Shown piece by piece: positions 1-64,000 of a stretch of 64,000 bases of DNA. The notes beneath the pieces are model-generated. The model did not search any database, was not told the DNA's origin, and saw nothing but the letters and a program-made list of their open reading frames with translations. The DNA is from Orbicella franksi (taxonomy: Eukaryota), in NCBI GenBank assembly GCA_964199315.1, contig OZ116699.1, positions 16,306,001-16,370,000 on the forward strand, read 5' to 3'. The position numbers were made by a program, and so were the translations under genes. Every line of letters begins with the position of its first letter. Positions within the stretch are counted from its first letter, which is position 1.

Positions 1-520
1 CAGGCGTTCTTTTATTCTAATCTTCCGCTGCCGCAAAGAAAATTGAAACGGCTGAATGTAAGTGTTTTGCGTCGTTCTGTGATTGGCTCAAAAGCCTCGC
101 ATGACACTCTTTGTAGCCAATCATTGAGGGGAAGCATGCTGTTTGTTTTTTGTTTGTTTTGGTCAGGCTGTTGATTAGGAGAAAACCGACATCAATCCTG
201 ATTGAATGAGATACAGAGATCAGGTTTTAGTAATCAGTGGAATCGTGATGAAAGCGAGTTATATACTGACAATATTCCCAGATTTTCATTGTTTGTATTT
301 GCGATTCATCTGTAAAATGATTGTTGTATTGTAATCTTTAAATTTGTAAATAAGTAAGAATCTCCAAAACATTGTGTGACGTTTGCGTGACACGTGCGTG
401 ACCCAGCATCTTTAGACAGTGCTACAAGGTAGTTATCAATCAATGTACGTGAATGTCATTACAGTCAAAGTCTTTGGCGAAGACGCTATGCCTTTACACT
501 GGCTTTTTTTTCTCCTAAAG

Positions 521-784
521 AGAAAATCCACAGCGTTCCTCACATATTTATCATATGGGAACAGGAAGAACCTGTCTATGCTGGTAGCAACCTTGAACTG
601 CACTGTATTGTGCTCACAAAGGATCCCGATACTAGATATCGTTGGTATTACCGTGATTCTGACGTCCTGGATGACAAGAAGTTAGGCACTCTCATAAACC
701 AGAGGCTGTACGAACTAACCCCGTTTCAAAACGTCGACCCTTGCCCAAAATGGAAGCTAAACCTGAAGTTGAAAAACGTGTCTG
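521..784 (+). pseudogene. Truncated D3 exon copy (3' end and donor lost at a rearrangement junction)
   Basis: Matches 33036-33320, then jumps at 785-789 into linker-intron sequence (equivalent to 31026); read-through ends KNVSEKYLA* at 801. Confidence 0.85.
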
Positions 785-3700
785 AAAAATATCTCGCATA
801 AGGAAAATTGCTGTGACCAGAATTTTGGCGAGAGTCTTTGCATATTTACCTTCTTTCATTTCCCAGATTCTGGACTTTATCTATTGACCGGTTTTGATTT
901 TTATTTTGATCTACTTTGAATTACGTGACACTGAAAACCAGCAATTGTTCATTGCTTTACCCCCTTCCCGTTCCTTCCAACAACAACAACAACAACTTTT
1001 ATTATGACTAGCATATTTACAATTTTACAGAGCAAGTAAAAATTATCAATCTATCAGTTATCCAATCTATCATCCCACCCTGTAATTTTTTTCCTTTCCC
1101 AAGAAGTTTGAGAAAATAGTTTTTGCGTAAACTTACTCTCTGAACAGGACCGTAGCTACTAACAGGGGGGAACCGAGGCACTTGCTTGGGTAAAAAAAAA
1201 TATGTATGTGTTCTAGGTTACTTTATGAGGCTAATGACCAAATGATGAGAACTCTTCCACGATAGTATTTGATGATTAGTATATCTAACACGCTCATTTT
1301 GTTTATTTTCTCTTTATTTAGACCCAACAGTTTCACCTACAAACATTACAGGAGGTACAGCTTATTATGACATCCTCAGATTTAATTACAAATCTTTTAT
1401 TTTCCATCACAGTCCAGTTGTTCGGAAGCCGATTAGCGCTAACCCAGGGTGACATGTTTATCTGGGTTTCTTTTTCCTTTGTTCAAAAGCATTTTTTCCG
1501 ATCATCAAATTCAAGACAAAGAATAAACTGAATTTGCTATTTAGGTCCTGAAGAAACAAGACGAAGGACTTTCTGAAAGTCTATAACTAGTTGTACTTGA
1601 TTAAACAGAAGGAATTCTAATAATATCGCTTCTTTTTGGAATCTACATGTGGTGTTCTCAAAGAGTGGGAGAAATGCGTTATTCCCAAATGTGATTTAAG
1701 CATACATTTTGTTGCACATGTCCTGAATGTCCCGTATTACCAGCATCTGTGATGACTTTCAACATAAAATGAAAACCGCTCTAAGTAAGAAATCTACTCT
1801 GTTCTATGCTTCTGTGAAGTTACAAACGCTGTTTAATTGTCAACTTTACAGAAAAGCCACAATTCCTTTATCCAACGAAAATGGAGGCGATAAAATCGGC
1901 TTATAAGGAAGGCGACAAGTTTACACTGACGTGCGAAGCCAAAGGTGTCCCAGCTCCGGTGGTCACGTGGTACAAGGATGACAAGGTGTTTCAAGGAAGA
2001 CACAGAGCTGGCGAGTTTATAGCAACAGGGCAACACGACTACATTATTAACTTCTTTGGAGTGGATATCGCTGATGAGGGGAATTACACATGCATCGTAT
2101 CGAACATGTATGGCCGATTAACATATTCGTACAACTTTGACGTAATTGGTAAGTAGCACGGAACGTTGTTCTCTTTTCACTTTATAGAAGCGCAGTTTAA
2201 AAAATTCACTGTGTAGAAGAAATCATGTAACCTGCGACCAGGCGTTCTTTTATTCTAATCTTCCGCTGTCGCGAAGAAAATTGAAACGCCTTAACGTAAG
2301 TGTTTTGCGTCGTTCTGTGATTGGCTCAAAAGCCTCGCATGACACTCTTTGTAGCCAATCATTGAGGGGAAGCGTGCTGTTTGTTTTTTGTTTGTTTTGG
2401 TCAGGCTGTTGATTAGGAGAAAACCAACATCAATCCTGATTGAATGAGACGTTAGCACGTTTTTCCGCATTAGCCTTTGTTGCCCACTACAGAGATCAGG
2501 TTTTAGTAATAAGTGGAATCATGATGAAAGCGAGTTATATACTGACAATATTCCCAGATTTTCATTGTTTGTATTTGCGATTCATCTGTAAAATGATTGT
2601 TGTATTGTAATCTTTAAATTTGTAAATAAGTAAGAATCTCCAAAACATTGTGTGACGTATGCGTGACACGTGCGTGACCCAGCACCTTTAGACAGTGCTA
2701 CAAGGTAGTTATCAATCAATGTACGTGAATGTCATTACAGTCGAAGTCTTTGGCGAAGAAGCTATGCCTTTACACTGGCTTTTTTTTCTCCTAAAGAGAA
2801 AATCCGCAGCGTTCCTCACATATTTATCATATGGGAACAGGAAGGACCTGTCTATGCTGGTAGCAACCTTGAACTGCACTGTATTGTGCTCACAAAGGAT
2901 CCCGATACTAGATATCGTTGGTATTACCGTGATTCTGACGTCCTGGATGACAAGAAGTTAGGCACTCTCATAAACCAGAGGCTGTACGAACTAACGCAGT
3001 TTCAAATCGTCGACTCTTGGCCAAAATGGAAGCTAAAACTGAAGTTGAAAAACGTGTCTGCGGCTGATTCCGGACATTATGCATGTCAAGCTGAAAACGT
3101 TGTTGGTAATGATACACGGCTCACCTACCTTAATGTCACAATCAGACCCATTACCCCGTCAGCAACAGGTATGTAAAGGAAAGTGTTTGACTGACGAGAA
3201 TAAGCAATACTTTAGCCATACTGCTCTACCGTAAGACCTCCTCCACGCAGTCCAATAGAAATCAATGCCAGCGGCTAACCTGTGAAATGGCGGACAGGTT
3301 GAGATGAACCGACCACGAAAACGCTGGCCGATCTCAGTACTTCAATAACTCATTAAGCGTGCGCAATTTACAACATTCACCAAGAGATTTTCCAAACTGT
3401 TCAAATAGAATTCTTATTTGTTGAGTAAGGTCGGACTGAACTAAGAAATATTTGAGTCGATGACATTTCCCACCGACTTTGCAACCAAATATCCATCCAA
3501 CCAAATGTTTTTTCTTCTGGACTTAGCACTAAGTCAATAAGCTAGGGTTTAGGAAAACCCCTCCTTACGAGCACCTTAAGAAAGCTCAGTCGTTGACTTT
3601 ACGTAAGTATTCTTGCGGATAAAGGACTGAGCAACAGTTGCCAGGAGGGGGGCTGTAAAACCAGAAAGGGGGGCACACCAAGTAAACTCACACCCTAAGG

Positions 3701-6700
3701 GAAAGGGGAGTAACGGTTACATGTAAACGTCTCTTTGAAAAGCCGGGTGGTGGTATCTCATCTTCTTACGGGCAAGGTGACTTAAAGATTCGAATACCAC
3801 TTATGTCTGACTAACAATGATACTCATTTATTTCTTAAACTGTCTATAAAAGACAGGAATTTCACCGAGCTAAAATGCACTCCGGTTAGCCTAAACACCA
3901 CTTTGGTTAGCCTAACCAACACCACAGCTAGCCTATATGGCAACATTGTTTGCCGGAGAAGCGCTCTGGTTAGCCTCCAGTGGCTTTGAGTCAGCGTTAG
4001 CTAAAATTAGACCTTACTTGGGAATGGTTACTTATAGGTCTTTGATAGGGTTGCAGTTCCTGTATTTAGCTGCATGTTTAACTGAATGTATTTAGCGGCC
4101 AGTTTTTCATGACGTTTTTGTCGACTAGTTTCCTATACAATTTATTGAAGATTGTCAGAATTGCGATGATTAGGGACACGAGAGCAGTGTAAGGGGATCT
4201 GCAGGATTTAGCAGATTGAATGATGATCGATGCATTCATTGATTGATTGATTGATTTTGCTAACTGGCTGATGATTGGTTAATTGAATGATTGATGATTA
4301 ATTGATTGATTGATTGTGCACAAAATGCTGTTCCGAGAATTTTTGCTTTTTTAACATACCAAACCTACCAATACTCGAACGCACCCTTTAATCTACGATT
4401 ACTACTAGTTTACCGAAATATTCCGTTTGGATGAAATTTTCCCAAAATGTCACATGGCTACCAAAGGATGAAGAAACCCGTTCATCTATTAGTAAATGTC
4501 AATATCAGCTTCCATTTTTAAGAAAACGGCGTCATTTCTCTGCTGACAGTTCAATTTTGACCTGTTCTCAACTGTATTAGGTAACCCGGACAATCAATTG
4601 GTCTGTTTTGTACGTCTCGTATCAGACGAATAATGATATGTCTGTTTGATGCGTCATCCAGATACACTAAGTTGTTAAGTCGTCTGCCGTCGACTTGTTT
4701 TCAATATCATGTATAAAGTTAAAGTCTGTGTATAAGTCAAGTGGCTTATCAGGCCGGATCTTATCCCGGTTAATCCTGTAGCATGAAACGACTTGAAGTA
4801 TTTCTACTCCCCCCTGGATGAGATGTTAGTCTATCGCAGGGTTACCCCCAGCATTAAATTCGCCCGTACCCATTTATACACCAGGGTGGAGAGAGGCACT
4901 GTGAAAGTGAAGTGTCTTGCCCCATAACACAACACGATGTCCCCAGCCAGTATGACGTGTAGCAAGACTTATTTTAAATCTTCTTGCCTTGATTTCCAGT
5001 TCCTCCTCAAGTGAAAAATTCTTCTACTCCAAGGGTCGTCAAACCCGTTGGTGAAGAAGAAGTCAAACTGGTCTGTAACGTGAGAGATGCTCAGAACTAC
5101 ACGTGGTATAAAAACGGTAAAGCCATTCTTCAACCGTCCGGACGTTACACAGTAAGGAGTAACAGATTTCTACGAATAACCGACCGCGTTCAAAAATCCG
5201 ACAGTGGAGTGTTTGTTTGCGTGGCAGCAAACAGTTATGGAAGTGCAAACTGCACCATAAGATTGATAGTTGAAGGTATAACTTTTTTTTTATCTAAGTG
5301 GCCGCAAACTTATTTAATAAAGGTATTTATACCATGCCATAAAAAAATATAACCAATCAGAGTGCAGGAAAGCAGTTGTATACTCGACGGTATTGCGCCC
5401 AACCTTCCCATCGTGCGTCGCGCGTATATCGCATGTGTTGTGCTGGTCACTGTATTTTTCCATGGCATGGTAAACCGTATAAAACAGTTATGCAGTGATT
5501 TCTCGTGGCCCACCATGGAACATCCAACTTGTTCCCAATATTTTCTTGGTATACACACTCACTTAAAGGCTCGTGTGAGAAAATACAAGTGACCCATGGC
5601 ATATTTCATGCTATACTACTCAAAAGTGTTGCATAACTAGTATGAACTGGCGTTACATTGTTTCTATTTTTAAGCATACAAAGTCTCCATACAAATCTCT
5701 ATAAATTTGGGTAAAAAATTTCTCCGCATATCTCGCATAAGAAAAATTGCTGTGACCAGAATTTTGGCGAGAGTCTTTACATATTTACCTTCTTTCATTT
5801 CCCAGATTCTGGACTTTATCTATTGACCGGTTTTGATTTTTATTTTGATCTACTTTGAATTACGTGACACTGAAAACCAGCAATTGTTCATTGCTTTACC
5901 CCCCTCCCGTTCCTTCCAACAACAACAACAACAACTTTTATTATGACTAGCATATTTACAATTTTACAGAGCAAGTAAAAATTATCAATCTATCAGTTAT
6001 CCAATCTATCATTCCGCCCTGTAATTTTTTTCCTTTCCCAAGAAGTTTGAGAAAATAGTTTTTGCGTAAACTTACTCTCTGAACAGGACCGTAGTTACTA
6101 ACAGGGGGGAACCGAGGCACTTGCTTGGGTAAAGAAAAATATGTATGTGTTCTAGGTTTCTTTAGGAGGCTAATGACCAAATGACGAGAACTCTTCCACG
6201 ATAGTATTTGATGATTAGTATATCTAACACGCTCATTTTGTTTATTTTCTCTTTATTTAGACCCAACAGTTTCACCTACAAACATTACAGGAGGTACAGC
6301 TTATTATTACATCCTCAGATTTAATTACAAATCTTTTATTTTCCATCACAGTCCAGTTGTTCGGAAGCCGATTAGCGCTAACCCAGGGTAACATGTTTAT
6401 CCGGGTTTCTTTTTCCTTTGTTCAAAAGCATTTTCTCCGATCATCAAATTGAAGACAAAGAATAAACTGAATTTGCTATTTAGGTCATGAATAAACAAGA
6501 CGAAGGACTTTCCTAAAGTCTATAACTAGTTGTACTTGATTAAACAGAAGGAATTCTAATAATATCGCTTCTTTTTGGAATCTACATGTGGTGTTCTCAA
6601 AGAGTGGGAGAAATGCGTTATTCCCAAATGTGAGTTAAGCATACATTTTGTTGCACATGTCCTGAATGTCCCGTATTACCAGCATCTGTGATGACTTTCA

Positions 6701-9700
6701 ACATAAAATGAAAACCGCTCTAAGTAAGAAATCTACTCTGTTCTATGCTTCTGTGAAGTTACAAACGCTGTTTAATTGTCAACTTTACAGAAAAGCCACA
6801 ATTCCTCTATCCAACGAAAATGGAGGCGATAAAATCGGCTTATAAGAAAGGCGACAAGTTTACACTGACGTGCGAGGCCAAAGGTGTCCCAGCTCCGGTA
6901 GTCACGTGGTACAAGGATGACAAGGTGTTTCAAGGAAGACACAGAGCCGGCGAGCCTATAGCAACAGGGCAATACGACTACATTATTAACTTCTTTGGAG
7001 TGGATATCGCTGATGAGGGGAATTACACATGCATCGTATCGAACATGTATGGCCGATTAACATATTCGTACAACTTTGACGTAATTGGTAAGTAGCACGG
7101 AACGTTGTTCTCTTTTCACTTTATAGACGCGCAGTTTAAAAAATTCACTGTATAGAAGAAATCATGTAACCTGCGACCAGGCGTTCTTTTATTCTAATCT
7201 TCCGCTGCCGCGAAGAAAATTGAAACGCCTTAACGTAAGTGTTTTGCGTCGTTCTGTGATTGGCTCAAAAGCCTCGCATGACACTCTTTGTAGCCAATCA
7301 TTGAGGGAAGCATGCTGTTTGTTTTTTGTTTGTTTTGGTCAGGCTGTTGATTAGGAGAAAACCAACATCAATCCTGATTGAATGAGACGTTAGCACGTTT
7401 TTCCGCGTTAGCCTTTGTTGCCCACTACAGAGATCAGGTTTTAGTAATCAGTGGAATCGTGATGAAAGCGAGTTATATACTGACAATATTCCCAGATTTT
7501 CATTGTTTGTATTTGCGATTCATCTGTAAAATGATTGTTGTATTGTAATCTTTAAATTTGTAAATAAGTAAGAATCTCCAAAACATTGTGTGACGTTTGC
7601 GTGACACGTGCGTGACCCAGCATCTTTAGACAGTGCTACAAGGTAGTTATCAACCAATGTACGTGAATGTCATTACAGTCGAAGTCTTTGGCGAAGAAGC
7701 TATGCCTTTACACTGCCTTTTTTTTCTCCTAAAGAGAAAATCCACAGCATTCCTCACATATTTATCATATGGGAACAGGAAGAACCTGTCTATGCTGGTA
7801 GCAACCTTGAACTGCACTGTATTGTGCTCACAAAGGATCCCGATACTGGATATCGTTGGTATTACCGTGATTCTGACGTCCTGGATGACAAGAAGTTAGG
7901 CACTCTCATAAACCAGAGCCTGTACGAACTAACGGAGCTTCAAATCGTCGACCAAAATGGCCAAAATGGCCAACGTTGGCCAATATGGAAGCTAAAACTG
8001 AAGTTGAAAAACGTGTCTGCGGCTGATTCCGGATAGTATGCATGTCAAGCTGAAAACGTTGTTGGTAATGATACAGGGCTCGCCTACCTTAATGTCACAA
8101 TCAGACCCATTACCCCGTCAGCAACAGGTATGTGGAGTAAAGTGTTTGACTGACGAGAATAAGCAATACTTTAGCCATACTGCTCTACCGTAAGATTTCC
8201 TTGACGCAGTCCAATAGAAATCAATGCCAGCGGCTAACCTGTGAAATGCCGGACAGGTTGAGATGAGCCGGTCACGAAAACGCTGGCCGATCTCAGTACG
8301 TCAATAACTCATTAAGTGTGCGCAATTTACAACATTCACCAAGAGAGTTTCCAAACTGTTCAAATAGAATTCTTATTTGTTGAGTAAGGTCGGACTGAAC
8401 TAAGAAATATTTGAGTCGATGACATTTCCCACCGACTTTGCAACCAAATGTCCATCCAACCAAATGTTTTTTCTTCTGGACTTAGCACTAAGTCAATAAG
8501 CTAGGGTTTAGGAAAACCCCTCCTTACGAGCACCTTAAGAAAGCTCAGTCGTTGACTTTACGTAAGTATTCTTGCGGATAAAGGACTGTGCAACAATTAC
8601 CAGGAGGGGGGCTGTAAAACCAGAAAAGGGGGACACACCAAGTAAACTCATATCCTAAGGGAAACGGCAGGTTTCTTTCACAGGTCACAGGTCACAGGTC
8701 ACAGGTCACAGGTCACAGGTCACAATCAAAACACTCAGTAAATTTCGCAATGTAACAATTACTGAGATTCCCGAGAGGTTTATCGATGTTTGCATGCAAC
8801 AAACCCTAACTAATAATGTTTTACTCTATAATTTTAATGAAAAAATATCTAGGGGTGGTATATATACGAAATGGGTTGAAATATAGCTTTCAAACATATA
8901 GTGTTAATATATTTTATCGTAATAAGATAATTCATTATGATAGCAAATTGAACTGTTTTATTTCTATATATATATTTTTTTAAATCTATACAACGAGTAT
9001 GTACTAAACAGAAACAAGAGGGTCCCCTATACCTACTCTGAAAACAATTTCACGCATAAGTAATCGGCCTTTTCACGCATCGCAAAAAATTCGAAAGCAG
9101 CTTCACGTTAACAGAAAAAATCACTTTTCACGTAAAAAGGCTAAATCATGTGTTACATAAAAATACAAATTCTATCCACGTTTCGCAAAACATACAGAAT
9201 CCTCCATTTTGATGCATGGAAATGCCGTGTGCATGTGTGACACATCGTGACAGACTAGATTCTAGGTCCTCCTGGTACACTGTCGCTGTGGTTAGTTCTC
9301 AGTCGCGTGGAATGGACAGGTTTTACATCTAGTTTGGTGTAGTTTACGAGCTTTAATGACGCTAAAATCTCCAAAAAAAGTGAACAATTATTCCCGCAAA
9401 AGTCGTTGGTTCACAAATCACGCGTAAGTAGATGCATAATTCACGGATCAGTGTAAGCGTCTTTCGTTTTCATATTATATTGAAAGGCTAAAAACAATTT
9501 ATGTTTTCAACAGTTATAAGTCTTAGCTTTCTTTGGATCAATTTTTTTTTTTTAATTTCAGTGCTACAAATGATTTCCCCTACGCGCTTTTTTTTTCAAG
9601 AAAGAGCTCTTATAGTTGCACTTGGGACGCACTTGTATGCATCTGTTTTATGATGTTTTTTTGTTGTTGTTGTTGTTTTCATTAAAATTATAAAGTAAAA

Positions 9701-12700
9701 CATTTTTAGTTAGGGTTTGTTGCATGGAAACATCGATAAACCTCTCGGGAATCTCAGTAATTGTTACATCGCGAAATCTACTCAGTGTTTTGATTGTGAC
9801 CTGTGACCTGTGACCTGTGACCTGTGACCTGTGACCTGTAAAAGAAACCTGCCATAAGGGAAAGGGGAGTAACGGTTACATGTAAACGTCTCTTTGAAAA
9901 GCAGGGTGGTGGTATCTCATTTTCTTATGGGCAAGGTGACTTAAAGATTCGAATACCACTTATGTCTGATTAACAGTGATACTCATTTATTTCTTGAACT
10001 TAGACCTTACTTGGGAATGGTTACTTGTAGGTCTTTGATAGGGTTACAGTTCCTGTATTTAGCTGCATGTTTAACTGAATGTATTTAGCAGCCAGTTTTT
10101 CATGACGTTTTTGTTGACTAGTTTCCTATACAATTTATTGAAGATTGTCAGAATTGCGATGATTAGGGACGCGAGAGCAGTGTAAGGGGATCTGCAGGAT
10201 TTAGCAGATTGATTGATGATCGATCCATTGATTGATTGATTGATTGATTTTGCTAACTGGCTGATGATTGGTTAATTGAATGATTGATGACTAATTGATT
10301 GATTGATTAGACTGACTAATGATTGATTGATTGTTTTGAATGACCTATTGCACAAATATGGGTTATTGGTTATTGACCAGGGGCGGGGCAGAAGACTCCT
10401 GAAATTTGCGTATCTGGATCATCCACCAAAAAGTGACGTCACATCCGGTTTAAACTGCGCCACGCAGCTCGTTTCACAAAGCAAAAAAATGGCGTTTCGA
10501 TTGGGGAAGTTTTTCCTCTATTTGCAAACCATCAGGTTCGTGTCCTTTCATACTGAGGATAGAAAGATGTTGTAGGCACATTTCTTTGACTTTTTAAGCA
10601 GAACTTTCGGCAAAAGAAAACAGTTTAGTATTGTTTTGAAGGAAAATAACGGAGAGCCTTCTGTCATCGAATGGCAGATTTTACACATTTGCAAAACTGG
10701 GGTTGTTCCGACTTTTGGTTCTTATTGTTCGTGACTCGGTGATAACACTAAGTGCAATGGCCTATAATGTTAACAACAACCTGGATGAAGCATTGCTGGC
10801 CATAGTTTGCACTGTGTACCATGGGAACATGTTTAACAGAAGCCGGTTTTTTCTAAAAGTGAACACAGTTGAAGCTCTGTATCCACGTGCGTGTGGTGGA
10901 AAATCGTCTACTCAAGGTTAGTATCCTATTTCCGTATCTCTTGCTGAATACTTTTTTCTCTGTAAGAAATAATCTATGTTGAGAGCTAGAGTTCATTGTA
11001 AATGCATACTTTGGGGATTACAGATTTCCCCGAAAAGATCAGCAAAGGGATGAAGCAGTCCAGATGAGTAGAACTTTCCTTCAGTCATCCAGTGGTTAAT
11101 TGTACATTCCTCTGTATTATCTCAACTGCAATGTCGGCCTGGGGATCAACTTCTTTGGGCAGTTCAAAAAGGGGGGGGGGGGGGGTTGGCCTGTTTAGGG
11201 TTAGCTCCCAATGGTATGGTATATCCTTACCTCTTAACTTAACCCCCACTTTTGACAGGTACCCACTTCTACTGTGACCCGGAGCAGGGGGGTTAAGATT
11301 ACTCCCTTTTATGCACTATATAGGTATGTGTGGCCCCAAAGGGTAGGGTTTTTCAGCCATTTTGGTCATAAATAGGGTATCGATTTTGGCCACTTTGGTC
11401 TTAAATAGGGTATGGGTTTTGTACTCTACTGTAGTCTTGAATTGGGTAATGTTGTTTAGAAGAAACTACTTTTTCATCATTATTGATAAGACCATAAACA
11501 AAAGGGCTTCAAAACTTATGTTTAGGGCAACTGTGTCAGTGGCAATGGTTGTAAATAGGTTGTCAAATTTTTGGTCTGGGCATAAATAGGATACAGAAAA
11601 TCTCAGATTTTGGTGATCAATAGAGTAAGGGTTTTGGGGTTTTTTTCTGGGAGTACCCCCTCCTCCCGGGTACTGTAAAGTGGTTCATAATTAAATGCTG
11701 GATAGAATTCAGATTTTATCTTGTAATTAGCTTGAACCTCTAAATTATTATCTATTATTATATGGCTTTGGCTTGTGGCCGATATAATGCGCGCTCTGAT
11801 TGGCTAGGAGCGAGATCTGAGCGGTCATTATGCAGCCGTAATGCCCACGGGCCGATTACGGATTATGCAAATTAGGAAGAGCCCAGTTCTGAAAATTCAA
11901 GCGCATTGAAGTGATGAAAGCCGATTAAAATCAGTACAAGAATGTCAGTAGCTAAAGGTTTAGAGATATTTCTTTAATAAAATTTATAGAGATGACTTAC
12001 CAGTCAGTAACCTTGGCAGGCACCAGTGAAAAACAATCAAAGTTTGCCTAGTCTTAAGTAAAGCTAAAATTGCTAAGTAAAAAACACGATCGGCAGATCT
12101 GCCATGCATCCTGAGCAGAACACCACAAAGAAACTTATAAGGTATCATCTTAGTCACAGCAATTACCGAAGTATTGAACTCCGTCAAAGTTCTCATCAAA
12201 TAGATTCCCTCGCTTTGACACAAGCAAGTGTAAATCAGCTTCCAGGATCATCAGATGTAAACAATCAGGCAGTTTCTGTCGGTAGCAGTGTTTCTGATAA
12301 CTGCAGACATTCACAAGGCTTGAAATGTTCATCCATAAATCCCAGAATCAAGAAGGCGAGGATATGTTGTCGAAAGCGAATGCAAAGATCGAGTTAAGCT
12401 TATTTTGAGCAGTGCATTCTGAAGCATTAGTATTTTCTTTCACCGAAAGACGGTTGGTTTGGACAATTTTGAAGCACTTGCTGTCTTTTCTATATGCGTT
12501 GACGTTTCACCCCAAAAGTCGGAAAAACTCCCCCATCAACTTGTGGTACCACAATACTAAAATACGTTTTTGAGGTTGTGACAGTGACTTTTCCGTAAAG
12601 AAATGAGTGTTTTTAATGGAATACGTAATACAGTGGTGAAGTTCACTGACTGTGTAGGTTTGCCCTAGGTTTGAGACGATGAATGAATCGGTAAACGCGC

Positions 12701-15700
12701 GCATCGCCGGATGCAAATTGACGACTTCCACTCAAATGATTTTTCTCTTTATTGATGAGCCATATAACAAACAACTTAATAACCTCAACCGTTCGGTCGT
12801 TACGGGAAAATCTCAAACCTCGGCCTACCGTATTGACCTCGCTATCGCTCGGTCAATACGGCAAGACCTCAGTTTGAGATTTTCCCATAACGACCTCACT
12901 CTCGGTTATTAAGTAGTTATTAATAATAAAATAGACAACATCTTCTGTCTTCCTTTTCAAGAATTGGACTATGAGGTCCAGACTTCTTCGAGGTGATAGT
13001 TTGAGGCTGTATCAACCATATTATCACCTGATGGGAATCTTGAGCTCGCAATTCAATAATTGTTAAGTAGGATTGTAAGATTTACCATTGTTTCTCTATC
13101 AAACTTCATACTTGGTTGCAATCATACAATCTGAAATTCTCATACTTGTAGGACTTCATAATTAGTTAATTCAACCATTTTGAGATTTTAAAGTTATGTT
13201 CTATATCAAATTAACTCAACAAGAGATGCTGTGGGAACACAGGCCTCTGGTGGTTATTTACACAGCTTTTTTTAGTTCTTCCAAAGATCTGTTTTCAGCA
13301 CCTCATCTTCTGTTAATCTGGTGGGGCTACAATGTAGCTCTGTAGCAACAGGACTTTTGTTCATTATGTGATCAATGTTTAAATGTCATCTACCTTCTAT
13401 CTCATAAAGAAAAAATGAAAAATGGCTGTCTCATATGCATGCATCAAATAATTCACAAAGGTCAGGTGTGATTGCTTCATTGTGGGTGGGCTGAAAATTC
13501 TAGCTTGGTTTGATCTTAAAGTGATTGTTTGCTTAAAATATTGAAGATCCAATACCAGGATTCATTATAAAAGAGGCAAAAAACGTTCTCTGGTAAAATT
13601 GTTTAAAATTGTGAGCTTTCAACAGCCAGTCTGCTGTCTTCGACGGACAACAATGAAATGATAAAACAGACCTAAGAATTTTGAATATAACAAGCGAATG
13701 GCATATATTAAATAGAATACGTGTGAAAGAATGTGAGAATGCTAAAAGTGTAAAATTAGCGTTTGTTTAAAAGAATGTTATATTGTGCCGGCAGAGGGCA
13801 CAAATTGTTGTCAGCCTCGACAGTTTTTGCTCTGTGCCAGGATTCCAGCATAAGAATAAGAAAGCCGTATAAGAAAGACGCTGGAATCCTGGCACACAGC
13901 GGAAACTGTCGGAAGCCATTAGGACACGAAAATGGGACCTGGCTGCTGAGTACTGTTTGAAATTGTGGCAACAATGTTCAAATTGTGGGCTTCTTTGCAG
14001 GTGAACTTCATAAGGAAAACCTGCACTTTAGAGGCTGAAACTTCTGTGAGTAGCTAACCTTAAAGTGCAAGGTTTTCATATAGCATTGACAAAAAATATA
14101 CATTTTTGGAGTGACCTTCTCCTTTAAATACACACATTAAGACTTAACTCAGTAGCAAGGTACCTCTTGTATGATCAGTAACAGTACATTGTTTACATGT
14201 ATCCAAAAAAACAATATATATATTGTCCAAACTCAGTCATGTTAGTAGTGTTAGTGTCTAATGAGTGCCCGCAAGGAGCTAGTTTTACAATCTTTCTTGC
14301 AACTCTCTTCAATGTTCTGGGAGTCTCCCACCTACCATTTAGATCATCCAGTCCCCCAGACAAGTTTTGAACTATTGTCCAGATACAAGGGACCATAGGC
14401 TCCTAGGGACAGTGCTTTAAAAGTGCTATTATGATGAAATGTGCAGATGTCCTCCATAATATTAGCTTAACAGTTTTGTTACCATGGCAACATACTGGGT
14501 TTCAACCTTCTCTGATATAGGCTTTTCTGGCCACCTTTGGCTTTCCATTTTGATATTTGTCAATGATGCCTCATCTGCATGATTCAGCAAGCATATTAAT
14601 ATTATAACGTCGAAGTTGTGGCCTCAGGTTAGAGAGGACTAGAAAAGAGTGAGTTGCCATGGGAAAATACAGGCTGTGTATAATTTTAATAGCCATAGGT
14701 GTGTTTCCAGTAGAACTATAAGCCTACCAACTTGATGTAATATTGGGTTGAGTGTATGACATCATCAGTCACCTCATTTGCATATTTTACACATGATGCA
14801 GATATTTGCAAAAGTTTAACAGCATTTTTAATCTTTTGTGAAATTCTATGTGATACACCTACAAATTCTGACTCAAGGGGTAAAAGTTTAATGAGAGAAG
14901 CATGTTAAAGCATTGAGTTGAATTTATGCTGTTGGCAAAATTTCACTGTAAGATGAAGAGAATTTTTGAGGGGAATTTGGTGTGGTTATCAAATTAACAG
15001 AGGTTGGTTTTGTTATTGATTTTGTCATTATCTTCTATATTTTTGAGGCAGAGTGGTTGTTGGCAAAAGCAAAACTGGCAATGTCTTCACTGACCTGTGT
15101 TTAGATGTTTTTAGGTTTTTGTCTCTGACAATGAAGTTCAATTTACCGGTAAGTAGTTACACTTTCTTTACAATAGAACATATGGATATTAATAACTTAT
15201 AGCTATTTTAATATCCTCATACCAAAATTGTAGTAATTTTATGGCTCAATTTCTATCTCTGCTTTAATTAGTTTACAGCAGTTTATTTTTTAAAACCAAT
15301 TTAATTTCATCAAAGGGGAAGGGGAAATCTGAGAGCAATAATAAATTAGACTAACAAATATAAATAAATTTGCACTGATTGCTCTCGTGGCCTAGTGGAG
15401 ATGAAGTGGACCAAAAGGTCAGAGATCGGATGGTTTAATCTAGGTATGTCTGTACAAAATAATAAAAAAAGATTGTATTGTAGTATGGGAGTATTATGGT
15501 GGGTTATGTTGGGGGGTTGATATGGGATCCTGGCTGTACTGTTGTAGGGTAGGAATAGGGACTGAGGGGGTGGGTGGTGTGCTTGTGATTCTTTTTAAGA
15601 ACCACTCTGAAAGTGAAAACAACTGGTTTGAAAAATTTACAGCAGAGGTAAAAAGTATACATTATATCTTGTTTTTCATAGGTCAGGTAAATGAGCAAAC

Positions 15701-18700
15701 ACCCACAAGAGAAATGCAAACAAGAGATGCACTTTATTTCTCTTCTTAATCAGTGTTCTTCTGAATTCATCTTGTTAAACTAAATTATTTTTTTCTGTTG
15801 AGATAACATTTTTACACTGGACTTTTCCTCTGAAACTCTTACTAACAAAATAATCATTACTAAGAAAAATTATACTTTTTGCGATAACTGTAAAAATTGT
15901 TGTGCGCTCATTGGCTAATTTTCATCATCAATAAGCAGACCTGTTGGCACATAAATTTATAATTTTAAGAGGCGTGTCAATGAGCGAGAGCATACAATTT
16001 GGCAATGAGTTTGTTATTTTAAAAAAACAAATTGATGTCAGTTTTTCCTGTGTTTGCGGATGAGTGTATCCTATCGCCCTGTGGATCCACAGCAGAATTC
16101 ATGATCAATAATGTTCAAGACAGATGCATGAAAAACTGATGTCAATTTGTTAAACTGAAAAGATCTGGTTCTTGGTCTCTTTGTGACTGATGGAGGTCTC
16201 TAAAAGTTCTCAGTTGTTGTTTAATTTTAATTTTAGTGTTTGTATTTTCTTAGGTGGTTACCTCCTGGCATATACACCCCACACTGGCATACAATCCCTT
16301 GATTTAGATGATGCCGAACCTGTTTTTTCCCATCTTTAACATACATGTAAGAGTGTCAGTGGACCTGTCCAAGTGTGAATTTTTTTTACTGATAATGCAA
16401 ATCATAATAAAGATACAAAGCCTCTCTGGTTTGATTTCTTCCGTGACAGTGAAGTGCAACCTAACCAAAAGTTGCATTCTGTAAGAGGTTTACAAAAATT
16501 ATAAAATATAGGAGCTCCTCTGAAAGAAGAGTTTGTTGTTTTTTTCTGTTCATTTTTTCCGTCGAACATTTATATTTTCCTAATAAGCAGTTTCTTCACA
16601 ACACACTTCAAGATGATAAAGAGCCATAAAAATGACATTTTTATTGCAGAGATCATTTTCAAGATTAAAGAAAAGTTATTTTTATTTATATATTTTATTT
16701 TCTTTGGGAGAGGGACTTTTTGAGAATTTCCCTAAAAATATCACAAGGTACAAAGGAAGGGGAAATATAAAAGTAATGTTTTCATTATCAGATTGAGTCT
16801 CTATGAAGCTGCAAAGTATGGTTATTTTATACTGTTGTGGATAACGTTAGGCCCACTTTAATTCAAAATACAAATGGGAACTTACATTGATAATCACACA
16901 ATCCCTTAAATTGGTACTGTTTGTTTTTTACCGGTAATTGCTTTTTTCCAGAAAACAATTTGAACATCCTTGTTACACAAGGAGGGGCGGTGGGGGAGGT
17001 ATTCTACATAGTTCTTAATGGGGAAGCTCCATCTCAAAGTCCAGCCCCTTAATACTGTATCCCTTTTCTAAACCCGTAGAGAGAAGTTTTAAAATATCTC
17101 TTTGAACAATTTATCAGAATCCCCTCATTCTGGCTCAGGAGAGTAAATGAGAGATTATCAACAACATTTTAGAACCAGAAAAAGGGAAATCCGTAAAAGA
17201 AAGATTTCCGTACCCTTTCATATGCCTGAATTCAACTTGTCAGAAATCCCTTACCCTTTAATAGTTATATCTGAAGCCTGAAAACTTTTGAGCAGAGCTT
17301 CCCCATATATGTCATTACATGGAGTCCTCCCACATACACAATTCAGGAACTCTTGACAAGTTGTGATGAAGCTGACCTCAAAACTGGTCTGATCAGGCAG
17401 CTTCAGTTTTTGAGTACAAACTTGTTACTCTCAGTCAACTTCTGGTATTGAACCTTTTCTTTTCTGGTCTGGTCCAAGTTCACAGACACTACTAGCTAGC
17501 AATCACTTTCACAACACTAACCCTAGCAATGTCACTCGCAGTCTGGGTGTTCAGTTCCACCGCACCATGTTTCATGGTCACTCATCATTGTCAGACATGA
17601 GTTCATAATAGCTTGTAACATTCACCAGCCTGGCAGTGTCATTGTTGCTACTACCTGTTCCCAGACTTCCTTTTATGGCTGGGTGTTGGGGCATGATATT
17701 TCATTACTGTTTGCAAACAGTTTGTTAAGATCGCACATTGAAAGTGTGATGAATTAAAATAATTGAACTCTGTGAGAGACAATTGTCAGAATTGCTAGTG
17801 TTCTGTCATTCCCTGAGACTGAAATGTCTTGATGTAAGCTTATATAGAGAAAGCACATTCAAAATAAGGCAAAATGTGTGAGTAACCTTCCAAAATAAGC
17901 TGCAAGTATGATAGTTAGGTATTAAAAGATAAGGAACTTGGTCAGCAAACAAGGCAAATGAAAGGAATTGAAGAAATGAAAGGTGCATGCATGCTTGACC
18001 TCATAGGATCCGAGGGAGGGGGAGCATTGAAACTTTATAGTGTCGCTGACACTCAACACTGTTGAAACGGAAAAATAAATTAGATTATAACTGAAAAAAA
18101 CACGAGATGCCCAAATTACTAAATCGCCCATAAGAATATCTTGTTTATTTTTAAGGGGTTCACGGCCTGCTTATGTTTAAGGAAGCGTTTACCAATTAAG
18201 GAATTGCCAAGGGAAAAGTTAAGATTACTTGTTCAAGGTTCTTAACCAATCGTAACAGAATTTATAACACCAGTTTGAGTCACAAGCAAGAACATGAATT
18301 TGCGTTAGTGTCGATCAACAAGAAAGTTCCGCCGCGTTATGTGTGTGGGTCTACTCTTACAGTGTGATACGATTAACGCGTCTACGTTACTCTCAAGTGT
18401 TTGTCAAGGGAAAATTTGAAAAATGGGCTTCTGTTAAATAGGTTCTCCCACGTCTAGAAAACTGACGCAGCGCTTTTCTCTTAGTGTAATACCTACCTAA
18501 GAGAATAGGATATTTGAATTGAGTGCAACTTACCTACAAATCATTATTTCCACGCAAACGATGGCTCCTGTGGAATTCAGCGAAGAAACGACGACATTTC
18601 GTAAAAACACACGCCTTCAAAACAGCGTGTTTTTGAATAAATAATCGTTCTTTTCCTCAATCAAACGATATGACGAGGAAGACGACAAAATTTTGTTTCT

Positions 18701-19931
18701 CATGGCCAAATAAAACGTTAGAAATATCCCGCCGATTACGAAATATAACCATTTTACTTACTGAGAGAACGATTATGTCGCATTCAAATTTAATTTTGCC
18801 GCTCAGCCCGCTTTTTTACCGGATGTGACGTCACTTTTTGGTGGATGATCCAAACACAAAAAAAGTGCCAGGCGTCCCAGAGTGTTCTCCCCCGCCCCTG
18901 GTACGTCCATATGCCAAGCCCAATACCTTGAAAAATAAGTGAGTAGCACCATTACCATAGAAACATCTTTGATATTGGACGTCCATGTTATGGTTGACTG
19001 ACCGTTGTCAAAACAAGGTATCCGCTGGCCCGTATCACGTGACCATTTCGCGGGCTCGGGTTCAGAGTTCATCAAGGTCACGTGTTTCTTGAAGTACTTG
19101 TTTTTGATTGGATTGCAGGCTCAAAAAATATGTCCTACGGTGTTATTAGGACATATTTTTCAAATTTCGCACAAATCTCGTTTAAACTCTCTAAGATGAG
19201 AAAAAATGACACCGTTGAATGTTCAAGAGTGTTTATTCGGCAAATTACCCATACATTGATTGATTTCGATGTCATCTTCTAATTTCCATACAAACTTATA
19301 TATTTTATCCACAGCTCTCCATACAAACTCTTATATTACGCTTGGGTGACCTGTGTTTTAGCTGGAAAAAATAAAGAAACCACACGCTGAAAAATTACAT
19401 GCTCACAATTGATAATTTTTGAGCTTCTGATCCAAGAAAAAACAAATTCTTTCATTCTTTTATGGTTATTATTGTCATTATTGCAATCAGGAGCTCCGCT
19501 TTTAGGCCTGGCTAAATCTATATATTAAACATAGTAATAACGCCGTTTGCGACGATTTTCCGAAGATGTACGACCACTTTCCGAAGATGTCGATGTCCGG
19601 AAAATAACGAAGATAACCGAACATTTTACTATTTTGAACAGGTATGCCAACAGTCAGTGTTCAGAAAGAAGAGAAGCCTGGGAAGAAGTCAGCTATGGCC
19701 AATAAAACCCAGCACCCTAAGATCTTGATCGGAATGTTGGCTGGCGTGATTGTTCTAGCGATCCTTGCGGCCGGTGTGTGTTACTGGCAGGTCAAGAAGG
19801 CTCGTGCGTCTTCGTCGACTGCGAAGAGTCGCCGACCTGAGATCGACTCTCTCCGAGCGAAGTACGAAGTACAGAATGAATACGTTGTGGTGCCAGACTA
19901 TAACAGAGGCAATGAAGAGGTCAATACATGA
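521..19931 (+). CDS. 3' part of kinase-less FGFR paralogue (FGFRL1-like architecture) with tandemly multiplied Ig exons; 5' end lies outside the window
   Basis: Phase 1-1 exons at 1322..1354, 1852..2148, 2797..3168, 5000..5275, 6261..6293, 6791..7087, (7735..8127), plus a phase-1 terminal TM exon at 19642..19931. I found no kinase exons between 19931 and 25054. Confidence 0.65.
1322..1354 (+). CDS. Linker micro-exon copy
   Basis: Same peptide and splice sites as 31562..31594. Confidence 0.65.
1852..2148 (+). CDS. Ig D2 exon copy (intact)
   Basis: Near-identical to 32092..32388 with intact splice sites. Confidence 0.85.
2797..3168 (+). CDS. Ig D3 exon copy (intact, short-loop variant, 372 nt)
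   Basis: Intact splice sites and open frame; lacks the 21-nt QNG insertion. Confidence 0.85.
4717..4950 (-). mobile_element. SINE fragment lacking its head (duplicated at 30013..30248; decayed relatives near 21500 and 38540)
   Basis: Core ...CCCATTTATACACC(A/G)GGGTGGAGAGAGGCACTGTG..., recognised from memory as an abundant anthozoan SINE. Confidence 0.55.
5000..5275 (+). CDS. Ig D1 exon copy (intact)
   Basis: Differs from 30298..30573 by 4 amino-acid changes and 1 synonymous change (manual count). Confidence 0.85.
6261..6293 (+). CDS. Linker micro-exon copy
   Basis: Same peptide and splice sites as 31562..31594. Confidence 0.65.
6791..7087 (+). CDS. Ig D2 exon copy (intact)
   Basis: Near-identical to 32092..32388 with intact splice sites. 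Confidence 0.85.
7735..8127 (+). pseudogene. Ig D3 exon copy with premature stop
   Basis: TAG at 8034-8036 where the FGFR copy has CAG and the 2797 copy has CAT; splice sites intact. Confidence 0.85.
8665..9854. mobile_element. Non-autonomous long-TIR DNA transposon (Mutator/Foldback-like), 9-bp TSD
   Basis: TIRs of about 180 bp start GGCAGGTTTCTTT and contain (ACAGGTC)n. TSD TAAGGGAAA at 8656-8664 and 9855-9863. The empty site is seen in the other two copies (about 3700 and about 33960). Confidence 0.85.
11277..11670. mobile_element. MITE-like element with CCCGG/G-rich termini and internal short repeats
   Basis: CCCGGAGCAGGGGGG ... CCCCCTCCTCCCGGG termini; repeated TTTTGGTC..AAATAGG motifs; related element near 16990-17330. 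Confidence 0.45.
12768..12919. mobile_element. Palindromic MITE of about 150 bp
   Basis: AACAACTTAATAACC ... GGTTATTAAGTAGTT, with inner arms GGGAAAATCTCAAAC / GTTTGAGATTTTCCC. Confidence 0.65.
19642..19931 (+). CDS. Terminal exon: stalk + TM helix + short Tyr-containing tail, no kinase
   Basis: tttgaacag| phase-1 acceptor; TM ILIGMLAGVIVLAILAAGVCYW then QVKK. The tail AKYEVQNEYVVV aligns with the FGFR juxtamembrane [15 protein letters not shown] at 19929-19931. Confidence 0.75.
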
Positions 19932-21648
19932 ATTTTCTTCCAGACGTTTTTACATTTCTTGTCTGATTAGCCTTGTAGAAGATATTTTTCACAATGTATT
20001 TGTGTAACTTGTAGTACGGTAGACCGGACATCTTTTTTAGACATGCTGGATTTTGGTACCAGATTATAACAGACAGGCATAAATCAGAGGTGAGCATGCA
20101 AATACCAGTCAAAGATTTTCCACCTTCTGGTATAACTCGCCTTGGAAAAAGTTGGTTGGTCGGTCGGTCCCAGTCTCGGTCTTTTGCTTGTCAACAAGTA
20201 TTAGTTATTTTTTACACTTGGTCTGGGTGACATTACAGTGCGGGTCAATTATATTGCTATCTTTTTAGACCCGTTAGATTCTCAGTCGAACCTCTATGGA
20301 GGAAAAGCAAATTTTGTCGCAGAACTTTCTTTTTTCTCCATAATTCTGTCCAGTTGACCTATCTAAGTCTCTAACGAGCAAAATTTGGGCCGATGAACGA
20401 TCTTATACATTTCAGGTTCAGCGACCACCCCTCAAGATGAAAGTCCCGAAATAATTGTCAGTAAAATACTATAAATAGAAACCTTATTGATGGCCACCTC
20501 TACTTAGCGACGTCGGCCATTTTTTGGTCGTCCAGATGAGGGTTTTCTATTGTCCTTGCCAATATTAAGCGGTCCCAAAAATTTAATTCGATTTTATACA
20601 CGTGGTTTGATGACGGATAAGAGTTCGAAAGAGAAAGTGACCGCTGATGAAGACATCCAAACCCACGTTTATTATTGTCTTCCCGTGATTCTATATTGCC
20701 TTAAGCATGTTTGTATTCGAATGAATTGACGTTTGTAAAAGGCCTCATGCTAATTCCTAATTCCTGAAGAACCTCTATTAAGCGGGCTAACCCCTATGTA
20801 GCAGCCACCTCCCATTTCCCCGAGGTGTTAAAAGTGCCACTCTTAAATCCAGTATTTTCAATTTTCAATTTTAGACTGGGAGCATCTAGTTTATTAGTTT
20901 CAGAAACGATGGTATTACGAGAAAAACATGCAGAAAAGTACACTTAATTTAGAGGGATGACCAGGTGGTAGATGCGTCACGACTCTTCCATTAAGCTGAA
21001 GATTAAAAGGAAATTTTGGTCGGAAATCGGACGCAACGATTCGACCGACCGAAAAGTTTACGAAAACAAAGCACCTTTGGAAGTTAGTTCACTTTGATTA
21101 GTGAGACTAAAATTCCTGTTCCTTTCTAGTGCTTTCACCTCGCACCATTTTTTTTTCACTCCCAACGATTTCTTTGTGCCAGCTAGCTGCTACCCAATCT
21201 AACCGAACGCCATGCAGAATTGTGCTTCGTTCCTTGTTGACAAACTCGTTCGTTGCCCTCCTTTTCTTCAATGGATTTTCCCAGATGCGGGGAAAAACAC
21301 TCCACTTAGTTGGACAGTTTTGATTTGTGTTGTCAGTATTGTTTGATGTATTTCATTTGGGAATAGCTTAATAATCGTCTTAATCCGACTGATCGATCTG
21401 CTTAATGAAAAGCACCCTTAATTATTGTCCTCTCATGTGACACACCAACCTCATTAGGTTCATTAGATCTCTCTATGACATCAATAGCGTACTATTACAG
21501 TCGAAGGTCTCAAAGTGGCTTAACCGGACCGGCGTTTATGGCTTTAGTCTGATTTTCGTATCCGTTCAGAGGTTACGTCGATTAGGAATATTGCAATTCC
21601 CAACTGGATAGCCTTCCCACTAGCCATATGTTTCGTTAGCTCTCTCGT

Positions 21649-22082
21649 TAGGCCACGTTCGATAAATCAATATTCTAACATGGCTCCAAGGCTTTCGGGT
21701 CAAAAGCGCAAATTTCCAAAGTTCCTTTTGTCCCTCAGTAGACCATTTTACAGTTGTCTGCTCAGTGACCTGGCCTTTGTATGGCAGCGAGGCTAGAGTT
21801 GACCTTGTTTTGATACAGACCTTACTGCTTTTGTTGCGTAAAACAAGTTGTTCTGATGCTAACTAGGTGCATTTACATGACAAAAGCAGTGAGGTCTGTA
21901 TCAAAACAAGGTCAACTCTAGCCTTGCTGCCATACAAAGGCCAGGTCACTGAGCAGACAACTGTAAAATGGTCTATTCCCAAAAGAGACTTGGATACAAA
22001 GAAAACACTACCAAATATAGCCTGAGTTTGTCCTAAAGGCCTCGGAGCCACGCTAGAATATTGATATATCGAATGTGGCCTA
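21649..22082. mobile_element. MITE (TAGGCC...GGCCTA TIRs) carrying a nested MITE
   Basis: Imperfect TIRs of about 45 bp at 21649-21695 and 22036-22082. Confidence 0.7.
21739..21975. mobile_element. Near-perfect palindromic MITE, TA-flanked
   Basis: TAGACCATTTTACAGTTGTCTGCTCAGTGACCTGG... mirrored over about 95 bp per arm. Confidence 0.8.
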
Positions 22083-24877
22083 TTGGCCAATCTTCCGGCG
22101 CCAGTTTGGATTCACTGCAAAGTCATTCTACGCAGAAATGTCTGTATCCACTGTTTTAGACTGCCCCAAAAGTCTTTAATTTTTTACGGTCAGGTCGTCG
22201 AACAGCCATAATAATATCCTGAGGGAGTAGTGGACAGGACAGAGGGTGCTGGCTTCGGTCGAGACAACTGTACATATCGTGTAGAAACGTTTTGCAACAC
22301 CTCCAGTCCCAAAACTTTCCCCACAAGAAAAAAAAAACAGACGTCAACCAGTCTTTCTACCCTATATTCCAATTTTAACTGTACTTCGTAGTTTTGTCAC
22401 GTTATTCAAGATTGCGTGATCAATGGTGCGATGTAATAATAATGAAAAAATAGACACTATACATGATCATAGAAATTTCTTTTTGCTACAGTTTGTCCAC
22501 AGGCGTTTATTTTTTTTGCTCATTCATATCTCACGCGCTAGGTTAATGTTTTGCTAAGCTTGCGATCTCGACGAATTCAAGAAAAATAGAAGGTCTGTGG
22601 ATCGGACACACTATGTTTCTGCCTACTTGTTTACCTAGGCTTGCTTTGTATAAAAAAGTTAGAACCTTTTGTATGCCGTTTTCATGTTACTACAAGTTAA
22701 TAAAGTTACATTTTTTGCAATAATGTAATCAATACATCTTATTCTGTTGTTTAATGAGAACCTTTCCGCTCGATCGGAGCAACCTCTTTCCGACCAGGAA
22801 ATTGCGTTCATTTTACATTGTAAAACCAGCCTGTTTTCTAGTGTAATTATTATTTTTCTCCAAATATTAGTCGGCACAAAGTGCACGTGTCTGTAATCAA
22901 TCATTCGGAGCTCGAGCGGAATTCATTTGGAAGGAAATTGGATTAGACTTCAGGAAGAGATTAGCTTGCCTTCAAGAGGCTCAGAAATGGTTTAGGTACA
23001 TCATCATAAGGCCTTTTAGGGTATCCGTCGATATCCGAGGTTAAGTTAAACTGAAAAAGGCGTGAAAAAGAACTTTTTTTGTAACATGACCGTCTAAATG
23101 AGGACTGATAAATAACATCCTGACCATCAGCTTTCTTAACGTTATAAATAGCTGAGGTCGTGACAATTTTATTTAGTCCCGTCAGATGACAAAAAAGATT
23201 TCTCTAGTGATATAAATGCTTGATAAAACCTTGGCTTGCATACATCATTTCCGTTTTTACCACGTTGCTAGCAATTCCGTTCTCTTGTATTAGTTCATTT
23301 TAACAAATTTTACTGTCGTTGGGTGACTGAGCAGCTTAAACTGACCATATTACCACACCTTCAAGACCAAGAATGGACCAATCACGATGGCCAATGACTA
23401 TCTATACAGTACCATGACTGGCAGATATCTCGCAGACAATTTATTCCAAACCAACAGACCCTTCGGCTTTAGAAACACTGCCAATGCAGGCAACGTCAAA
23501 AAGCTGTAAAGACTCGAGAGTGGTTCCTGTTTCCTGGTTCCTGGTTTGGGACACTAATTGCTTGTAGGAGCATTATGATAGGTCACCAGTGCGGTATGCC
23601 TACCAGAAAACCAGTAAACCGCAACATTTAATTAAGTGTTCTGTTCACAGTTTTGTTTGTTTGTTTGTTTGTTTGTTTGTTTGACTGCCTGCATGTATTT
23701 TTCCTCATTCCTGTAGAGGAATAACACAACTGCTGAGTGTTGTTGGGGTAAAAGTCTGTTGGTTTAGGAACTCTGTGAAGTGGACGATGGCCTCGTCTTA
23801 TCATTATTCATTCTCGGTATTTGTACATTTTGCGGTCGAATACGAATGTAAATTTCCAAAATATCAACCCGGTGTCTGGTCATCCGGACGAAAAAGCACA
23901 AGTCCAAAAAAAAAAAAAAAATCACTAATTATAAGGAAAACGTGTGTTAAAAAAATGAAATTGAAATTGTAAAATGTAACAAGAAATCCTTCCTACGTGT
24001 TTACTCGATTGGCAGTGTTTTGAAATAGAATGAAAACTAAATAAAGCTGCTTATTCATTCAGTGCGATGTTTCTTTTGTCCCGTCAAGTAGCGGCAGTAT
24101 TGTGATGACGTTAATTCATGTCGGACCATTAAGAGTAATTTAATGGTTCGCTTTAGTTACTGGTAAACGAGACAAAAAATTGAAGTTTAGCAATTTACTG
24201 ACAGCATGAATTCGTATATTTTTCAGTTTGTTTGGGAACGGAAGTTTTGGCGTCAGTATATCAGAATGGCTTGTCTCGTGTTGACAACTAATGAATTGCT
24301 GTCAAAAGTAATTCTAGTGTCATCGGTTGTTCATTGAAGCGTGACATGTGTTAAATATTCCACGTTCTGTTTTGACGAGAACTTCGGTACAAACTCGTTT
24401 CATCGAAGTTTTCGAGTGGTACCAGGAACCCTACATTCTGGACACTTAGGAAAAAGTCCAGTTGAAACATCTGTGGCCTCGGAATCCGTAACTAAACGAA
24501 CACATGAATGGGAAAGCGAATCGAACAGAACAATGTCGCGTGCACGCCAACATTAGGGAGCATGCTGAAATGAAATGACCGATCCTTCTCGTTAGAAGAC
24601 GTTCATTTACGTCAAAAGACTACTGGTATAATTCCAGTTTTACACAAGGTAAGGTTCACAAATCCAGCCATGGTATACCGCTGTTGTTTGCTTCTTTGCC
24701 AATCGCTTGCGCTCATTACAAAGTCAAACGTCGTCTCCTTTATATTGAGCCAACCATCGAACACCGGATGTGTCAGAGGGCAGTTAGCCAGTGTCTAGTT
24801 GAATGTCGCATCGTCTCTTCTCTAGACGGGCCTATTTGCTGGCACTAGAAGAAACAGCCGTAAACAATCGATAGAAG

Positions 24878-24935
24878 GTATGCCTAGTTCTCTGCCTTTC
24901 CTAAACATCCTGATTATCGCTTTTTCCCGCCGCAG
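24878..24935 (+). other. Possible 58-nt 5'UTR intron of FGFR
   Basis: AAG|GTATGC donor and tttttcccgccgcag| acceptor just upstream of the signal-peptide ATG; CCAAT at about 24699 in a CpG-rich region. Confidence 0.45.
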
Positions 24936-25053
24936 GAACGACGAAATTCTGACCGTGAAGAAGGCGCCCCGTCAGGACTCCCGACAGAAGACGCTCTCCG
25001 AGTACGTGAGCTAATGTTGGCTGGAGTTTCAGAGGACATTATAACGTTAGAAA

Positions 25054-25141
25054 ATGGCCTTAGCTTTCTTTGGTCGTGATGGTATATTCAGCGTTTTCAT
25101 TCTTCTCGGAATTGTTGGAATTTCAGCTCAACAATCTGGAG
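25054..25141 (+). CDS. FGFR: FGFR exon: signal peptide ([29 protein letters not shown])
   Basis: Strong-context ATG (aaaATGg) and a hydrophobic core. The phase-1 donor GGAG|GTAGGT matches the phase-1 D1 exon. Linkage to 30298 is inferred. Confidence 0.75.
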
Positions 25142-28100
25142 GTAGGTCCGCAAACAGGAACCGTACAATTTTGTCGAAGGTTGTTGGTTTCGTGGCGAGA
25201 TCACGTAAATTTGTATACATTCAGATTGTGTATAGCTTTACAGCTGCTCTCATAGAGATGCTCGTTAGAATGGTCCGCTGATGACGAATAAACAAACTTA
25301 TAGGAGTAAGGGATCGCACATACAACTTGTAATCAAACTCTTGCCAAAACTGGCCAGAATTTTGGAATTTGTAAAAAAATTGGCCGTTTAGGAAAATATG
25401 AATCGAAAATCTCGCCGTCGAGTTAGAATTTTTACATGCAACTGATTCAAAGTTTTTCGACTACACCATTTGTCTCAATTTTAACCATTCTATATCCCTT
25501 ATTATATGTGAAGCTGGCCAGTCCTTCATTTTTGTTGACAGTTTGAGTATTTATTTAGAAAGCTAACACAAGTATTCCCAGCGAGGAATGTCATGTTCTT
25601 GTATTGGAAAGTGCGGGGTGCGCTGAGTGAAGCCATTTGAAATCATGCACTGTTTGGTTCGCCGGGGTAACTGAATACTATTGTTTAATTTATTTATTTA
25701 CAACCCTTATTGATATATTTTTAAACCCGAACTATGAAATTAAAAAGCCCTAAAGAACATCCTGAGCGTAATTGAAAGTGAGTTTATACTGTAATTATCC
25801 AGAATGGTGCTGTTTTTAATTTCAATTTTTTTTACGTGCGGAGTTCGATCAACAAGCGTGATACATTTGTAAAGTAGCACAAGGAATTTAAATAGCTTTG
25901 TTTGATATTGGTTTTGGAATATGAAAAATTCCTCCTCGAGAATTACTGTTTTTGATATTTCCTTTACTGAAAAGCACCCCAAGGTTAATAGGAAGGTGTA
26001 TTTTGAATAACCTAAGAATCTGCAGCTGATTTGAACAATTATATCATGTGTATTCAATACATGACCTCCGGTGAAACGGTGAATAGCGAATGTTTTCGAA
26101 ATTCAGACGAGGTAAAAACGAAAATTGATGTGGTAATGTCCTTGACTAGCTTTTAATTCAGTTGCTCTTGTTACAGAAATGTTGACAAATTCAGCTTCGC
26201 GCTTGTCACTAGAACCGAAGGTTTTTTTTCCTTCTTAATTTCTGTTTCCGTGTCTTCAATGTAGATCATAAAGACGTGGAAGAAAACTTAATGTATTCAA
26301 AATTTCATCAGTCGGAGAAATAACCATCGCATATCAGCCCTTAGTGTTGACAGTTTTCTTTGAAACGATTCAGTATTAACTTTTTTTGCAAAACTGCGCG
26401 ACTCCAATCGACTTGTATTTTCGTCAGCATAAAGTATCAAAACGTTTTGAAACACAGTGAACCTGTTTTTGATTGAAATTAAGCACCCTGGAACAACGCA
26501 ATAGCAACACAAGACCGCCACAAAAAATCTCCCGGGCAATTTTCAATACCTTAGCTCTAGAAACGTTACCCAAAACCGAGTAATTGCGAAAAAACGAGCT
26601 CCTCCGCAGATCTGGTTTTCATTTGTATCCATTAAGTGGGGTTTCTTTCGAAAGGTATACCGTCCATTTCTATTTTTTTTTTTTTTTAATTGTGCTTTTT
26701 TAATTCTTCTGTCTGTAAGCGGATTGGAGAGTCGTTGATTAAATTGAAGTTCGAAAGTGCTCGATCAGGTTTACATTATTTCTGCACCTGTCGGTTTGCA
26801 TTAAATGAGGGAGAATATTTTTTTGTTTAATTTCGTTTGATTGTCAGTCGGTGCGTCTGTTGACATTCAAATTGTAAACATTCTATACGTCTTTATTAAG
26901 GTGCCTATGGGCTTTTAGATGAAATGTTTGCATTGCCTGAATGTAGAGTTTCAGCTATGTGAAGTACCCTGCGTACTGAGATGTCAAATCTTTCATGGCC
27001 CAAATATTCTACAATGTGAAAATAGTATAAAAGTCAAATGAATGCACCAACGTGACCCAGAAGGGACGCTCGGATTTATAATAGGGACTAGTTACTTGGC
27101 AAAGGTAGTTGGAAGAAGAAAAAGACAAAGAGACACACAAAGAGAAGGAGAATTGCCATTGTGTTCTTAATTCTTCTCTACCTTACAAAAAAGGACAATG
27201 ACATGGCGAGAACGAAATGGGATAATAGCTTTCTAGCCTTTCTGAATGGTCCACTACACAACAGAAAATCTTAAGGCTCTATGCTTCTGCCATTTTAGTA
27301 AGTTAAAATCGCGCCCAGAATGTTTCTACGTAGAGATCTAAAGATCCTTCTTTTTCAAAAAAGGCTTAAAAAAGTGGTTCACCGTGCTCGTTTTCGAGAT
27401 AATGCGCTTTGAAGACCGTGCGTTTTTAGGAGCTGCGGCTTTCGTTATTTTGAGACCATCTTAGCTTACAACTATCAGCAATACAAAAAGCTACGTTAGT
27501 GAAATTTAGATCACATAAATGTACTCAATTCAACAGAACTAAGTACATTAAGTAAACTTTTGCTGCTGATATCGTTCTTTGAGGTAGAATAGGCCTTGAA
27601 AAAGATTATATTTTAGGCTTGCCTGTCCTCATTTGAGGAAAACGTCGATCGCACGAGAGCAGAAAAGGCGAAATATTTGAAACTTCTCACTTACAAATTT
27701 CTTTCATTTTGTTCTTTTTAAACGTCGCTTTTTACATGCACCGAATCTAATTGCTGAATCAAGTGCATGTAAAATGCGACGTTTAAATCAATTAAATGCG
27801 ACATATTTCAATTAAATGCGAGTTCAGTCGAATATTCGACTGATCCAGTCGAATATACGACTGAAGTTCGACAGTTGATTTAAACGCCGCATTTTACATG
27901 TGCCGAATCTAATTCATAAACTATGTTAAATTATATTTTACCCATAACACAGTTTTGTGCTGCATGACATGCGCACAACAAGCTGAAGGGAATTTTTGGC
28001 GGCAGTTGCAGCAAGAGATGTGATGTATTATGTAGAAGGAAGGCTGTCGAAGATGCCAGTATGTGTAGTTCTTGCTTCGCTCCGATTGTGTAATGTAGTT

Positions 28101-31100
28101 ATGCAAAACCAATTAAGCTTAAGTTTCGTCCTTCAATCAAAAACCGCTCTGTGTTACATGACATGCGGAGTAGGAAAGCAATATGGCGACTGTTGAGTAT
28201 AATAGTGTGTGCGGTGGTTCTTACTTCTCTTCAGCAAAGTTATGTAGAAGATGGAGAACGAAGTCTATGAACTTGAATTTGAACAGGAGAGTGAAACGAA
28301 AATCAGAGTTTAAGAGGCAATGCACTGCCATCTGCATTATAAATCGCCCCATTCTGTTTGCTCGAATGGTGTTTGAAAGGTATGAATGATCTTAACGCAA
28401 AATGTGCTTCTTATCATTGTCAGCCGCATTGGTGGGAAACTTGGAGCGGTGTCAGCTGGGAATGAACACGTCGCTCGCGCTCAGCAATTTTATTCGGCAA
28501 AAAATGCGACGTTTAAATCAAATCAGCCGAACTTATTCATTCAAGTCGACTAAAACTAGTATTTGATTCGGCGCATGTAAAATGCGACGTTTAAACCGGG
28601 CCTTAGAGAGTAAACTGCAGGTGAAGTTAACGCAACCGGTACCAAGCTTCCTAATTTGGCCCCCCGAAAAAATTCTTTAGGGGCGAATGACGTCATCTCC
28701 ATGTTCGTCCATGTACTTTCTTTCGGGTGTTGTGCAATATTGCGGACTCTAGCGGATAAGTTGTTAGTTTGAAGTTAGTGTTAACGGCTCTTATTAACCT
28801 TACAGACTTGCAGCTGTCTTCACGAAATGTGTACGACTTTTCGTATGAACACAAAGCTGTAGTTTGACTGGTTGTTGTTTACCCTCTTCTCTTCGACCAA
28901 AACCAACGCTGCTTTCTGCTGAATATATCAACGAAGGATATGTGTAGTTTTACTTGGCTGGCCTAGATTTCTGTGCGCAAAATGTGCAACATAAACCCAG
29001 CGAAAGTGTTTACATAGGAAAAGAGTTCAACTCCCACAGGATTGCTTTGGTTCACCAACATGTCAGTCCGTCTCCGTCTCATTGTTTCGGAAATGAAAAT
29101 GCTCAATAGCTGTTCCCCCAAAGCCAAGGCGATTCAAAGTCGTGTTCGTAAACAGAATAATTGTCCTAGTGTTGGTAATAAAGCACGTCGTCTCGCATAC
29201 CGACGGAACAGGCAACGTTTGTGTCGATTTACACGGTCCGGAATCGCATGAGTTCCGGTCAGTATAAAACATGGACTGCGGACTGCGGTCTGCGGTCTGC
29301 GGTCTGCGGACTTCGGACTTCGAACTTCGGACGTCGGACTTCGGACTGTGTCTAAAACACGGACTGAGGTATGAAATGCGGACTAAGCATTACGGACTGG
29401 GTATAAAACACGGACTCAGGTATAAAACGCGGACTGCGGACTAAATGCGGCCTGCAGACTACAGTCCGTGTATTATACTGACCGGTCGTGACTAATATTA
29501 CGTAATACATGTATAAACGAAAACGAACCCACTCGTATGCACGTGCATACGATCAATTCATTTGTTTTCGCCCCTGCTGGAGGGAGGCCAATTTCACGTC
29601 TACTTAACAGCTCAGGCACAAAATGCTGTTCCGAGAATTTTTGCTTTTTTAACATACCAAACCTACCAATACTCGAACGCATCCTTTGATCTACGATTAC
29701 TACTAGTTTACCGAAATATTCCGTTTGGATGAAATTTTCCCAAAATGTCACATGGCTACCAAAGGATGAAGAAACCCGTTCATCTATTAGTAAATGTCAA
29801 TATCAGCTTCCATTTTTAAGAAAACGGCGTCATTTCTCTGCTGACAGTTCAATTTTGACCTGTTCTCAACTGTATTAGGTAACCCGGACAATCAATTGGT
29901 CTGTTTTGTACGTCTCGTATCAGACGAATAATGATATGTCTGTTTGATGCGTCATCCAGATACACTAAGTTGTTAAGTCGTCTGCCGTCGACTTGTTTTC
30001 AATATCATGTATAAAGTTAAAGTCTGTGTATAAGCCAAGTGGCTTATCAGGCCGGATCTTATCCCGGTTAATCCTGTAGCATGAAACGACTTGAAGTATT
30101 TCTACTCCCCCCTGGATGAGATGTTAGTCTATCGCAGGGTTACCCCCAGCATTAAATTCGCTCGTACCCATTTATACACCGGGGTGGAGAGAGGCACTGT
30201 GAAAGTGAAGTGTCTTGCCCCATAACACAACACGATGTCCCCAGCCAGTATGACGTGTAGCAAGACTTATTTTAAATCTTCTTGCCTTGATTTCCAGTTC
30301 CTCCTCAAGTGAAAAATTCTTCTCCTCCAAGGGTCGTCAAACCCGTTGGTGAAGAAGAAGTCAAACTGGTCTGTAACGTGAGAGATGCTCAGAACTACAC
30401 GTGGTATAAAAACGGTAAAGCCATTCTTCAATCGTCCGGACGTTACACAGTAAGGAGTAAGAGATTTCTACGAATAACCGGCCGCGTTCAAAAATCCGAC
30501 AGTGGAGTGTTTGTTTGCGTGGCAGCGAACAGTTATGGAAGTGCAAACTGCACCATAAGATTGATAGTTGAAGGTATAACTTTTTTTTTATCTAAGTGGC
30601 CGCAAACTTATTTACTAAAGGTATTTATACCATGCCATAAAAAAATACAACCAATCAGAGTGCAGGAAAGCAGTTGTATACTCGACGGTATTACGCCCAA
30701 CCTTTCCATCGTGCGTCGCGCGTATATCGCATGTGTTGTGCTGGTCACTGTATTTTTCCATGGCATGGTAAACCGTATAAAACAGTTATGCAGTGATTTC
30801 TCGTGGCCCACCATGGAACATCCAACTTGTTCCCAATATTTTCTTGGTATACACACTCACATAAAGGTTCGTGTGAGAAAATACAAGTGACCCATGGGAT
30901 ATTTCATGCTATACTACTCAAAAGTGTTGCATAACTAGTATGAACAGGCCTTACATTGTTTCTATTTTTAAGCATACAAAGTCTCCATACAAATCTCTAT
31001 AAATTTGGGTAAAAAATTTCTCCGCATATCTCGCATAAGAAAAATTGCTGTGACCAGAATTTTGGCGAGAGTCTTTGCATATTTACCTTCTTTCATTTCC

Positions 31101-34100
31101 CAGATTCTGGACTTTATCTATTGACCGGTTTTGATTTTTATTTTGATCTACTTTGAATTACGTGACACTGAAAACCAGCAATTGTTCATTGCTTTACCCC
31201 CCTCCCGTTCCTTCCAACAGCAACAACAACAACAACTTTTATTATGACTAGCATATTTACAATTTTGCAGAGCAAGTAAAAATTATCAATCTATCAGTTA
31301 TCCAATCTATCATCCCGCCCTGTAATTTTTTTCCTTTCCCAAGAAGTTTGAGAAAATAGTTTTTGCGTAAACTTACTCTCTGAACAGGACCGTAGCTGCT
31401 AACAGGGGGGAACCGAGGCACTTGCTTGGGTAAAGAAAAACATGTATGTGTTCTAGGTTTCTTTATGAGGCTAATGACCAAATGACGAGAACTCTTCCGC
31501 GATAGTATTTGATGATTAGTATATCTAACACGCTCATTTTGTTGATTTTCTCTTTATTTAGACCCAACAGTTTCACCTACGAACATTACAGGAGGTACAG
31601 CTTATTATTACATCCTCAGATTTAATTACAAATCTTTTATTTTCCATCACGGTCCAGTTGTTCGGAAGCCGATTAGCGCTAACCCAGGGTGACATGTTTA
31701 TCCGGGTTTCTTTTTCCTTTGTTCAAAAGCATTTTCTCCGATCATCAAATTCAAGACAAAGAATAAACTGAATTTGCTATTTAGGTCATGAATAAACAAG
31801 ACGAAGGACTTTCTGAAAGTCTATAACTAGTTGTACTTGATTAAAGAGAAGGAATTCTAATAATATCGCTTCTTTTTGGAATCTACATGTGGTGTTCTGA
31901 AAGAGTGGGAGAAATGCGTTATTCCCAAATGTGATTTAAGCATACATTTTGTTGCACATGTCCTGAATGTCCCGTATTACCAGCATCTGTGATGACTTTC
32001 AACATAAAATGAAAACCGCTCTAAATAAGAAATCTACTCTGTTCTATGCTTCTGTGAAGTTAAAAACGCTGTTTACTTGTCAACTTTACAGAAAAGCCAC
32101 AATTCCTTTATCCAACGAAAATGGAGGCGATAAAATCGGCTTATAAGGAAGGCGACAAGTTTACACTGACGTGCGAGGCCAAAGGTGTCCCAGCTCCGGT
32201 AGTCACGTGGTACAAGGATGACAAGGTGTTTCAAGGAAGACACAGAGCCGGCGAGTTTATAGCAACAAAGCAATACGACTACGTTATTAACTTCTTTGGA
32301 GTGGATATCGCTGATGAGGGGAATTACACATGCATCGTATCGAACATGTATGGCCGATTAACATATTCGTACAACTTTGACGTAATTGGTAAGTAGCACG
32401 GAACGTTGTTCTCTTTTCACTTTATAGAAGCGCAGTTTAAAAAATTCACTGTATAGAAGAAATCATGTAACCTGCGACCAGGCGTTCTTTTATTCTAATC
32501 TTCCGCTGCCGCGAAGAAAATTGAAACGCCTGAAGGTAAGTGTTTTGCGTCGTTCTGTGATTGGCTCAAAAGCCTCGCATGACACTCTTTGTAGCCAATC
32601 ATTGAGGGGAAGCATGCTGTTTGTTTTTTGTTTGTTTTGGTCAGGCTGTTGATTAGGAGAAAACCAACATCAATCCTGATTGAATGAGACGTTAGCACGT
32701 TTTTCCGCGTTAGCCTTTGTTGCCCACTACAGAGATCAGGTTTTAGTAATCAGTAGAATCGTGATGAAAGCGAGTTATATACTGACAATATTCCCAGATT
32801 TTCATTGTTTGTATTTGCGATTCATCTGTAAAATGATTGTTGTATTGTAATCTTTAAATTTGTAAATAAGTAAGAATCTCCAAAACATTGTGTGACGTTT
32901 GCGTGACACGTGCGTGACCCAGCACCTTTAGACAGTGCTACAAGGTAGTTATCAATCAATGTACGTGAATGTCATTACAGTCGAAGTCTTTGGCGAAGAA
33001 GCTATGCCTTTACACTGCCTTTTTTTCTCCTAAAGAGAAAATCCGCAGCGTTCCTCACATATTTATCATATGGGAACAGGAAGAACCTGTCTATGCTGGT
33101 AGCAACCTTGAACTGCACTGTATTGTACTCACAAAGGATCCCGATACTAGATATCGTTGGTATTACCGTGATTCTGACGTCCCGGATGACAAGAAGTTAG
33201 GCACTCTCATAAACCAGAGCCTGTACGAACTAACGCAGCGTCAAAACGGCGACCAAAATGGCCAAAATGGCCAACGTTGGCCAAAATGGGAGCTAAAACT
33301 GAAGTTGAAAAACGTGTCTGCGGCTGATTCCGGACAGTATGCATGTCAAGCTGAAAACGTTGTTGGTAATGATACACGGTTCACCCACCTCAATGTCACA
33401 ATCAGACCCATTACCCCGTCAGCAACAGGTATGTAAAGGAAAGTGTTTGACCGACGAGAATAAGCAATACTTTAGCCATAGTGCTCTACCGTAAGATCTC
33501 CTCGACGCAGTCCAATAGAAATCAATGCCAGCGGCTAACCTGTGAAATGCCGGACAGGTTGAGATGAGCCGGTCATGAAAACGCTGGCCGATCTCAGTAC
33601 GTCAATAACTCATTAAGCGTGCGCAATTTACAACATTCACCAAGAGATTTTTTAAACTGTTCAAATAGAATTCTTATTTGTTGACTAAGGTCGGACTAAA
33701 CTAAGAAATATTTGAGTCGATGACATTTCCCACCGACTTTGCAACCAAATGTCCATCCAACCAAATGTTTTTCTTCTGGACTTAGTACTAAGTCAATAAG
33801 CTAGGGTTTAGGAAAACCCCGCCTTACGAGCAGCTTAAGAAAGCTCAGTCGTTGACTTAACGTAAGTATTCTTGCGGATAAAGGACTGTGCAACAATTAC
33901 CAGGAGGGGGGCTGTAAAACCAGAAAGGGGGGGCGCACACCAAGTAAACTCATACCCTAAAGGAAAGGGGAGTAACGGTTACATGTAAACGTCTCTTTGA
34001 AAAGTAGGGTGGTGGTATCTCATTTTCTTATGGGCAAGATGACTTAAAGATTCGAATACCACTTATGTCTGACTAACAATGATACTCATTTATTTCTTGA

Positions 34101-34499
34101 ACTGTCTATAAAAGACAGGAATTGCACCGAGCTAAAATGCACTCCGGTTAGCCTAAACACCACTTTGGTTAGCCTAACCAACACCGCAGGTAGCCTATAT
34201 GGCAACATTGTTTGCCGGAGAAGCGCTCTGGTTAGCCTCCAGTGGTTTTGAGTCAGCGTTAGCTAAAATTAGAGCTTACTTGGGAATGGTTACTTGTAGG
34301 TCTTTGATAGGGTTGCAGTTCCCGTATTTAGCTGCATGTTTAACTGAATGTATTTAGCGGCCAGTTTTTCGTGACGTTTTTGTTGACTAGTTTCCTATAC
34401 AATTTATATATTGAAGATTGTCAGAATTGCGATGATTAGGGACGCGAGAGCAGTGTAAGGGAATCTGCAGGATTTAGCAGATTGATTGATGATCGATCC

Positions 34500-34542
<43 letters not shown>

Positions 34543-37500
34543 TGGCTAACTGGCTGATGATTGGTTAATTGAATGATTGATGATTAATTGATTGATTGAT
34601 TAGACTGACTAATGATTGATTGATTGTTTTGAATGACCTATGACTGATTGAATGACTGACCGACCGACCGACCGACCGACCGACCGATCGATCGACCGAT
34701 CGATCGATCCATTTATTAATTCGCAGTTTTGAATAGATAAAGTGTCTGTCTCTATTTAACAAGTTTGTTTTCATATTTTTCTCAGGTGCGCCAGTGATCA
34801 CCACTCTGGTAGATACGCGTACCCCTGCCTCAAAACATGCGCAGTCAGATCCACCTTTATTAACACCGCTGGAGATCGGCCTGTTTGTCGCGGGCGCCGT
34901 CATCATGATAGTGTTGATCGTCGCTGTCCTTTGCGTCTGTATACACATGAAGAAACGTAGGAAGAGTATGAAGCTACCGGACGCTAAATACGACGTTGCT
35001 AGGGAAAGTGTTGTCATTGAACCACAAAGTTTCTCCCGAAGGACGGCATCTATGTCCTCGACTGGATCAGCGGCAGCTTTGTTCATGCGACAGAGGAGTA
35101 TTCGTGGTCGCCTGGAGTCGAGGCTAACACAGGTAAGGACTGGTGATGAACAATTTAAATAGCTCATAGGTAACGCTGTGGTGTTTTGGGTTAAAGGATG
35201 AGTTAAAGGACGAGTTTGGAATGGGTGTTTAAATTAGAATAATTCCATTGAATGGTGTAAAATTAGAACTTGAATGTTAATCATGTGACGGACCGTAGAA
35301 AATGCTGCAAGTGCACGTGAAAGAAGGAACCGATCAGATATTTAAGCAAACACCAACAAGTCAAACATGTTTATGATTGTTATCTTGCCTGTCTCACACT
35401 CATGTGACTCTCTTTAGGTGTCGGAAATCGAGGTGCCGTATGACGAGGCTTGGGAGCTGGATAGAAGCCAGTTGGTTTTCTCTGAGATACTGGGCGAGGG
35501 AGCGTTTGGCCGAGTTCTTAAAGCAGAAGCTCTTGGTCTGGGTTTCACGGTAGCTGTCAAGATGCTAAAAGGTGAATAAAGTGACCAGTAGACCTGGTAA
35601 TCTGGCATTCCCTTCCGCTAATTCTCAACCGACTAACTGAGGGACTAACTCTTTCCCGGGATCTTACTCAGAATAAGCGCTCGCCGAGGAGAGAACCATC
35701 TTAGTTTCCAAGACTACACGTGGTTTCAAAACAGATCCATTTTAGTTTTGTTACATGGTTGCTTATCGTCGTCATATCTTTAGTTTCTGAGTTTACGCTC
35801 ATTTCCCTTCTTTCCTTTTTCCTCTACATGTATGCATTTTCCTTTCAACATGGTACGACCACTTAGCTAAGAGTAACTTGTTGTATTTAAAGGCATTAAT
35901 TACAGTAACGGAATTTCCGCGTTATACAGGTCTGGATTTAGTTCTTATCAAAGACTGGGTGAGAGCACGATCCGGCAAGGCTTTGAAACACGACCGAAGA
36001 AATACCATACCCCTCGTTACTTTAAGAGTCTTGTTCAATTCAAAGATTCCTTTTTAAACTTCATCAGTGTTACCCGTAGAATGTAAAGGTGCCTTCACGT
36101 TCGTGATTCACAAAGATGGCCTTCGCCACTATTTCCTTCTGAAGCAAGGTAATTTCAAGTAATAGGGCTTCTTCGAGATCCAAATCCAAGATGGCGGTTA
36201 CTTCGCTAGTTAGTGTTACTGTCTTGAAATGAAAGTACTCATTTGAGGTTAAGCACACGATCATGCTATCAATTTCATTGTAACTTATCGTTGCAATTTG
36301 CAGAGGATGCAACAGATCAAGAATTAATGGATTTGGTGTCAGAGATGAAGGTGATGAAAACAATAGGAAAACACAAGAACATCATTAATTTATTGGGAGT
36401 CTGCACTCAGGAAGGTAATGTTCCTCCATCTCTTGCGATACAAGGTTCCTTTGCACCATTTACGGGGTATATAGATTTCTTTGGTTGTCTTTTATTCGTT
36501 AATTAAGCCCGCACCATTTTGAATGTCTGGAACCGAAACACCTTTGGAAAATGGACAGGTACATGTGACTGGAAGTTCTGAACATTGCTCAGTCCCAGAC
36601 CTTGCATTACAGACTCCGAATGAAACAAGATAGATGCGGCTTGGCAAACAAAAACAAACAAAATACATAGCACAAAATACACGATACAAAACAGTACCGA
36701 CTTTACCTTAAAAAGAAGCAGCGTGGAGGGGTTAGGAATTGTAGTTCTAAGCAGGTTTCCGTAGGCAATAGACAAGTTTGACTTGTCGGAATAGGAGGTA
36801 CTGATGAAAGCTAGTGTTGGTGGGCGAATTATGTTATAGTTTTCACCTCACGTTAGCTATGGCTGGGGCGGATCTAGGGGGGGGGGTGGGTTCGGGGGAT
36901 TCGGTCGAACCCGGTCGAACCCCCTTACTTAAAAAAGAAAATTGAGACGTTATAACTAGCTGACTTGGCCTCAAAATGCCGGAAATCCCTTTTATCCGAG
37001 GACATCAATTTTAATAATTTTCTGCGTGAGGATGCTCCAAGAGCCCCAACAGAGGACCTCCTTCGGCAGTCCGTACCTCGAACCCTCTTCTCTAAAATCC
37101 TCTATCCGCCTCAGTTAGGTATTTAGTAAAACTTTGAAACCTGCACTTCAGTAATAATGATAATTGCGAAAATTATCACTCTCGGGCATACAGCTTTTCA
37201 TTTTAGTTTTCTCTTGCTGGTGAATTTGGAAAGGAAAACCTGCCCTTTTTTCCAGGCTTTGTGTCATTCTTGCCTCTTGTTTTCAGGCCCCTTGTTTGTT
37301 GTGGTAGAATACGCGGCCCTTGGCAACCTGCGTCAGTTCCTACAAGAAAGAAGACCTGGGTTAGAATATCATGATGATGTTGATGCCCAGTCTCCGAAGC
37401 AACTCACTGTTCAAGATCTGCTATCTTTCTGTTATCAAGTAGCAAAGGGAATGGAATTCCTCTCATCAAGGAAGGTAAATACTTCACTTATTCAACACTG

Positions 37501-40500
37501 TGCAAATCCTTTCAATGTATATGCGAGTTACAGTGTCTCTCTTATTTATACTCCCCTGCCTGCACTCGGTAACAAGAGCCGTCTCTGGCAAACCTTCGTT
37601 GAAGCACTAGTAAATTTCCGATTTTTATCGCCCAGTCTAACGGTAGCAAAAGTGTTCAAAGCTACTTTGCAAATTGTCACGTGTGCGAACGAAGACGTAT
37701 TTCCGGCTACAAGCGCCAACCGGAAATACGTCTGTGTTCACAGGCTACGTCATCATGGACTGATCAGTAGCTTAGCTGCGTCGGAGAAGAAGCTGTGAGC
37801 TCGATCCGGTTGAGAAGACCGCAATTTGTCAAGTTTATAACAGCAAAAATAGAGTTGGAAAGAGGAGGAAAAAAAAGGCAGATAGCTGGGAACCCTATGA
37901 AGAAACCAGCCGGTTTATGGTTTCTTTTGATTACATAGATTGATTTAACCTTGAATTTAATACGTTAGACCTTTGTGTAAAATCTTGATCGATCGCATTG
38001 GTAAATAAGGTCCGTTTATTATTAGGTAATTTAATATAGGAAGTAATTGTACTTTTATAACTTCACAAAAAAGAAGAAGTGAAGGAGACTTTATACATAC
38101 TCTACCAGACCAAATCCCTGAGAAATGACTGTTTCTGCTAGTTCTTAACTTGGAACTTCTGGGAGAATGTGGGAAGAGTTATGAGAGTATACTTTGCAGA
38201 ATTATTAGCTAGAGAAATGATGTCTATTATATCTGTTATTCGACAGTGCATTCATCGAGATCTGGCAGCTCGAAATATTCTGGTGGCTAAAGATAGGGTC
38301 ATGAAGATTGCTGATTTCGGTCTTGCAAGGAACGTGCATGAAGACGATTATTACAGAAAAACAACAGACGTAAGTAAAATAACACATTTATTAATCAGAA
38401 TAATGTGAAAATAATTCCCCCGTCGCAGCCAAGTGATCTGAGGTGAAAATAGACGAACTTTCCTTTTGAGGATAGGATGCTAGTCTATTACCGTTAAACC
38501 CACCCCCCACCCCCACCGTTTTATTTATACACCCAAGTGGAGAGGTCAAGGGGCTCTGTGAGAGCAGAGTGTCTTGCGCAAGAACATAACAAAATAACCC
38601 TGACTAGGATGGGATTCAGTCCTCTGGATTTGGTGTTAAACCATGACCGGAAAGCAGCTCCTGGTTTTGAGATTTCATGTTTCATAGCTCTCTTGTTTTT
38701 CCTCTCTCCTTTGCTCAGGGAAGACTTCCAGTGAAGTGGATGGCGCTTGAGGCATTGATTGACAGAGTCTACACCACCCAAAGTGACGTGTGAGTGTAGG
38801 GTGCCGTGTTGTATGATTCCCTCTATATCTCCCGTTGTGTTGTCCAATCAAACTGTTTTATATGCATTTCTGATGCACATCAGGAGCAGTTCAGTGCTTG
38901 ATGTAATATATCAAACACGAGAGACTGTGTTTTATTGGGATATCCAAGCACCGAGAAGAGAGTTGAAAATACGACGCGTAGCGCAGAGTATTTTTGACGA
39001 AATTCGAGGTGTTTGGATAGCCGATGAAACACTGTCTCGAGTGTTTGATATGTCTTCTCAATCGAAACAGAATAAACTCGTCAAAATTTATGCTAATTAC
39101 GACCGGGTATCCAAACCTCCTTCACGGTTGTGATTTTCTTTGGTTTACCTTGATGAATTATTAATGAGTTTGAGACATATTAATCCCGAGCCTTAGGTTT
39201 TTGGAAATGTTCATTATGATAAGTGAAGAACCCTTATACGAGATGGTTTTACTGAGAGATTGTCTCTCCCAATTAACGCTCTTGAATCCGCCCTGTATCT
39301 TGAACACACTTCCTTCTTTCTTTGGATATTTTTAACTTTGCTATTTCCTTTTGTTTATTTAGGTGGTCGTTTGGAGTGTTGACGTGGGAAATTGTAACAT
39401 TTGGTGAGTGACCAGTATATTTATTTTTATGGTTAAAAAGGTCATGCAACATGTTCTACCAATATTGCCATTGTGCTGGTGTCAGTTTAAACGTCAATAC
39501 GTTTCGTGGAGTGATCTTTCATTACCCTCTTTTATGATTTTAAGGTGGCTCTCCATATCCCGGCATACCAGTGGAAAATCTCTATGGGCTGCTCAAGTCC
39601 GGTTATAGGATGAAACGACCAATCAATTGCGACAGAGAATTGTAAGTTACATTACTATCCCCCAGTGGCTGGTTAAACTTTCTTTGAAAACAACTTACAA
39701 AATGATAGGCTGGATATGACAGTGAACGTGTTGGCGAAATGTACTGATGATGTGGAGTGAAGTTGCTTTCTGCAGGAGTGATTCGAGAGCAGGGTCGGCA
39801 TCGCGACCTCTCGCCTCATTGTGTTACAGTGCGTATGGAAGTTTGCTTTTTTCAAACAATTGATTTCTCATTTTGTTGCAATTTGATTACCGTAGGTATC
39901 AGCTCATGCTAAACTGCTGGAGTGAGTTTGCCGACAAAAGACCAACTTTTCCGGATCTTGTGGGAGAATTCGATCGTATGATAACGATGCTTTCAGACAA
40001 GGTAAACGTTATTGTTAGAAGAAGAATGATTAGGGACTTTTTTTAAGCCTGAAGCTTTCGAGGAATTTTAGCTCGAGTTGTCAAGCTGTCACACTTCTTC
40101 GACTTCTGCATAGGCAGCATTTATACGTCTTACCTACACTAGTTACTCTAAATCTCAAAATACGTTCAGTGTTCTGTGACATTTTATAAAGGTCAGTACA
40201 CATCAGGAGACATATTGCGGGGACATGTTGCAGTGGACGTTTTCTTCGTGTAACATGCCCGATTTTTCAAGAAGCGTTCTCGTCCCCGCAACCTGTTGCA
40301 TGCAACTCAGCTGGGTTGAATTTCTTGCGTCCTGAAGCAGGGACAATGTCAATGTGGCATACTGTACACTGTAGACTGCTCTTCAGTACAAACTGTCGCT
40401 GCTACAACATAGAAATGAACCAATATCCGCTTTGTGTGCACCTGCTCGCGTACTGACTGCACAGTCCCTACAACATGCTTCCTATGCGTACACTCGAAGG

Positions 40501-41395
40501 GGCTTGTCTCCGCTTCACATCACCGAAAGATGTCCGTAGTGTGTGCCGACCTCGAAGCGGTGATAAAACTCTTCTCGCTACATACAGAGGCAGACTGGAC
40601 GAAAATTGTCTAACCCGCAATCAATTCCTCCCACCTGCTATAACAAGAAATTTATGTTTCTACAAGGCACTACGGCTAATTTATAAAAAAGTATAAAAAC
40701 TATTGCCCCAAAATTGTGTGGCTTTAAAAATACTCTTTTCCCTTGCGTAGGAATATCTTGACCTTCAGCCACCACTTGTGAGTCCACTGTCGGCAAGAAC
40801 ACCTTCATCTTCCGAAGAAGACAACGTCTTCGGAAGTTCGGAAAACGTGTGTGATTTGTCGAAAAGTAGCAACAGTTTGAATTTTCACGACGGGGAAATC
40901 TCTGAAGATGGCGCGCATGATGTGGGACACGGTGAAGATGGTGATGGCTACGCTGACATTCGCCGCCAGCCCGTCAATGAGCCACTTCTTGATTCCTGTG
41001 GAAGCAAAACGTCGTTAGCTTCTAAATCTTCACTTTTCGCCAAACGAAAACTCGACCAACTCAACGGGAGCATCGTCTCGCTTTCCTCGCAACTAAGTAA
41101 ACAATTTCGTGGGCTAGAAGACAACGAAGAGCACAATAAAGAAGAAAATGTCGGTCTTTTAGATGAGGAAGTCGATCAAGGAAGCGACGATGCTTTTGAA
41201 ACTGGTGACATCAGAAATTCGAAAAGTTTACCGGAGCCATCACAAGGTGGTCGCGCCTCAGGAAGACCACAAGACAGCGGTGCCATGGAAACAAGTCTGG
41301 ATTCCGGAGAAATTGATCCTGCTGTATTGATCGAGTACGCACGCCCAGGAAAGACAAATCCCACAAGAAGACCCTCCAAACAGAGCGATGTCTAA
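25054..41395 (+). CDS. FGFR: Fibroblast growth factor receptor (3 Ig + TM + split tyrosine kinase), 15 coding exons, 989 aa
   Basis: join(25054..25141,30298..30573,31562..31594,32092..32388,33036..33428,34786..35132,35418..35571,36304..36414,37287..37474,38247..38369,38719..38789,39363..39403,39545..39641,39896..40001,40751..41395) = 2970 nt. All introns are GT-AG with consistent phases and there are no internal stops. Motifs: [24 protein letters not shown], activation-loop [21 protein letters not shown], post-kinase EYLDL. Confidence 0.92.
27716..28604. mobile_element. TIR element with repeated CATGTAAAATGCGACGTTTAAA motifs
   Basis: The motif occurs in both orientations at 27718-27900 and 28500-28604. 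Confidence 0.5.
29255..29485. mobile_element. MITE with internal 7-bp (GCGGACT-like) tandem array
   Basis: TIRs CCGGTCAGTATAAAACATGGACTG / CAGTCCGTGTATTATACTGACCGG. Confidence 0.7.
30013..30248 (-). mobile_element. SINE fragment in FGFR intron 1
   Basis: Near-identical to 4717..4950. Confidence 0.55.
30298..30573 (+). CDS. FGFR: FGFR exon: Ig domain D1
   Basis: ttccag| acceptor, GAAG|GTATAA donor, phase 1-1; VKLVC...WYKNG...[12 protein letters not shown]-set Ig motif. Confidence 0.9.
31562..31594 (+). CDS. FGFR: FGFR 33-nt D1-D2 linker micro-exon ([11 protein letters not shown]; no acid box)
   Basis: Polypyrimidine tract + ttag| acceptor, GGAG|GTACAG donor, phase 1-1; conserved in all three copies in the window. 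Confidence 0.75.
32092..32388 (+). CDS. FGFR: FGFR exon: Ig domain D2
   Basis: tacag| acceptor, ATTG|GTAAGT donor; [18 protein letters not shown]...[19 protein letters not shown]2-like. Confidence 0.92.
33036..33428 (+). CDS. FGFR: FGFR exon: Ig domain D3 (with QNG repeat insertion)
   Basis: ctaaag| acceptor, ACAG|GTATGT donor; LELHCIV...RWYY...[18 protein letters not shown]. Confidence 0.92.
34495..34710. repeat. (ATTG)n / (GACC)n microsatellite at the right edge of the duplicated cassette (copies at 4235-4316 and 10210-10335)
   Basis: Direct inspection. Confidence 0.9.
34786..35132 (+). CDS. FGFR: FGFR exon: stalk, transmembrane helix, juxtamembrane
   Basis: ctcag| acceptor, CAG|GTAAGG donor; [25 protein letters not shown] followed by KKRRK stop-transfer. 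Confidence 0.92.
35418..35571 (+). CDS. FGFR: FGFR kinase exon (Gly-rich loop, VAVK); not in ORF track
   Basis: [51 protein letters not shown]; tttag| and G|GTGAAT. Confidence 0.93.
36304..36414 (+). CDS. FGFR: FGFR kinase exon (alphaC)
   Basis: [37 protein letters not shown]. Confidence 0.93.
36863..37114. mobile_element. Decayed MITE with GGGGCGGATCTAG-type ends (hAT-like) in an FGFR intron
   Basis: CTGGGGCGGATCTAGG ... CCTCTATCCGCCTCAG; no clear TSD. Confidence 0.4.
37287..37474 (+). CDS. FGFR: FGFR kinase exon (hinge, kinase insert)
   Basis: [24 protein letters not shown]...[15 protein letters not shown]. Confidence 0.93.
38247..38369 (+). CDS. FGFR: FGFR kinase exon (catalytic and activation loops)
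   Basis: [41 protein letters not shown]. Confidence 0.95.
38719..38789 (+). CDS. FGFR: FGFR kinase exon (P+1 loop)
   Basis: [23 protein letters not shown]; ctcag| and GT|GTGAGT. Confidence 0.92.
39363..39403 (+). CDS. FGFR: FGFR kinase micro-exon (alphaF)
   Basis: [13 protein letters not shown]; tttag| and G|GTGAGT. Confidence 0.9.
39545..39641 (+). CDS. FGFR: FGFR kinase exon
   Basis: [32 protein letters not shown]. Confidence 0.92.
39896..40001 (+). CDS. FGFR: FGFR kinase exon (C-lobe end)
   Basis: [35 protein letters not shown]. Confidence 0.92.
40751..41395 (+). CDS. FGFR: FGFR terminal exon: 214-aa acidic Ser-rich C-terminal tail
   Basis: gcgtag| acceptor, begins EYLDL (FGFR PLC-gamma docking motif), open to TAA at 41393-41395. 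Confidence 0.88.
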   Translation, partial: EYLDLQPPLVSPLSARTPSSSEEDNVFGSSENVCDLSKSSNSLNFHDGEISEDGAHDVGHGEDGDGYADIRRQPVNEPLLDSCGSKTSLASKSSLFAKRKLDQLNGSIVSLSSQLSKQFRGLEDNEEHNKEENVGLLDEEVDQGSDDAFETGDIRNSKSLPEPSQGGRASGRPQDSGAMETSLDSGEIDPAVLIEYARPGKTNPTRRPSKQSDV

Positions 41396-41809
41396 CGTTG
41401 AAGCAATTAAAAAGAAACCTTGGAAACTACAGATAGATGTGTTTGAATATGCGAGGTGACTGTTTCTTATCTTTGTCTTTAACGGAAATGCTCGTCACTG
41501 GAAAGTCCTCGCCTTAAATGGATTCTTGGCGACGTAGTAAAGAGCAGCAGAACATATCCGAGGAAAGAGAAAAAAGGATCAGAGCCATGCTGCCTCGCAT
41601 CGAGACCTTACCGAGCTTTTGATGCTACCAAGTCTAGCTGCTCTTATATATTGGCACCTGCCTCCAAACAAACGGAACTTTCAGATACCGACAATTTTCG
41701 ACTAGGAAATGTCAATTACACGAATGGAATGCATTCAATTACCAAGCATACACTTACCGTTAGCTTGTGACGTCACTTACATATGTATGGGTAAGCAAAA
41801 TCGCACACC

Positions 41810-42862
41810 AACCTCGTTCTCAGGTTCTCTCTCCTCTGCTTCCCTTGGTCGTTGGAAGAAAGACCCTGGTTGCGGCTGGTCACGTGACCACCCAGAATCT
41901 GGGTGGTAAAAAAATCTGTTAGGTGGGAGGGGTGGCAGAGTGTTTTGATTGTTGCTGTGAAAAACTTTGTGGGTTTCAAAAACTCGAGCAGTCGCTAACA
42001 ACTACCCGCTTTATCGGGATTTAATGTGGAATTTTGCCGATGAAGAATGCTACACTATTTCTGCCGTCTCCAAAATATGGAAGACTTTCGTTCACAACTA
42101 AGAAATTCGGCAGCCGAATGAAGCTCAAACTTTTCGACAGTTAGCACATTAAAACGTCAGGTACCGAATCGAAGTGAAACCAGTGGATTAGTCTCTTGAA
42201 TCTTTGAATTCGGAGGTAATTTATTTTCATCGTGAGCAGCATTTTGGATGTTAAAAAGTATTTCTGTCCCACGGCCGATTAGCCAAGTATTCTGACTTGC
42301 ATTTGATTGACAGCAATGTAAAATGATTTACAGTTTTGTTGACTTAAGCCTGCACTATACATGTAATACAGTTTCATCAGCATCAGGTTTATGTAAATTA
42401 TATTTAGACAGATTTTTAAACACGGTTCATTGGCACAGTCAAGATTTATACTTTGCCAGATGGTAAATAAAACACCGCTTTATATAGCGAACAATGTGCA
42501 ATGAGGCTAATTCATGCAGCATGAAACAGCGAAACAGTTTTACTTTTTAGTAATTCAACCGGCTGGAATTGAAATCAGAGTGATACTGGATTTATATAAA
42601 TATATTTCGTCTGACCTGTGTGAAACAGTAAGACTGGAGAATTTCGAAGGCGTATTTGCCTGTGTGTGGTTTAATATAGAGATGACCAGCGATGACCAGC
42701 GATCGCCTTTCTTTCGCTTCAGTTGAGGTCTACAAAAATTATTCGTTAACTCTACCCCCGTGGAAAAGTTTGTGTCACAGGTGGTCACGTGACCAGCCGC
42801 AACCAGGGTCTTTCTTCCAACGACCAAGGGAGGCAGAGGAGAGAGAGCCTGGGAACGAGGTT
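41810..42862. mobile_element. Non-autonomous TIR element of about 1.05 kb downstream of the FGFR stop
   Basis: TIRs of about 80 bp: AACCTCGTTC(T/C)CAGG...GGTCACGTGACCAC at 41810-41890, inverted at 42781-42862. Confidence 0.8.
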
Positions 42863-43589
42863 AATCGCGCACATTTTCATTTTGTGCCGGACAAGCAAAT
42901 ATAGATCTTCTCAAAGAAGATGTAAAGACTAAGGTTGTAACGTTCCTTTACTCCCCGCTACTCTTTTCCTCCAAGGTTTATACCAGTCCTTACGTATCGC
43001 AGATACTCAGGAAGTTACTCAGCCAAACAACTGTATTCGCCCTGTGAACCGTAGAGGAGCGAGGCGAACTAGAATTTAAGAGGGAGGACCTAGTTAAGGG
43101 TTCTTCTACCCTAAATATTGTAGTTAATAACAAAGTTGGCTGCCCTTTCTCTCTCTCAGCTTGGAAGTTGGGGAGGAAGATAAATATTTGCTAAGAGGGC
43201 ATGAGATTTTTGTCGTAGACAGTAAGTGTGCAAGCCGTTTGCCAGACTGTTACAGGTTTTTGTTTGTTTTCCTAACGAACAACTCACCCCTTTTATAAAG
43301 GAATTTTTTATTTATTTCTTACTATTTTTAAATGGTAGAAAAACATCAGACTACACCGAGAGTCTGATGAGATTTAACTGATTGCTGAGAATTGGTCAAA
43401 ATTTTGACTGCCAGCTGAGAAATAATGGTTGTTGTTGTTTTTTTTTTTTATATTTTTTTATCTTATTATTTTTCTTTTTTAATAGATGATATTTTACAGT
43501 GATAGCTGAGATCTGAGATAGCACAATGTAGTGATAGCTGACTGAGAACGTAGTCTGACAATTTGATAACTGAGATTCCAGCTTCCCAA

Positions 43590-43934
43590 TTAGGCCCGTC
43601 CACCCCACGCCGGAGAAATTTGAAAACCCAGCTTTATTTCTCCGGTGAAGCCTACCGTCCACACTAATTCCTCACGAAAACGGAGCTTTTCGAAAACGCT
43701 CCACAAACCGGAAGAATATGAAAACGCCGGATTTGCGTTTAGTGTGGACGGAAAACATTTTGAAAACGGAGCTTTTCGAAAACGATGACATTACGATATA
43801 CATGTGATTTCCCTACCCAAGTCTTCCTCAAACACAAATCCAAAATGGCAAAGTGTGGACGAAAAACATTTGATGCGTTTTCAGCGTGAAAACGCCGCTT
43901 GAAATTCTTTCTGCGTAGTGTAGACGGGGCCTTA
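43590..43934. mobile_element. MITE, PIF/Harbinger-like (TTA/TAA-bounded)
   Basis: TTAGGCCCGTCCAC... and ...GTAGACGGGGCCTTA ends; internal GAAAACG repeats. Confidence 0.7.
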
Positions 43935-44753
43935 ACGGAATTAAATTGTAACTTTTGTTTTCAAATTCAAGTGGAGTCGTGCTTCACGATGAAGTCTATA
44001 TAGGGCTAAAACAAGATCAATAGTATAACAAGGAAATATTGCATGAAGGGAACTTTGGTTGGAAGCGAGGGAAATTTACCACGAAACGAATGAAAATAAT
44101 ACAAAAATTTCCTGGCTTCCATCTCGAACCTTTGGGACAAATATTGTCCTTCTCTCAATTGTACATTGGGAGTTACAGAACCCGTACCTGTCCTGTTCAC
44201 ACCAAAATTCAAATCCCCTAATGGAAAGCGTGATTTTATCTTTAGCTTAACGTATTTAGTTGGTTCAAACGGGGAATGCGGTCGATGCAACCTCGTTTTA
44301 GCGAAAAATTTCTTCGGGAAATAAGTGTTAGTTTAGGTCTTAAGTACAGATCCCGTTTTCAAGAATGCGTCCGTGTTTACCAGCAGATAGGTTACTAAGC
44401 AACACTGTTAACCTAGTGGCACTTTCTGATTGGATAATACGAAAAGTGTTCATATTCTTTGTTCTTGTTGGAGGATTTGAAGAAAAAGACAATGATTTCC
44501 CGAAATGTGTTCAGTAATGTTAATATGGTAATAGTCAAAATATCTTAAACCGCACGCCTCAACAGTAAAATTAATGCATGCGTTTTAAAACTCTCAAAGA
44601 GTATAAATGTCTGATTAAAAGGTCACGGAATAATTGTTTTCGTTGTGTTAAAATTGCCTTAAACAATCAAGTGAATGAGTGTAATACATTTTGTGCCCAG
44701 AGCAACTCCAATTTCTTAACCGATGGGGCTTAGACGCAAGTTGCGCTAAGCTG

Positions 44754-46581
44754 GAGTTTCGCCAGGAGCCTTTTATGGGCTCCTGGTTTCGCGTATAACC
44801 GCGTGGGTTCGCGCGGCACAGCAGCGAGGGAGCATCGAGGGGATGGATGAAGGGATAGGGTTACTGCGAAACCAGAAGCCATAATCGGGGACAGAGACCG
44901 TAAGCGCGCGCCATTTCTAGTATTGGGACTGTCCCCATGATATGGGACAATTTTTCTATTTTTAGAACAAATTTTGCCATCGCATGCGGCACACGCGCGT
45001 TCATGCTGCAAGGATTTTTGCTGATGTCGCGCGGGGAAAATATCGTCCGAAATTCCCGAAATGTTTAATGCTTTTGGCCCACAACTCAATACGTTCATGT
45101 CTGTTGGAATTTTTACTTCAGTATTTTCGTCCTAAGCTGCTCCAGTTTGAGTGAAGTAAGACAGTGTCTAGTTTAATTATGTCCCGCTTTTTATCACTGA
45201 CCAAGTTGTGTTCCGCTGCTTCAGGTTTTTACCAGAGCTCCACATTACTCAGCTCCACTCTAAGTTTCACATATGTTGAAGATTAACAGCTTTTCCATAA
45301 TACAGCAAAAAATCTAGCTGGATATATTTGGACATAGCAGCGTTTCAGGACTTCAAAGTTTCCCTCCGCTTGCCACACGCCTGCGAGGATTTCGCCAGAG
45401 TCTATCTCGACCGAAGAGTAAAAAAAAAATTACAAGTTTGAGTTTCGCCTGAATTGTAAGCAACGCTTGATGTTTTATCAAGGCCCAATAAGTGATAATA
45501 AAGTTTATGTCTGTAGATGCAGCTCAATTTTGTTTGTGTAAAAATCCAATAAATTGTTTGTTGTCGATGAATAAGAACGTCCGCCGATGCGTGTTTTGTA
45601 CAGTCAGTAAAACATGACAAATTGGACTTCCGCACTTTCGCCTGGAAACGTACATCGAACTCATATAATATCTCTAGTTTTAAATATGTTTAAGGTTGAT
45701 AAATGTTTGAGAACATGTTAAACGCTTAGCTGAAAATATGTGAATACAGCAGAAATAATCGCCAAAGTTAGGATGACGCTTTCTTTAATCAACTCGAATA
45801 ACGATTTTGACTTTGTTGGTTGAGTTATCAAAACTCCTTGTCTGTTTTATTTTCCCAGTGTAAAATTTCACTATGTTAAAGAAACACACATGATATTAGC
45901 AGCCTTTTGGCGTTGGTGAAAATTGTTGCAGCATCTCAGCACAAAACACAACGAAAGAAATTTTTGTCAAGATTTGTTGACAATTGAAAACACCGACCTC
46001 GGACTTGAAAGTGCATGCGCTGCACTATGCAAATGAGCTACCTGTACGCCTCAGACTTTCCTTTCAAAAACTTTTGCAAACTCGCCAAACAAACAGAAAC
46101 AATAAAATCAAGCGTTGTTTGGGAAACTCTCAAATTAACTCGATACCAGAGTAAAGAGTTTTCTTACATAACTTTTCTTTACAGAACAAACGCAAACTCT
46201 TACTCACGGTACATCTAGCGCGAGCATATATTATTCATTCACAGCGCGAAATTGAAGTCTTGTTTTCGACCCTGAAAAACTCACCTTTTCCATTAGTTCA
46301 GAGCATAAAACTACACGTAAGAGCCCTGGTTCTTATTCCCTGTCTTATTCCCTGCCATCGCTGTGAAAAATCTGCAAGAGAATCTCGCAACTCTCACCAT
46401 TTGATCACGCAACGTGACAAAGTCCACGCGAGAGCCCCCGACATGTGCGTGGATCCGCGCGGATATATGACGTCAGGATGGCGCAATTTGTTCTAAAAAT
46501 AGAAAAATTGTCCCATATCACAGGTGCGCGCGGATCCCAAGACTTACGGTCTCCGTCCCCGATTATGGCTCCTGTGCGAAA
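44754..46581. mobile_element. Non-autonomous TIR element of about 1.8 kb
   Basis: GCCATAATCGGGGAC(A/G)GAGACCGTAAG and TGATATGGGACAATTTTTCTATTTTTAGAACAAATT blocks at 44870-44980 are inverted at 46480-46580; no transposase ORF. Confidence 0.65.
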
Positions 46582-47035
46582 CTTAATTTCTTGAGAAAAC
46601 TACCTTTGTGTCCAGTAACTAATTTCATTCCAAATCTCTCCTTTTTTCTGAATTCCCAATTCCCTCCATGCGATACGCCTGCAGGGAATCATGGTAGTTG
46701 TATTCACCGGATATTTGTTTTGATGAATACACCCTGCAGGCGCGTCTCATACAGGGAATTGGCCACTTCTCTCTTAAATGTAAGTCTGTCAATCTTGTTA
46801 ATTCCATCCTCCGAAAAGTACAAATTTTCAGTTAAAAACAGGTCACGTGATCCCTAAGCGCAAAGGGTATATTCCACGTGATGGATTATCATTGAGAGGT
46901 GAAAGAAGGCAGAAGTGAACCAATTAAACAAAGCTGCATTAGGGAGGTTGGATTTTCCAAACGTTCACTGCAATAACTTGTACCTTTCGCGAAAATCATG
47001 GACAATAAAACTACACAATTTCTCAGCAAAGCATT

Positions 47036-47345
47036 TTTATTTCTTAAAAAAACCTAATTCATTCAAAACAAGTCTAAATAAATAGCAGCTCGGTAATATA
47101 TAAATATGTAAAATACTATCGACCTCAGCAAATAAATGTATTGCAACCAAAATACATCATGTAGTTTTTCCACAAAACATTACATTTTATATTCAATATG
47201 AATAATCGGTAACCTTAGTATAATAATTCTACTATAAATATATTGGAAGAAAATGCTTGTTCGCCATACATGCAATCTGTCTTATATTTCATAAAATTCT
47301 CCGATGCTAGTTAGGTATGGGCATGATCGTCGCTGGGTAGACTTC
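47036..47345 (-). promoter_or_regulatory. 3'UTR with five ATTTA pentamers and an AATAAA poly(A) signal
   Basis: ATTTA on - at 47235-39, 47133-37, 47101-05, 47079-83 and 47075-79 (the last two overlap); AATAAA at 47041-47036. Confidence 0.55.
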
Positions 47346-47495
47346 TTAAATTGGGCAGGAGTGTCTGATTTCAACTTGCGTGTTGAAGCACGACTGTGGG
47401 GTGTCTTTTATGTCATAAACAACCTGGTCTAAGTAGTCCAGTAGCACAAAGTTACGTAGCTGAACTGCTTTACGAGCGCTGATACCTCTCGCACT
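47346..47495 (-). CDS. Cytokine-like gene exon 6 (helix D, C-terminal Cys pair)
   Basis: gtttgtttcag| acceptor, 49 codons + TAA. Confidence 0.85.
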   Translation of the reverse strand, partial: SARGISARKAVQLRNFVLLDYLDQVVYDIKDTPQSCFNTQVEIRHSCPI

Positions 47496-50400
47496 CTGAA
47501 ACAAACACGTGAACAAGGAGTTAGATCTGGGCTGACCAAAGCAAACGTTTATTTCAATTTGAAATTTTCTATTGCATTGCAATAGTAGAACAGCTTTCAA
47601 CTGAGTGTCGTAAAACCAGTACCAAAATAATCACTGACTAATCACAAATTACACAGACAATCCAGACAATCCGATCTCAATCCAAATCTCAACACAAAGG
47701 CGAACGAGTCGCGATTGGTTTTGGTTTTACTCAGTCTGATTAAGTGACAACGTGCCAATCGCCTAGTTCTAACGAGGTAATGTAAACCGAAAGAAAATGC
47801 AAATTACCTAGGGAACTCACGTGAAAACGGCGCTATTAATTAACTCAAACTGTAAGCATAAAGTATGTCGTTAGAACATGGTAACAATAAACTTACTTTC
47901 TGATGAGCAGCCAGAGATGTCATGACGGTCATATTCACTGGCAAAGATGCTGTGATATTTTTACCACGTGTGTGAAGGGCCTGTATTGAGAAACGATAAT
48001 ACCGTAGATCAGGAGGAGTTAGGACGCAAAATACATCTTACTGTATTTCGTAATTGTATATTCTTCACTTGAAAAGGTAGTATTCCTAACTGGGCTTATC
48101 CAGCTATTTGACGGCATGTGGCCGCGCACTGACTAATGAAATAATCGAATCAGTAACCCCTGATGAATTAGAGCACGACATGATTCAGATAAACGGAAGC
48201 AGAACAAGCGTTTTGGGAGAAACTATAGCACTTTCTGCGTCAGGGAGAGACAGTAAATGGAGAGACATCAAATTTGATTTTGTGACAGAATATCAAAGAA
48301 TCAAAATTGATATTTTTGTGAAATTCTGATGTTTTAGTCATTACTGCTCTTCTTTCTTCTCCTATTACAACATAATAAAGCAAGTTTGTAGCAATTTCTC
48401 GGTCATACTTATAAAAAATACGATATATACCACCCAAGAAAATGCTCTACCTCGGCAGCGTGGAGAGTTTGTTTTATAACATTCGGCTCAGGAGAATCAC
48501 ATCATAACACTTACATAGTTGTCGATGTCTTTGATTCTATTTTCCAAATTCTGAAGCAATCCATTGAGTGTCTTCTTCAATGTGTGGCCAGAGATACTGC
48601 AGTGAAATTTTGACCGCTTTTCGCTCTCCACGACAACTTTCAATGGCTCCACAAAGTTCTTCAGTGCTGTTATGCACTGAACAGCACGCTGGCTAGTACT
48701 CTAGTGATAAATATAGCTAAATTGCATTAGTACACCTAACACCCAGTGAACAAGTCTTTTATTTCGCAACACTGGAAGCAGTATTTTCAGTCGTTAAAGC
48801 TTTTTAAACGTTTTGTATTTGCTCAGGTTTTCAGTGGCAGTATTGACTACCGACAAACTTATGGTTAATAGAGGTGAATGGTTATAAAAACCTGTTGAAT
48901 TGTATGTTTTTGTTCGCTTTTTCAGCCCACGTGCACAAAGCAACGTTTCGGTACCGTAGTATTATGCATAGTGTATGAGCGTAAAACAAGAGATTCGGCA
49001 TGGTCGTGGACCTTCCGACATAAATCTTGGCACCTTTGTTTGCTCCTTTGACGTTTGCCGGGCTTCATAACCATTCCCCTCTATTATCTATGATAAACCT
49101 AAACCTGAACGTTTTAACCTGTCAAACTGGACAAAAATGAAAGCAACTACGATTCTTCATTCTTTTCATCCCTGAATGATTTGAAGCAAATAAATAAACA
49201 TACACATCATGATTTTGTTTGGTTCTGTGAATAAAGGCTTTCTAGTTAGCTACCATTCAAAAAAATAGTGAACAGCACTGTCATGTGGTATAGGGGAACC
49301 TTTGTTTAAAATATGTGCCTCATTAGCATAAGATATTCAGTTTCTCATCAAGTTACCTTATCCGGCCACTCGCTGTAGTCGCTTGGAACAAGTTGTCCTA
49401 ACGCACGCCCAAGGGGACCTCCTCGGTGAGAATTACTAAATCCATGAGCTTTTTTCTATGAGAGAGAAAACAACTTTCTTAATGACAACAACAACATCAA
49501 TAAATCATCAAAAGATAACATGATATTTTTTTCAGTGTCATAGACACTAGGTGGAATTACTCATTAGGTAATTCAGGATGGCACACTAATAACCGCACGT
49601 ATATCGCACGTTTTGAGACATTTTACTACTCATAAATCTTTCTTAATAATGAAGGCGAGAGGTAGTATAATCAGGCAGAAGTGAATACTGTGTGCTTAAC
49701 AATTTGTAATGTAGCATTGAAATGACCTTAACCGGCAAAATTCGTTAAAAAGTTCCCTTTGTTTGTAATATTGCTCATGCTGAGATTTGTTTACAATATT
49801 AATGATCTTCTATCAGTAATCCATTGTTCGACATGATTAAGAGGTCCAATAATTTCCCCGACCCGTTGCGAACTCAAATAAAAATTATTCATACTTGATT
49901 GAGGTGAATATTTAAGCCATTTTTTTAAGCCAGTGGCTGGATTCTGATGCATGATGGATGAACAACGTAACTGCGCTTTAAGCTTGGACTAAACTTGCTT
50001 GAAGCAATAACAGAGCAAGCTAACATAACAGCTTTCAAAGTTGTTTCGAAACTGTTTAGTAATGACAGAGTAACACCAGAAATAACTACTTACGTAGCAT
50101 TCAAGTCCTTCATAAGTTGAGTCCTTGAGACAGTCAAACACTGGGTCATCCGGGACTTCACTCCCTTCACCAAAGGCCAAACCCGCGATGAACAAACTGG
50201 CCCAAATAAAGAATGTTTTACCTAAAAAGAGAAAGATAACCACACGAAATGAGCTTTTAATTAAAAAGTGAACAGTGTTCAGTGTTTACATATCATACCA
50301 AGTTTCTTTACCGTTGTGCCCTTTAGATTCCTAAATCCTGGTCACCTTAAGACTTTTTTATATAACATTTTATTAAAAGAAATTAAATAAGAAAAGACAT

Positions 50401-52980
50401 TTTTGAGGTGTTACATCAGTTCGTGCGAAAAAAAATAAACTTGTTCGTTAGAAAAGGTAATTAAAATAAGAAAGAAGTATGTTATAGTTCTAGCTGATAA
50501 TTTTCGTAAATAAAGAATGAAAGATAAGCTGAATAAGGAATCACGCAATAATTTAGGGCCAATTAAGAACGTTTAGGGAGTGATGACTTTAACAGCACCC
50601 CTCCCGCGGTCGATCCCGTCTCCTTATGATCCGCTTTCGTTAACATGTAAGTTAGGAGATTAGTGTTAATATATCATGTAAGGTGGACGCTTTTTCGGTT
50701 ACACAATGACCGCTTGTCTTGTTCGAAAGCAAAAGCTCTTTTCAAACAAGACTAATAACGATGACAGCTGACGTCACAGGCACAAATACCAACTTGGGTC
50801 TATTTAAAGTCTTTGCCAGTTCTTATTGCATGGTCGTTGAAAAAAAAGAAAAAGTTTACTTCCATTTAGTTTGGAGTGATGCGATGAAAATGAAAAAGAA
50901 CGGCCATTGATAATTTATATGGGTTCGGTTCCTTGTTTTTCCTTGTACCTAGATAACAACTACAGCCTCGTGTAAATTATTCTCTATTTAAAGTAAAAAT
51001 AGTTTGTGACGGTATTTTTTTTTTCAAAAAACACTCTTGCATGTAACGGAATGATCTCTAGGAAAACAATTTTTTATCTTTAGATTTAGATATTTTGTAC
51101 GATTTTTTTAATTCAAAGTTCTCTGTTTCAACATGTATATCTTACAGTTACGCCATTTAAAGGTATTTTTTATCTCACCCAATTTCAATTTAGGTGTATA
51201 ACGGGACAGATACTTGCATATTTTAAAATTTTAGTAGTTTCTGAATATTTAACAACGATGAAAATTGAATGCCTCGATCAAATAACGAGGATATTTTAAA
51301 CTGGTAGCAGAAATTATAGGACTTTCGGACCTGTCACGTCCACAGGCGTTGCATGGAAATCACAGTAAATAAGAACGAATTCAACTAAGTGAAATACATT
51401 GGACACATCGGACTCGAGTTCTCTACGCGAGTGCGTAAGAATCAACTCGACTACTGAGAAATTTGACCCATTCTTTTTGTTTCAAAAGGAGTTGAAGTAA
51501 GTCGGTTCAGCTAATTTAAGAGTTAATCATTGCTAACGTTCTTAGACCGAACAATCAGCTGAAATCTATTCCAAAATCTACGATAAAATTAAATTCTTAT
51601 CTTCAAGCCACCGTGTAATTTTTGATGTAAAGAACTTACGAAACTTCGTAACTTACAGATTTGCAGAGTACCGAGGAAAAATATTTGATAGAAACTTTGA
51701 ATGTTAGGAAATCTAATTTGTAATCGCCCCTTATTTATAACTAAGTCACGGTAAAAGAATCTGTTCTGCAATATATCTATGTTCTAACTGTTTAGAGTAT
51801 TTTCTGTCGTTATATGCTATGGTCACTTTTCACTTTGTCTTTCCAATCCTTTTCTCACGGTCGGATGAATGGACCCCGCTGGGTTAAATTTTAATTCTGA
51901 CAAGGTAGAAGAACAATGACGTACATGCCTTAGACGACGCCGCTAATAAAACAAGAATTTAATATTTACCTAAACATCTCGCATTTGTTCAATTTGTTTA
52001 TCGCTATTGTGGTCCAAATTATATGACACTGTGGCAAATAAATACACTGACAGGAACTGCACTGTGATGGTTCATGTTTTCCCTCTGATAAAAAGCAGCA
52101 TTTGGACATTTAACGGCGTTGTAGTTTTGAAGAAGACGACAAGAAATTTTTCAAGATATAGAGTGGAATCCCGATCTTTCGAACTTCCAAGGGGCTGAAG
52201 GAACATTGGTTTGAAAAATCGGATAGTTCGAGTAATCGAGAGTAAAATTACAATGTTCGACTGAGGAGAGGGCAACAAGTTTTGGTTCGAATTATCGGTG
52301 GGAGGTTCAAAAATCGAGGGTTCACGAAATCGCACGTTCTGAGACATTTTACTACTCATAAATCCTTCTTAGCTTAGCAACGTCCTCGGCAGAATTTGAC
52401 TTAAAATAAACCAAAGCAAACTTTGTTAACAAGGCTAAAATTGTTGTTCTTCCTCTGGAGATTGATAGTTTAAAGTAACCAAATTCGGTAAAAGTTGGGG
52501 CTCAAGGATAAAGGCGGGTTAGAACGCAATTTCTTATGTTTTAGGGAGCCAAATTATGATATCTTTAGCCAATTCAGTATTTCAATGACTGACACGGGTT
52601 TCTTAAAATCGAAGAAAATGTCGAAATGACATTTTTGGTACACTAAACAGCAAAGATTGTAAGCCCAACATGTCAAGGACAGCCAAGACAAATCACGGTT
52701 CTTGAAAGCTCTAAACTAGTTTCAGAAGACAAATGATCGGATTCTAAAGATCGATTTTCCCTTGGTCAAAAGGTGTAGTGAACCACGCTAACAACGTTTA
52801 AAAAGCTCACAATCAAGGTCTTTAAAAAAGGTCTGCGTTTAGAAATTCTGTCATTCATTACCTTAATTTGTATACTTCAGTAGCTTTTAGATACAGAAAT
52901 TCAGCTATCTTGGTGAAAATGGCTTCAACTTTTCATCGTTGGTGGAAAAAAATTATATTGTTACACTTACCTAATTTCAT
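47346..52980 (-). CDS. Secreted 218-aa protein, putative long-chain four-helix cytokine (LIF/CNTF-like, IL-6 family)
   Basis: complement(join(47346..47495,47897..47980,48515..48700,49357..49455,50094..50221,52971..52980)) = 657 nt, all GT-AG, phases 1,0,0,0,0. Protein: MKLGKTFFIWASLFIAGLAFGEGSEVPDDPVFDCLKDSTYEGLECYKKAHGFSNSHRGGPLGRALGQLVPSDYSEWPDKSTSQRAVQCITALKNFVEPLKVVVESEKRSKFHCSISGHTLKKTLNGLLQNLENRIKDIDNYALHTRGKNITASLPVNMTVMTSLAAHQKSARGISARKAVQLRNFVLLDYLDQVVYDIKDTPQSCFNTQVEIRHSCPI. Confidence in the gene model is about 0.85; the family call is less certain. Confidence 0.72.
47897..47980 (-). CDS. Cytokine-like gene exon 5 (CD loop, two N-glycosylation sequons)
   Basis: caatacag| acceptor, AAA|GTAAGT donor, 28 codons. 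Confidence 0.82.
48515..48700 (-). CDS. Cytokine-like gene exon 4 (helices B and C); not in ORF track
   Basis: tttatcactag| acceptor, TAT|GTAAGT donor, 62 codons with amphipathic periodicity. Confidence 0.82.
49357..49455 (-). CDS. Cytokine-like gene exon 3 (AB loop); not in ORF track
   Basis: ttttctctctcatag| acceptor, AAG|GTAACT donor, 33 codons. Confidence 0.8.
50094..50221 (-). CDS. Cytokine-like gene exon 2 (signal peptide, helix A)
   Basis: ttctctttttag| acceptor, TAC|GTAAGT donor. Confidence 0.85.
52971..52980 (-). CDS. Cytokine-like gene exon 1 (ATG AAA TTA G)
   Basis: aaccATG context, perfect G|GTAAGT donor, phase 1 matching exon 2. Confidence 0.75.
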
Positions 52981-53034
52981 GGTTGAATATCGACTGTCCC
53001 TTTGGAATAACGTTAGACGTGTCTCTCTTGAAAT

Positions 53035-53042
53035 CTTTATAT
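53035..53042 (-). promoter_or_regulatory. TATA box (TATAAAGA) of the cytokine-like gene
   Basis: About 55-60 nt upstream of the ATG, implying a 5'UTR of about 30 nt. Confidence 0.55.
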
Positions 53043-54237
53043 TCTTGTTTGTACCTCAAGTACTTATGTTCACTTAGAGTCTTCCTAAAGGACTGTGTGT
53101 CTCTTTTATGCATTTTGACGGCGGATGTCCTTCGCATTATTTTTTCCATGTACATTGTTGCAGGTGATTTCATCATAACTAAGTCATACTCTAAAAGAGC
53201 CTTTTTGGGAGTCGTTAGAGATGATCTTCCTCGTTTAAGTTCCAGGGGAAAGTCACTCAGTGGAAATTTTCCTGTTCCTACCGGTCACTACTGCTTTCTA
53301 ATCCGGCAGCGAGAATGCAATCATGCGAGGAACGGGATAACAAAGAGCAAGCCTGCGCTAAAAGTAGTTTCGGTTATGCAATGACGCATGGTGATTCCGG
53401 CTTGACTCAGATCAAGAAGTATTCCCGAATCTTGAAATCACCCATATTTTCTTAATTTGGGAGTTTTTTTTTAAAGATATTTGCTTGATATCTCGGTTAT
53501 GCTCGATTTTCAAGTGCAGTATGGTCTTGCGTGGGTGTTAGTCACAAAAATCAGAGCAACGCGGGTCCATTTTCTGGGTTATAATTTCAGTGTCGATTTT
53601 TTTAGTCCCTTAGTACTAGCAGGTTATTTTCACTTCAAAAGCTCAATAAGATACATCACCTTTAACGAGTTAAGCAAAAACGGACTGAGCAAACGGGAAA
53701 ACTGATTCGAAACCACTACGAAAATTAAAATTCTGTTTCTGTCATACGAAAGTGTCCACACCTAGGCCTCGATAACAAAAGCAGTTGTGAATGTCTGTTT
53801 CTAGATTTCAGATTTTGTTCACCAAGTTTAATGACAAAGAATTTCTCAATAACATATTGAAGGTTTTCCTGGTGAATTTGGCATTTTTAGTTCTTTCTAT
53901 ACTATTATGTTAAGAACATAAGTTGTCGGTTTATTCAGTAGTTCCCAGTTTATTCGTTCATTTTCCACTTCCCTGTTATAAACTCTCTTGTTCGAAACCC
54001 TCCAAATTTAGCAGAGCTTTAACAAAGGATTACCACAATTAAAATTAGTTCTAAAATGGTAGCTCAGTCATACAACAATTGATAACGTTCTCGCCCTTGA
54101 TGCAAACGTGAAATACGAAAGTTTTGGTCTCTTAGCTTGCATCTAAATTTAAACGATCACTAATTTATGCAAAGTACAGTAAAGGGTCTGTATTTTGCAA
54201 CGTTTCTTCTAAATATAACAAACGCTTACAAATATAA

Positions 54238-57200
54238 CAAACGCTTACAAAATGACTGTCTCTGAGTTTGTTTCTCAAGCTCTTGTTCAACTTCAAATGA
54301 TTAAACTGTATGTAACAATAAATTTAGCTGATGATTTGTGCCACATTTTTAGATTTCACAAAAAATGAAATTATTGAGCCATTGTGGTTGTAAGCATGCT
54401 CTCGCAATTGTGAAGCCCCTGGAGAATCTGTCTAGGACCCCCCACTGTGAGAAGGTAACATTTCCTGTGGGAGTTGACATCTTGAAGCGAGGTGCTGTCA
54501 ACTTTCAGATGCCATCTTTAAAGCACAATACTTTGTTAGAGAAGATAGTTCGCGGTGTTTTGGATCATTCTGTTACATGCACAAAACTGGTGTAATTTAA
54601 TTATTAAGTCGAATGAATCTTTTACCTTACGATGATGATTTGAAATTGTGTAAAACTGCAAAAGAGTCGTCAGGAAGTCGCGAAGGAAGACGGATAGTAC
54701 AGTAATTCTATCTGACTTCTGTTGGTTCTTCGGATTTCTTTTATGTTAAAAAGAGTTTTAAGTTTAGTCTAGTTTGTACGATAATGTGATCTACAACAGG
54801 GCTTGAAAATCCTACTTGTTTGATACGTAGCTATATGTGGTTCAAGTTTCAAGTTAGTTGCCTATGTCATTGCCTCTTTCATATTGAATGTCATCTCTAG
54901 ATCTCGACTGATTAAATAAAGACGATCAATGAATGACCTGTTTCACTGACATTTAATGAGTTTACTGCGCTTTAAATTAAAAAAAAAGATAGCTAACAAT
55001 CCCGGCGACAGTAGTCTTCCATTTCCGCAAAGAAGGAGGTCATCAGCAAACAAACTAGATATTAAAAATCAGTTCTTGACTCGAGCCTTACCCGGCGTAA
55101 TCATTTTAGTTAGTTAAATGATGTTAAACATTGTCTAAACAATCTTTCTGACGCTAAACAGAGCCGATACTGAAAGCGTGGGCAGGTCGATGACAACTTT
55201 TTAACAATCAAACATATATTTATTGTCACTCAACTCCCACGTTATGCTCTGTGTCACCATGGTAACGGACAGCGGGCACGATTTTGTGTGTAATGTAATG
55301 CTAAAAACACACACAAAAAAATTAGATTCTACTCAGTACTGGAGGTAATTCTTATTTTATGACTAGTTGTTTTTATGTTTAAAGAAAAAAGGATTCCCCT
55401 AGGAACGGAAGAAAGGGTTTTTTTTCGTCGAATTACGAGGAATTCAAGCATGTGAATTTTTCGGAATTTACGGCCCATTACCCTGGATTGTGCAACCAGG
55501 ACCCAAAGGAAATACTTTTAAAATTAAAATGGCTGGTAGGAAATTTCAACTGTTAAAATTTGTTCGTGCCAAAACGCATAGTCGTTAGCTGGGCATTAAT
55601 GGAGTGGAGAATCTCACTTCGTGAATGAGTGGCAAATAACCTGATGACGTCATCAAGAATTTAGGGTAGCAGAAGCTGCACTGTAAAGCTGCTAACCGGC
55701 TCGCGAGCTCAAAAACGTGGCTCATGTTTGTCCCTTTTCGTGATGTCATGTTCAACTTCTATAAGGTAAGCTGTTGCGTAATTACACGAGTGTTCAAACG
55801 CTTACAAAATAACGGTCTCTGAGTGTTTCTCAAGCTCTTGTTCAACTTCAAATGATTAAACTATATGTAACAATAAATTTAGCTGATGATTTGTGCCACA
55901 TTTTTAAATTTCACAAAAAATGAAATTATTAAGCCATTGTGGTTGTAAGCATGCTCTCGCAATTGTGAAGCCCCTAGAGAATCTGTCTAGGACCCCCCAC
56001 TGTGAGAAGGTAACATTTCCTGTGGGAGTTGACATCTTGAAGAGAGGTGCTGTCAGCTTTCAAATGCCATCTTTAAAGCACAATACTTTGTTAGAGAAGA
56101 TAGTTCGCGGTGTTTTGGACCATTCTGTTACATGCACAAAACTGGTGCAATTTAATCATTAAGTCGAATGAATCTTTTACCTTACAATGATGATTTGAAA
56201 TTGTGTAAAACTGCAAAAGAGTCGTCAGGAAGTCGCGAAGGAAGACGGATAGTACAGTAATTCTACCTGACTTCTGTTGGTTCTTCGGATTTCTATTATG
56301 CCAAAAAGAGTTTTAAGTTTAGTCTAGTTTGTACGATAATGTGATCTACAACAGGGCTTGAAAATCCTACTTGTTTGATACGTAGCTATATGTGGTTCAA
56401 GTTTCAAGTTAGTTGCCTATGTCATTGCCTCTTTCATATTGAATGTCATCTCTAGATCTCGACTGATTAAATAAGACGATCAATGAATGACCTGTTTCAC
56501 TGAAATTTAATGAGTTTACCGCGCTTTAAATTAAAAAAAAGATAGCTAACAATCCCGGCGACAGTAGTCTTCCATTTCCGCAAAGAAGGAGGTCATCAGC
56601 AAACAAACTAGATATTAACGATCAGTTCTTGACACAAACCTTACCCGACGTAATCCTTTTAGTTAGTTAAATGATGATAAACATTGTCTAAGCAATCTTT
56701 CTGACGCTAAACAGAGTCGATACTGAAAGCGTGGGCAGGTCGATGACAACTTTTTAACAATCAAACATATATTTATTGTCACTCAACTCCCACGTTATGC
56801 TCTGTGTCACCATGGTAACGGACAGCGGGCACGATTTTGTGTGTAATGTAATGCTGGAAACACACACAAAAAAATTAGATTCTACTCAGTACTGGAGGTA
56901 GTTCTTTTTTTATGACTATTTGTTTTTATGTTCAAAGAAAAAAGGATTCCCCTAGGAACGGAAGAAAGGGGTTTTTTTCTTCGAATTACGAGGAATTCAA
57001 GCATGTGAATTTCTCGGAATTTACGGCTCATTACCCTGGATTGTACAACCAGGACCCCAAGGAAATTCTTTCAAAATTAAAATGGCTGGAAGGAAATTTC
57101 AACTGTTAAAATTTGTTGGTGTCAAAACGTGCAGTCGTGAGCTGGGCATTAATGGTGTGAAGAATCTCATTTCGTGAATGAGTGGCAAATAACCTGATGA

Positions 57201-57340
57201 CGTCATCAAGAATTTAGGGTAGCAGAAGCTGCACTGTAAAGCTACTGACCGGCTCGCGAGCTCAAAAACGTGGCTCGTGTTTGTCCCTTTTCATGATGTC
57301 ATGTTCAACTTCTATAAGGTAAGCTGTTGTGTAATTACAC
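54238..57340. repeat. Tandem duplication, two copies of about 1.55 kb (54238..55787, 55795..57340)
   Basis: Colinear, high identity (about 95% by eye), non-coding. Confidence 0.93.
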
Positions 57341-59039
57341 TTTTTTAGCAGAGGGGAGCAATGGGTAATGCTTTGTTTCCGTCAATCGTGCAAATCCCCG
57401 TTGCATCATTGAAAGGGACTTGCCCAAGCCACAGTTAAGGCTCAATGACATTATGTCCCCACTAGACAGTGCTTCCTGCAACACACTTGCAAGGTGGGCT
57501 AGTTATTTGCTGCACAGGGCATAACATAATGCGGTTGTTGAACTATTTATAGTAGCCGGCTACTGCAAAAAGCTAGTGGGAGGTAAGCTTCATGCAACGT
57601 CAACTACAACACACATCATCGACTGTCATCAAAGAACATAGAAAACTATATGCAATTTCAGCTAAAGTCATTTAGATTTTAGATATCACAAACAATCGAA
57701 GCCACTGAGTATTTATTTGGAACCTCTCTTGACGAAGTTGAGAGTTTCAAACTGAACTGGAAACCTCGTAACTGTATCTGATAGATTGGTAGAAGTTTAA
57801 GTTCTCAGTAAATATAGACAGCATTTCTTGAGAAAATTTACTATTCTTCCAGGTAGCTTCTATTTGTGTACAAACAAGAAAGTTTAGAGAAAGAACTCGA
57901 GAACATTGACCTGCTAAGAAATCTTAAATATTTGATTGCAAGCAGTAGAGCGTAGGTCTTTCCAAGAATCCATGCACCATTTAACATTGAATCATTAAAA
58001 GTATTATTTAAATTTTTGATTCCTTAACACGCTTTATGAACTTTTCAAATTGTTTCAAAATATGAAATACTTGTTATGATGACATTAAAACATCTTATTC
58101 TAATGGTTTCAAAGTTGTCTTTTTTGCAGTACACGCGATTTAACCTCAAATAACGCGCATGCGTGAAAGCATTGACGCTTTTCCTAGAATGAACGCTTCA
58201 TTAACTAACAGTATGAAGAAACATGACCGGATGAAATTACGGAACTACTCAATACCCATATTTGCCTTCTTGTGCTATTAAATGAAATCTTAGTGTTGTT
58301 TGGAGGCTTTCTGATCTATCGATTCAGAAAACTGTGACACAAATCAACAGAAGCAACAGTAAATATCAAATCGTGGACAGCTAAGTATGTTTCATATTTT
58401 TGTTAGTTAAGGCAGTTATTTGATTTCGTTTACGAACTCTGTTTGTTCAATGAAATATGATTGTCTTGTCGCCGCGCACACGAAATTTTAACCGAGAAAA
58501 TAAGACTTTGTCTTTGTTCTTTGTAATCATTGCCAATTTCTTTCAAAAAGAATCAGTTGACCAAGCAAAAAACAAGACCAACTTATCCTGCAAACTAAAG
58601 GTAATTTAAGTTAAATTTAACAGATTTCATCAATCTGAAATAATTAAAGAAAAAGAACACAAAGAGAAGAGTACTGCACAAATTGAACGGCAAATGGAAA
58701 GAAAAATAATTGTTGTTGGAGACATTCAGTTCTTCTAATGTAATGTGTGGTGAATAAGAAAGGTAAGAAGACAATTCTAGTACTGAACACGTGAAGCAAA
58801 CAGACAATAAGTACGTGAACGAGGATGTCAGTTAGTAAGTCATCAAGTGATAAGAAAAGTGAACAAGAATGTAATTAAGTGAGTAATTTTGACTATAACT
58901 TTCACCAATTATGGTAATATCAAAGTTTATAGATAAGCATAACATGAAATTTTAGTTTAATAGATATTTCGTTTTATAGATGTATCAATTTTAGCAGTGC
59001 ACTTTGACTGAGTTAGCCGAAAGTAGAAGGATAGTGAGT

Positions 59040-60010
59040 GATATACCAGTCAGTAGGTGATAGCCAGTCAGTCAGTCAGTCAGTCAGTCAGCTAGTCAGT
59101 CACTCAGTCGGTCAATTCCTGTTGTTTAGTTGTTAACAGGTTGTTAGGGCTTTTTTTGGTCAGTTGGTTAATTGATTGTTTAGGAAGTTGTTTAGATAGT
59201 TGTTTGTTTGTTTCGTTGGTTGTTTGGTTGTTTGTTTGTTTGTTTGGTTAGTTGGTTAGTTGGTTAGTTGTTTGGTTGGTTGATTAGTTGGTTGGTTGGT
59301 TTGGGGTTGATTGGCTGGTTGCTGGGTTAGCTGTTTGGTTAGTTGGATGGGTGGATGGATAGTTGATTGTTTGGTTTGTTGCTTGATTTTCCTGTTGGTT
59401 GGCTGAATAATTGTTTGTTAGGTTAGCTACTCGGTTGGCTGCTTGGTTAGTAGGATGGATGAATAGTTCATTGTTTGGTTGGTTGCTTGGTTTTCCCAGT
59501 GTTTGTTGGTCAGATAGCTGTTTGTTAGGTTGGCTGGTTGGTTGCCTGCTTGGTTGGCTGGTTGGTTGGCTGTTTGGTTAGTTGGATGGATGAATAGTTG
59601 ATTGTCTGGTTGGTTGGTTGGTTTTCTTGTTCGTTGGTAGGTCAGTGGGTTTATTGGATGGTTGATTATTTGATTGTCTGACTAGTTAACTGACTTTTTG
59701 CCTGTATAGTTCATTGTTTAGGTAGCTGGTTGGTTGTTAGGTCGGTTTTGTTGTTTTTTTGGTTGTTTATTAGTTGGTTGGTTAGTTATTTGGGTTGGTT
59801 TGTATGTTATTTGATTTGTTGTTTGATTAGTTGTTTGATAAATTGATTCTTTGGCTAGTTAATCGTAGTTTGGTTGGCGTCAGTTGGTTGGACGATCGCG
59901 CGACTAGTTATATCAGTTGGCTGGTTGATTGGTTGATTGTTAGTTGGTTAGTTCATTGGTTGATTTGTTACTTAATTAGCTGGTTAGTTCGTTGGTAAGT
60001 TCGTTGGCTG
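59040..60010. repeat. Degenerate tetranucleotide microsatellite (GTCA / GTTG / GTTT)
   Basis: Direct inspection. Confidence 0.9.
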
Positions 60011-61269
60011 GTTTCAGTTGCATGCAAACAAGAAGGAAAGTTTAAAGAAAAACTCGAAAGCGTTAACCAGCTAAGAAATCTTTAAAAAATTGGAAAGCAA
60101 GCAGTGGAGCGTACGATTTTCCAAGAATTCATGCACCGTTTAGCATAAGGCCAATAAAAGCATTCCTTAAACTTTGAATTTCTTAATGCACTTTATTACC
60201 TTTCTGATTTCCTTTAAAGTATGAAATATTTGCTATAATTGCATTAAAAATCTGGTTCCAATGGATTGAAAGTTGTTTGTTTGCAAGACGCGTCGTTTTG
60301 TCCTAATCATACGCATGCGTGCACGCACCGACACTTTTCTTAGAATGAACGCTTCAGTAAGTAACCGTGTTCAAGCATCATAACCAGATACAAACACAGA
60401 ACTATAGAATACTCATATTTTTCCTTCTTTTCCTATTTAGGGAAATCTTAGTAGTGTTTGGAGGGTTTTTTATTTTTAGACACAAAAAACGGTGACAAAA
60501 ACCTCAAGATCTGTCTTCAAAAGGAACGCAACAGCATAGCTAAAACTGTGGACAGTTAGGTATGTTTTAACTTTTTGTTTATGAGGGCAATTTTGCAAAC
60601 TCTTATTGCGACTTCTGTTTGTTCAAAGAAACATGATTATTAAGTCGTGGAATAAACTCAATGCAATTTTAGGATAGAAAATAGGACTTCTATTTGTCTC
60701 GTATAATGCTGATAACTTCTAAAAAAGAATTAGTTTAACAGCTCGACCGAAAAAAAAACCCGGTCTATCCTGCAAACTACAAATTATTTAAGATAAATTT
60801 AAAAGATTTCACGAATGCTGAAAAACGTAAAGAAAAAGAACTCGAAAAAGAAAGAACGTTTATTGCAAAATTGGACGACAAATGGCAAGCAGATTCTTTT
60901 AGAGACAATAGCTCTTCTTTGAAATAGTCAAACTGACTGAGGTTGAGCATGGTAAATAAGGAAGTTAACATTATGTCTAAGAATATAATACGATTATTGA
61001 ACAAGTAAGCGAGCAAGAAATAAGTAACTTGATAATTAAGTTAGTAAGTAAGTGGGTTAATAAGTTATTAAGGGATAAGAAAAAGTAAATAGGAAAGTAA
61101 GTAATGAATTTTGGGCATACCATTTACCAGTTATAATGATATTAAAGCTTATTATTAAAGCACAACAGTTAAGTTTAGTTTAGTAGATATTTCGTTATGT
61201 AGAGGTGTCATTTTTAACAAAGTAACCTTAACTTAACTGAGTTGGTAAATTAGGTGGATAGACATTAAC

Positions 61270-61990
61270 ATATCGGTCAGTCATTCAGTCAGTCGTTCAG
61301 TCAGTCAGTCAGTCAGTCAGCCACTCAGTCAGCCACTTAGTCAGCCAGTCAGCCAGTCAGTCAGCCAGTCAGTCAGCCAGTCAGCCAGTCAGCCAGTCAG
61401 TCAGTCAGTTAGTCAGTTAGTGATAGTAAGTCAGTCAGTCAGTCATTCAGTTAGTGAGTCAGCTAGTCAGTCAGTCAGTCAGTCAGTCAGTTACTGTTGT
61501 TTGTTTGGTTGGTCGATCAGAGATTGTAAGGGTGTTTGTTTGGTCAGTTTGTTGTTTGTTTGGGACATGTTTTGGTTGTTTGGTTGTTTGGTCGGCTGGT
61601 TGACCTGTTGGTTGGTTCGTTGATTGATTGACTGAGTTTTTGGCTACTTTGTTGTTGTTTGTTAGGTTGGTTTGTTGGTTGATTGGTTGATTCACTGGTT
61701 GGTTGGCTGATTGTTTGGTTGACTGGTTGGTTGTTTAGTTGTTCGTTGGATTGGTTGGTTCATGGGTTACTAGTTGGTTGGTTGGTTGGTTGGTTGGTTG
61801 GTTGGCTGGTTGGTTAGTTGGTTGGGTGGGTGGGTGGGTGTTTGGCTGATTTGTTAGCTCGTTGGTTGCTTCATTGTTTAACTGGTTGGTTGGTTTGATA
61901 AAATGATTGATTGATTAATTGATTGATTGAATGACAACTTGACCGACTGACTGACTGAATGACTGACTGACTGACTGACTGATTGATTTA
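61270..61990. repeat. Degenerate tetranucleotide microsatellite (GTCA / GCCA / GTTG / GACT)
   Basis: Direct inspection. Confidence 0.9.
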
Positions 61991-64000
61991 ATCATAGGTT
62001 GTCATTTTAAAACAGAATATGAGATCAGTAAAAATGTTGACTGCTTCCTTCCTTGCTAGTAATATACGTACACCTGTTGTGAAAATACAACAATGTTCCA
62101 GTTACTAAGTTAGTTGTTGGCTTAGATATTTATTTAAGCAGTAAATTTATTAAGAATTTAATTAGTAAGTTACTTTAAAGTAATTTACCAAGTTTGCTCA
62201 CCATTCAGAATTAGAATTCAGTCAATAATTTTGCTATTCAACCAGTCAGTAAGTCATTGAGTCAGTCAGTCAGTCAGTCAGTCAGTTAATCAGTCAATCA
62301 ATCAGTCAGTTAGTCAGTGTTTTAGTCAGAAGTACTGAAAACGTTGTATCTAGCAATACAAAGAATATCATTCTCTGCCTACGTTACAAGATTAACTTTA
62401 TCTCCTCAGGAATTGATTAAGTTTATTAGCTTTTATTCACAAAGAACAATTATTTAGCTTAGTCCCAATATTATGTTTCACTCAAAACAACATTAAAGAG
62501 AAAACTGGAGATACCTTAAGGTCTATTTAGCAAACTACTAATAATTTTAAGAATTTACCTGCGTCGTTAGCATTACCTTGTTTTTTTTTTTACATTGGTT
62601 AATAGTATTTAGCGTGGCGATCCAAACGGTTGAGGTAAATATTCCGGCTAAACATTTTACATCTTATTAAGGTCTAGATAGTCGAGATATACTTTAACAT
62701 AACCTGTAGCAAAGAAAAATACAATTAATTGTTACGATGAATTTATTCACTATATTTAGCATTGACCTTGTTTGTATTTTACATTTGATTTTTTCACGAG
62801 ACCCAAAGAAAGTATTCAATTTCTATGGTCAGCAAAGCAAAATCAGTCATTTTTATCTGGAAATAAAGTGACAAGAATATTGTTATAGTTAGTATTTCAA
62901 ACGGGAATAAACAATGGTGAAGAATAACGTCCACATATTGATGTAATAAACAAAAAATAGGTGAAAAATACATTCAATATGGACGTACGATATAGCAAAA
63001 CTAAAACAACCACAGACAGCTTATTAAGTGAAGAGGAATATATTTTATGTATATTGAAAACGGTGGGAGGGAGTGAGGTAGTTATAGGGATGAAAATCAA
63101 TAAGTTTTCTTTTCTCCTTTTACGCTCTCAGTATCAGGAAAATTAAACCTCGGCAAGACTGATTCAAATTCTAAATTTTTGGAAACAAAATCCTCGCGAC
63201 AAAGACCACAAGGCAGAAATATAGAAAGGCTGGCAGTTCGGAAGTAAATGGAAGTGCGAGTGATATACATTGGCAGGAAGGTAGCAAGGAGGAGCTGTGC
63301 AAATGAAACAACTGAAGAGGAAGTTTAGAATTGCATCCAATGTGGATAAAATATAAGTGTGTAAGCGATTTAGACAACTAAATTTTCGACAAGTTTCATT
63401 TCTAATTCCTGGAAGTATAGATTACTTAACACATTTTGCGGAAATGTCTTTTCTCGTCGTGCAAGTTCGACGGGTGCCATGGAGTGTCTACACTATTGCA
63501 TGGATGCAATCATTTCCCGGAACAACAGTATCTAGAGATTGATTGCCTTTTAATTATGGTTAATTTGATTACGGCGTTATAACCAGTAAAAACGTTATCT
63601 AAAGGCTATCTGTCAGTGGGCAAGTAGCTAAGCATGTTATGGCAGGCGAAGATTGTTGCTTAGTATTGCCGGATATATTAGAAAAGGGGAAACATTTAAG
63701 CAATGTCAGTACTCTAGCAATAACACTGTCTGCAAAGTCGGGAAAAATTGTCAAAAATATCTGTGCTTACCAGTAAAAGGTACAGCGTGGCTGTGGATAG
63801 CCCTGCTCTTGTCAAAGTGTGCTGCCATTTTCTGTAACTCTTACTCCAAGGGATTTATCGATCTCTACAACAGCTTATCAGCATAATGTTTCAAAATTAT
63901 ATCGCACAATTAAAAATGGAACTGTTTAATCCCGCGAAAAAAGTAACACACACTTACCAAACAGTTTGAGAAGAATCTTGGTAATGCTGCATTGTCCTAG

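Follow-up and report, generated by a model that had tools for sequence, protein, structure and literature searches.

A canonical FGFR gene in Orbicella franksi and an upstream kinase-less FGFR-like gene that has probably received copies of its Ig exons

Introduction

How do exons encoding FGFR-type Ig domains come to lie upstream of the signal-peptide exon of the FGFR gene that they resemble, and to which gene do they belong? The question is raised by a 64-kb window of Orbicella franksi (GCA_964199315.1, contig OZ116699.1, 16,306,001-16,370,000, forward strand; hereafter W), which is the whole stretch of DNA analysed here and to which all positions below refer. From the observed structure of the locus, the conservation of its exons, a transcript splice, and the comparative pattern in other corals, we favour, with a probability of about 0.7, a tandem pair composed of a canonical FGFR and an upstream, old, kinase-less FGFR-like gene that has been given recent copies of the FGFR Ig exons, the chimera being partly in decay.

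Downstream FGFR gene

The region 25054-41395 is an intact-looking canonical FGFR gene on the plus strand, whose signal exon is followed by three exons for Ig domains, one for the TM segment, and those for a full kinase. The signal-peptide exon (25054-25141) ends in a phase 1 donor and is followed by the Ig exons D1 (30298-30573), D2 (32092-32388), and D3 (33036-33428), all with Pfam Ig matches, by the TM and juxtamembrane exon (34786-35132), and by the kinase and C-terminal exons (35418-41395). The exons join into a single open frame showing a signal-like N-terminus, three I-set Ig domains, and one TM segment. All five kinase-region ORFs tested match PF07714 in Pfam, and the catalytic motifs of a tyrosine kinase are all present, DVWSFG among them, so that the receptor is apparently kinase-competent. 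The kinase exons are 94-100% identical to those of S1, one of the three comparison corals (S1, S2, and S3). Between species, D2 and D3 show pN ~ pS, and the FGFR ectodomain is, by this measure, fast-evolving. Just upstream of the TM exon, at ~34590-34700, are (GATT)n and (GACC)n microsatellites, within which fall two breakpoints (34601 and 34641) of the cassette copies described below.

Conserved terminal exon of the upstream gene

The exon at 19642-19931 (plus strand), the coding part of a terminal exon, specifies a linker, a TM segment of 22 aa, and a tail of 47 aa in which the motif SLRAKYEVQNEYVVVPDYN occurs. The ORF (19638-19928) is in phase 1, with the acceptor AG lying at 19640-19641 and the stop codon at 19929-19931; the 3' UTR (19932-21775, plus strand) is followed as far as the transcript contig L003 extends. 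No kinase Pfam match was obtained on this exon. Homologues number 31 at an E-value of <= 1e-3 (58-99% identity), and distant homologues fused to an Ig domain within single ORFs are also known. Across the family the tail motif SLRAKYEVQNEYVVVPD is invariant and the tail has eight invariant columns, with a pN/pS of 0.4-0.8 for the exon. An earlier note on this DNA had related the exon to the TM exon of the FGFR at the protein level only, and at that level the likeness is borne out by a Smith-Waterman score of 57 where shuffled sequences averaged 25 (z = 7; reached by 0 of 2000 shuffles) and by an hhalign comparison of the family profiles (E-value 1.6e-4, probability 50%). The 19642 exon is a real and conserved terminal exon of an old coral kinase-less FGFR-like gene, and the proposal of such an old paralogue agrees with the conserved family and with its position directly upstream of FGFR in other corals. 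In W the stop of the tail is shifted, the conserved RSV* being replaced by RGNEEVNT*. Contigs carrying a 99% variant of the tail (P0010) match the window at 98.8% and 96.2% identity, and are unspliced copies of genomic origin.

Upstream of the terminal exon, the segment 18913-19641 (plus strand) is homologous to the S1 intron that separates the tail exon from the paralogue's own D3. It is preceded by an 8.5-kb block (10376-18902; strand not applicable) with inverted repeats of 80-90 nt at its two ends, which share a core of 33 nt without mismatch (at 10416 and 18819). The block contains no Ig exons and has no counterpart at the loci of the other corals compared; probably, something transposon-like was inserted into the intron here. 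A tblastn search of 10349-19600 with the paralogue's own Ig exons from S1 gave no match, and the minus-strand and long plus-strand ORFs of this interval showed nothing recognisable by eye. The same S1 exons found no divergent Ig exons of the paralogue anywhere in the window, FGFR-type copies standing in their place; the paralogue's own exons could still be present further left, beyond the start of the window, and the FGFR-type exons would then have been added to them instead of replacing them.

Upstream copies of the Ig-exon cassette

The Ig exons and introns at 1-10348 had been described as about 96-98% identical to the FGFR cassette and as lying upstream of the FGFR signal exon. Self-blastn confirms the identity, the signal exon is indeed downstream of every copy, and the region is resolved into three partial head-to-tail copies of the cassette rather than one. 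Copy c0 (1-784, plus strand), within which the window begins, matches 32479-33254 of the FGFR's own cassette (F) at 97-98%. Copy c1 (789-4315, plus strand) is the equivalent of 31026-34601, with 95.8% identity. Copy c2 (4318-10348, plus strand) is the equivalent of 29616-34641, and consists of 4318-8664, matching 29616-33966 at 97.7%, and 9997-10348, matching 34266-34641 at 91.5%, together with a private 1.19-kb insertion (8666-9853; strand not applicable) flanked by 178-nt inverted repeats that are 96% identical. The two tandem junctions of the array, J1 (784|789) and J2 (4316|4317), differ from each other, and the junction words of J2 occur in one DNA run only; of 14 runs (X1-X14, DNA or unclassified) in which the tail exon is present, none contains them.

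The Ig exons are all phase 1-1 with canonical AG/GT sites, except for the D3 exons of c0 and c2. The former (521-784) is severed mid-exon by J1 and is left without a donor site, and the latter (7735-8127) carries a CAG>TAG change giving an in-frame stop at 8034-8036. In c1, which is without D1, D2 (1852-2148) and D3 (2797-3168) are both open with AG/GT sites; D1 (5000-5275) and D2 (6791-7087) of c2 are also open. When the D3 exons of c1, c2, and the transcript L003 are counted as the complete upstream copies (that of c0 being truncated), two of the three contain stops, each a different one, and neutral drift is expected to leave a stop in 20-35% of D3 copies. The near-identical ectodomain of the earlier note is not seen as a complete unit in the window, where no copy is whole, the order is disturbed, one D3 is truncated, and another is nonsense; the D3 of the transcript also has a stop. 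No signal exon for the upstream gene was found in the window.

The pairwise divergence of the copies is ~2.7%, about one fifth of that to the nearest coral compared, and the differences unique to c1, c2, and F number 50, 39, and 47, respectively. The 136 variable sites are unclustered (permutation p = 0.25-0.94) with no gene-conversion tracts among c1, c2, and F, and ongoing conversion is not detectable in W by this permutation test. The copies of W look like the outcome of a single recent duplication burst. They show no sign of constraint, exon divergence among them being not below intron divergence, which is weak evidence of decay because D2 and D3 of the FGFR also have pN ~ pS between species.

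Splicing onto the terminal exon

In the public spliced contig L003, obtained from an independent sample, nt 1-122 correspond to the last part of a D3 exon of FGFR type, after which (nt 123 onwards) the contig follows the window at 19642-21775 with 99.4% identity (blastn, nt 118-2258 against 19637-21775). The proposed connection between an upstream D3 exon and 19642 is therefore seen in a transcript contig, with the exons joined at exact splice sites; since the FGFR's own D3 is downstream, an FGFR-type D3 must lie upstream of 19642. All of the Ig exons and the tail exon are in phase 1, and FGFR-type exons can thus be spliced in frame onto the tail exon. The D3 of L003 has its own in-frame stop, 75 nt before the last junction, and differs from the window copies by 4-6 mismatches in a 127-nt blastn alignment; against c1 there are 4 mismatches (P = 0.003-0.05 over 122 exon nt). 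As this D3 matches no window copy at the allelic level, the expressed copy differs from the assembled copies.

The match of a single-cell RNA contig begins at 19637, with 133 further nt upstream of the match. RNA-run contigs over 14.5-20.5 kb are patchy across the whole stretch, and are dominated by repeats and genomic DNA or pre-mRNA, so that depth in this interval is no proof of exon-specific expression. A protein search with the c1 D3 ORF gave no spliced product, its matches being genomic exon ORFs of other species only, and no full-length transcript of the upstream gene is visible from the window, which starts inside c0.

Comparison with other corals

In coral S1, the paralogue has its own three Ig exons (pD1-pD3, each on one phase-1 exon) and the tail exon, followed 5.4 kb on by the FGFR signal exon, and there is no chimera at this position. 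Its Ig exons share only 26-36% identity with those of the FGFR, and the full-domain PDB matches of pD2 are the D2 domains of FGFR1-4. Coral S2 has an intact gene of FGFR-type D1-D2-D3 and a tail exon, located between the pure paralogue and the FGFR. In coral S3, the paralogue's own D1 is followed by FGFR-type D2-D3 and then by the tail exon, the captured exons being open. The chimera of S2 differs from the FGFR by 6-7% in D2 and D3, as against 11-12% for the introns that flank them, a difference suggestive of constraint on these two exons. Along the same pair, divergence is 3.5-5% at intron 1 and D1 and climbs to 14-16% by the 3' end, and the tail-exon duplication is 16.7% diverged; the 5'-to-3' gradient is compatible with gene conversion.

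In the D2+D3 tree, the copies of W form one clade, and the FGFR and chimera sets of S2 (S2_F and S2_B) are united in another, support being 100%. Between species, the tail exons share 77-87% identity, and their similarity to the FGFR TM exons is only weak. Hence, the Ig exons cluster by species and the signalling ends by gene, which was the pattern looked for in separate trees. Within the tail region, W is placed with S1 by 66 informative sites, the two other groupings receiving 5 and 3, so that the tail exons show no clustering by type of chimera. The two groupings together point to a repeated, lineage-specific capture of the Ig exons. From a reading of the blastn coordinates, W also retains more sequence than S2 to either side of the junction. 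One ancient chimera common to W and S2 was considered as the primary reading and set aside in view of the tail-region tree and the unlike junction extents.

Discussion

The upstream gene may be regarded as a coral representative of an old group of kinase-less, FGFRL1-like receptors, with a last exon (from 19642) that encodes the TM segment and a short tail whose tyrosine motif is strongly conserved. In the lineage of W, the FGFR cassette (29616-34641) would recently have been copied into the DNA ahead of the tail exon, after which the copies would have been rearranged by further tandem duplication and deletion with breakpoints in the intronic microsatellites. From intact exons, the predicted product is membrane-anchored and combines the ligand-binding domains of the FGFR with the non-kinase tail of its neighbour; it could act as a ligand trap or a dominant-negative partner. 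The chimera of W itself is most likely a young one, of unstable structure and in decay at least in part. Of the earlier proposal, the old paralogue that was recently re-headed stands on the conserved tail, the L003 splice, and the trees, and for the part assigned to gene conversion no tracts were detected in W among c1, c2, and F.

It is possible, though we would not count on it, that W contains a working matched decoy, in which at least one isoform (for example c1 D2-D3 with the damaged exons skipped) is translated into a kinase-less protein with the ligand specificity of the FGFR, and selection favours renewal of the exons. The in-frame D3-to-tail splice, the open exons with intact splice sites (D2 and D3 of c1; D1 and D2 of c2), and the invariant tail motif would suit such a decoy, as would the intact architecture of S2 with its lower divergence in D2 and D3 than in introns, and the capture by S3 of D2-D3 only, exactly the ligand-binding half; the fast evolution of the FGFR ectodomain would also make re-matching useful. 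However, the sole spliced transcript found has its stop ahead of the last junction, c2 D3 and c0 D3 are damaged, exon divergence in W is not lower than intron divergence, the stop of the tail is shifted, and neither a signal exon in the window nor a full ORF is known. A broader proposal, which we put forward tentatively, is that corals in at least three lineages have independently re-headed the ancient kinase-less gene with the current ligand-binding exons of the neighbouring FGFR, to different extents (D1-D3, D2-D3, or multiple partial copies). The near-neutral, fast-changing ectodomain would force re-matching, and the pattern would reflect a selection-driven birth and death of matched decoys and not conversion alone.

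Ongoing concerted evolution, in which one ancient chimera common to corals has its Ig exons kept in step with the FGFR by conversion in each species, is improbable. It would account for the clustering of Ig exons by species in W and S2, for the S2 gradient and tail divergence as an old duplication with later 5' homogenisation, and for the JGI D3 variant P0071, which is a mosaic of F-like and copy-like states. Nevertheless, the tail region of W goes with the pure paralogue of S1 and not with the S2 chimera (66 sites against 3), the junction flanks of W are longer than those of S2 on both sides, S1 is without a chimera at this position, and c1, c2, and F are free of conversion tracts. An assembly artefact, with the copies at 1-10 kb being mis-joined haplotypes or a collapsed or expanded repeat, is very improbable: the J2 words occur in one DNA run only, the window opens inside a copy, and a divergence of 2-3% is within the heterozygosity expected of corals, but the window contains zero N runs, the copies differ in boundaries, 21-bp indel pattern, private 1.2-kb insertion, and private stop codons, the transcript of an independent sample splices an FGFR-type D3 to the tail exon, and analogous architectures exist in two other assemblies (S2 and S3).

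For the tandem pair of FGFR and re-headed neighbour, three known systems invite comparison. Kinase-less FGFR ectodomains on a membrane anchor are a classical dominant-negative design, and symmetric phase-1 Ig exons permit in-frame shuffling. The design in W, a kinase-less ectodomain with an anchor and symmetric phase-1 exons, resembles dominant-negative or soluble truncated FGFR isoforms, but the truncation is encoded by the terminal exon of a separate gene through genomic duplication, and not by alternative splicing or polyadenylation of the FGFR itself. In paired receptors of the SIGLEC5/SIGLEC14 type, adjacent genes have near-identical extracellular exons and unrelated signalling ends; the ligand-binding domains are homogenised, and ectodomains cluster by species. 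The coral pair is likewise adjacent with ectodomain exons clustering by species. It differs from the paired receptors in that W seems to owe its similarity to a recent burst of duplication, with no detectable conversion tracts, the short-tail partner in W is partly broken, the direction in corals is always from the FGFR to the neighbour, and the copied extent varies by coral (D1-D3, D2-D3, or multiple partial copies).

The tail of vertebrate FGFRL1 is histidine-rich; unlike it, the tail motif of the coral family resembles the juxtamembrane region of the coral FGFR's own. FGFRL1 (FGFR5), including that of Nematostella, combines three Ig domains like those of FGFR with a single TM segment and a short tail that lacks a kinase, with each Ig domain on one exon, phase 1 introns, and a last exon holding the TM, tail, and 3' UTR, and is linked to FGFR and FGF genes (PMC2754479). 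The pure form of coral S1 fits all of these features, and the tail exon of W has the single TM segment, the short kinase-less tail, and a 3' UTR to at least 21775 (L003). FGFRL1 clusters also took ranks 2-3 (scores 0.89-0.90) in an ESM-Atlas feature search, which is taken as a lead only; a search with pD3 gave generic Ig clusters only. In contrast to FGFRL1, the Ig exons in W are recent copies of those of the neighbouring FGFR and not a separately evolved ectodomain. Our literature search for FGFRL1 or a kinase-less FGFR in corals gave nothing relevant beyond PMC2754479.

If correct, the tandem-pair reading provides a natural and datable series of a signalling antagonist built from its receptor, in which the neighbour gives the anchor and tail, phase-1 exons allow capture, and segmental duplication gives the ligand-binding half. 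The series would run from the pure form (S1) through two open-exon chimeras (S2 with D1-D3 and S3 with D2-D3) to a young, decaying form (W); it permits a test of whether selection favours such decoys or the instability of the locus simply generates them, and it bears on the origin of FGFRL1-type genes. In coral annotation, such loci are likely to be mis-modelled as a single long multi-Ig FGFR.

FGFR gene and upstream Ig cassettes

The signal exon (25054–25141), the Ig exons D1 (30298–30573), D2 (32092–32388), and D3 (33036–33428), and the TM/juxtamembrane exon (34786–35132) of the FGFR gene (25054–41395) join into a single open frame. Pfam matches to Ig domains and PF07714 kinase pieces, together with a complete set of catalytic landmarks including DVWSFG, make the label "kinase-active FGFR" reasonable on sequence grounds. 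Between coral species, D1 and the kinase exons are far better conserved than D2 and D3, for which pN is close to pS (0.13 and 0.13–0.17, respectively; window compared with contigs L010 and L008); the ligand-binding half of FGFR evolves unusually fast. Just past the FGFR stop codon, an 83-nt inverted repeat (41810–41892 and 42780–42862, 96% identical) encloses ~890 bp and looks MITE-like.

In a self-comparison of the window, the region 1–10348 was 96–98% identical to the FGFR Ig region (29616–34641), introns included, in agreement with the earlier note; it consists, however, of three partial head-to-tail copies (c0, c1, and c2) rather than one cassette. Copy c0 (1–784) breaks off within the D3 exon, of which the 3' half and donor are missing, and its D3 interior is fused at junction J1 (784/789) to a site within the D1–D2 intron. 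Copy c1 (789–4315) contains D2 and D3, and is followed across a classical tandem junction, J2 (4316/4317), by c2 (4318–10348), which contains D1, D2, and D3. The Ig exons have phase 1 at both ends and canonical AG/GT sites throughout, except D3 of c0 and D3 of c2, the latter carrying a CAG-to-TAG change at 8034–8036, immediately ahead of the Y-x-C motif. A 1.19-kb insertion private to c2 ends in 178-nt inverted repeats. The cassette breakpoints at 34601 and 34641 fall within the (GATT)n and (GACC)n microsatellites shortly before the FGFR TM exon. The window is free of N runs. Independent backing for the exact array is thin: four sampled words across J2 turned up in a single DNA run, and the 14 DNA or unclassified runs (X1–X14) with the tail exon of the neighbour gene (19642–19931) contained none of them. 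The 8.5-kb stretch separating c2 from this tail exon is probably an inserted element, because it is flanked by 80–90 nt inverted repeats with a perfect 33-nt core and has no counterpart at the loci of the other corals.

Two smaller features were also noted. The sequence right after the right breakpoint of c2 (10349–10362, TGCACAAATATGGG) is similar to that with which the cassette unit opens at J2 (4317–4330, TGCACAAAATGCTG), which may be chance or a remnant of another degenerate unit. A 9-bp unit (CCAAAATGG) is expanded inside the D3 exons of FGFR (33230–33300) and c2 (7930–8000), adding seven residues where D3 is most variable; the expansion is missing in c0, c1, and three other coral assemblies (S1–S3).

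Splicing of D3 to the tail exon

The essential point of the case is an FGFR-type D3 upstream of 19642, which is independently shown by a public contig, L003, and has parallels in S2 and S3. Scanning JGI metagenome contigs with an exact junction probe, joining 13 nt from the end of D3 to 16 nt from the start of the tail exon, gave a single match, L003 (Ga0099808_1110053, 2258 nt). Its nt 1–122 are the terminal (3') part of an FGFR-type D3 exon (96.9, 96.1, and 95.3% identical to c1, the FGFR copy, and c2, respectively, in a 127-nt blastn alignment), and from nt 123 it follows window 19642–21775 at 99.4% identity (blastn, nt 118–2258 to 19637–21775, with a 5-nt overlap across the junction). The intron is excised precisely at GT...AG, and the D3-to-19642 splice, the key prediction of the earlier note, is therefore borne out. 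A single-cell RNA-seq contig matches from 19637, with another 133 nt located elsewhere; its five extra matching bases, AACAG, are the ending of an FGFR-type D3 exon. Contig L005 is an unspliced copy. RNA-run contigs on 14.5–20.5 kb are patchy, mostly repeats and unspliced material, and their depth proves nothing. The D3 of L003 has its own in-frame TAA (YACQA-stop-NVVG) and fits no window copy at the allelic level (4–6 mismatches per 127-nt alignment; P = 0.003–0.05 for the four mismatches to c1 over 122 exon nt), and hence stems from a further copy, or from another colony whose array differs.

Tail exon and the neighbour gene in other corals

The ORF 19638–19928, preceded by AG at 19640–19641 and in phase 1, encodes a linker, a 22-residue TM segment, and a 47-residue tail. 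Exhaustive phmmer and word-index searches found 31 homologous exon ORFs in coral contigs (E <= 1e-3, 58–99% identity). In more distant homologues, a single ORF runs from the C-terminal half of an Ig domain into the TM segment and tail; one of them, P0003, comes from a public sequencing run, on an assembled contig of 1.27 kb. Among 38 sequences, the tail I(D/E)SLRAKYEVQNEYVVVPD(Y/F)N is nearly invariant and the linker variable; pN/pS of the exon is 0.4–0.8. The tail exon and the FGFR TM exon are collinear with weak similarity (Smith–Waterman z = 7, score reached by 0/2000 shuffles; profile–profile E = 1.6e-4, probability 50%), and share intron phase and a G-x-P start; a common origin is probable, short of proof.

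In S1 (contigs L002/L010), 5.4 kb separate the tail exon from the FGFR signal exon downstream of it, in the same layout as in the window. The tail exon is preceded by three Ig exons of its own gene, pD1–pD3, which are only 26–36% identical to those of FGFR; the full-domain PDB matches of pD2 are the D2 domains of FGFR1–4. On the basis of this divergence and these matches, the neighbour is an old FGFR-like gene with three Ig domains and no kinase. It shares the exon plan that FGFRL1 has from Nematostella to human (PMC2754479). No pD1–pD3 were detected in the window by tblastn even at E = 10, and window–S1 homology begins just 730 bp upstream of 19642.

In S2 (contigs L007, L009/L006, and L008), a pure paralogue is followed by a second, chimeric gene and then FGFR. 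The chimera comprises a copied FGFR intron 1, FGFR-type D1, D2, and D3, all open with canonical sites, and a second tail exon. The pD2–pD3 pair of the S2 pure paralogue (L007, 1269–6743) is tandemly duplicated with a 4.33-kb period, and RVT_1 retrotransposon ORFs lie just downstream of the tail exon of that paralogue; the locus is prone to rearrangement in corals beyond the present one. In S3 (contig L013), the gene beside FGFR has its own pD1, FGFR-type D2 and D3, and the tail exon.

Origin and state of the chimera

The proposal of an old paralogue recently re-headed is supported, and extends to a recurrent coral pattern. In a maximum-likelihood tree of D2 and D3, the three window copies group together and the S2 chimera groups with S2 FGFR (100% support); informative sites of the tail-exon region mostly unite the window with the S1 pure paralogue (66, against only 5 and 3 for the alternatives), and the two S2 tail exons are mutual closest relatives. 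By our reading of alignment coordinates, the window also keeps more sequence than the S2 chimera on either side of the join between FGFR- and paralogue-derived parts. Together, these observations favour separate lineage-specific captures. One ancient chimera could also account for them, given loss of sequence at the S2 junction or tail-exon conversion.

That the ectodomains are kept in step by conversion is unsupported in this window: private differences (50 in c1, 39 in c2, and 47 in the FGFR copy) are evenly interleaved (permutation p = 0.25–0.94), with no conversion detectable among these three copies since their duplication. The window copies fit a near-simultaneous duplication burst, at about one-fifth the age of the window–S1 split. 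In S2, substitution divergence of the chimera from FGFR rises from 3.5–5% (intron 1, D1) to 14–16% near the junction, with 6–7% in the D2 and D3 exons versus 11–12% in flanking introns, and the tail-exon duplicates diverge by 16.7%; this pattern fits an old duplication that was afterwards homogenised in its 5' part, with both genes under constraint.

In the window, exons of the copies have diverged no less than introns, D3 changes being mainly non-synonymous, and of the three complete D3 copies upstream, two carry stop codons, which differ from each other (neutral drift would put a stop in 20–35% of such copies). At 19908–19931, changes at the old stop codon have displaced the conserved ending PDYNR(S/N/D)V-stop, which here reads PDYNRGNEEVNT-stop; a public variant, P0010 (99% identical), reads past the new stop too, and one RNA contig has the ancestral RSV-stop ending. 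The exon divergence, D3 stops, and displaced tail stop point to weak or no constraint on the window chimera. On the other hand, FGFR D2 and D3 themselves have similar pN and pS between species, and D2 and D3 of c1 are intact, so that an isoform skipping the damaged exons would keep the frame. A putative matched-decoy role, as advanced in the earlier note, would rest here on a locus that looks young and partly decaying. Among known systems, FGFRL1 and SIGLEC5/14-type paired receptors come closest.

Farther downstream, 54238–55787 and 55795–57340 form a 1.55-kb direct tandem duplication (96% identical) with an 80–84 aa ORF per copy, and 57878–61900 holds two related blocks (72–80% identical) rich in short tandem repeats, with very strong GC skew (0.24–0.36) and low-complexity SVSQ-type ORFs.

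What the first reader, a model, noticed from the sequence alone, without database searches (positions are those of the whole stretch)
47346..52980. Hidden six-exon gene encoding a probable LIF/CNTF-like (IL-6 family) four-helix cytokine in an apparently cnidarian genome
Seen: a clean 218-aa spliced ORF with a signal peptide, 6 Cys (34,45,88,113,205,216), 2 N-glycosylation sequons and four amphipathic segments joined by long-short-long loops. Compared with human CNTF recalled from memory: helix A end LECYKKAHG vs TESYVKHQG (the Y-x4-G motif of CNTF/LIF/OSM/CT-1). The AB loop into helix B aligns without gaps, WPDKSTSQRAVQCITALKNFVEPLKVVVE vs WSELTEAERLQENLQAYRTFHVLLARLLE (W,R,A,F,L,E identical). 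Helix C start FHCSISGHTL vs FHQAI--HTL. Helix D LLDYLDQVVYDIK vs LSQWTVRSIHDLR, with I174-x-x-R177 at the position of the site-III FxxK motif. Established: these cytokines signal through gp130/LIFR-type receptors and JAK-STAT and diverge too fast for routine BLAST; outside vertebrates the best known are the Drosophila Unpaired proteins. Inference: a bona fide member in a coral would place the ligand family before the bilaterian split. Caveats: helix A is short (prolines at 27 and 30), and the host taxon is inferred.
Basis: partly seen in the sequence, partly recalled or inferred. Interest (0 to 1): 0.93.

Follow-up and report, generated by a model that had tools for sequence, protein, structure and literature searches.

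The report
Coral gene for cytokine-shaped secreted protein
A stony-coral genome carries a real, conserved six-exon gene for a small secreted protein that is confidently predicted to have the same four-helix shape as vertebrate LIF, CNTF, IL-11 and prolactin, which hints that this class of signalling molecule is older than bilaterian animals, although its splicing, receptor and function are still untested.

Summary
The minus strand at 47346-52980 has six exons, five GT-AG introns (phases 1,0,0,0,0) and a 218-aa ORF with a signal peptide, six Cys and two sequons.

The gene is real. Five other stony corals have 192-255-aa orthologues. Pocillopora's RefSeq model has the same six-exon layout, the neighbourhood is syntenic, and dN/dS is 0.25-0.35.

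No Pfam or PDB sequence match exists. AlphaFold models of two orthologues (pLDDT 82-83, pTM 0.80-0.81) match only long-chain helical cytokines: CNTF Z 14.9, LIF 14.7, prolactin 14.4, IL-11 14.2. The first non-cytokine, ferritin, scores Z 7.6-7.8.

The fold class is therefore supported. The narrower "LIF/CNTF-like, IL-6 family" label is not resolved, because prolactin/GH score equally well.

No spliced read was found. RNA contigs over the exons run on into introns, at very low depth.

The receptor and function are inferred only. Sequence relatives were found only in Scleractinia.

This scan had already reported the same fold for a five-gene cluster 3.06 Mb away in this genome (s1-207767), and the intron phases of this gene (s1-246825).

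The parts
53101..53128 (-). Conserved promoter block: ACATCCGCC element followed by a TATA-like box (CATAAAAG in the window, TATAAAAG in the other two corals), about 125-130 nt upstream of the ATG
   Evidence: Three-species DNA alignment. This is the longest invariant block upstream of the start codon. Its function is inferred from the consensus only.
52971..52980 (-). Exon 1, coding part: ATG plus 7 nt, followed by a GTAAGT donor; phase-1 intron inside the signal peptide
   Evidence: The ATG, the 10-nt length and the GGTAAGTG donor are conserved in Desmophyllum and Pocillopora.
50094..50221 (-). Exon 2: rest of the signal peptide and helix A (Cys34, Cys45)
   Evidence: The Pocillopora exon is 125 nt with the same phases.
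49357..49455 (-). Exon 3: long AB loop with two short helices and the invariant Trp76
   Evidence: The exon is 99 nt in all three corals.
48515..48700 (-). Exon 4: helix B, BC loop and helix C (Cys88, Cys113); the best-conserved exon
   Evidence: The exon is 186 nt in all three corals.
47897..47980 (-). Exon 5: CD loop with a short helix and the conserved N-M-T sequon
47346..47495 (-). Exon 6: helix D and a C-terminal tail with Cys205 and Cys216; stop TAA at 47348-47346
47036..47345 (-). Putative 3' UTR, ending at AATAAA (47041-47036); five ATTTA pentamers
   Evidence: 5 ATTTA observed, 2.0 expected, p about 0.04 by shuffling. No RNA cover was seen here in run X5, so the extent is inferred.
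47548..47746 (.). Repeat inside intron 5, with high depth from many unrelated RNA contigs. Similar repeats lie at 48941-49139 and 52125-52323. These are not part of the gene product.
   Evidence: tables 2, 3 and 7

Best explanation
This is a real, conserved protein-coding gene of a stony coral. It encodes a secreted, N-glycosylated, disulfide-bonded protein of about 22 kDa whose fold is the long-chain, up-up-down-down four-helix bundle of class-I helical cytokines and hormones (IL-6/LIF/CNTF/IL-11 and GH/prolactin). Shown: the exon structure, the signal peptide, conservation under purifying selection across the deepest split of Scleractinia, conserved microsynteny, and the confidently predicted fold in two orthologues. 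Inferred: it acts as an extracellular signalling ligand. By analogy with every known protein of this fold, it would use two or three helix faces to bring together receptor chains carrying a cytokine-binding homology region (a gp130/Domeless-like receptor or CRLF3), and so activate JAK and STAT. It is best filed as a new, coral-restricted sequence family within the long-chain helical cytokine fold class, not as an IL-6-family member.
For: Gene model: canonical splice sites and an intact ORF. Pocillopora RefSeq LOC113676481 has the same six-exon, 1-0-0-0-0 phase layout, and Desmophyllum has the same inner exons. The exon-1 ATG, its donor and an upstream TATA block are conserved. Orthologues exist in Oculina, Desmophyllum, Pocillopora, Montipora and Acropora, at 65% and 58% identity to the first two, with all six Cys kept in the full-length ones. 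dN/dS is 0.25-0.35. Synteny with an Ig-domain receptor tyrosine kinase is collinear. Fold: the AlphaFold2 model of the Oculina orthologue has pLDDT 82.5 and pTM 0.80, and the Montipora one pLDDT 83.4 and pTM 0.81. Both show helices A, B, C and D plus short helices in the AB and CD loops. In Foldseek against the PDB, the first 38 hits for the Oculina model are helical cytokines; for the Montipora model the first 36 are. VIA-align gives CNTF Z 14.9 (164 of 174 residues, rmsd 3.4), LIF 14.7, prolactin 14.4, IL-11 14.2, CLCF1 13.8, IL-6 13.5. The Foldseek-independent search of 48,161 chains puts 26 cytokines first for both models, and the first non-cytokine is ferritin, partial, at Z 7.6 and 7.8. 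AlphaFold DB and ESM Atlas shape searches return cardiotrophin-1/2, LIF, IL-11 and prolactin. Gene structure fits the class: a phase-1 intron in the signal peptide, then phase-0 introns. PMC13081863 describes IL-6 genes as having one signal-peptide intron and three domain introns with conserved phases. Pathway context: JAK and STAT are reported in Cnidaria (PMC13203501), and the class-I receptor CRLF3 is reported from cnidarians to mammals (PMC12409108). RNA: 14 RNA runs hold near-identical words of the exon 4-5 stretch. In runs X3, X5, X6 and X10 their share there is 2.4-3.8 times their share over the whole locus.
Against: No sequence-level link to any cytokine family exists: there are no Pfam hits, and PDB sequence and profile searches give only noise. 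The models are of orthologues, not of the window's own protein. The alignment behind them is shallow (9-12 rows). The aligner's own note warns that helical models can reach a best Z of about 14 by common arrangement alone. Language-model similarity to cytokines is strong for the Oculina protein (LIF 0.93) but weak for the Montipora one (prolactin 0.68, behind arthropod unknowns at 0.83). No spliced read was found. In polyA run X5 the contigs over exons 2, 4, 5 and 6 run colinear into the flanking introns, the 3' UTR is uncovered, and two deep 2026 polyA runs show nothing on the exons. No receptor, binding or signalling evidence exists. Sequence relatives were found only in Scleractinia.
Confidence: 0.6

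Rival explanations
1. It is specifically a LIF/CNTF-type member of the IL-6 (gp130) family, signalling through gp130/LIFR-like receptors.
For: CNTF and LIF are the top two by VIA Z (14.9 and 14.7). Identity in the structural alignments is a little higher for CNTF, CLCF1 and IL-27p28 (13-17%) than for prolactin, IL-6 or G-CSF (6-10%). Cardiotrophin-1 and cardiotrophin-2 are the best Atlas and AFDB-cluster shapes. Unchecked earlier notes report gp130-like genes in this genome.
Against: The margins are within noise. Prolactin leads both Foldseek rankings, and placental lactogen ties with IL-11. No CNTF, LIF_OSM, IL6 or IL11 HMM hit exists. The six-Cys pattern differs from that of LIF, and CNTF has no disulfide (both from memory).
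Confidence: 0.17
2. It has the same fold but no cytokine function. It would then be a coral-specific secreted helical bundle (convergent or long diverged) used as a matrix, mucus, venom, carrier or antimicrobial component.
For: No sequence homology to any cytokine. The family is restricted to Scleractinia by sequence. Helical bundles score highly by arrangement alone (note). The Montipora orthologue's nearest language-model neighbours are unnamed arthropod clusters and DUF725.
Against: Up-up-down-down connectivity with long crossover loops and loop mini-helices is matched over 150-165 residues only by cytokines. Ferritin-like bundles match only part of the model, at half the Z. The signal-peptide phase-1 intron followed by phase-0 introns is the class's gene signature.
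Confidence: 0.2
3. It is the ligand of the neighbouring Ig-domain receptor tyrosine kinase, by analogy with the helical cytokines SCF, CSF-1, Flt3L and IL-34, which signal through Ig-domain RTKs.
For: An Ig-domain and tyrosine-kinase gene lies tail-to-tail about 6 kb away, and the pair is syntenic in Pocillopora and Desmophyllum. IL-34 appears among the matches for the Montipora model (Z 8.3).
Against: The synteny is no closer than that of the surrounding DNA. SCF, CSF-1 and Flt3L are absent from the top 50. The best matches are all long-chain JAK-coupled ligands. Adjacency of ligand and receptor genes is not a rule.
Confidence: 0.06
4. It is a gene-prediction artefact or an untranscribed pseudogene.
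For: No spliced read in four RNA runs; contigs read through splice sites; the 3' UTR is uncovered.
Against: The ORF is intact with conserved exon lengths and phases in three genera. dN/dS is 0.25-0.35. Six Cys are invariant in the full-length orthologues. The promoter block and start context are conserved. The exon-rich stretch is enriched in several RNA libraries.
Confidence: 0.03

Closest known systems
Human CNTF and LIF (PDB 8d74_D, 1emr; IL-6/gp130 family, LIFR-binding subgroup)
   Same: Secreted-size long-chain four-helix bundle. Best VIA Z is 14.9 and 14.7, with 150-164 residues aligned at rmsd 2.9-3.4. There is an intron at the end of helix A (the vertebrate side is from memory).
   Different: Only 10-15% identity and no HMM match. 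No F-x-x-K site-III motif. The cysteine pattern differs: six Cys on helix A, helix B, the BC loop and the C-terminal tail. CNTF lacks a signal peptide (memory), whereas this protein has one. The receptor is unknown.
Prolactin / placental lactogen / growth hormone (PDB 2q98, 1f6f, 1a22; PF00103)
   Same: Equally good fold match: Z 14.4, 13.4-13.9 and 11.8-12.0, and first by Foldseek with TM up to 0.66. Similar length. Two Cys near the C-terminus that could form a small terminal loop. Exon 1 carries only about 10 coding nt with a phase-1 intron, then phase-0 introns (GH from memory).
   Different: No Hormone_1 HMM match. 7-14% identity. One more intron. The helix-A cysteines are not in GH or PRL.
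IL-11 and IL-6 (PDB 8qy4, 8dps, 1alu)
   Same: Z 14.0-14.2 and 13.3-13.5 over nearly the whole chain. The gene layout is a signal-peptide intron plus phase-conserved domain introns (PMC13081863).
   Different: Helices B and C share one exon here. No IL6 or IL11 HMM hit. No conserved site-III Trp could be assigned.
Drosophila Unpaired (Upd1-3), the established invertebrate JAK/STAT ligands
   Same: Invertebrate secreted helical ligands with no routine sequence similarity to vertebrate cytokines. An Unpaired-containing cluster appears weakly among language-model neighbours (0.66).
   Different: Not tested structurally here. Upd proteins are longer, and they belong to bilaterians.
Five-gene tandem cluster 3.06 Mb away in the same genome (earlier scan finding s1-207767)
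   Same: An earlier follow-up in this scan reached the same fold verdict (LIF/IL-6/prolactin-like secreted proteins) for that cluster.
   Different: Different locus. Whether those genes are paralogues of this one could not be tested, because they lie outside the window. No paralogue lies within this window.

Membership tests
Long-chain class-I four-helix-bundle cytokines/hormones (fold superfamily) | Secreted protein of about 160-200 mature residues with an N-terminal signal peptide | tested here: met
   The sequence has an MKLGK n-region, a 15-residue hydrophobic core and an A-F-G cleavage motif; the mature protein is 197 aa. Residues 1-25 have low pLDDT in the orthologue model. No dedicated signal-peptide predictor was available.
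Long-chain class-I four-helix-bundle cytokines/hormones (fold superfamily) | Up-up-down-down bundle of four helices of 20-25 residues with long AB and CD crossover loops | tested here: met
   Two orthologue models have pLDDT 82.5 and 83.4 and pTM 0.80 and 0.81. Sequential alignments cover 150-165 residues of CNTF, LIF, PRL and IL-11 at Z 14-15. Cytokines fill the first 26 ranks of an unbiased search, and the next fold is ferritin at Z 7.6-7.8. The models are predictions for orthologues 65% and about 45% identical to the window protein, not for the window protein itself.
Long-chain class-I four-helix-bundle cytokines/hormones (fold superfamily) | Gene layout: phase-1 intron within the signal peptide, phase-0 introns in the domain | tested here: met
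   Phases are 1,0,0,0,0 in the window and in Pocillopora. The vertebrate pattern comes from PMC13081863 and from memory for GH and IL-6. Intron positions match only in part: signal peptide, end of helix A, after helix C.
Long-chain class-I four-helix-bundle cytokines/hormones (fold superfamily) | Binds the cytokine-binding homology region of class-I receptors and activates JAK/STAT | not testable with these tools
   No complex prediction or assay was available. Candidate receptors lie outside the window (earlier notes s1-236654 and s1-236757, unchecked). CRLF3, JAK and STAT are reported in cnidarians.
IL-6 / gp130 family, LIF-CNTF subgroup | Match to the family HMMs (PF01110 CNTF, PF01291 LIF_OSM, PF00489 IL6, PF07400 IL11) | tested here: not met
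   No such hit at E up to 10 for the window's exons or for five orthologues. The PDB profile search gave only noise. Profile-profile comparison against these families could not be run.
IL-6 / gp130 family, LIF-CNTF subgroup | Site-III F-x-x-K motif at the N-terminal end of helix D | tested here: not met
   The residues before and at the start of helix D vary among orthologues (ISAR, LTSR, QTSR, SASR, SKHS, NHHT). The only conserved aromatic residue (R-N-F/Y-V) is followed by Leu at +3.
IL-6 / gp130 family, LIF-CNTF subgroup | Structurally closer to this family than to other long-chain cytokines | tested here: inconclusive
   CNTF 14.9 and LIF 14.7 against prolactin 14.4. IL-11 14.2 against lactogen 13.4, and IL-11 14.0 against lactogen 13.9. 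Prolactin is first by Foldseek for both models.
GH / prolactin family (PF00103) | Hormone_1 HMM match, and a disulfide between the AB loop and helix D plus a small C-terminal loop | tested here: not met
   No Hormone_1 hit. Cysteines lie on helix A, helix B, the BC loop and the tail, not in the AB loop or helix D. Pairings could not be measured because model coordinates are not exposed.

The most novel reading that the evidence does not exclude
The coral protein is a true evolutionary relative of bilaterian class-I long-chain helical cytokines and acts through a cytokine-receptor-homology receptor with JAK/STAT. In that case the ligand, and not only JAK, STAT and CRLF3, predates the cnidarian-bilaterian split. 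It could then be the kind of endogenous ligand that the orphan ancestral receptor CRLF3, or coral gp130-like receptors, have been missing.
Probability: 0.4. Interest if true: 0.88.

Novelty: new variant of a known kind. Interest (0 to 1): 0.7.

Why it matters
Helical cytokines diverge so fast that IL-6 was only recently traced to jawless vertebrates, by structure and synteny (PMC13081863). A 2026 survey still finds IL-6 only in vertebrates, while JAK and STAT reach back to sponges and cnidarians (PMC13203501). That leaves cnidarian JAK/STAT and the conserved receptor CRLF3 (PMC12409108) without a known ligand. A conserved, secreted coral protein with this fold gives a concrete candidate, and it can be expressed and tested. 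Ten full-text searches found no paper describing a four-helix cytokine in a cnidarian. The result also bears on coral immunity, wound and stress signalling. The weight is limited by three things: the function is untested, the sub-family is unresolved, and this scan had already reported the same fold for another locus of this genome.

Tried and rejected
1. Pfam on each exon and on five orthologues gave nothing relevant.

2. PDB sequence and profile searches gave only noise. An IL-4 hit at E 2.5 is not significant.

3. ESM Atlas on exon 4 alone gave nothing. On the Oculina orthologue all named neighbours were cytokines, but this did not replicate for the Montipora orthologue. It is therefore treated as a lead only.

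4. RNA confirmation of the junctions failed. There was no joint at any predicted intron in four runs, contigs were unspliced, and the two deep raw-read runs had reads only on intronic repeats at 90-95% likeness. An exact exon 4/5 junction search in metagenome contigs found nothing.

5. All short database proteins matching exons 2 or 4 are unspliced genomic ORFs that read into the intron, so they give no transcript evidence.

6. The 69-aa ORF upstream of exon 1 (53176-52967) is used as a coding first exon in the Desmophyllum model. It was rejected as coding: Pocillopora has frame-breaking indels there, and the conservation centres on a TATA block.

7. The apparent helix B / helix D similarity (L-K/R-N-F-V) suggested an internal duplication. 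It is not significant (p = 0.2).

8. There are no NF-kB consensus sites near the gene.

9. There is no paralogue in the window.

10. Two profile searches found no relatives outside Scleractinia.

11. The window's own spliced protein could not be handed to the structure or search tools, because it has no reference. Orthologues were used instead.
Full report
**1. What is in the sequence**

The region was read and the exon chain rebuilt by script. On the minus strand, six exons join into a 657-nt CDS:

| Exon | Window coordinates |
|---|---|
| 1 | 52980-52971 |
| 2 | 50221-50094 |
| 3 | 49455-49357 |
| 4 | 48700-48515 |
| 5 | 47980-47897 |
| 6 | 47495-47346 |

- All five introns are GT..AG, four of them with GTAAGT donors. 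Their phases are 1,0,0,0,0.
- The N-terminus is a textbook signal peptide. The mature chain is about 197 aa, 22 kDa, pI 8.5.
- The window holds no second copy.

**2. Is it a real gene?**

A search with exon 4 alone against 1.84 billion representatives found a 217-aa Oculina patagonica protein with the same layout, plus many short ORFs. Word-indexed searches seeded from it then gave these relatives:

| Species | Length | Database name |
|---|---|---|
| Oculina patagonica | 217 aa | hypothetical protein |
| Desmophyllum pertusum | 255 aa | hypothetical protein |
| Pocillopora damicornis (LOC113676481) | 218 aa | uncharacterized protein |
| Montipora capricornis | 216 aa | uncharacterized protein |
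| Acropora cervicornis | 192 aa | hypothetical protein |

- No relative was found outside Scleractinia.
- The window protein is 65% identical to the Oculina protein and 58% to the Desmophyllum one. Gaps occur only in the CD loop and just before helix D, and all six Cys are kept in the full-length orthologues.
- Exact spliced mapping shows that the Pocillopora RefSeq model has exons of 10, 125, 99, 186, 96 and 141 nt with phases 1,0,0,0,0. Desmophyllum has inner exons of 99, 186, 90 and 135 nt.
- Nei-Gojobori dN/dS is 0.25-0.35 in the three pairwise comparisons.
- The locus is collinear with both other genomes, including a convergent Ig-domain receptor tyrosine kinase gene.
- Upstream, the exon-1 ATG, its 10-nt length and its donor are conserved. 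So is a block ACATCCGCC...(C/T)ATAAAAGAG about 125-130 nt before the ATG, which looks like the core promoter.
- The Desmophyllum database model uses this upstream DNA as a coding first exon. However, its genome does contain the signal-peptide exon and the 10-nt exon 1, and Pocillopora has frame-breaking indels in that ORF. That N-terminus is therefore most likely an annotation error.
- The window's own protein is not in the 5.8-billion-protein collection.

**3. RNA evidence**

This is the weak point.

- Runs that hold the stretch are labelled coral metagenome or carry coded organism names. RNA runs hold 10-36% of its words.
- Four runs were laid on 47150-53100, and none showed a joint at any predicted intron.
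- In polyA run X5, four error-free contigs lie over exons 6, 5, 4 and 2, but each continues 12-104 nt into the flanking introns. Intron 5 is mostly covered. The 2.7-kb intron 1 and the 3' UTR are not covered.
- Two deep 2026 polyA runs had reads only on intronic repeats.
- Placement of the X5 contigs on exons is unlikely for random DNA (about 1 in 100 by my estimate).
- A second query on exon 4-intron 4-exon 5 showed 14 RNA runs holding it. Shares in X3, X5, X6 and X10 were 2.4-3.8 times their whole-locus shares.
- My reading is that the locus is transcribed at a low level, that what was sampled is largely unspliced, and that splicing is inferred from conservation rather than shown.
- An exact exon 4/5 junction search in metagenome contigs was blank.

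**4. What the protein is**

Sequence methods see nothing. Pfam is blank on the exons and on the orthologues. PDB phmmer and profile searches give only noise.

The spliced window protein has no reference, so orthologues were modelled with the family alignment:

| Orthologue | pLDDT | pTM |
|---|---|---|
| Oculina | 82.5 | 0.80 |
| Montipora | 83.4 | 0.81 |

- Both models show helix A (30-49 in Oculina numbering), two short helices in a long AB loop, helix B (81-105, kinked at the conserved Pro), helix C (120-144), a short helix in the CD loop, helix D (175-199), and a lower-confidence Cys-bearing tail.
- In Foldseek against the PDB, the first 38 hits for the Oculina model and the first 36 for the Montipora model are helical cytokines. 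E-values are weak (0.02-1) and TM is 0.5-0.66.
- Swiss-Prot models give prolactins, CNTF and IL-11 at E about 5e-3.
- VIA-align on the Foldseek candidates gives these Z-scores:

| Match | Z | Detail |
|---|---|---|
| CNTF | 14.9 | 164 of 174 residues, rmsd 3.4 |
| LIF | 14.7 | |
| prolactin | 14.4 | |
| IL-11 | 14.2 | |
| CLCF1 | 13.8 | |
| IL-6 | 13.5 | |
| G-CSF | 13.2 | |
| IL-27p28 | 13.1 | |
| GH | 11.9 | |

- The Foldseek-independent scan of 48,161 chains is the key control. For both models the first 26 entries are all helical cytokines, with long-chain class I at Z 12-14, then interferons, EPO, TPO and class II. The first unrelated fold, ferritin, reaches only Z 7.6-7.8 on a partial alignment.
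- This separation answers the aligner's own caution about helical bundles.
- AFDB clusters and Atlas shapes return cardiotrophin-1/2, LIF and IL-11. They also return unnamed invertebrate proteins, including a 173-aa entry (A0A3M6V303) whose accession I recall as Pocillopora; the tool gave no organism.

**5. Which family?**

This is not resolved.

- The IL-6-family and GH/prolactin-family structures score within half a Z unit of each other, and they swap rank between methods and models.
Tyr46 is conserved, but the 'G' of Y-x4-G is G/H/G/N/S/G. The proposed I-x-x-R site III varies freely. No F-x-x-K exists at the start of helix D.
- The residues that are conserved are Trp76, Cys88, L-x-N-F-x-x-P-L in helix B, Cys113, L-N-K/E-T at the start of helix C, N-M-T in the CD loop, R-N-F/Y-V in helix D, and C-F/L-N plus the last Cys in the tail.
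- Language-model features put the Oculina protein next to LIF, cardiotrophin-2, prolactin and IL-6-like clusters (0.90-0.93, more than 195 shared features). For the Montipora protein, cytokine clusters score only 0.66-0.68, behind arthropod unknowns. I count this as a lead only.
- The gene layout (a phase-1 intron in the signal peptide, then phase-0 introns) fits the class as a whole, not one branch of it.

**6. Mechanism**

- Shown: a conserved secreted protein with a predicted long-chain cytokine fold.
- Inferred: it is a diffusible ligand that brings together receptor chains with cytokine-binding homology regions and triggers JAK/STAT.
- Literature held here says that JAK and STAT co-occur in Cnidaria (PMC13203501), and that the class-I receptor CRLF3 is present from cnidarians to mammals (PMC12409108).
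- Unchecked earlier notes report gp130-like genes elsewhere in this genome.
- A less likely alternative is that it serves the adjacent Ig-domain RTK, as SCF, CSF-1 and IL-34 serve theirs.

**7. Novelty**

- Ten full-text searches found no report of a four-helix cytokine in a cnidarian.
- A 2026 survey finds IL-6 only in vertebrates, and a 2026 preprint has only just extended it to lampreys.
- Within this scan the idea is not new. A follow-up on a five-gene cluster 3.06 Mb away reached the same fold verdict (s1-207767), and s1-246825 noted this gene's intron phases.

**8. Verdict**

- Confidence is about 0.85 that this is a real gene for a secreted protein of this fold, about 0.6 for the full statement including ligand function, and about 0.17 for specific IL-6-family membership.

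Noticed in passing
window 30309-41395 (+), with Ig exons also at 521-8127 and 5011-5349: There is an Ig-domain receptor tyrosine kinase gene: I-set/Ig_3 exons, a PK_Tyr exon at 37157-37795, and a last exon at 40778-41392. It is convergent with the cytokine-like gene. The pair is collinear with Pocillopora (979-aa Ig + kinase gene) and Desmophyllum. Whether the Ig array at 521-8127 belongs to the same gene was not determined.
   Followed up: partly
window 53101-53128 (-): The longest invariant upstream block in three corals is ACATCCGCC plus a TATA-like box about 125-130 nt before the ATG. It is probably the core promoter with an ETS-like site. This rests on consensus only.
   Followed up: partly
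L001 10001-10182 and 12947-13084; window 52967-53176 (-): The Desmophyllum database protein (P0018) starts with 59 residues translated from the promoter/5' leader region and skips the signal peptide. The proper 10-nt exon 1 and the signal-peptide exon are present in its DNA, so that model's N-terminus looks wrong. The Acropora cervicornis model (P0021, 192 aa) likewise lacks the signal peptide and most of helix A.
   Followed up: yes
window 47548-47746, 48941-49139, 52125-52323: These intronic repeats have very high depth from many diverged RNA contigs (90-99% alike, loose ends on both sides). They are members of abundant transcribed repeat families, and they inflate the run shares for this locus.
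   Followed up: no
window 47331-48004, 48440-48654, 49994-50233: In polyA run X5, error-free contigs centre on exons 6, 5, 4 and 2 yet read through every splice site they reach. Intron 1 and the 3' UTR are empty. This could be unspliced low-level transcripts or an odd sampling effect; it is not explained.
   Followed up: partly
window 47036-47345 (-): The putative 3' UTR has five ATTTA pentamers (2.0 expected, p about 0.04) and AATAAA 304 nt after the stop. This is a weak hint of AU-rich instability elements, as in cytokine mRNAs.
   Followed up: partly
AlphaFold DB cluster hits: Unnamed invertebrate proteins also match the model at TM 0.4-0.5. They include the 173-aa A0A3M6V303, plus T1KLS3, E2AB84, E9GQP2 and A0A164TR67. 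From memory of the accessions these are from Pocillopora, a mite, an ant and Daphnia, but the tool listed no organism. They may be further undescribed helical-cytokine-like families.
   Followed up: no

Follow-up and report, generated by a model that had tools for sequence, protein, structure and literature searches.

A six-exon gene of the coral Orbicella franksi with a predicted long-chain helical cytokine fold and growth hormone-type intron positions

Results

The window analysed here, a stretch of 64,000 nucleotides from Orbicella franksi (contig OZ116699.1, positions 16,306,001 to 16,370,000 of the forward strand), carries on its minus strand a gene with six coding exons between 52980 and 47346, for which a scripted gene model gave the intron phases 1, 0, 0, 0 and 0 (Table 1). 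All five introns are of the GT-AG type with pyrimidine-rich acceptors, and copies of interspersed repeats lie within intron 1. The predicted product comprises 218 aa and starts with a hydrophobic N-terminus ending in ..LAFG/EGSE, conserved in the orthologues and judged by eye to be a signal peptide. The model bears out the gene structure proposed in a preceding sequence-only reading of this DNA, namely a first coding exon of 10 nt, a phase-1 intron and thereafter phase-0 introns only, with intron 2 immediately behind the Tyr of LECY/KKAHG: the TAC codon of Tyr46 ends at 50094 and the intron extends from 50093. On the minus strand, exon 2 offers no in-frame ATG ahead of the hydrophobic core, so that an upstream mini-exon is needed. 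The last residues of exon 2 are a Cys-Tyr pair that is invariant in the corals compared, and the most conserved motif of the coral protein, ..LRNFVLLD.., is located in helix D (exon 6). The conserved block upstream of the ATG is probably the core promoter.

Table 1. Features of the Orbicella gene in 5' to 3' order (coordinates of the window)
Feature	Position	Strand	Length	Phase	Content
Conserved upstream block	53100..53134	-			TATA-like CATAAAAG; about 120-150 nt upstream of ATG
Coding exon 1	52971..52980	-	10 nt		Met-Lys-Leu and first base of Gly4; ATGAAATTAG followed by gtaagt
Intron 1	50222..52970	-	2749 nt	1	within signal-peptide coding region; GT..AG ends
Exon 2	50094..50221	-	128 nt		remaining signal peptide, mature N-terminus, most of helix A
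Intron 2	49456..50093	-		0	right behind Tyr46; 3 residues ahead of the C-terminal end of helix A
Exon 3	49357..49455	-	33 codons		final turn of helix A and entire long A-B crossover loop
Intron 3	48701..49356	-		0	1-2 residues ahead of helix B
Exon 4	48515..48700	-	62 codons		helix B, short B-C loop, almost whole helix C
Intron 4	47981..48514	-		0	3 residues ahead of the end of helix C
Exon 5	47897..47980	-	28 codons		C-D crossover loop with short helix and conserved N-x-T site (VNMT)
Intron 5	47496..47896	-		0	C-D loop, about 4 residues ahead of helix D
Exon 6	47346..47495	-			helix D, C-terminal tail with two invariant Cys, stop TAA
Probable polyadenylation signal	47036..47041	-			AATAAA, read from sequence; about 305 nt past stop codon

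The gene is single copy in the genome and recurs in other corals with the same architecture. At a Desmophyllum pertusum locus (L003), all five intron sites and their phases are identical to those of the Orbicella gene, the mini-exon reads ATGACTTTGG followed by gtaagt in homologous context, and positions 10016-10050 match the upstream block 53100..53134 with 88.6% identity across 35 nt. At two more divergent loci (L005 and L006), the four downstream intron sites are the same, that of intron 5 included; the first exon of L005 measures only 4 nt, yet its intron is of phase 1 as well, and a similar block (..ACATCCGC..TATAAAAGAGA) lies about 125 nt upstream of its ATG mini-exon. A dozen open reading frame fragments that read through exon 2 in other corals end in ..CY and then VS, the latter being GTAAGT read through, and exon 4 was the exon recovered most widely. 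Tiny phase-1 first exons are also found in RefSeq models of Acropora, Montipora and Oculina, whose orthologues are carried in RefSeq as 'uncharacterized protein'; the RefSeq/GenBank models of Acropora muricata (MTLG/K) and Oculina (MILG/K) open like exon 1 of Orbicella. In a comparison of seven species, proteins were 34-65% identical and shared six invariant Cys as well as the Cys-Tyr pair ahead of intron 2. dN/dS amounted to 0.16-0.39. In the searches made, family members came only from stony corals and coral-like metagenome contigs, and the window's own protein was absent from the protein collections searched.

Since no junction-spanning RNA reads were obtained for the gene, the donor at 50094 is backed by conservation across species and not by transcripts. 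In two polyA runs, about 12% of whose raw reads were covered, 0 reads fell on the gene, and in metatranscriptome contigs introns and exons were covered alike, as expected of contaminating genomic DNA. The last exon and 3'UTR held a share of 0.23-0.46 in several polyA runs, which is a weak hint of transcription. One might take this lack of junction reads to mean that the gene model is an artefact, or the gene a decaying pseudogene, with the mini-exon and the donor at 50094 unused; the protein collections likewise gave no spliced full-length product of transcriptome assemblies, the annotated Desmophyllum model has a different start (and a wrong N-terminus), and an Oculina RefSeq model has a different first exon. 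Yet at four genomic loci across deep coral divergence the reading frame is unbroken and every splice site has been kept, dN/dS is well below 1, the mini-exon and its flanks stand out as conserved amid otherwise diverged DNA, independent RefSeq models have the same kind of first exon, and exon 2, as mentioned, brings no start codon of its own. We therefore regard an artefact or pseudogene as highly improbable.

The fold was predicted with AlphaFold (AF2) on the basis of a shallow alignment for the orthologue from Oculina, whose identity to the window's protein is 65%. The model reached a pLDDT of 87.4 (85-87 in all five models) and a pTM of 0.86 and shows four long helices (residues 11-30, 62-86, 101-125 and 156-180) in up-up-down-down order, in which long crossover loops connect A to B and C to D and the B-C loop is short, i.e. 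the order and connectivity that define the cytokine superfamily. The 218-aa product is likewise of the type expected for such cytokines, which are secreted with a cleavable signal peptide (here judged by eye) and have about 160-200 mature residues. In four fold searches with the Oculina model, only long-chain helical cytokines appeared among the top matches: the best 46 Foldseek matches against the PDB were all helical cytokines, nothing but cytokines was among the top matches in a set of 48,161 PDB representatives, and the best 30 matches among the Swiss-Prot models of the AlphaFold database (AFDB) were all CNTF, prolactin family or cardiotrophin-2. The coral protein is thus predicted to adopt the fold of vertebrate growth hormone (GH), prolactin (PRL), LIF and CNTF.

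Pfam returned no match for the exons or for full-length orthologues, even at E values up to 10, and phmmer and profile searches of PDB sequences returned no cytokine; the coral protein thus shows no significant sequence or profile similarity to Pfam IL6, LIF_OSM, CNTF, Hormone_1, GCSF or EPO_TPO. Members of the long-chain cytokine superfamily commonly fail this test against one another. Sequence-only ESM features placed the protein nearest to the named clusters LIF_OSM, CT-1/CNTF/Hormone_1, IL-11/G-CSF and IL-6, with scores of 0.89-0.91 and about 200 of 256 features shared.

In the numbering of the Oculina model, coral introns 2-5 follow residues 27, 60, 122 and 151. In GH, aa 32-71 make up the entire loop between helices 1 and 2 and are encoded by exon 3, whose donor is c.291+2 (PMC6878336, PMC3014602), from which it follows that both flanking introns are of phase 0. 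When the ranges of the superpositions are read gap-free through helix A, the coral Tyr corresponds to residue 31 of GH, 37-38 of CNTF and 43-44 of LIF; this register is taken from alignment ranges and assumes a helix A free of gaps, and with prolactin it deviates by 2-4 residues or more. Coral exon 3 corresponds to exon 3 of GH1 in being the A-B loop exon. Introns 3 and 4 likewise fall at GH-type places, GH introns 2 and 3 being those that were checked in papers. In lamprey, exon 1 of a PRL-like gene codes for only the first 3 residues (PMC9546618), and the coral gene shares with GH/PRL genes a total of 5-6 exons, a first exon of about 3 residues and an exon 3 that corresponds to the A-B loop (PMC9546618, PMC6878336, PMC3014602). 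The canonical cytokine exon structure is accordingly present in the coral gene, where the IL-6 layout is supported in general terms and the other vertebrate coordinates belong to general background. GH/prolactin and IL-6 family genes have a tiny first coding exon with a phase-1 intron, followed by phase-0 introns, and the introns of CNTF and LIF lie between residues 38 and 39 and between residues 44 and 45, respectively. The proposal that vertebrate introns fall behind the aligned Tyr thus held for GH in the gap-free register, with its site matched and checked in papers; for CNTF and LIF, the agreement is with such background coordinates. As to the wider claim that a cytokine-type gene structure and a shared intron position point to homology, the fold, the sequence-only ESM search and the GH-type intron places lend it support.

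To what extent could such agreement arise by chance? The phase pattern alone has a probability of about 0.015 under generic phase frequencies and by itself is weak evidence; the positions are what chance hardly gives. Under a uniform model, four random introns match three canonical sites in phase 0 with P = 1e-5 at a tolerance of 1 residue and 2.4e-4 at a tolerance of 4 residues. The fold could be real and the intron match a coincidence or a structural bias, which would say nothing about descent and would leave room for a fold reached independently. Introns favour the ends of secondary structures, more of them are in phase 0 than in any other phase, signal-peptide regions often carry phase-1 introns, and a phase pattern of this kind is expected in roughly 1.5% of cases; moreover, residue equivalence is read from alignment ranges, with the prolactin register several residues off, LIF-type cytokines do not share the motif past the Tyr, and no sequence similarity was found. 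Against this stand three separate sites that agree in place and phase (joint chance, 1e-5 to 2.4e-4 in the uniform model), the rarity outside cytokines of an up-up-down-down bundle with two long crossover loops, the exclusive presence of cytokines among the top matches of the PDB representatives, and the sequence-only embedding, which independently indicates the same families. Coincidence consequently appears unlikely to us.

Regarding a possible receptor, searches of the coral's own genome for IL6Ra-bind, JAK and STAT domains remained blank with a method that is insensitive to intron-split genes, as can be told from the blank result for STAT, which the literature reports in cnidarians. For cnidarian JAK, the literature disagrees (PMC13203501 versus PMC6797617). 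CRLF3 is an orphan class-I receptor present from cnidarians to mammals, without known ligand (PMC6797617). IL-6-family ligands have been reported from vertebrates only (PMC13203501), and a survey found no invertebrate LIF-type sequences (PMC9601804). On another reading, the gene encodes a coral-specific secreted helical protein that is cytokine-like in architecture only and serves a skeletal-matrix, adhesion, toxin-like or other non-cytokine role. The searches turned it up in Scleractinia and coral-associated metagenome contigs only, the (insensitive) searches of its own genome identified no receptor or downstream pathway, the pattern of its six invariant cysteines is peculiar to it, and expression was not observed in the RNA data looked at. 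But a single-copy gene evolving fast under purifying selection is cytokine-like, and very low or conditional expression would be more in keeping with a signalling factor than with a structural protein. In addition, the starts of helices B and D are the best-conserved surface segments, the start of helix D being receptor site III of gp130 cytokines (PMC9601804). We consider a non-cytokine role improbable.

Discussion

Taken together, positions 47,496 to 52,980 of the window quite probably represent the 5' part of a coral gene that is real, single-copy and made up of six exons. Its product would be a secreted protein, about 20 kDa in size, with a predicted long-chain class-I cytokine fold, related by common descent to its vertebrate counterparts. 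Shared ancestry with the GH/PRL and IL-6/LIF/CNTF genes of vertebrates would be the most economical reading: sequence similarity would have been erased over time, while fold and intron positions were kept. The coral gene shows the canonical exon structure of the superfamily, with a mini first exon, a phase-1 intron within the signal peptide and three phase-0 introns, of which two lie one turn short of the ends of helices A and C and one lies directly ahead of helix B; a further phase-0 intron precedes helix D. We lean by a small margin towards the view that the coral gene truly descends, on the cnidarian side, from the ancestor of the GH/PRL and IL-6/LIF/CNTF genes and has kept the ancestral exon structure. 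The protein might act as an extracellular ligand that joins class-I cytokine receptor chains via the faces of helices A/C and D, with the cnidarian orphan receptor CRLF3 as a candidate receptor.

If descent holds, long-chain helical cytokines and their gene architecture would be older than the cnidarian-bilaterian split, and CRLF3 would gain, in the coral protein, a concrete candidate for its type of endogenous ligand. Helical cytokines diverge too fast for sequence searches, which to our knowledge have revealed no ligands outside vertebrates apart from Drosophila Unpaired (Upd). The fold together with at least three canonical intron positions provides a deep-homology argument that is independent of sequence, and the coral gene would suggest an origin of this cytokine class before Bilateria. 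A defined protein is gained for study with coral receptors and in coral immunity, wound repair or symbiosis, and gene structure can be used as a search key for hidden ligands of this kind; mini first exons are one reason why annotation misses or mis-models them.

Among known systems, the class-II helical cytokines (type I interferons, IL-10 family) gave structural scores below those of the class-I long-chain group and, unlike the coral gene, have no reported phase-1 intron in the signal peptide. CNTF and LIF (PDB 8d74_D, 1cnt, 1emr) are among the systems closest to the coral protein; the CNTF gene has two exons and encodes no signal peptide, the LIF gene has three exons and the coral gene six, the cysteine patterns differ, and sequence similarity is not detectable. 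In LIFR-binding gp130 cytokines, helix D carries at its N-terminus an FXXK motif, which is their receptor site III, and a Gln is conserved where helix A ends (PMC9601804). In the coral protein the FXXK motif is absent: helix D starts with ..LRNFVLLD/E.. in 7 of 7 species, with the Phe present and Leu in place of the required Lys. We thus rejected the possibility that it is specifically a LIF/CNTF orthologue. The Tyr and the directly following intron are invariant in the corals compared, which share the Y/xxxQG-like motif of LIF-type cytokines loosely, the fourth residue past the Tyr being His, Tyr or Asn and never Gln.

From IL-6, IL-11 and G-CSF (PDB 1alu, 8qy4_A, 1cd9_A), the coral gene is set apart by four introns in the domain and by lack of sequence similarity. 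GH, prolactin and placental lactogen (PDB 1a22_A, 2q98, 1f6f_A) are again among the closest systems, even though the coral protein has no Pfam Hormone_1 match and intron 5, ahead of helix D, is missing from the GH and IL-6 genes of mammals with their five exons; a fifth intron also occurs in some GH genes of teleosts. The conserved disulfides of GH/PRL proteins form a large loop between the A-B loop and helix D and a small one at the C-terminus, and two of the six invariant coral Cys lie 10-12 residues apart past helix D. Upd proteins, the known four-helix JAK/STAT ligands of invertebrates, are much larger and bind extracellular matrix. With these the coral protein would share the status of a secreted helical ligand of invertebrates, its ligand role being predicted, and uncharacterised arthropod proteins are among its AFDB-cluster and Atlas neighbours.

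Gene structure and conservation

Joined, the six coding exons of the gene encode a 218-aa product with a typical signal peptide as its N-terminus, and the introns are all GT..AG, with pyrimidine-rich acceptors and phases 1,0,0,0,0. The sequence-only reading had proposed a 10-nt first coding exon followed by a phase-1 intron, only phase-0 introns thereafter, and a second intron immediately after the Tyr of LECY^KKAHG (^, intron). Minus-strand reading and the scripted model reproduced the first exon exactly, and both the later phases and the start of intron 2, right after this Tyr at 50094, were likewise borne out. As exon 2 lacks a start codon of its own, the mini-exon is required. The gene is single-copy in the 497-Mb assembly. 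The window is coral DNA, and the sequencing runs that contain it carry the labels of coral metagenomes or of coded coral organisms.

Features of the gene and its surroundings (window positions; model residues refer to the fold model of the Oculina orthologue)
Feature	Window position	Strand	Model position	Remark
Coding exon 1	52980-52971	minus		10 nt
Exon 2	50221-50094	minus		scripted boundary anchoring
Exon 3	49455-49357	minus		scripted boundary anchoring
Exon 4	48700-48515	minus		scripted boundary anchoring
Exon 5	47980-47897	minus		scripted boundary anchoring
Exon 6	47495-47346	minus		scripted boundary anchoring
Intron 2			after residue 27	3 residues before end of helix A
Intron 3			after residue 60	1-2 residues before start of helix B
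Intron 4			after residue 122	3 residues before end of helix C
Intron 5			after residue 151	C-D loop, before helix D
Helix B start (exon 4)	48640-48700			..RAVQCITALKNFVEPLKVVV..
Helix D start (exon 6)	47420-47480			..KAVQLRNFVLLDYLDQVV..
High contig depth	48900-49099			intron 3
High contig depth	47500-47899
High contig depth	52100-52299
Direct repeat, copy 1	49603-49645			intron 2; 43 nt
Direct repeat, copy 2	52329-52371			intron 1; 43 nt
Inverted-repeat element	44873-46574			~1.7 kb
Inverted-repeat block pair 1	44873-44904 with 46543-46574
Inverted-repeat block pair 2	44938-44981 with 46477-46520
ORF	44730-45098	minus		122 aa

With exon 4 alone as query, a 217-aa protein of Oculina patagonica was retrieved along with many exon read-through fragments of other corals, and profile searches added proteins from Desmophyllum, Montipora and Acropora. 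RefSeq holds models for Montipora capricornis, M. foliosa, Acropora muricata and Oculina, each named 'uncharacterized protein'. At the Desmophyllum pertusum locus (L003), five of five intron sites are kept with phases identical to those of the window gene, and the mini-exon, ATGACTTTGG^gtaagt, lies in surroundings homologous to those in the window. Metagenome-labelled assemblies supplied two loci of greater divergence (L005 and L006, 35-51% identity), which have kept the four downstream intron sites and their phases; the first exon of L005 is 4 nt long, still in phase 1, and the Montipora protein start MG^K implies a 4-nt phase-1 first exon as well. About a dozen exon-2 fragments end in ..CY followed by VS, which corresponds to read-through of a GTAAGT donor. 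Pairwise dN/dS was 0.16-0.39.

Several coral sequences depart from this pattern at their N-terminal exons. The exon-2 read-through fragment P0031, from another coral, has ..ECYHDVSK.. in place of ..ECYVS.., so the donor in that species may lie two codons further on, still in phase 0. The deposited Desmophyllum model P0018 (L003:10001-13084) takes as its start an upstream ATG that lies in a different frame, uses the donor of the mini-exon and enters exon 2 at an internal acceptor AG; its N-terminus is spurious, with 59 unrelated residues instead of the signal peptide, and the mini-exon is missed. The Acropora cervicornis model P0020 is truncated at the N-terminus, too. Mini first exons seem to have defeated the annotation of this gene family. 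For the Oculina gene, two annotations give different first exons, MAKGVMG^K (P0038, RefSeq) versus MILG^K (P0002, GenBank), both in phase 1, and the difference may be due to alternative promoters or to noise in the annotation.

Transcripts and repeats

In polyA raw reads of two runs with the same species label, of each of which about 12% was read, none fell on the gene and no exon joints were found in 47100-53090. Metatranscriptome contigs (two sets, same interval) covered introns and exons alike at a low and even level, which looks like genomic DNA. For the last exon together with the 3'UTR, several polyA libraries share 23-46% of the words, and run X5 shares 15% over the whole 5.9 kb gene region; such partial word content is only a hint of transcription of the gene. 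The case for a real gene rests on conservation.

Three spots within the gene region had very high metatranscriptome contig depth and many loose ends. At the one in intron 3 (first bin), two coral metatranscriptome runs reached depths of about 595 and 4750, versus 1-6 elsewhere. These intronic spots look like expressed or multi-copy repeats within introns, and an Rfam search of 43500-53500 returned no family match. A 43-nt direct repeat (95% identical) shared by introns 1 and 2 probably belongs to an interspersed repeat. Past the gene, some 450 nt from its likely poly(A) site, lies an element with terminal inverted repeats at its ends, arranged in two blocks (94-95% complementary); a short ORF overlaps one end. 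From its sequence, the element looks like a TIR DNA transposon.

Predicted fold

Sequence searches and folding were carried out with single window exons and natural orthologues in place of the spliced protein of the window. Pfam gave no family matches for window exons or orthologues, and phmmer and profile searches against PDB sequences yielded chance matches only (E about 1, e.g. Rad50 and a botulinum toxin translocation helix). The sequence folded was that of the natural Oculina orthologue, collinear with and 65% identical to the protein of the window. A first AF2 run, whose shallow alignment had 8 rows and took in the signal peptide, reached a pLDDT of 49 and was discarded; its helix segments nevertheless agreed with those of the later model. 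Two MAFFT alignments were dropped owing to misplaced short exon fragments, and alignment A4, built from mature-part fragments, was used instead. With the cleaned 24-row alignment of the mature part, AF2 returned a model of pLDDT 87.4 and pTM 0.86 (five models, 84.7-87.4). Its four long helices span residues 11-30, 62-86 (kinked), 101-125 and 156-180; the A-B and C-D connections are ~30 residues each, both with short helices, and the B-C loop has 14 residues. As modelled, this layout is the signature of an up-up-down-down long-chain cytokine bundle.

Fold comparisons pointed in the same direction. Among 350,542 PDB chains, the best 46 Foldseek matches were all helical cytokines, at weak E-values (0.02-1), and included prolactin, CNTF, EPO, LIF, GH, IL-6 and IL-11 as well as CLCF1, OSM, leptin, TPO and interferons. 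VIA-align, which is independent of Foldseek, likewise placed only helical cytokines among its best 29 matches to 48,161 PDB representatives, with scores of 13.8 for IL-11, 13.6 for both CLCF1 and IL-6, 13.5 for placental lactogen, 13.1 for LIF, 12.6 for IL-27p28, 12.3 for both CNTF and OSM, and 11.6 for GH. The best 30 matches in the Swiss-Prot AFDB search were CNTF, prolactin-family proteins and cardiotrophin-2 only; a search of AFDB clusters gave uncharacterised invertebrate proteins as additional matches. Language-model features, derived from sequence alone, had as nearest named clusters LIF_OSM, cardiotrophin-1/CNTF/Hormone_1, LIF, G-CSF/IL-11 and IL-6, with a match of 0.89-0.91 and about 200 of 256 features in common.

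Intron positions on the fold

Model numbering equals the Oculina residue number minus 19; up to residue 141, the protein of the window and that of Oculina run collinear. The positions of introns 2 and 3 imply that exon 3 encodes the final turn of helix A together with the whole A-B loop. The fold tools report an alignment only by its two end residues, and the register of model residue 27, which precedes intron 2, assumes a gap-free helix A; on this assumption, the residue corresponds to GH residue 31, the last of GH exon 2 (1a22_A, model 10 on chain residue 14), to CNTF 38 or 37 (offset 11 with 1cnt and rabbit CNTF, 10 with 8d74), to LIF 44 or 43 (offset 17 with 1emr, 1pvh and 1lki, 16 with 2q7n and 7n0a) and to IL-6 41-43 (several chains).

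The CNTF gene is interrupted between residues 38 and 39, and that of LIF after mature Tyr44, its 19-nt and 179-nt coding exons leading to codon 66. The coding exons of IL-6 (19, 191, 114 and 147 nt) give phases 1,0,0,0, with introns close to where helix A ends, helix B starts and helix C ends, and GH intron 4 follows residue 126 within helix 3 (106-128). All these sites fit the coral intron map. Human GH1 has five exons, with c.291+2 as the exon 3 donor, and from the boundaries of exon 3 both flanking introns are in phase 0 (PMC6878336; PMC3014602). Literature searches on the exon boundaries of CNTF and LIF turned up nothing usable, and the GH1 boundaries c.10, c.171 and c.456 were not found in PMC11491352. 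Published gene structures lend general support: exon 1 of the lamprey PRL-like gene encodes no more than the initial three residues, and GH/PRL family genes have five to six exons (PMC9546618); type I interferon genes of fish have four phase-0 introns (PMC4929537).

The earlier proposal that a gene structure of the long-chain helical cytokine type is evidence of homology is supported and strengthened, as three intron positions match instead of one, and do so on a predicted cytokine fold. The phase string 1,0,0,0,0 by itself is expected about 1.5% of the time. Four introns placed at random in 197 mature residues would fall on the three canonical sites, in phase 0, with a probability of 1e-5 if an offset of 1 residue is tolerated and 2.4e-4 if 4 residues are; were introns biased toward helix ends, this figure would rise, yet hardly by orders of magnitude. 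It is the intron positions, not the phases, that carry the weight of the evidence.

Proposed ligand role

The secreted coral protein would act as a ligand that assembles class-I cytokine receptor chains. Its most conserved exposed segments are the starts of helices B and D, which, on the model, are likely receptor contact sites. CRLF3 belongs, like the GH, PRL and EPO receptors, to group 1 of the class-I receptors; it is reported from cnidarians through mammals, and no ligand for it is known (PMC6797617), making it the obvious candidate receptor. Papers disagree on JAK in cnidarians (PMC13203501 against PMC6797617). Six-frame Pfam searches of the coral's own genome for IL6Ra-bind, Jak1_Phl, JAK FERM_F2 and STAT_bind were all blank; as STAT is reported in cnidarians, such blanks reveal no more than that this kind of search overlooks genes split by introns.

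The two conserved helix starts resemble each other. Exons 4 and 6 were repeatedly misaligned by MAFFT, and the tblastn match between them was not significant (E about 0.9); the likeness may be due to chance or may be a trace of an internal two-helix duplication.

Comparison with known cytokines

No described cnidarian member of the long-chain helical cytokines was found in the searchable literature. LIF-type cytokines conserve a Gln at the end of their helix A (PMC9601804), where corals have His, Tyr or Asn, and the FXXK site-III motif is missing at the start of helix D, where the corals share the invariant motif ..LRNFVLLD/E... Strictly speaking, the protein is no orthologue of LIF or CNTF. 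The coral gene has six exons versus two or three in CNTF and LIF, and the six invariant Cys of the coral family form a pattern of their own, unlike that of LIF and CNTF. By structure scores, the coral model is equally close to CNTF, LIF and prolactin; by its number of exons and its A-B loop exon, the gene is most like GH/PRL.
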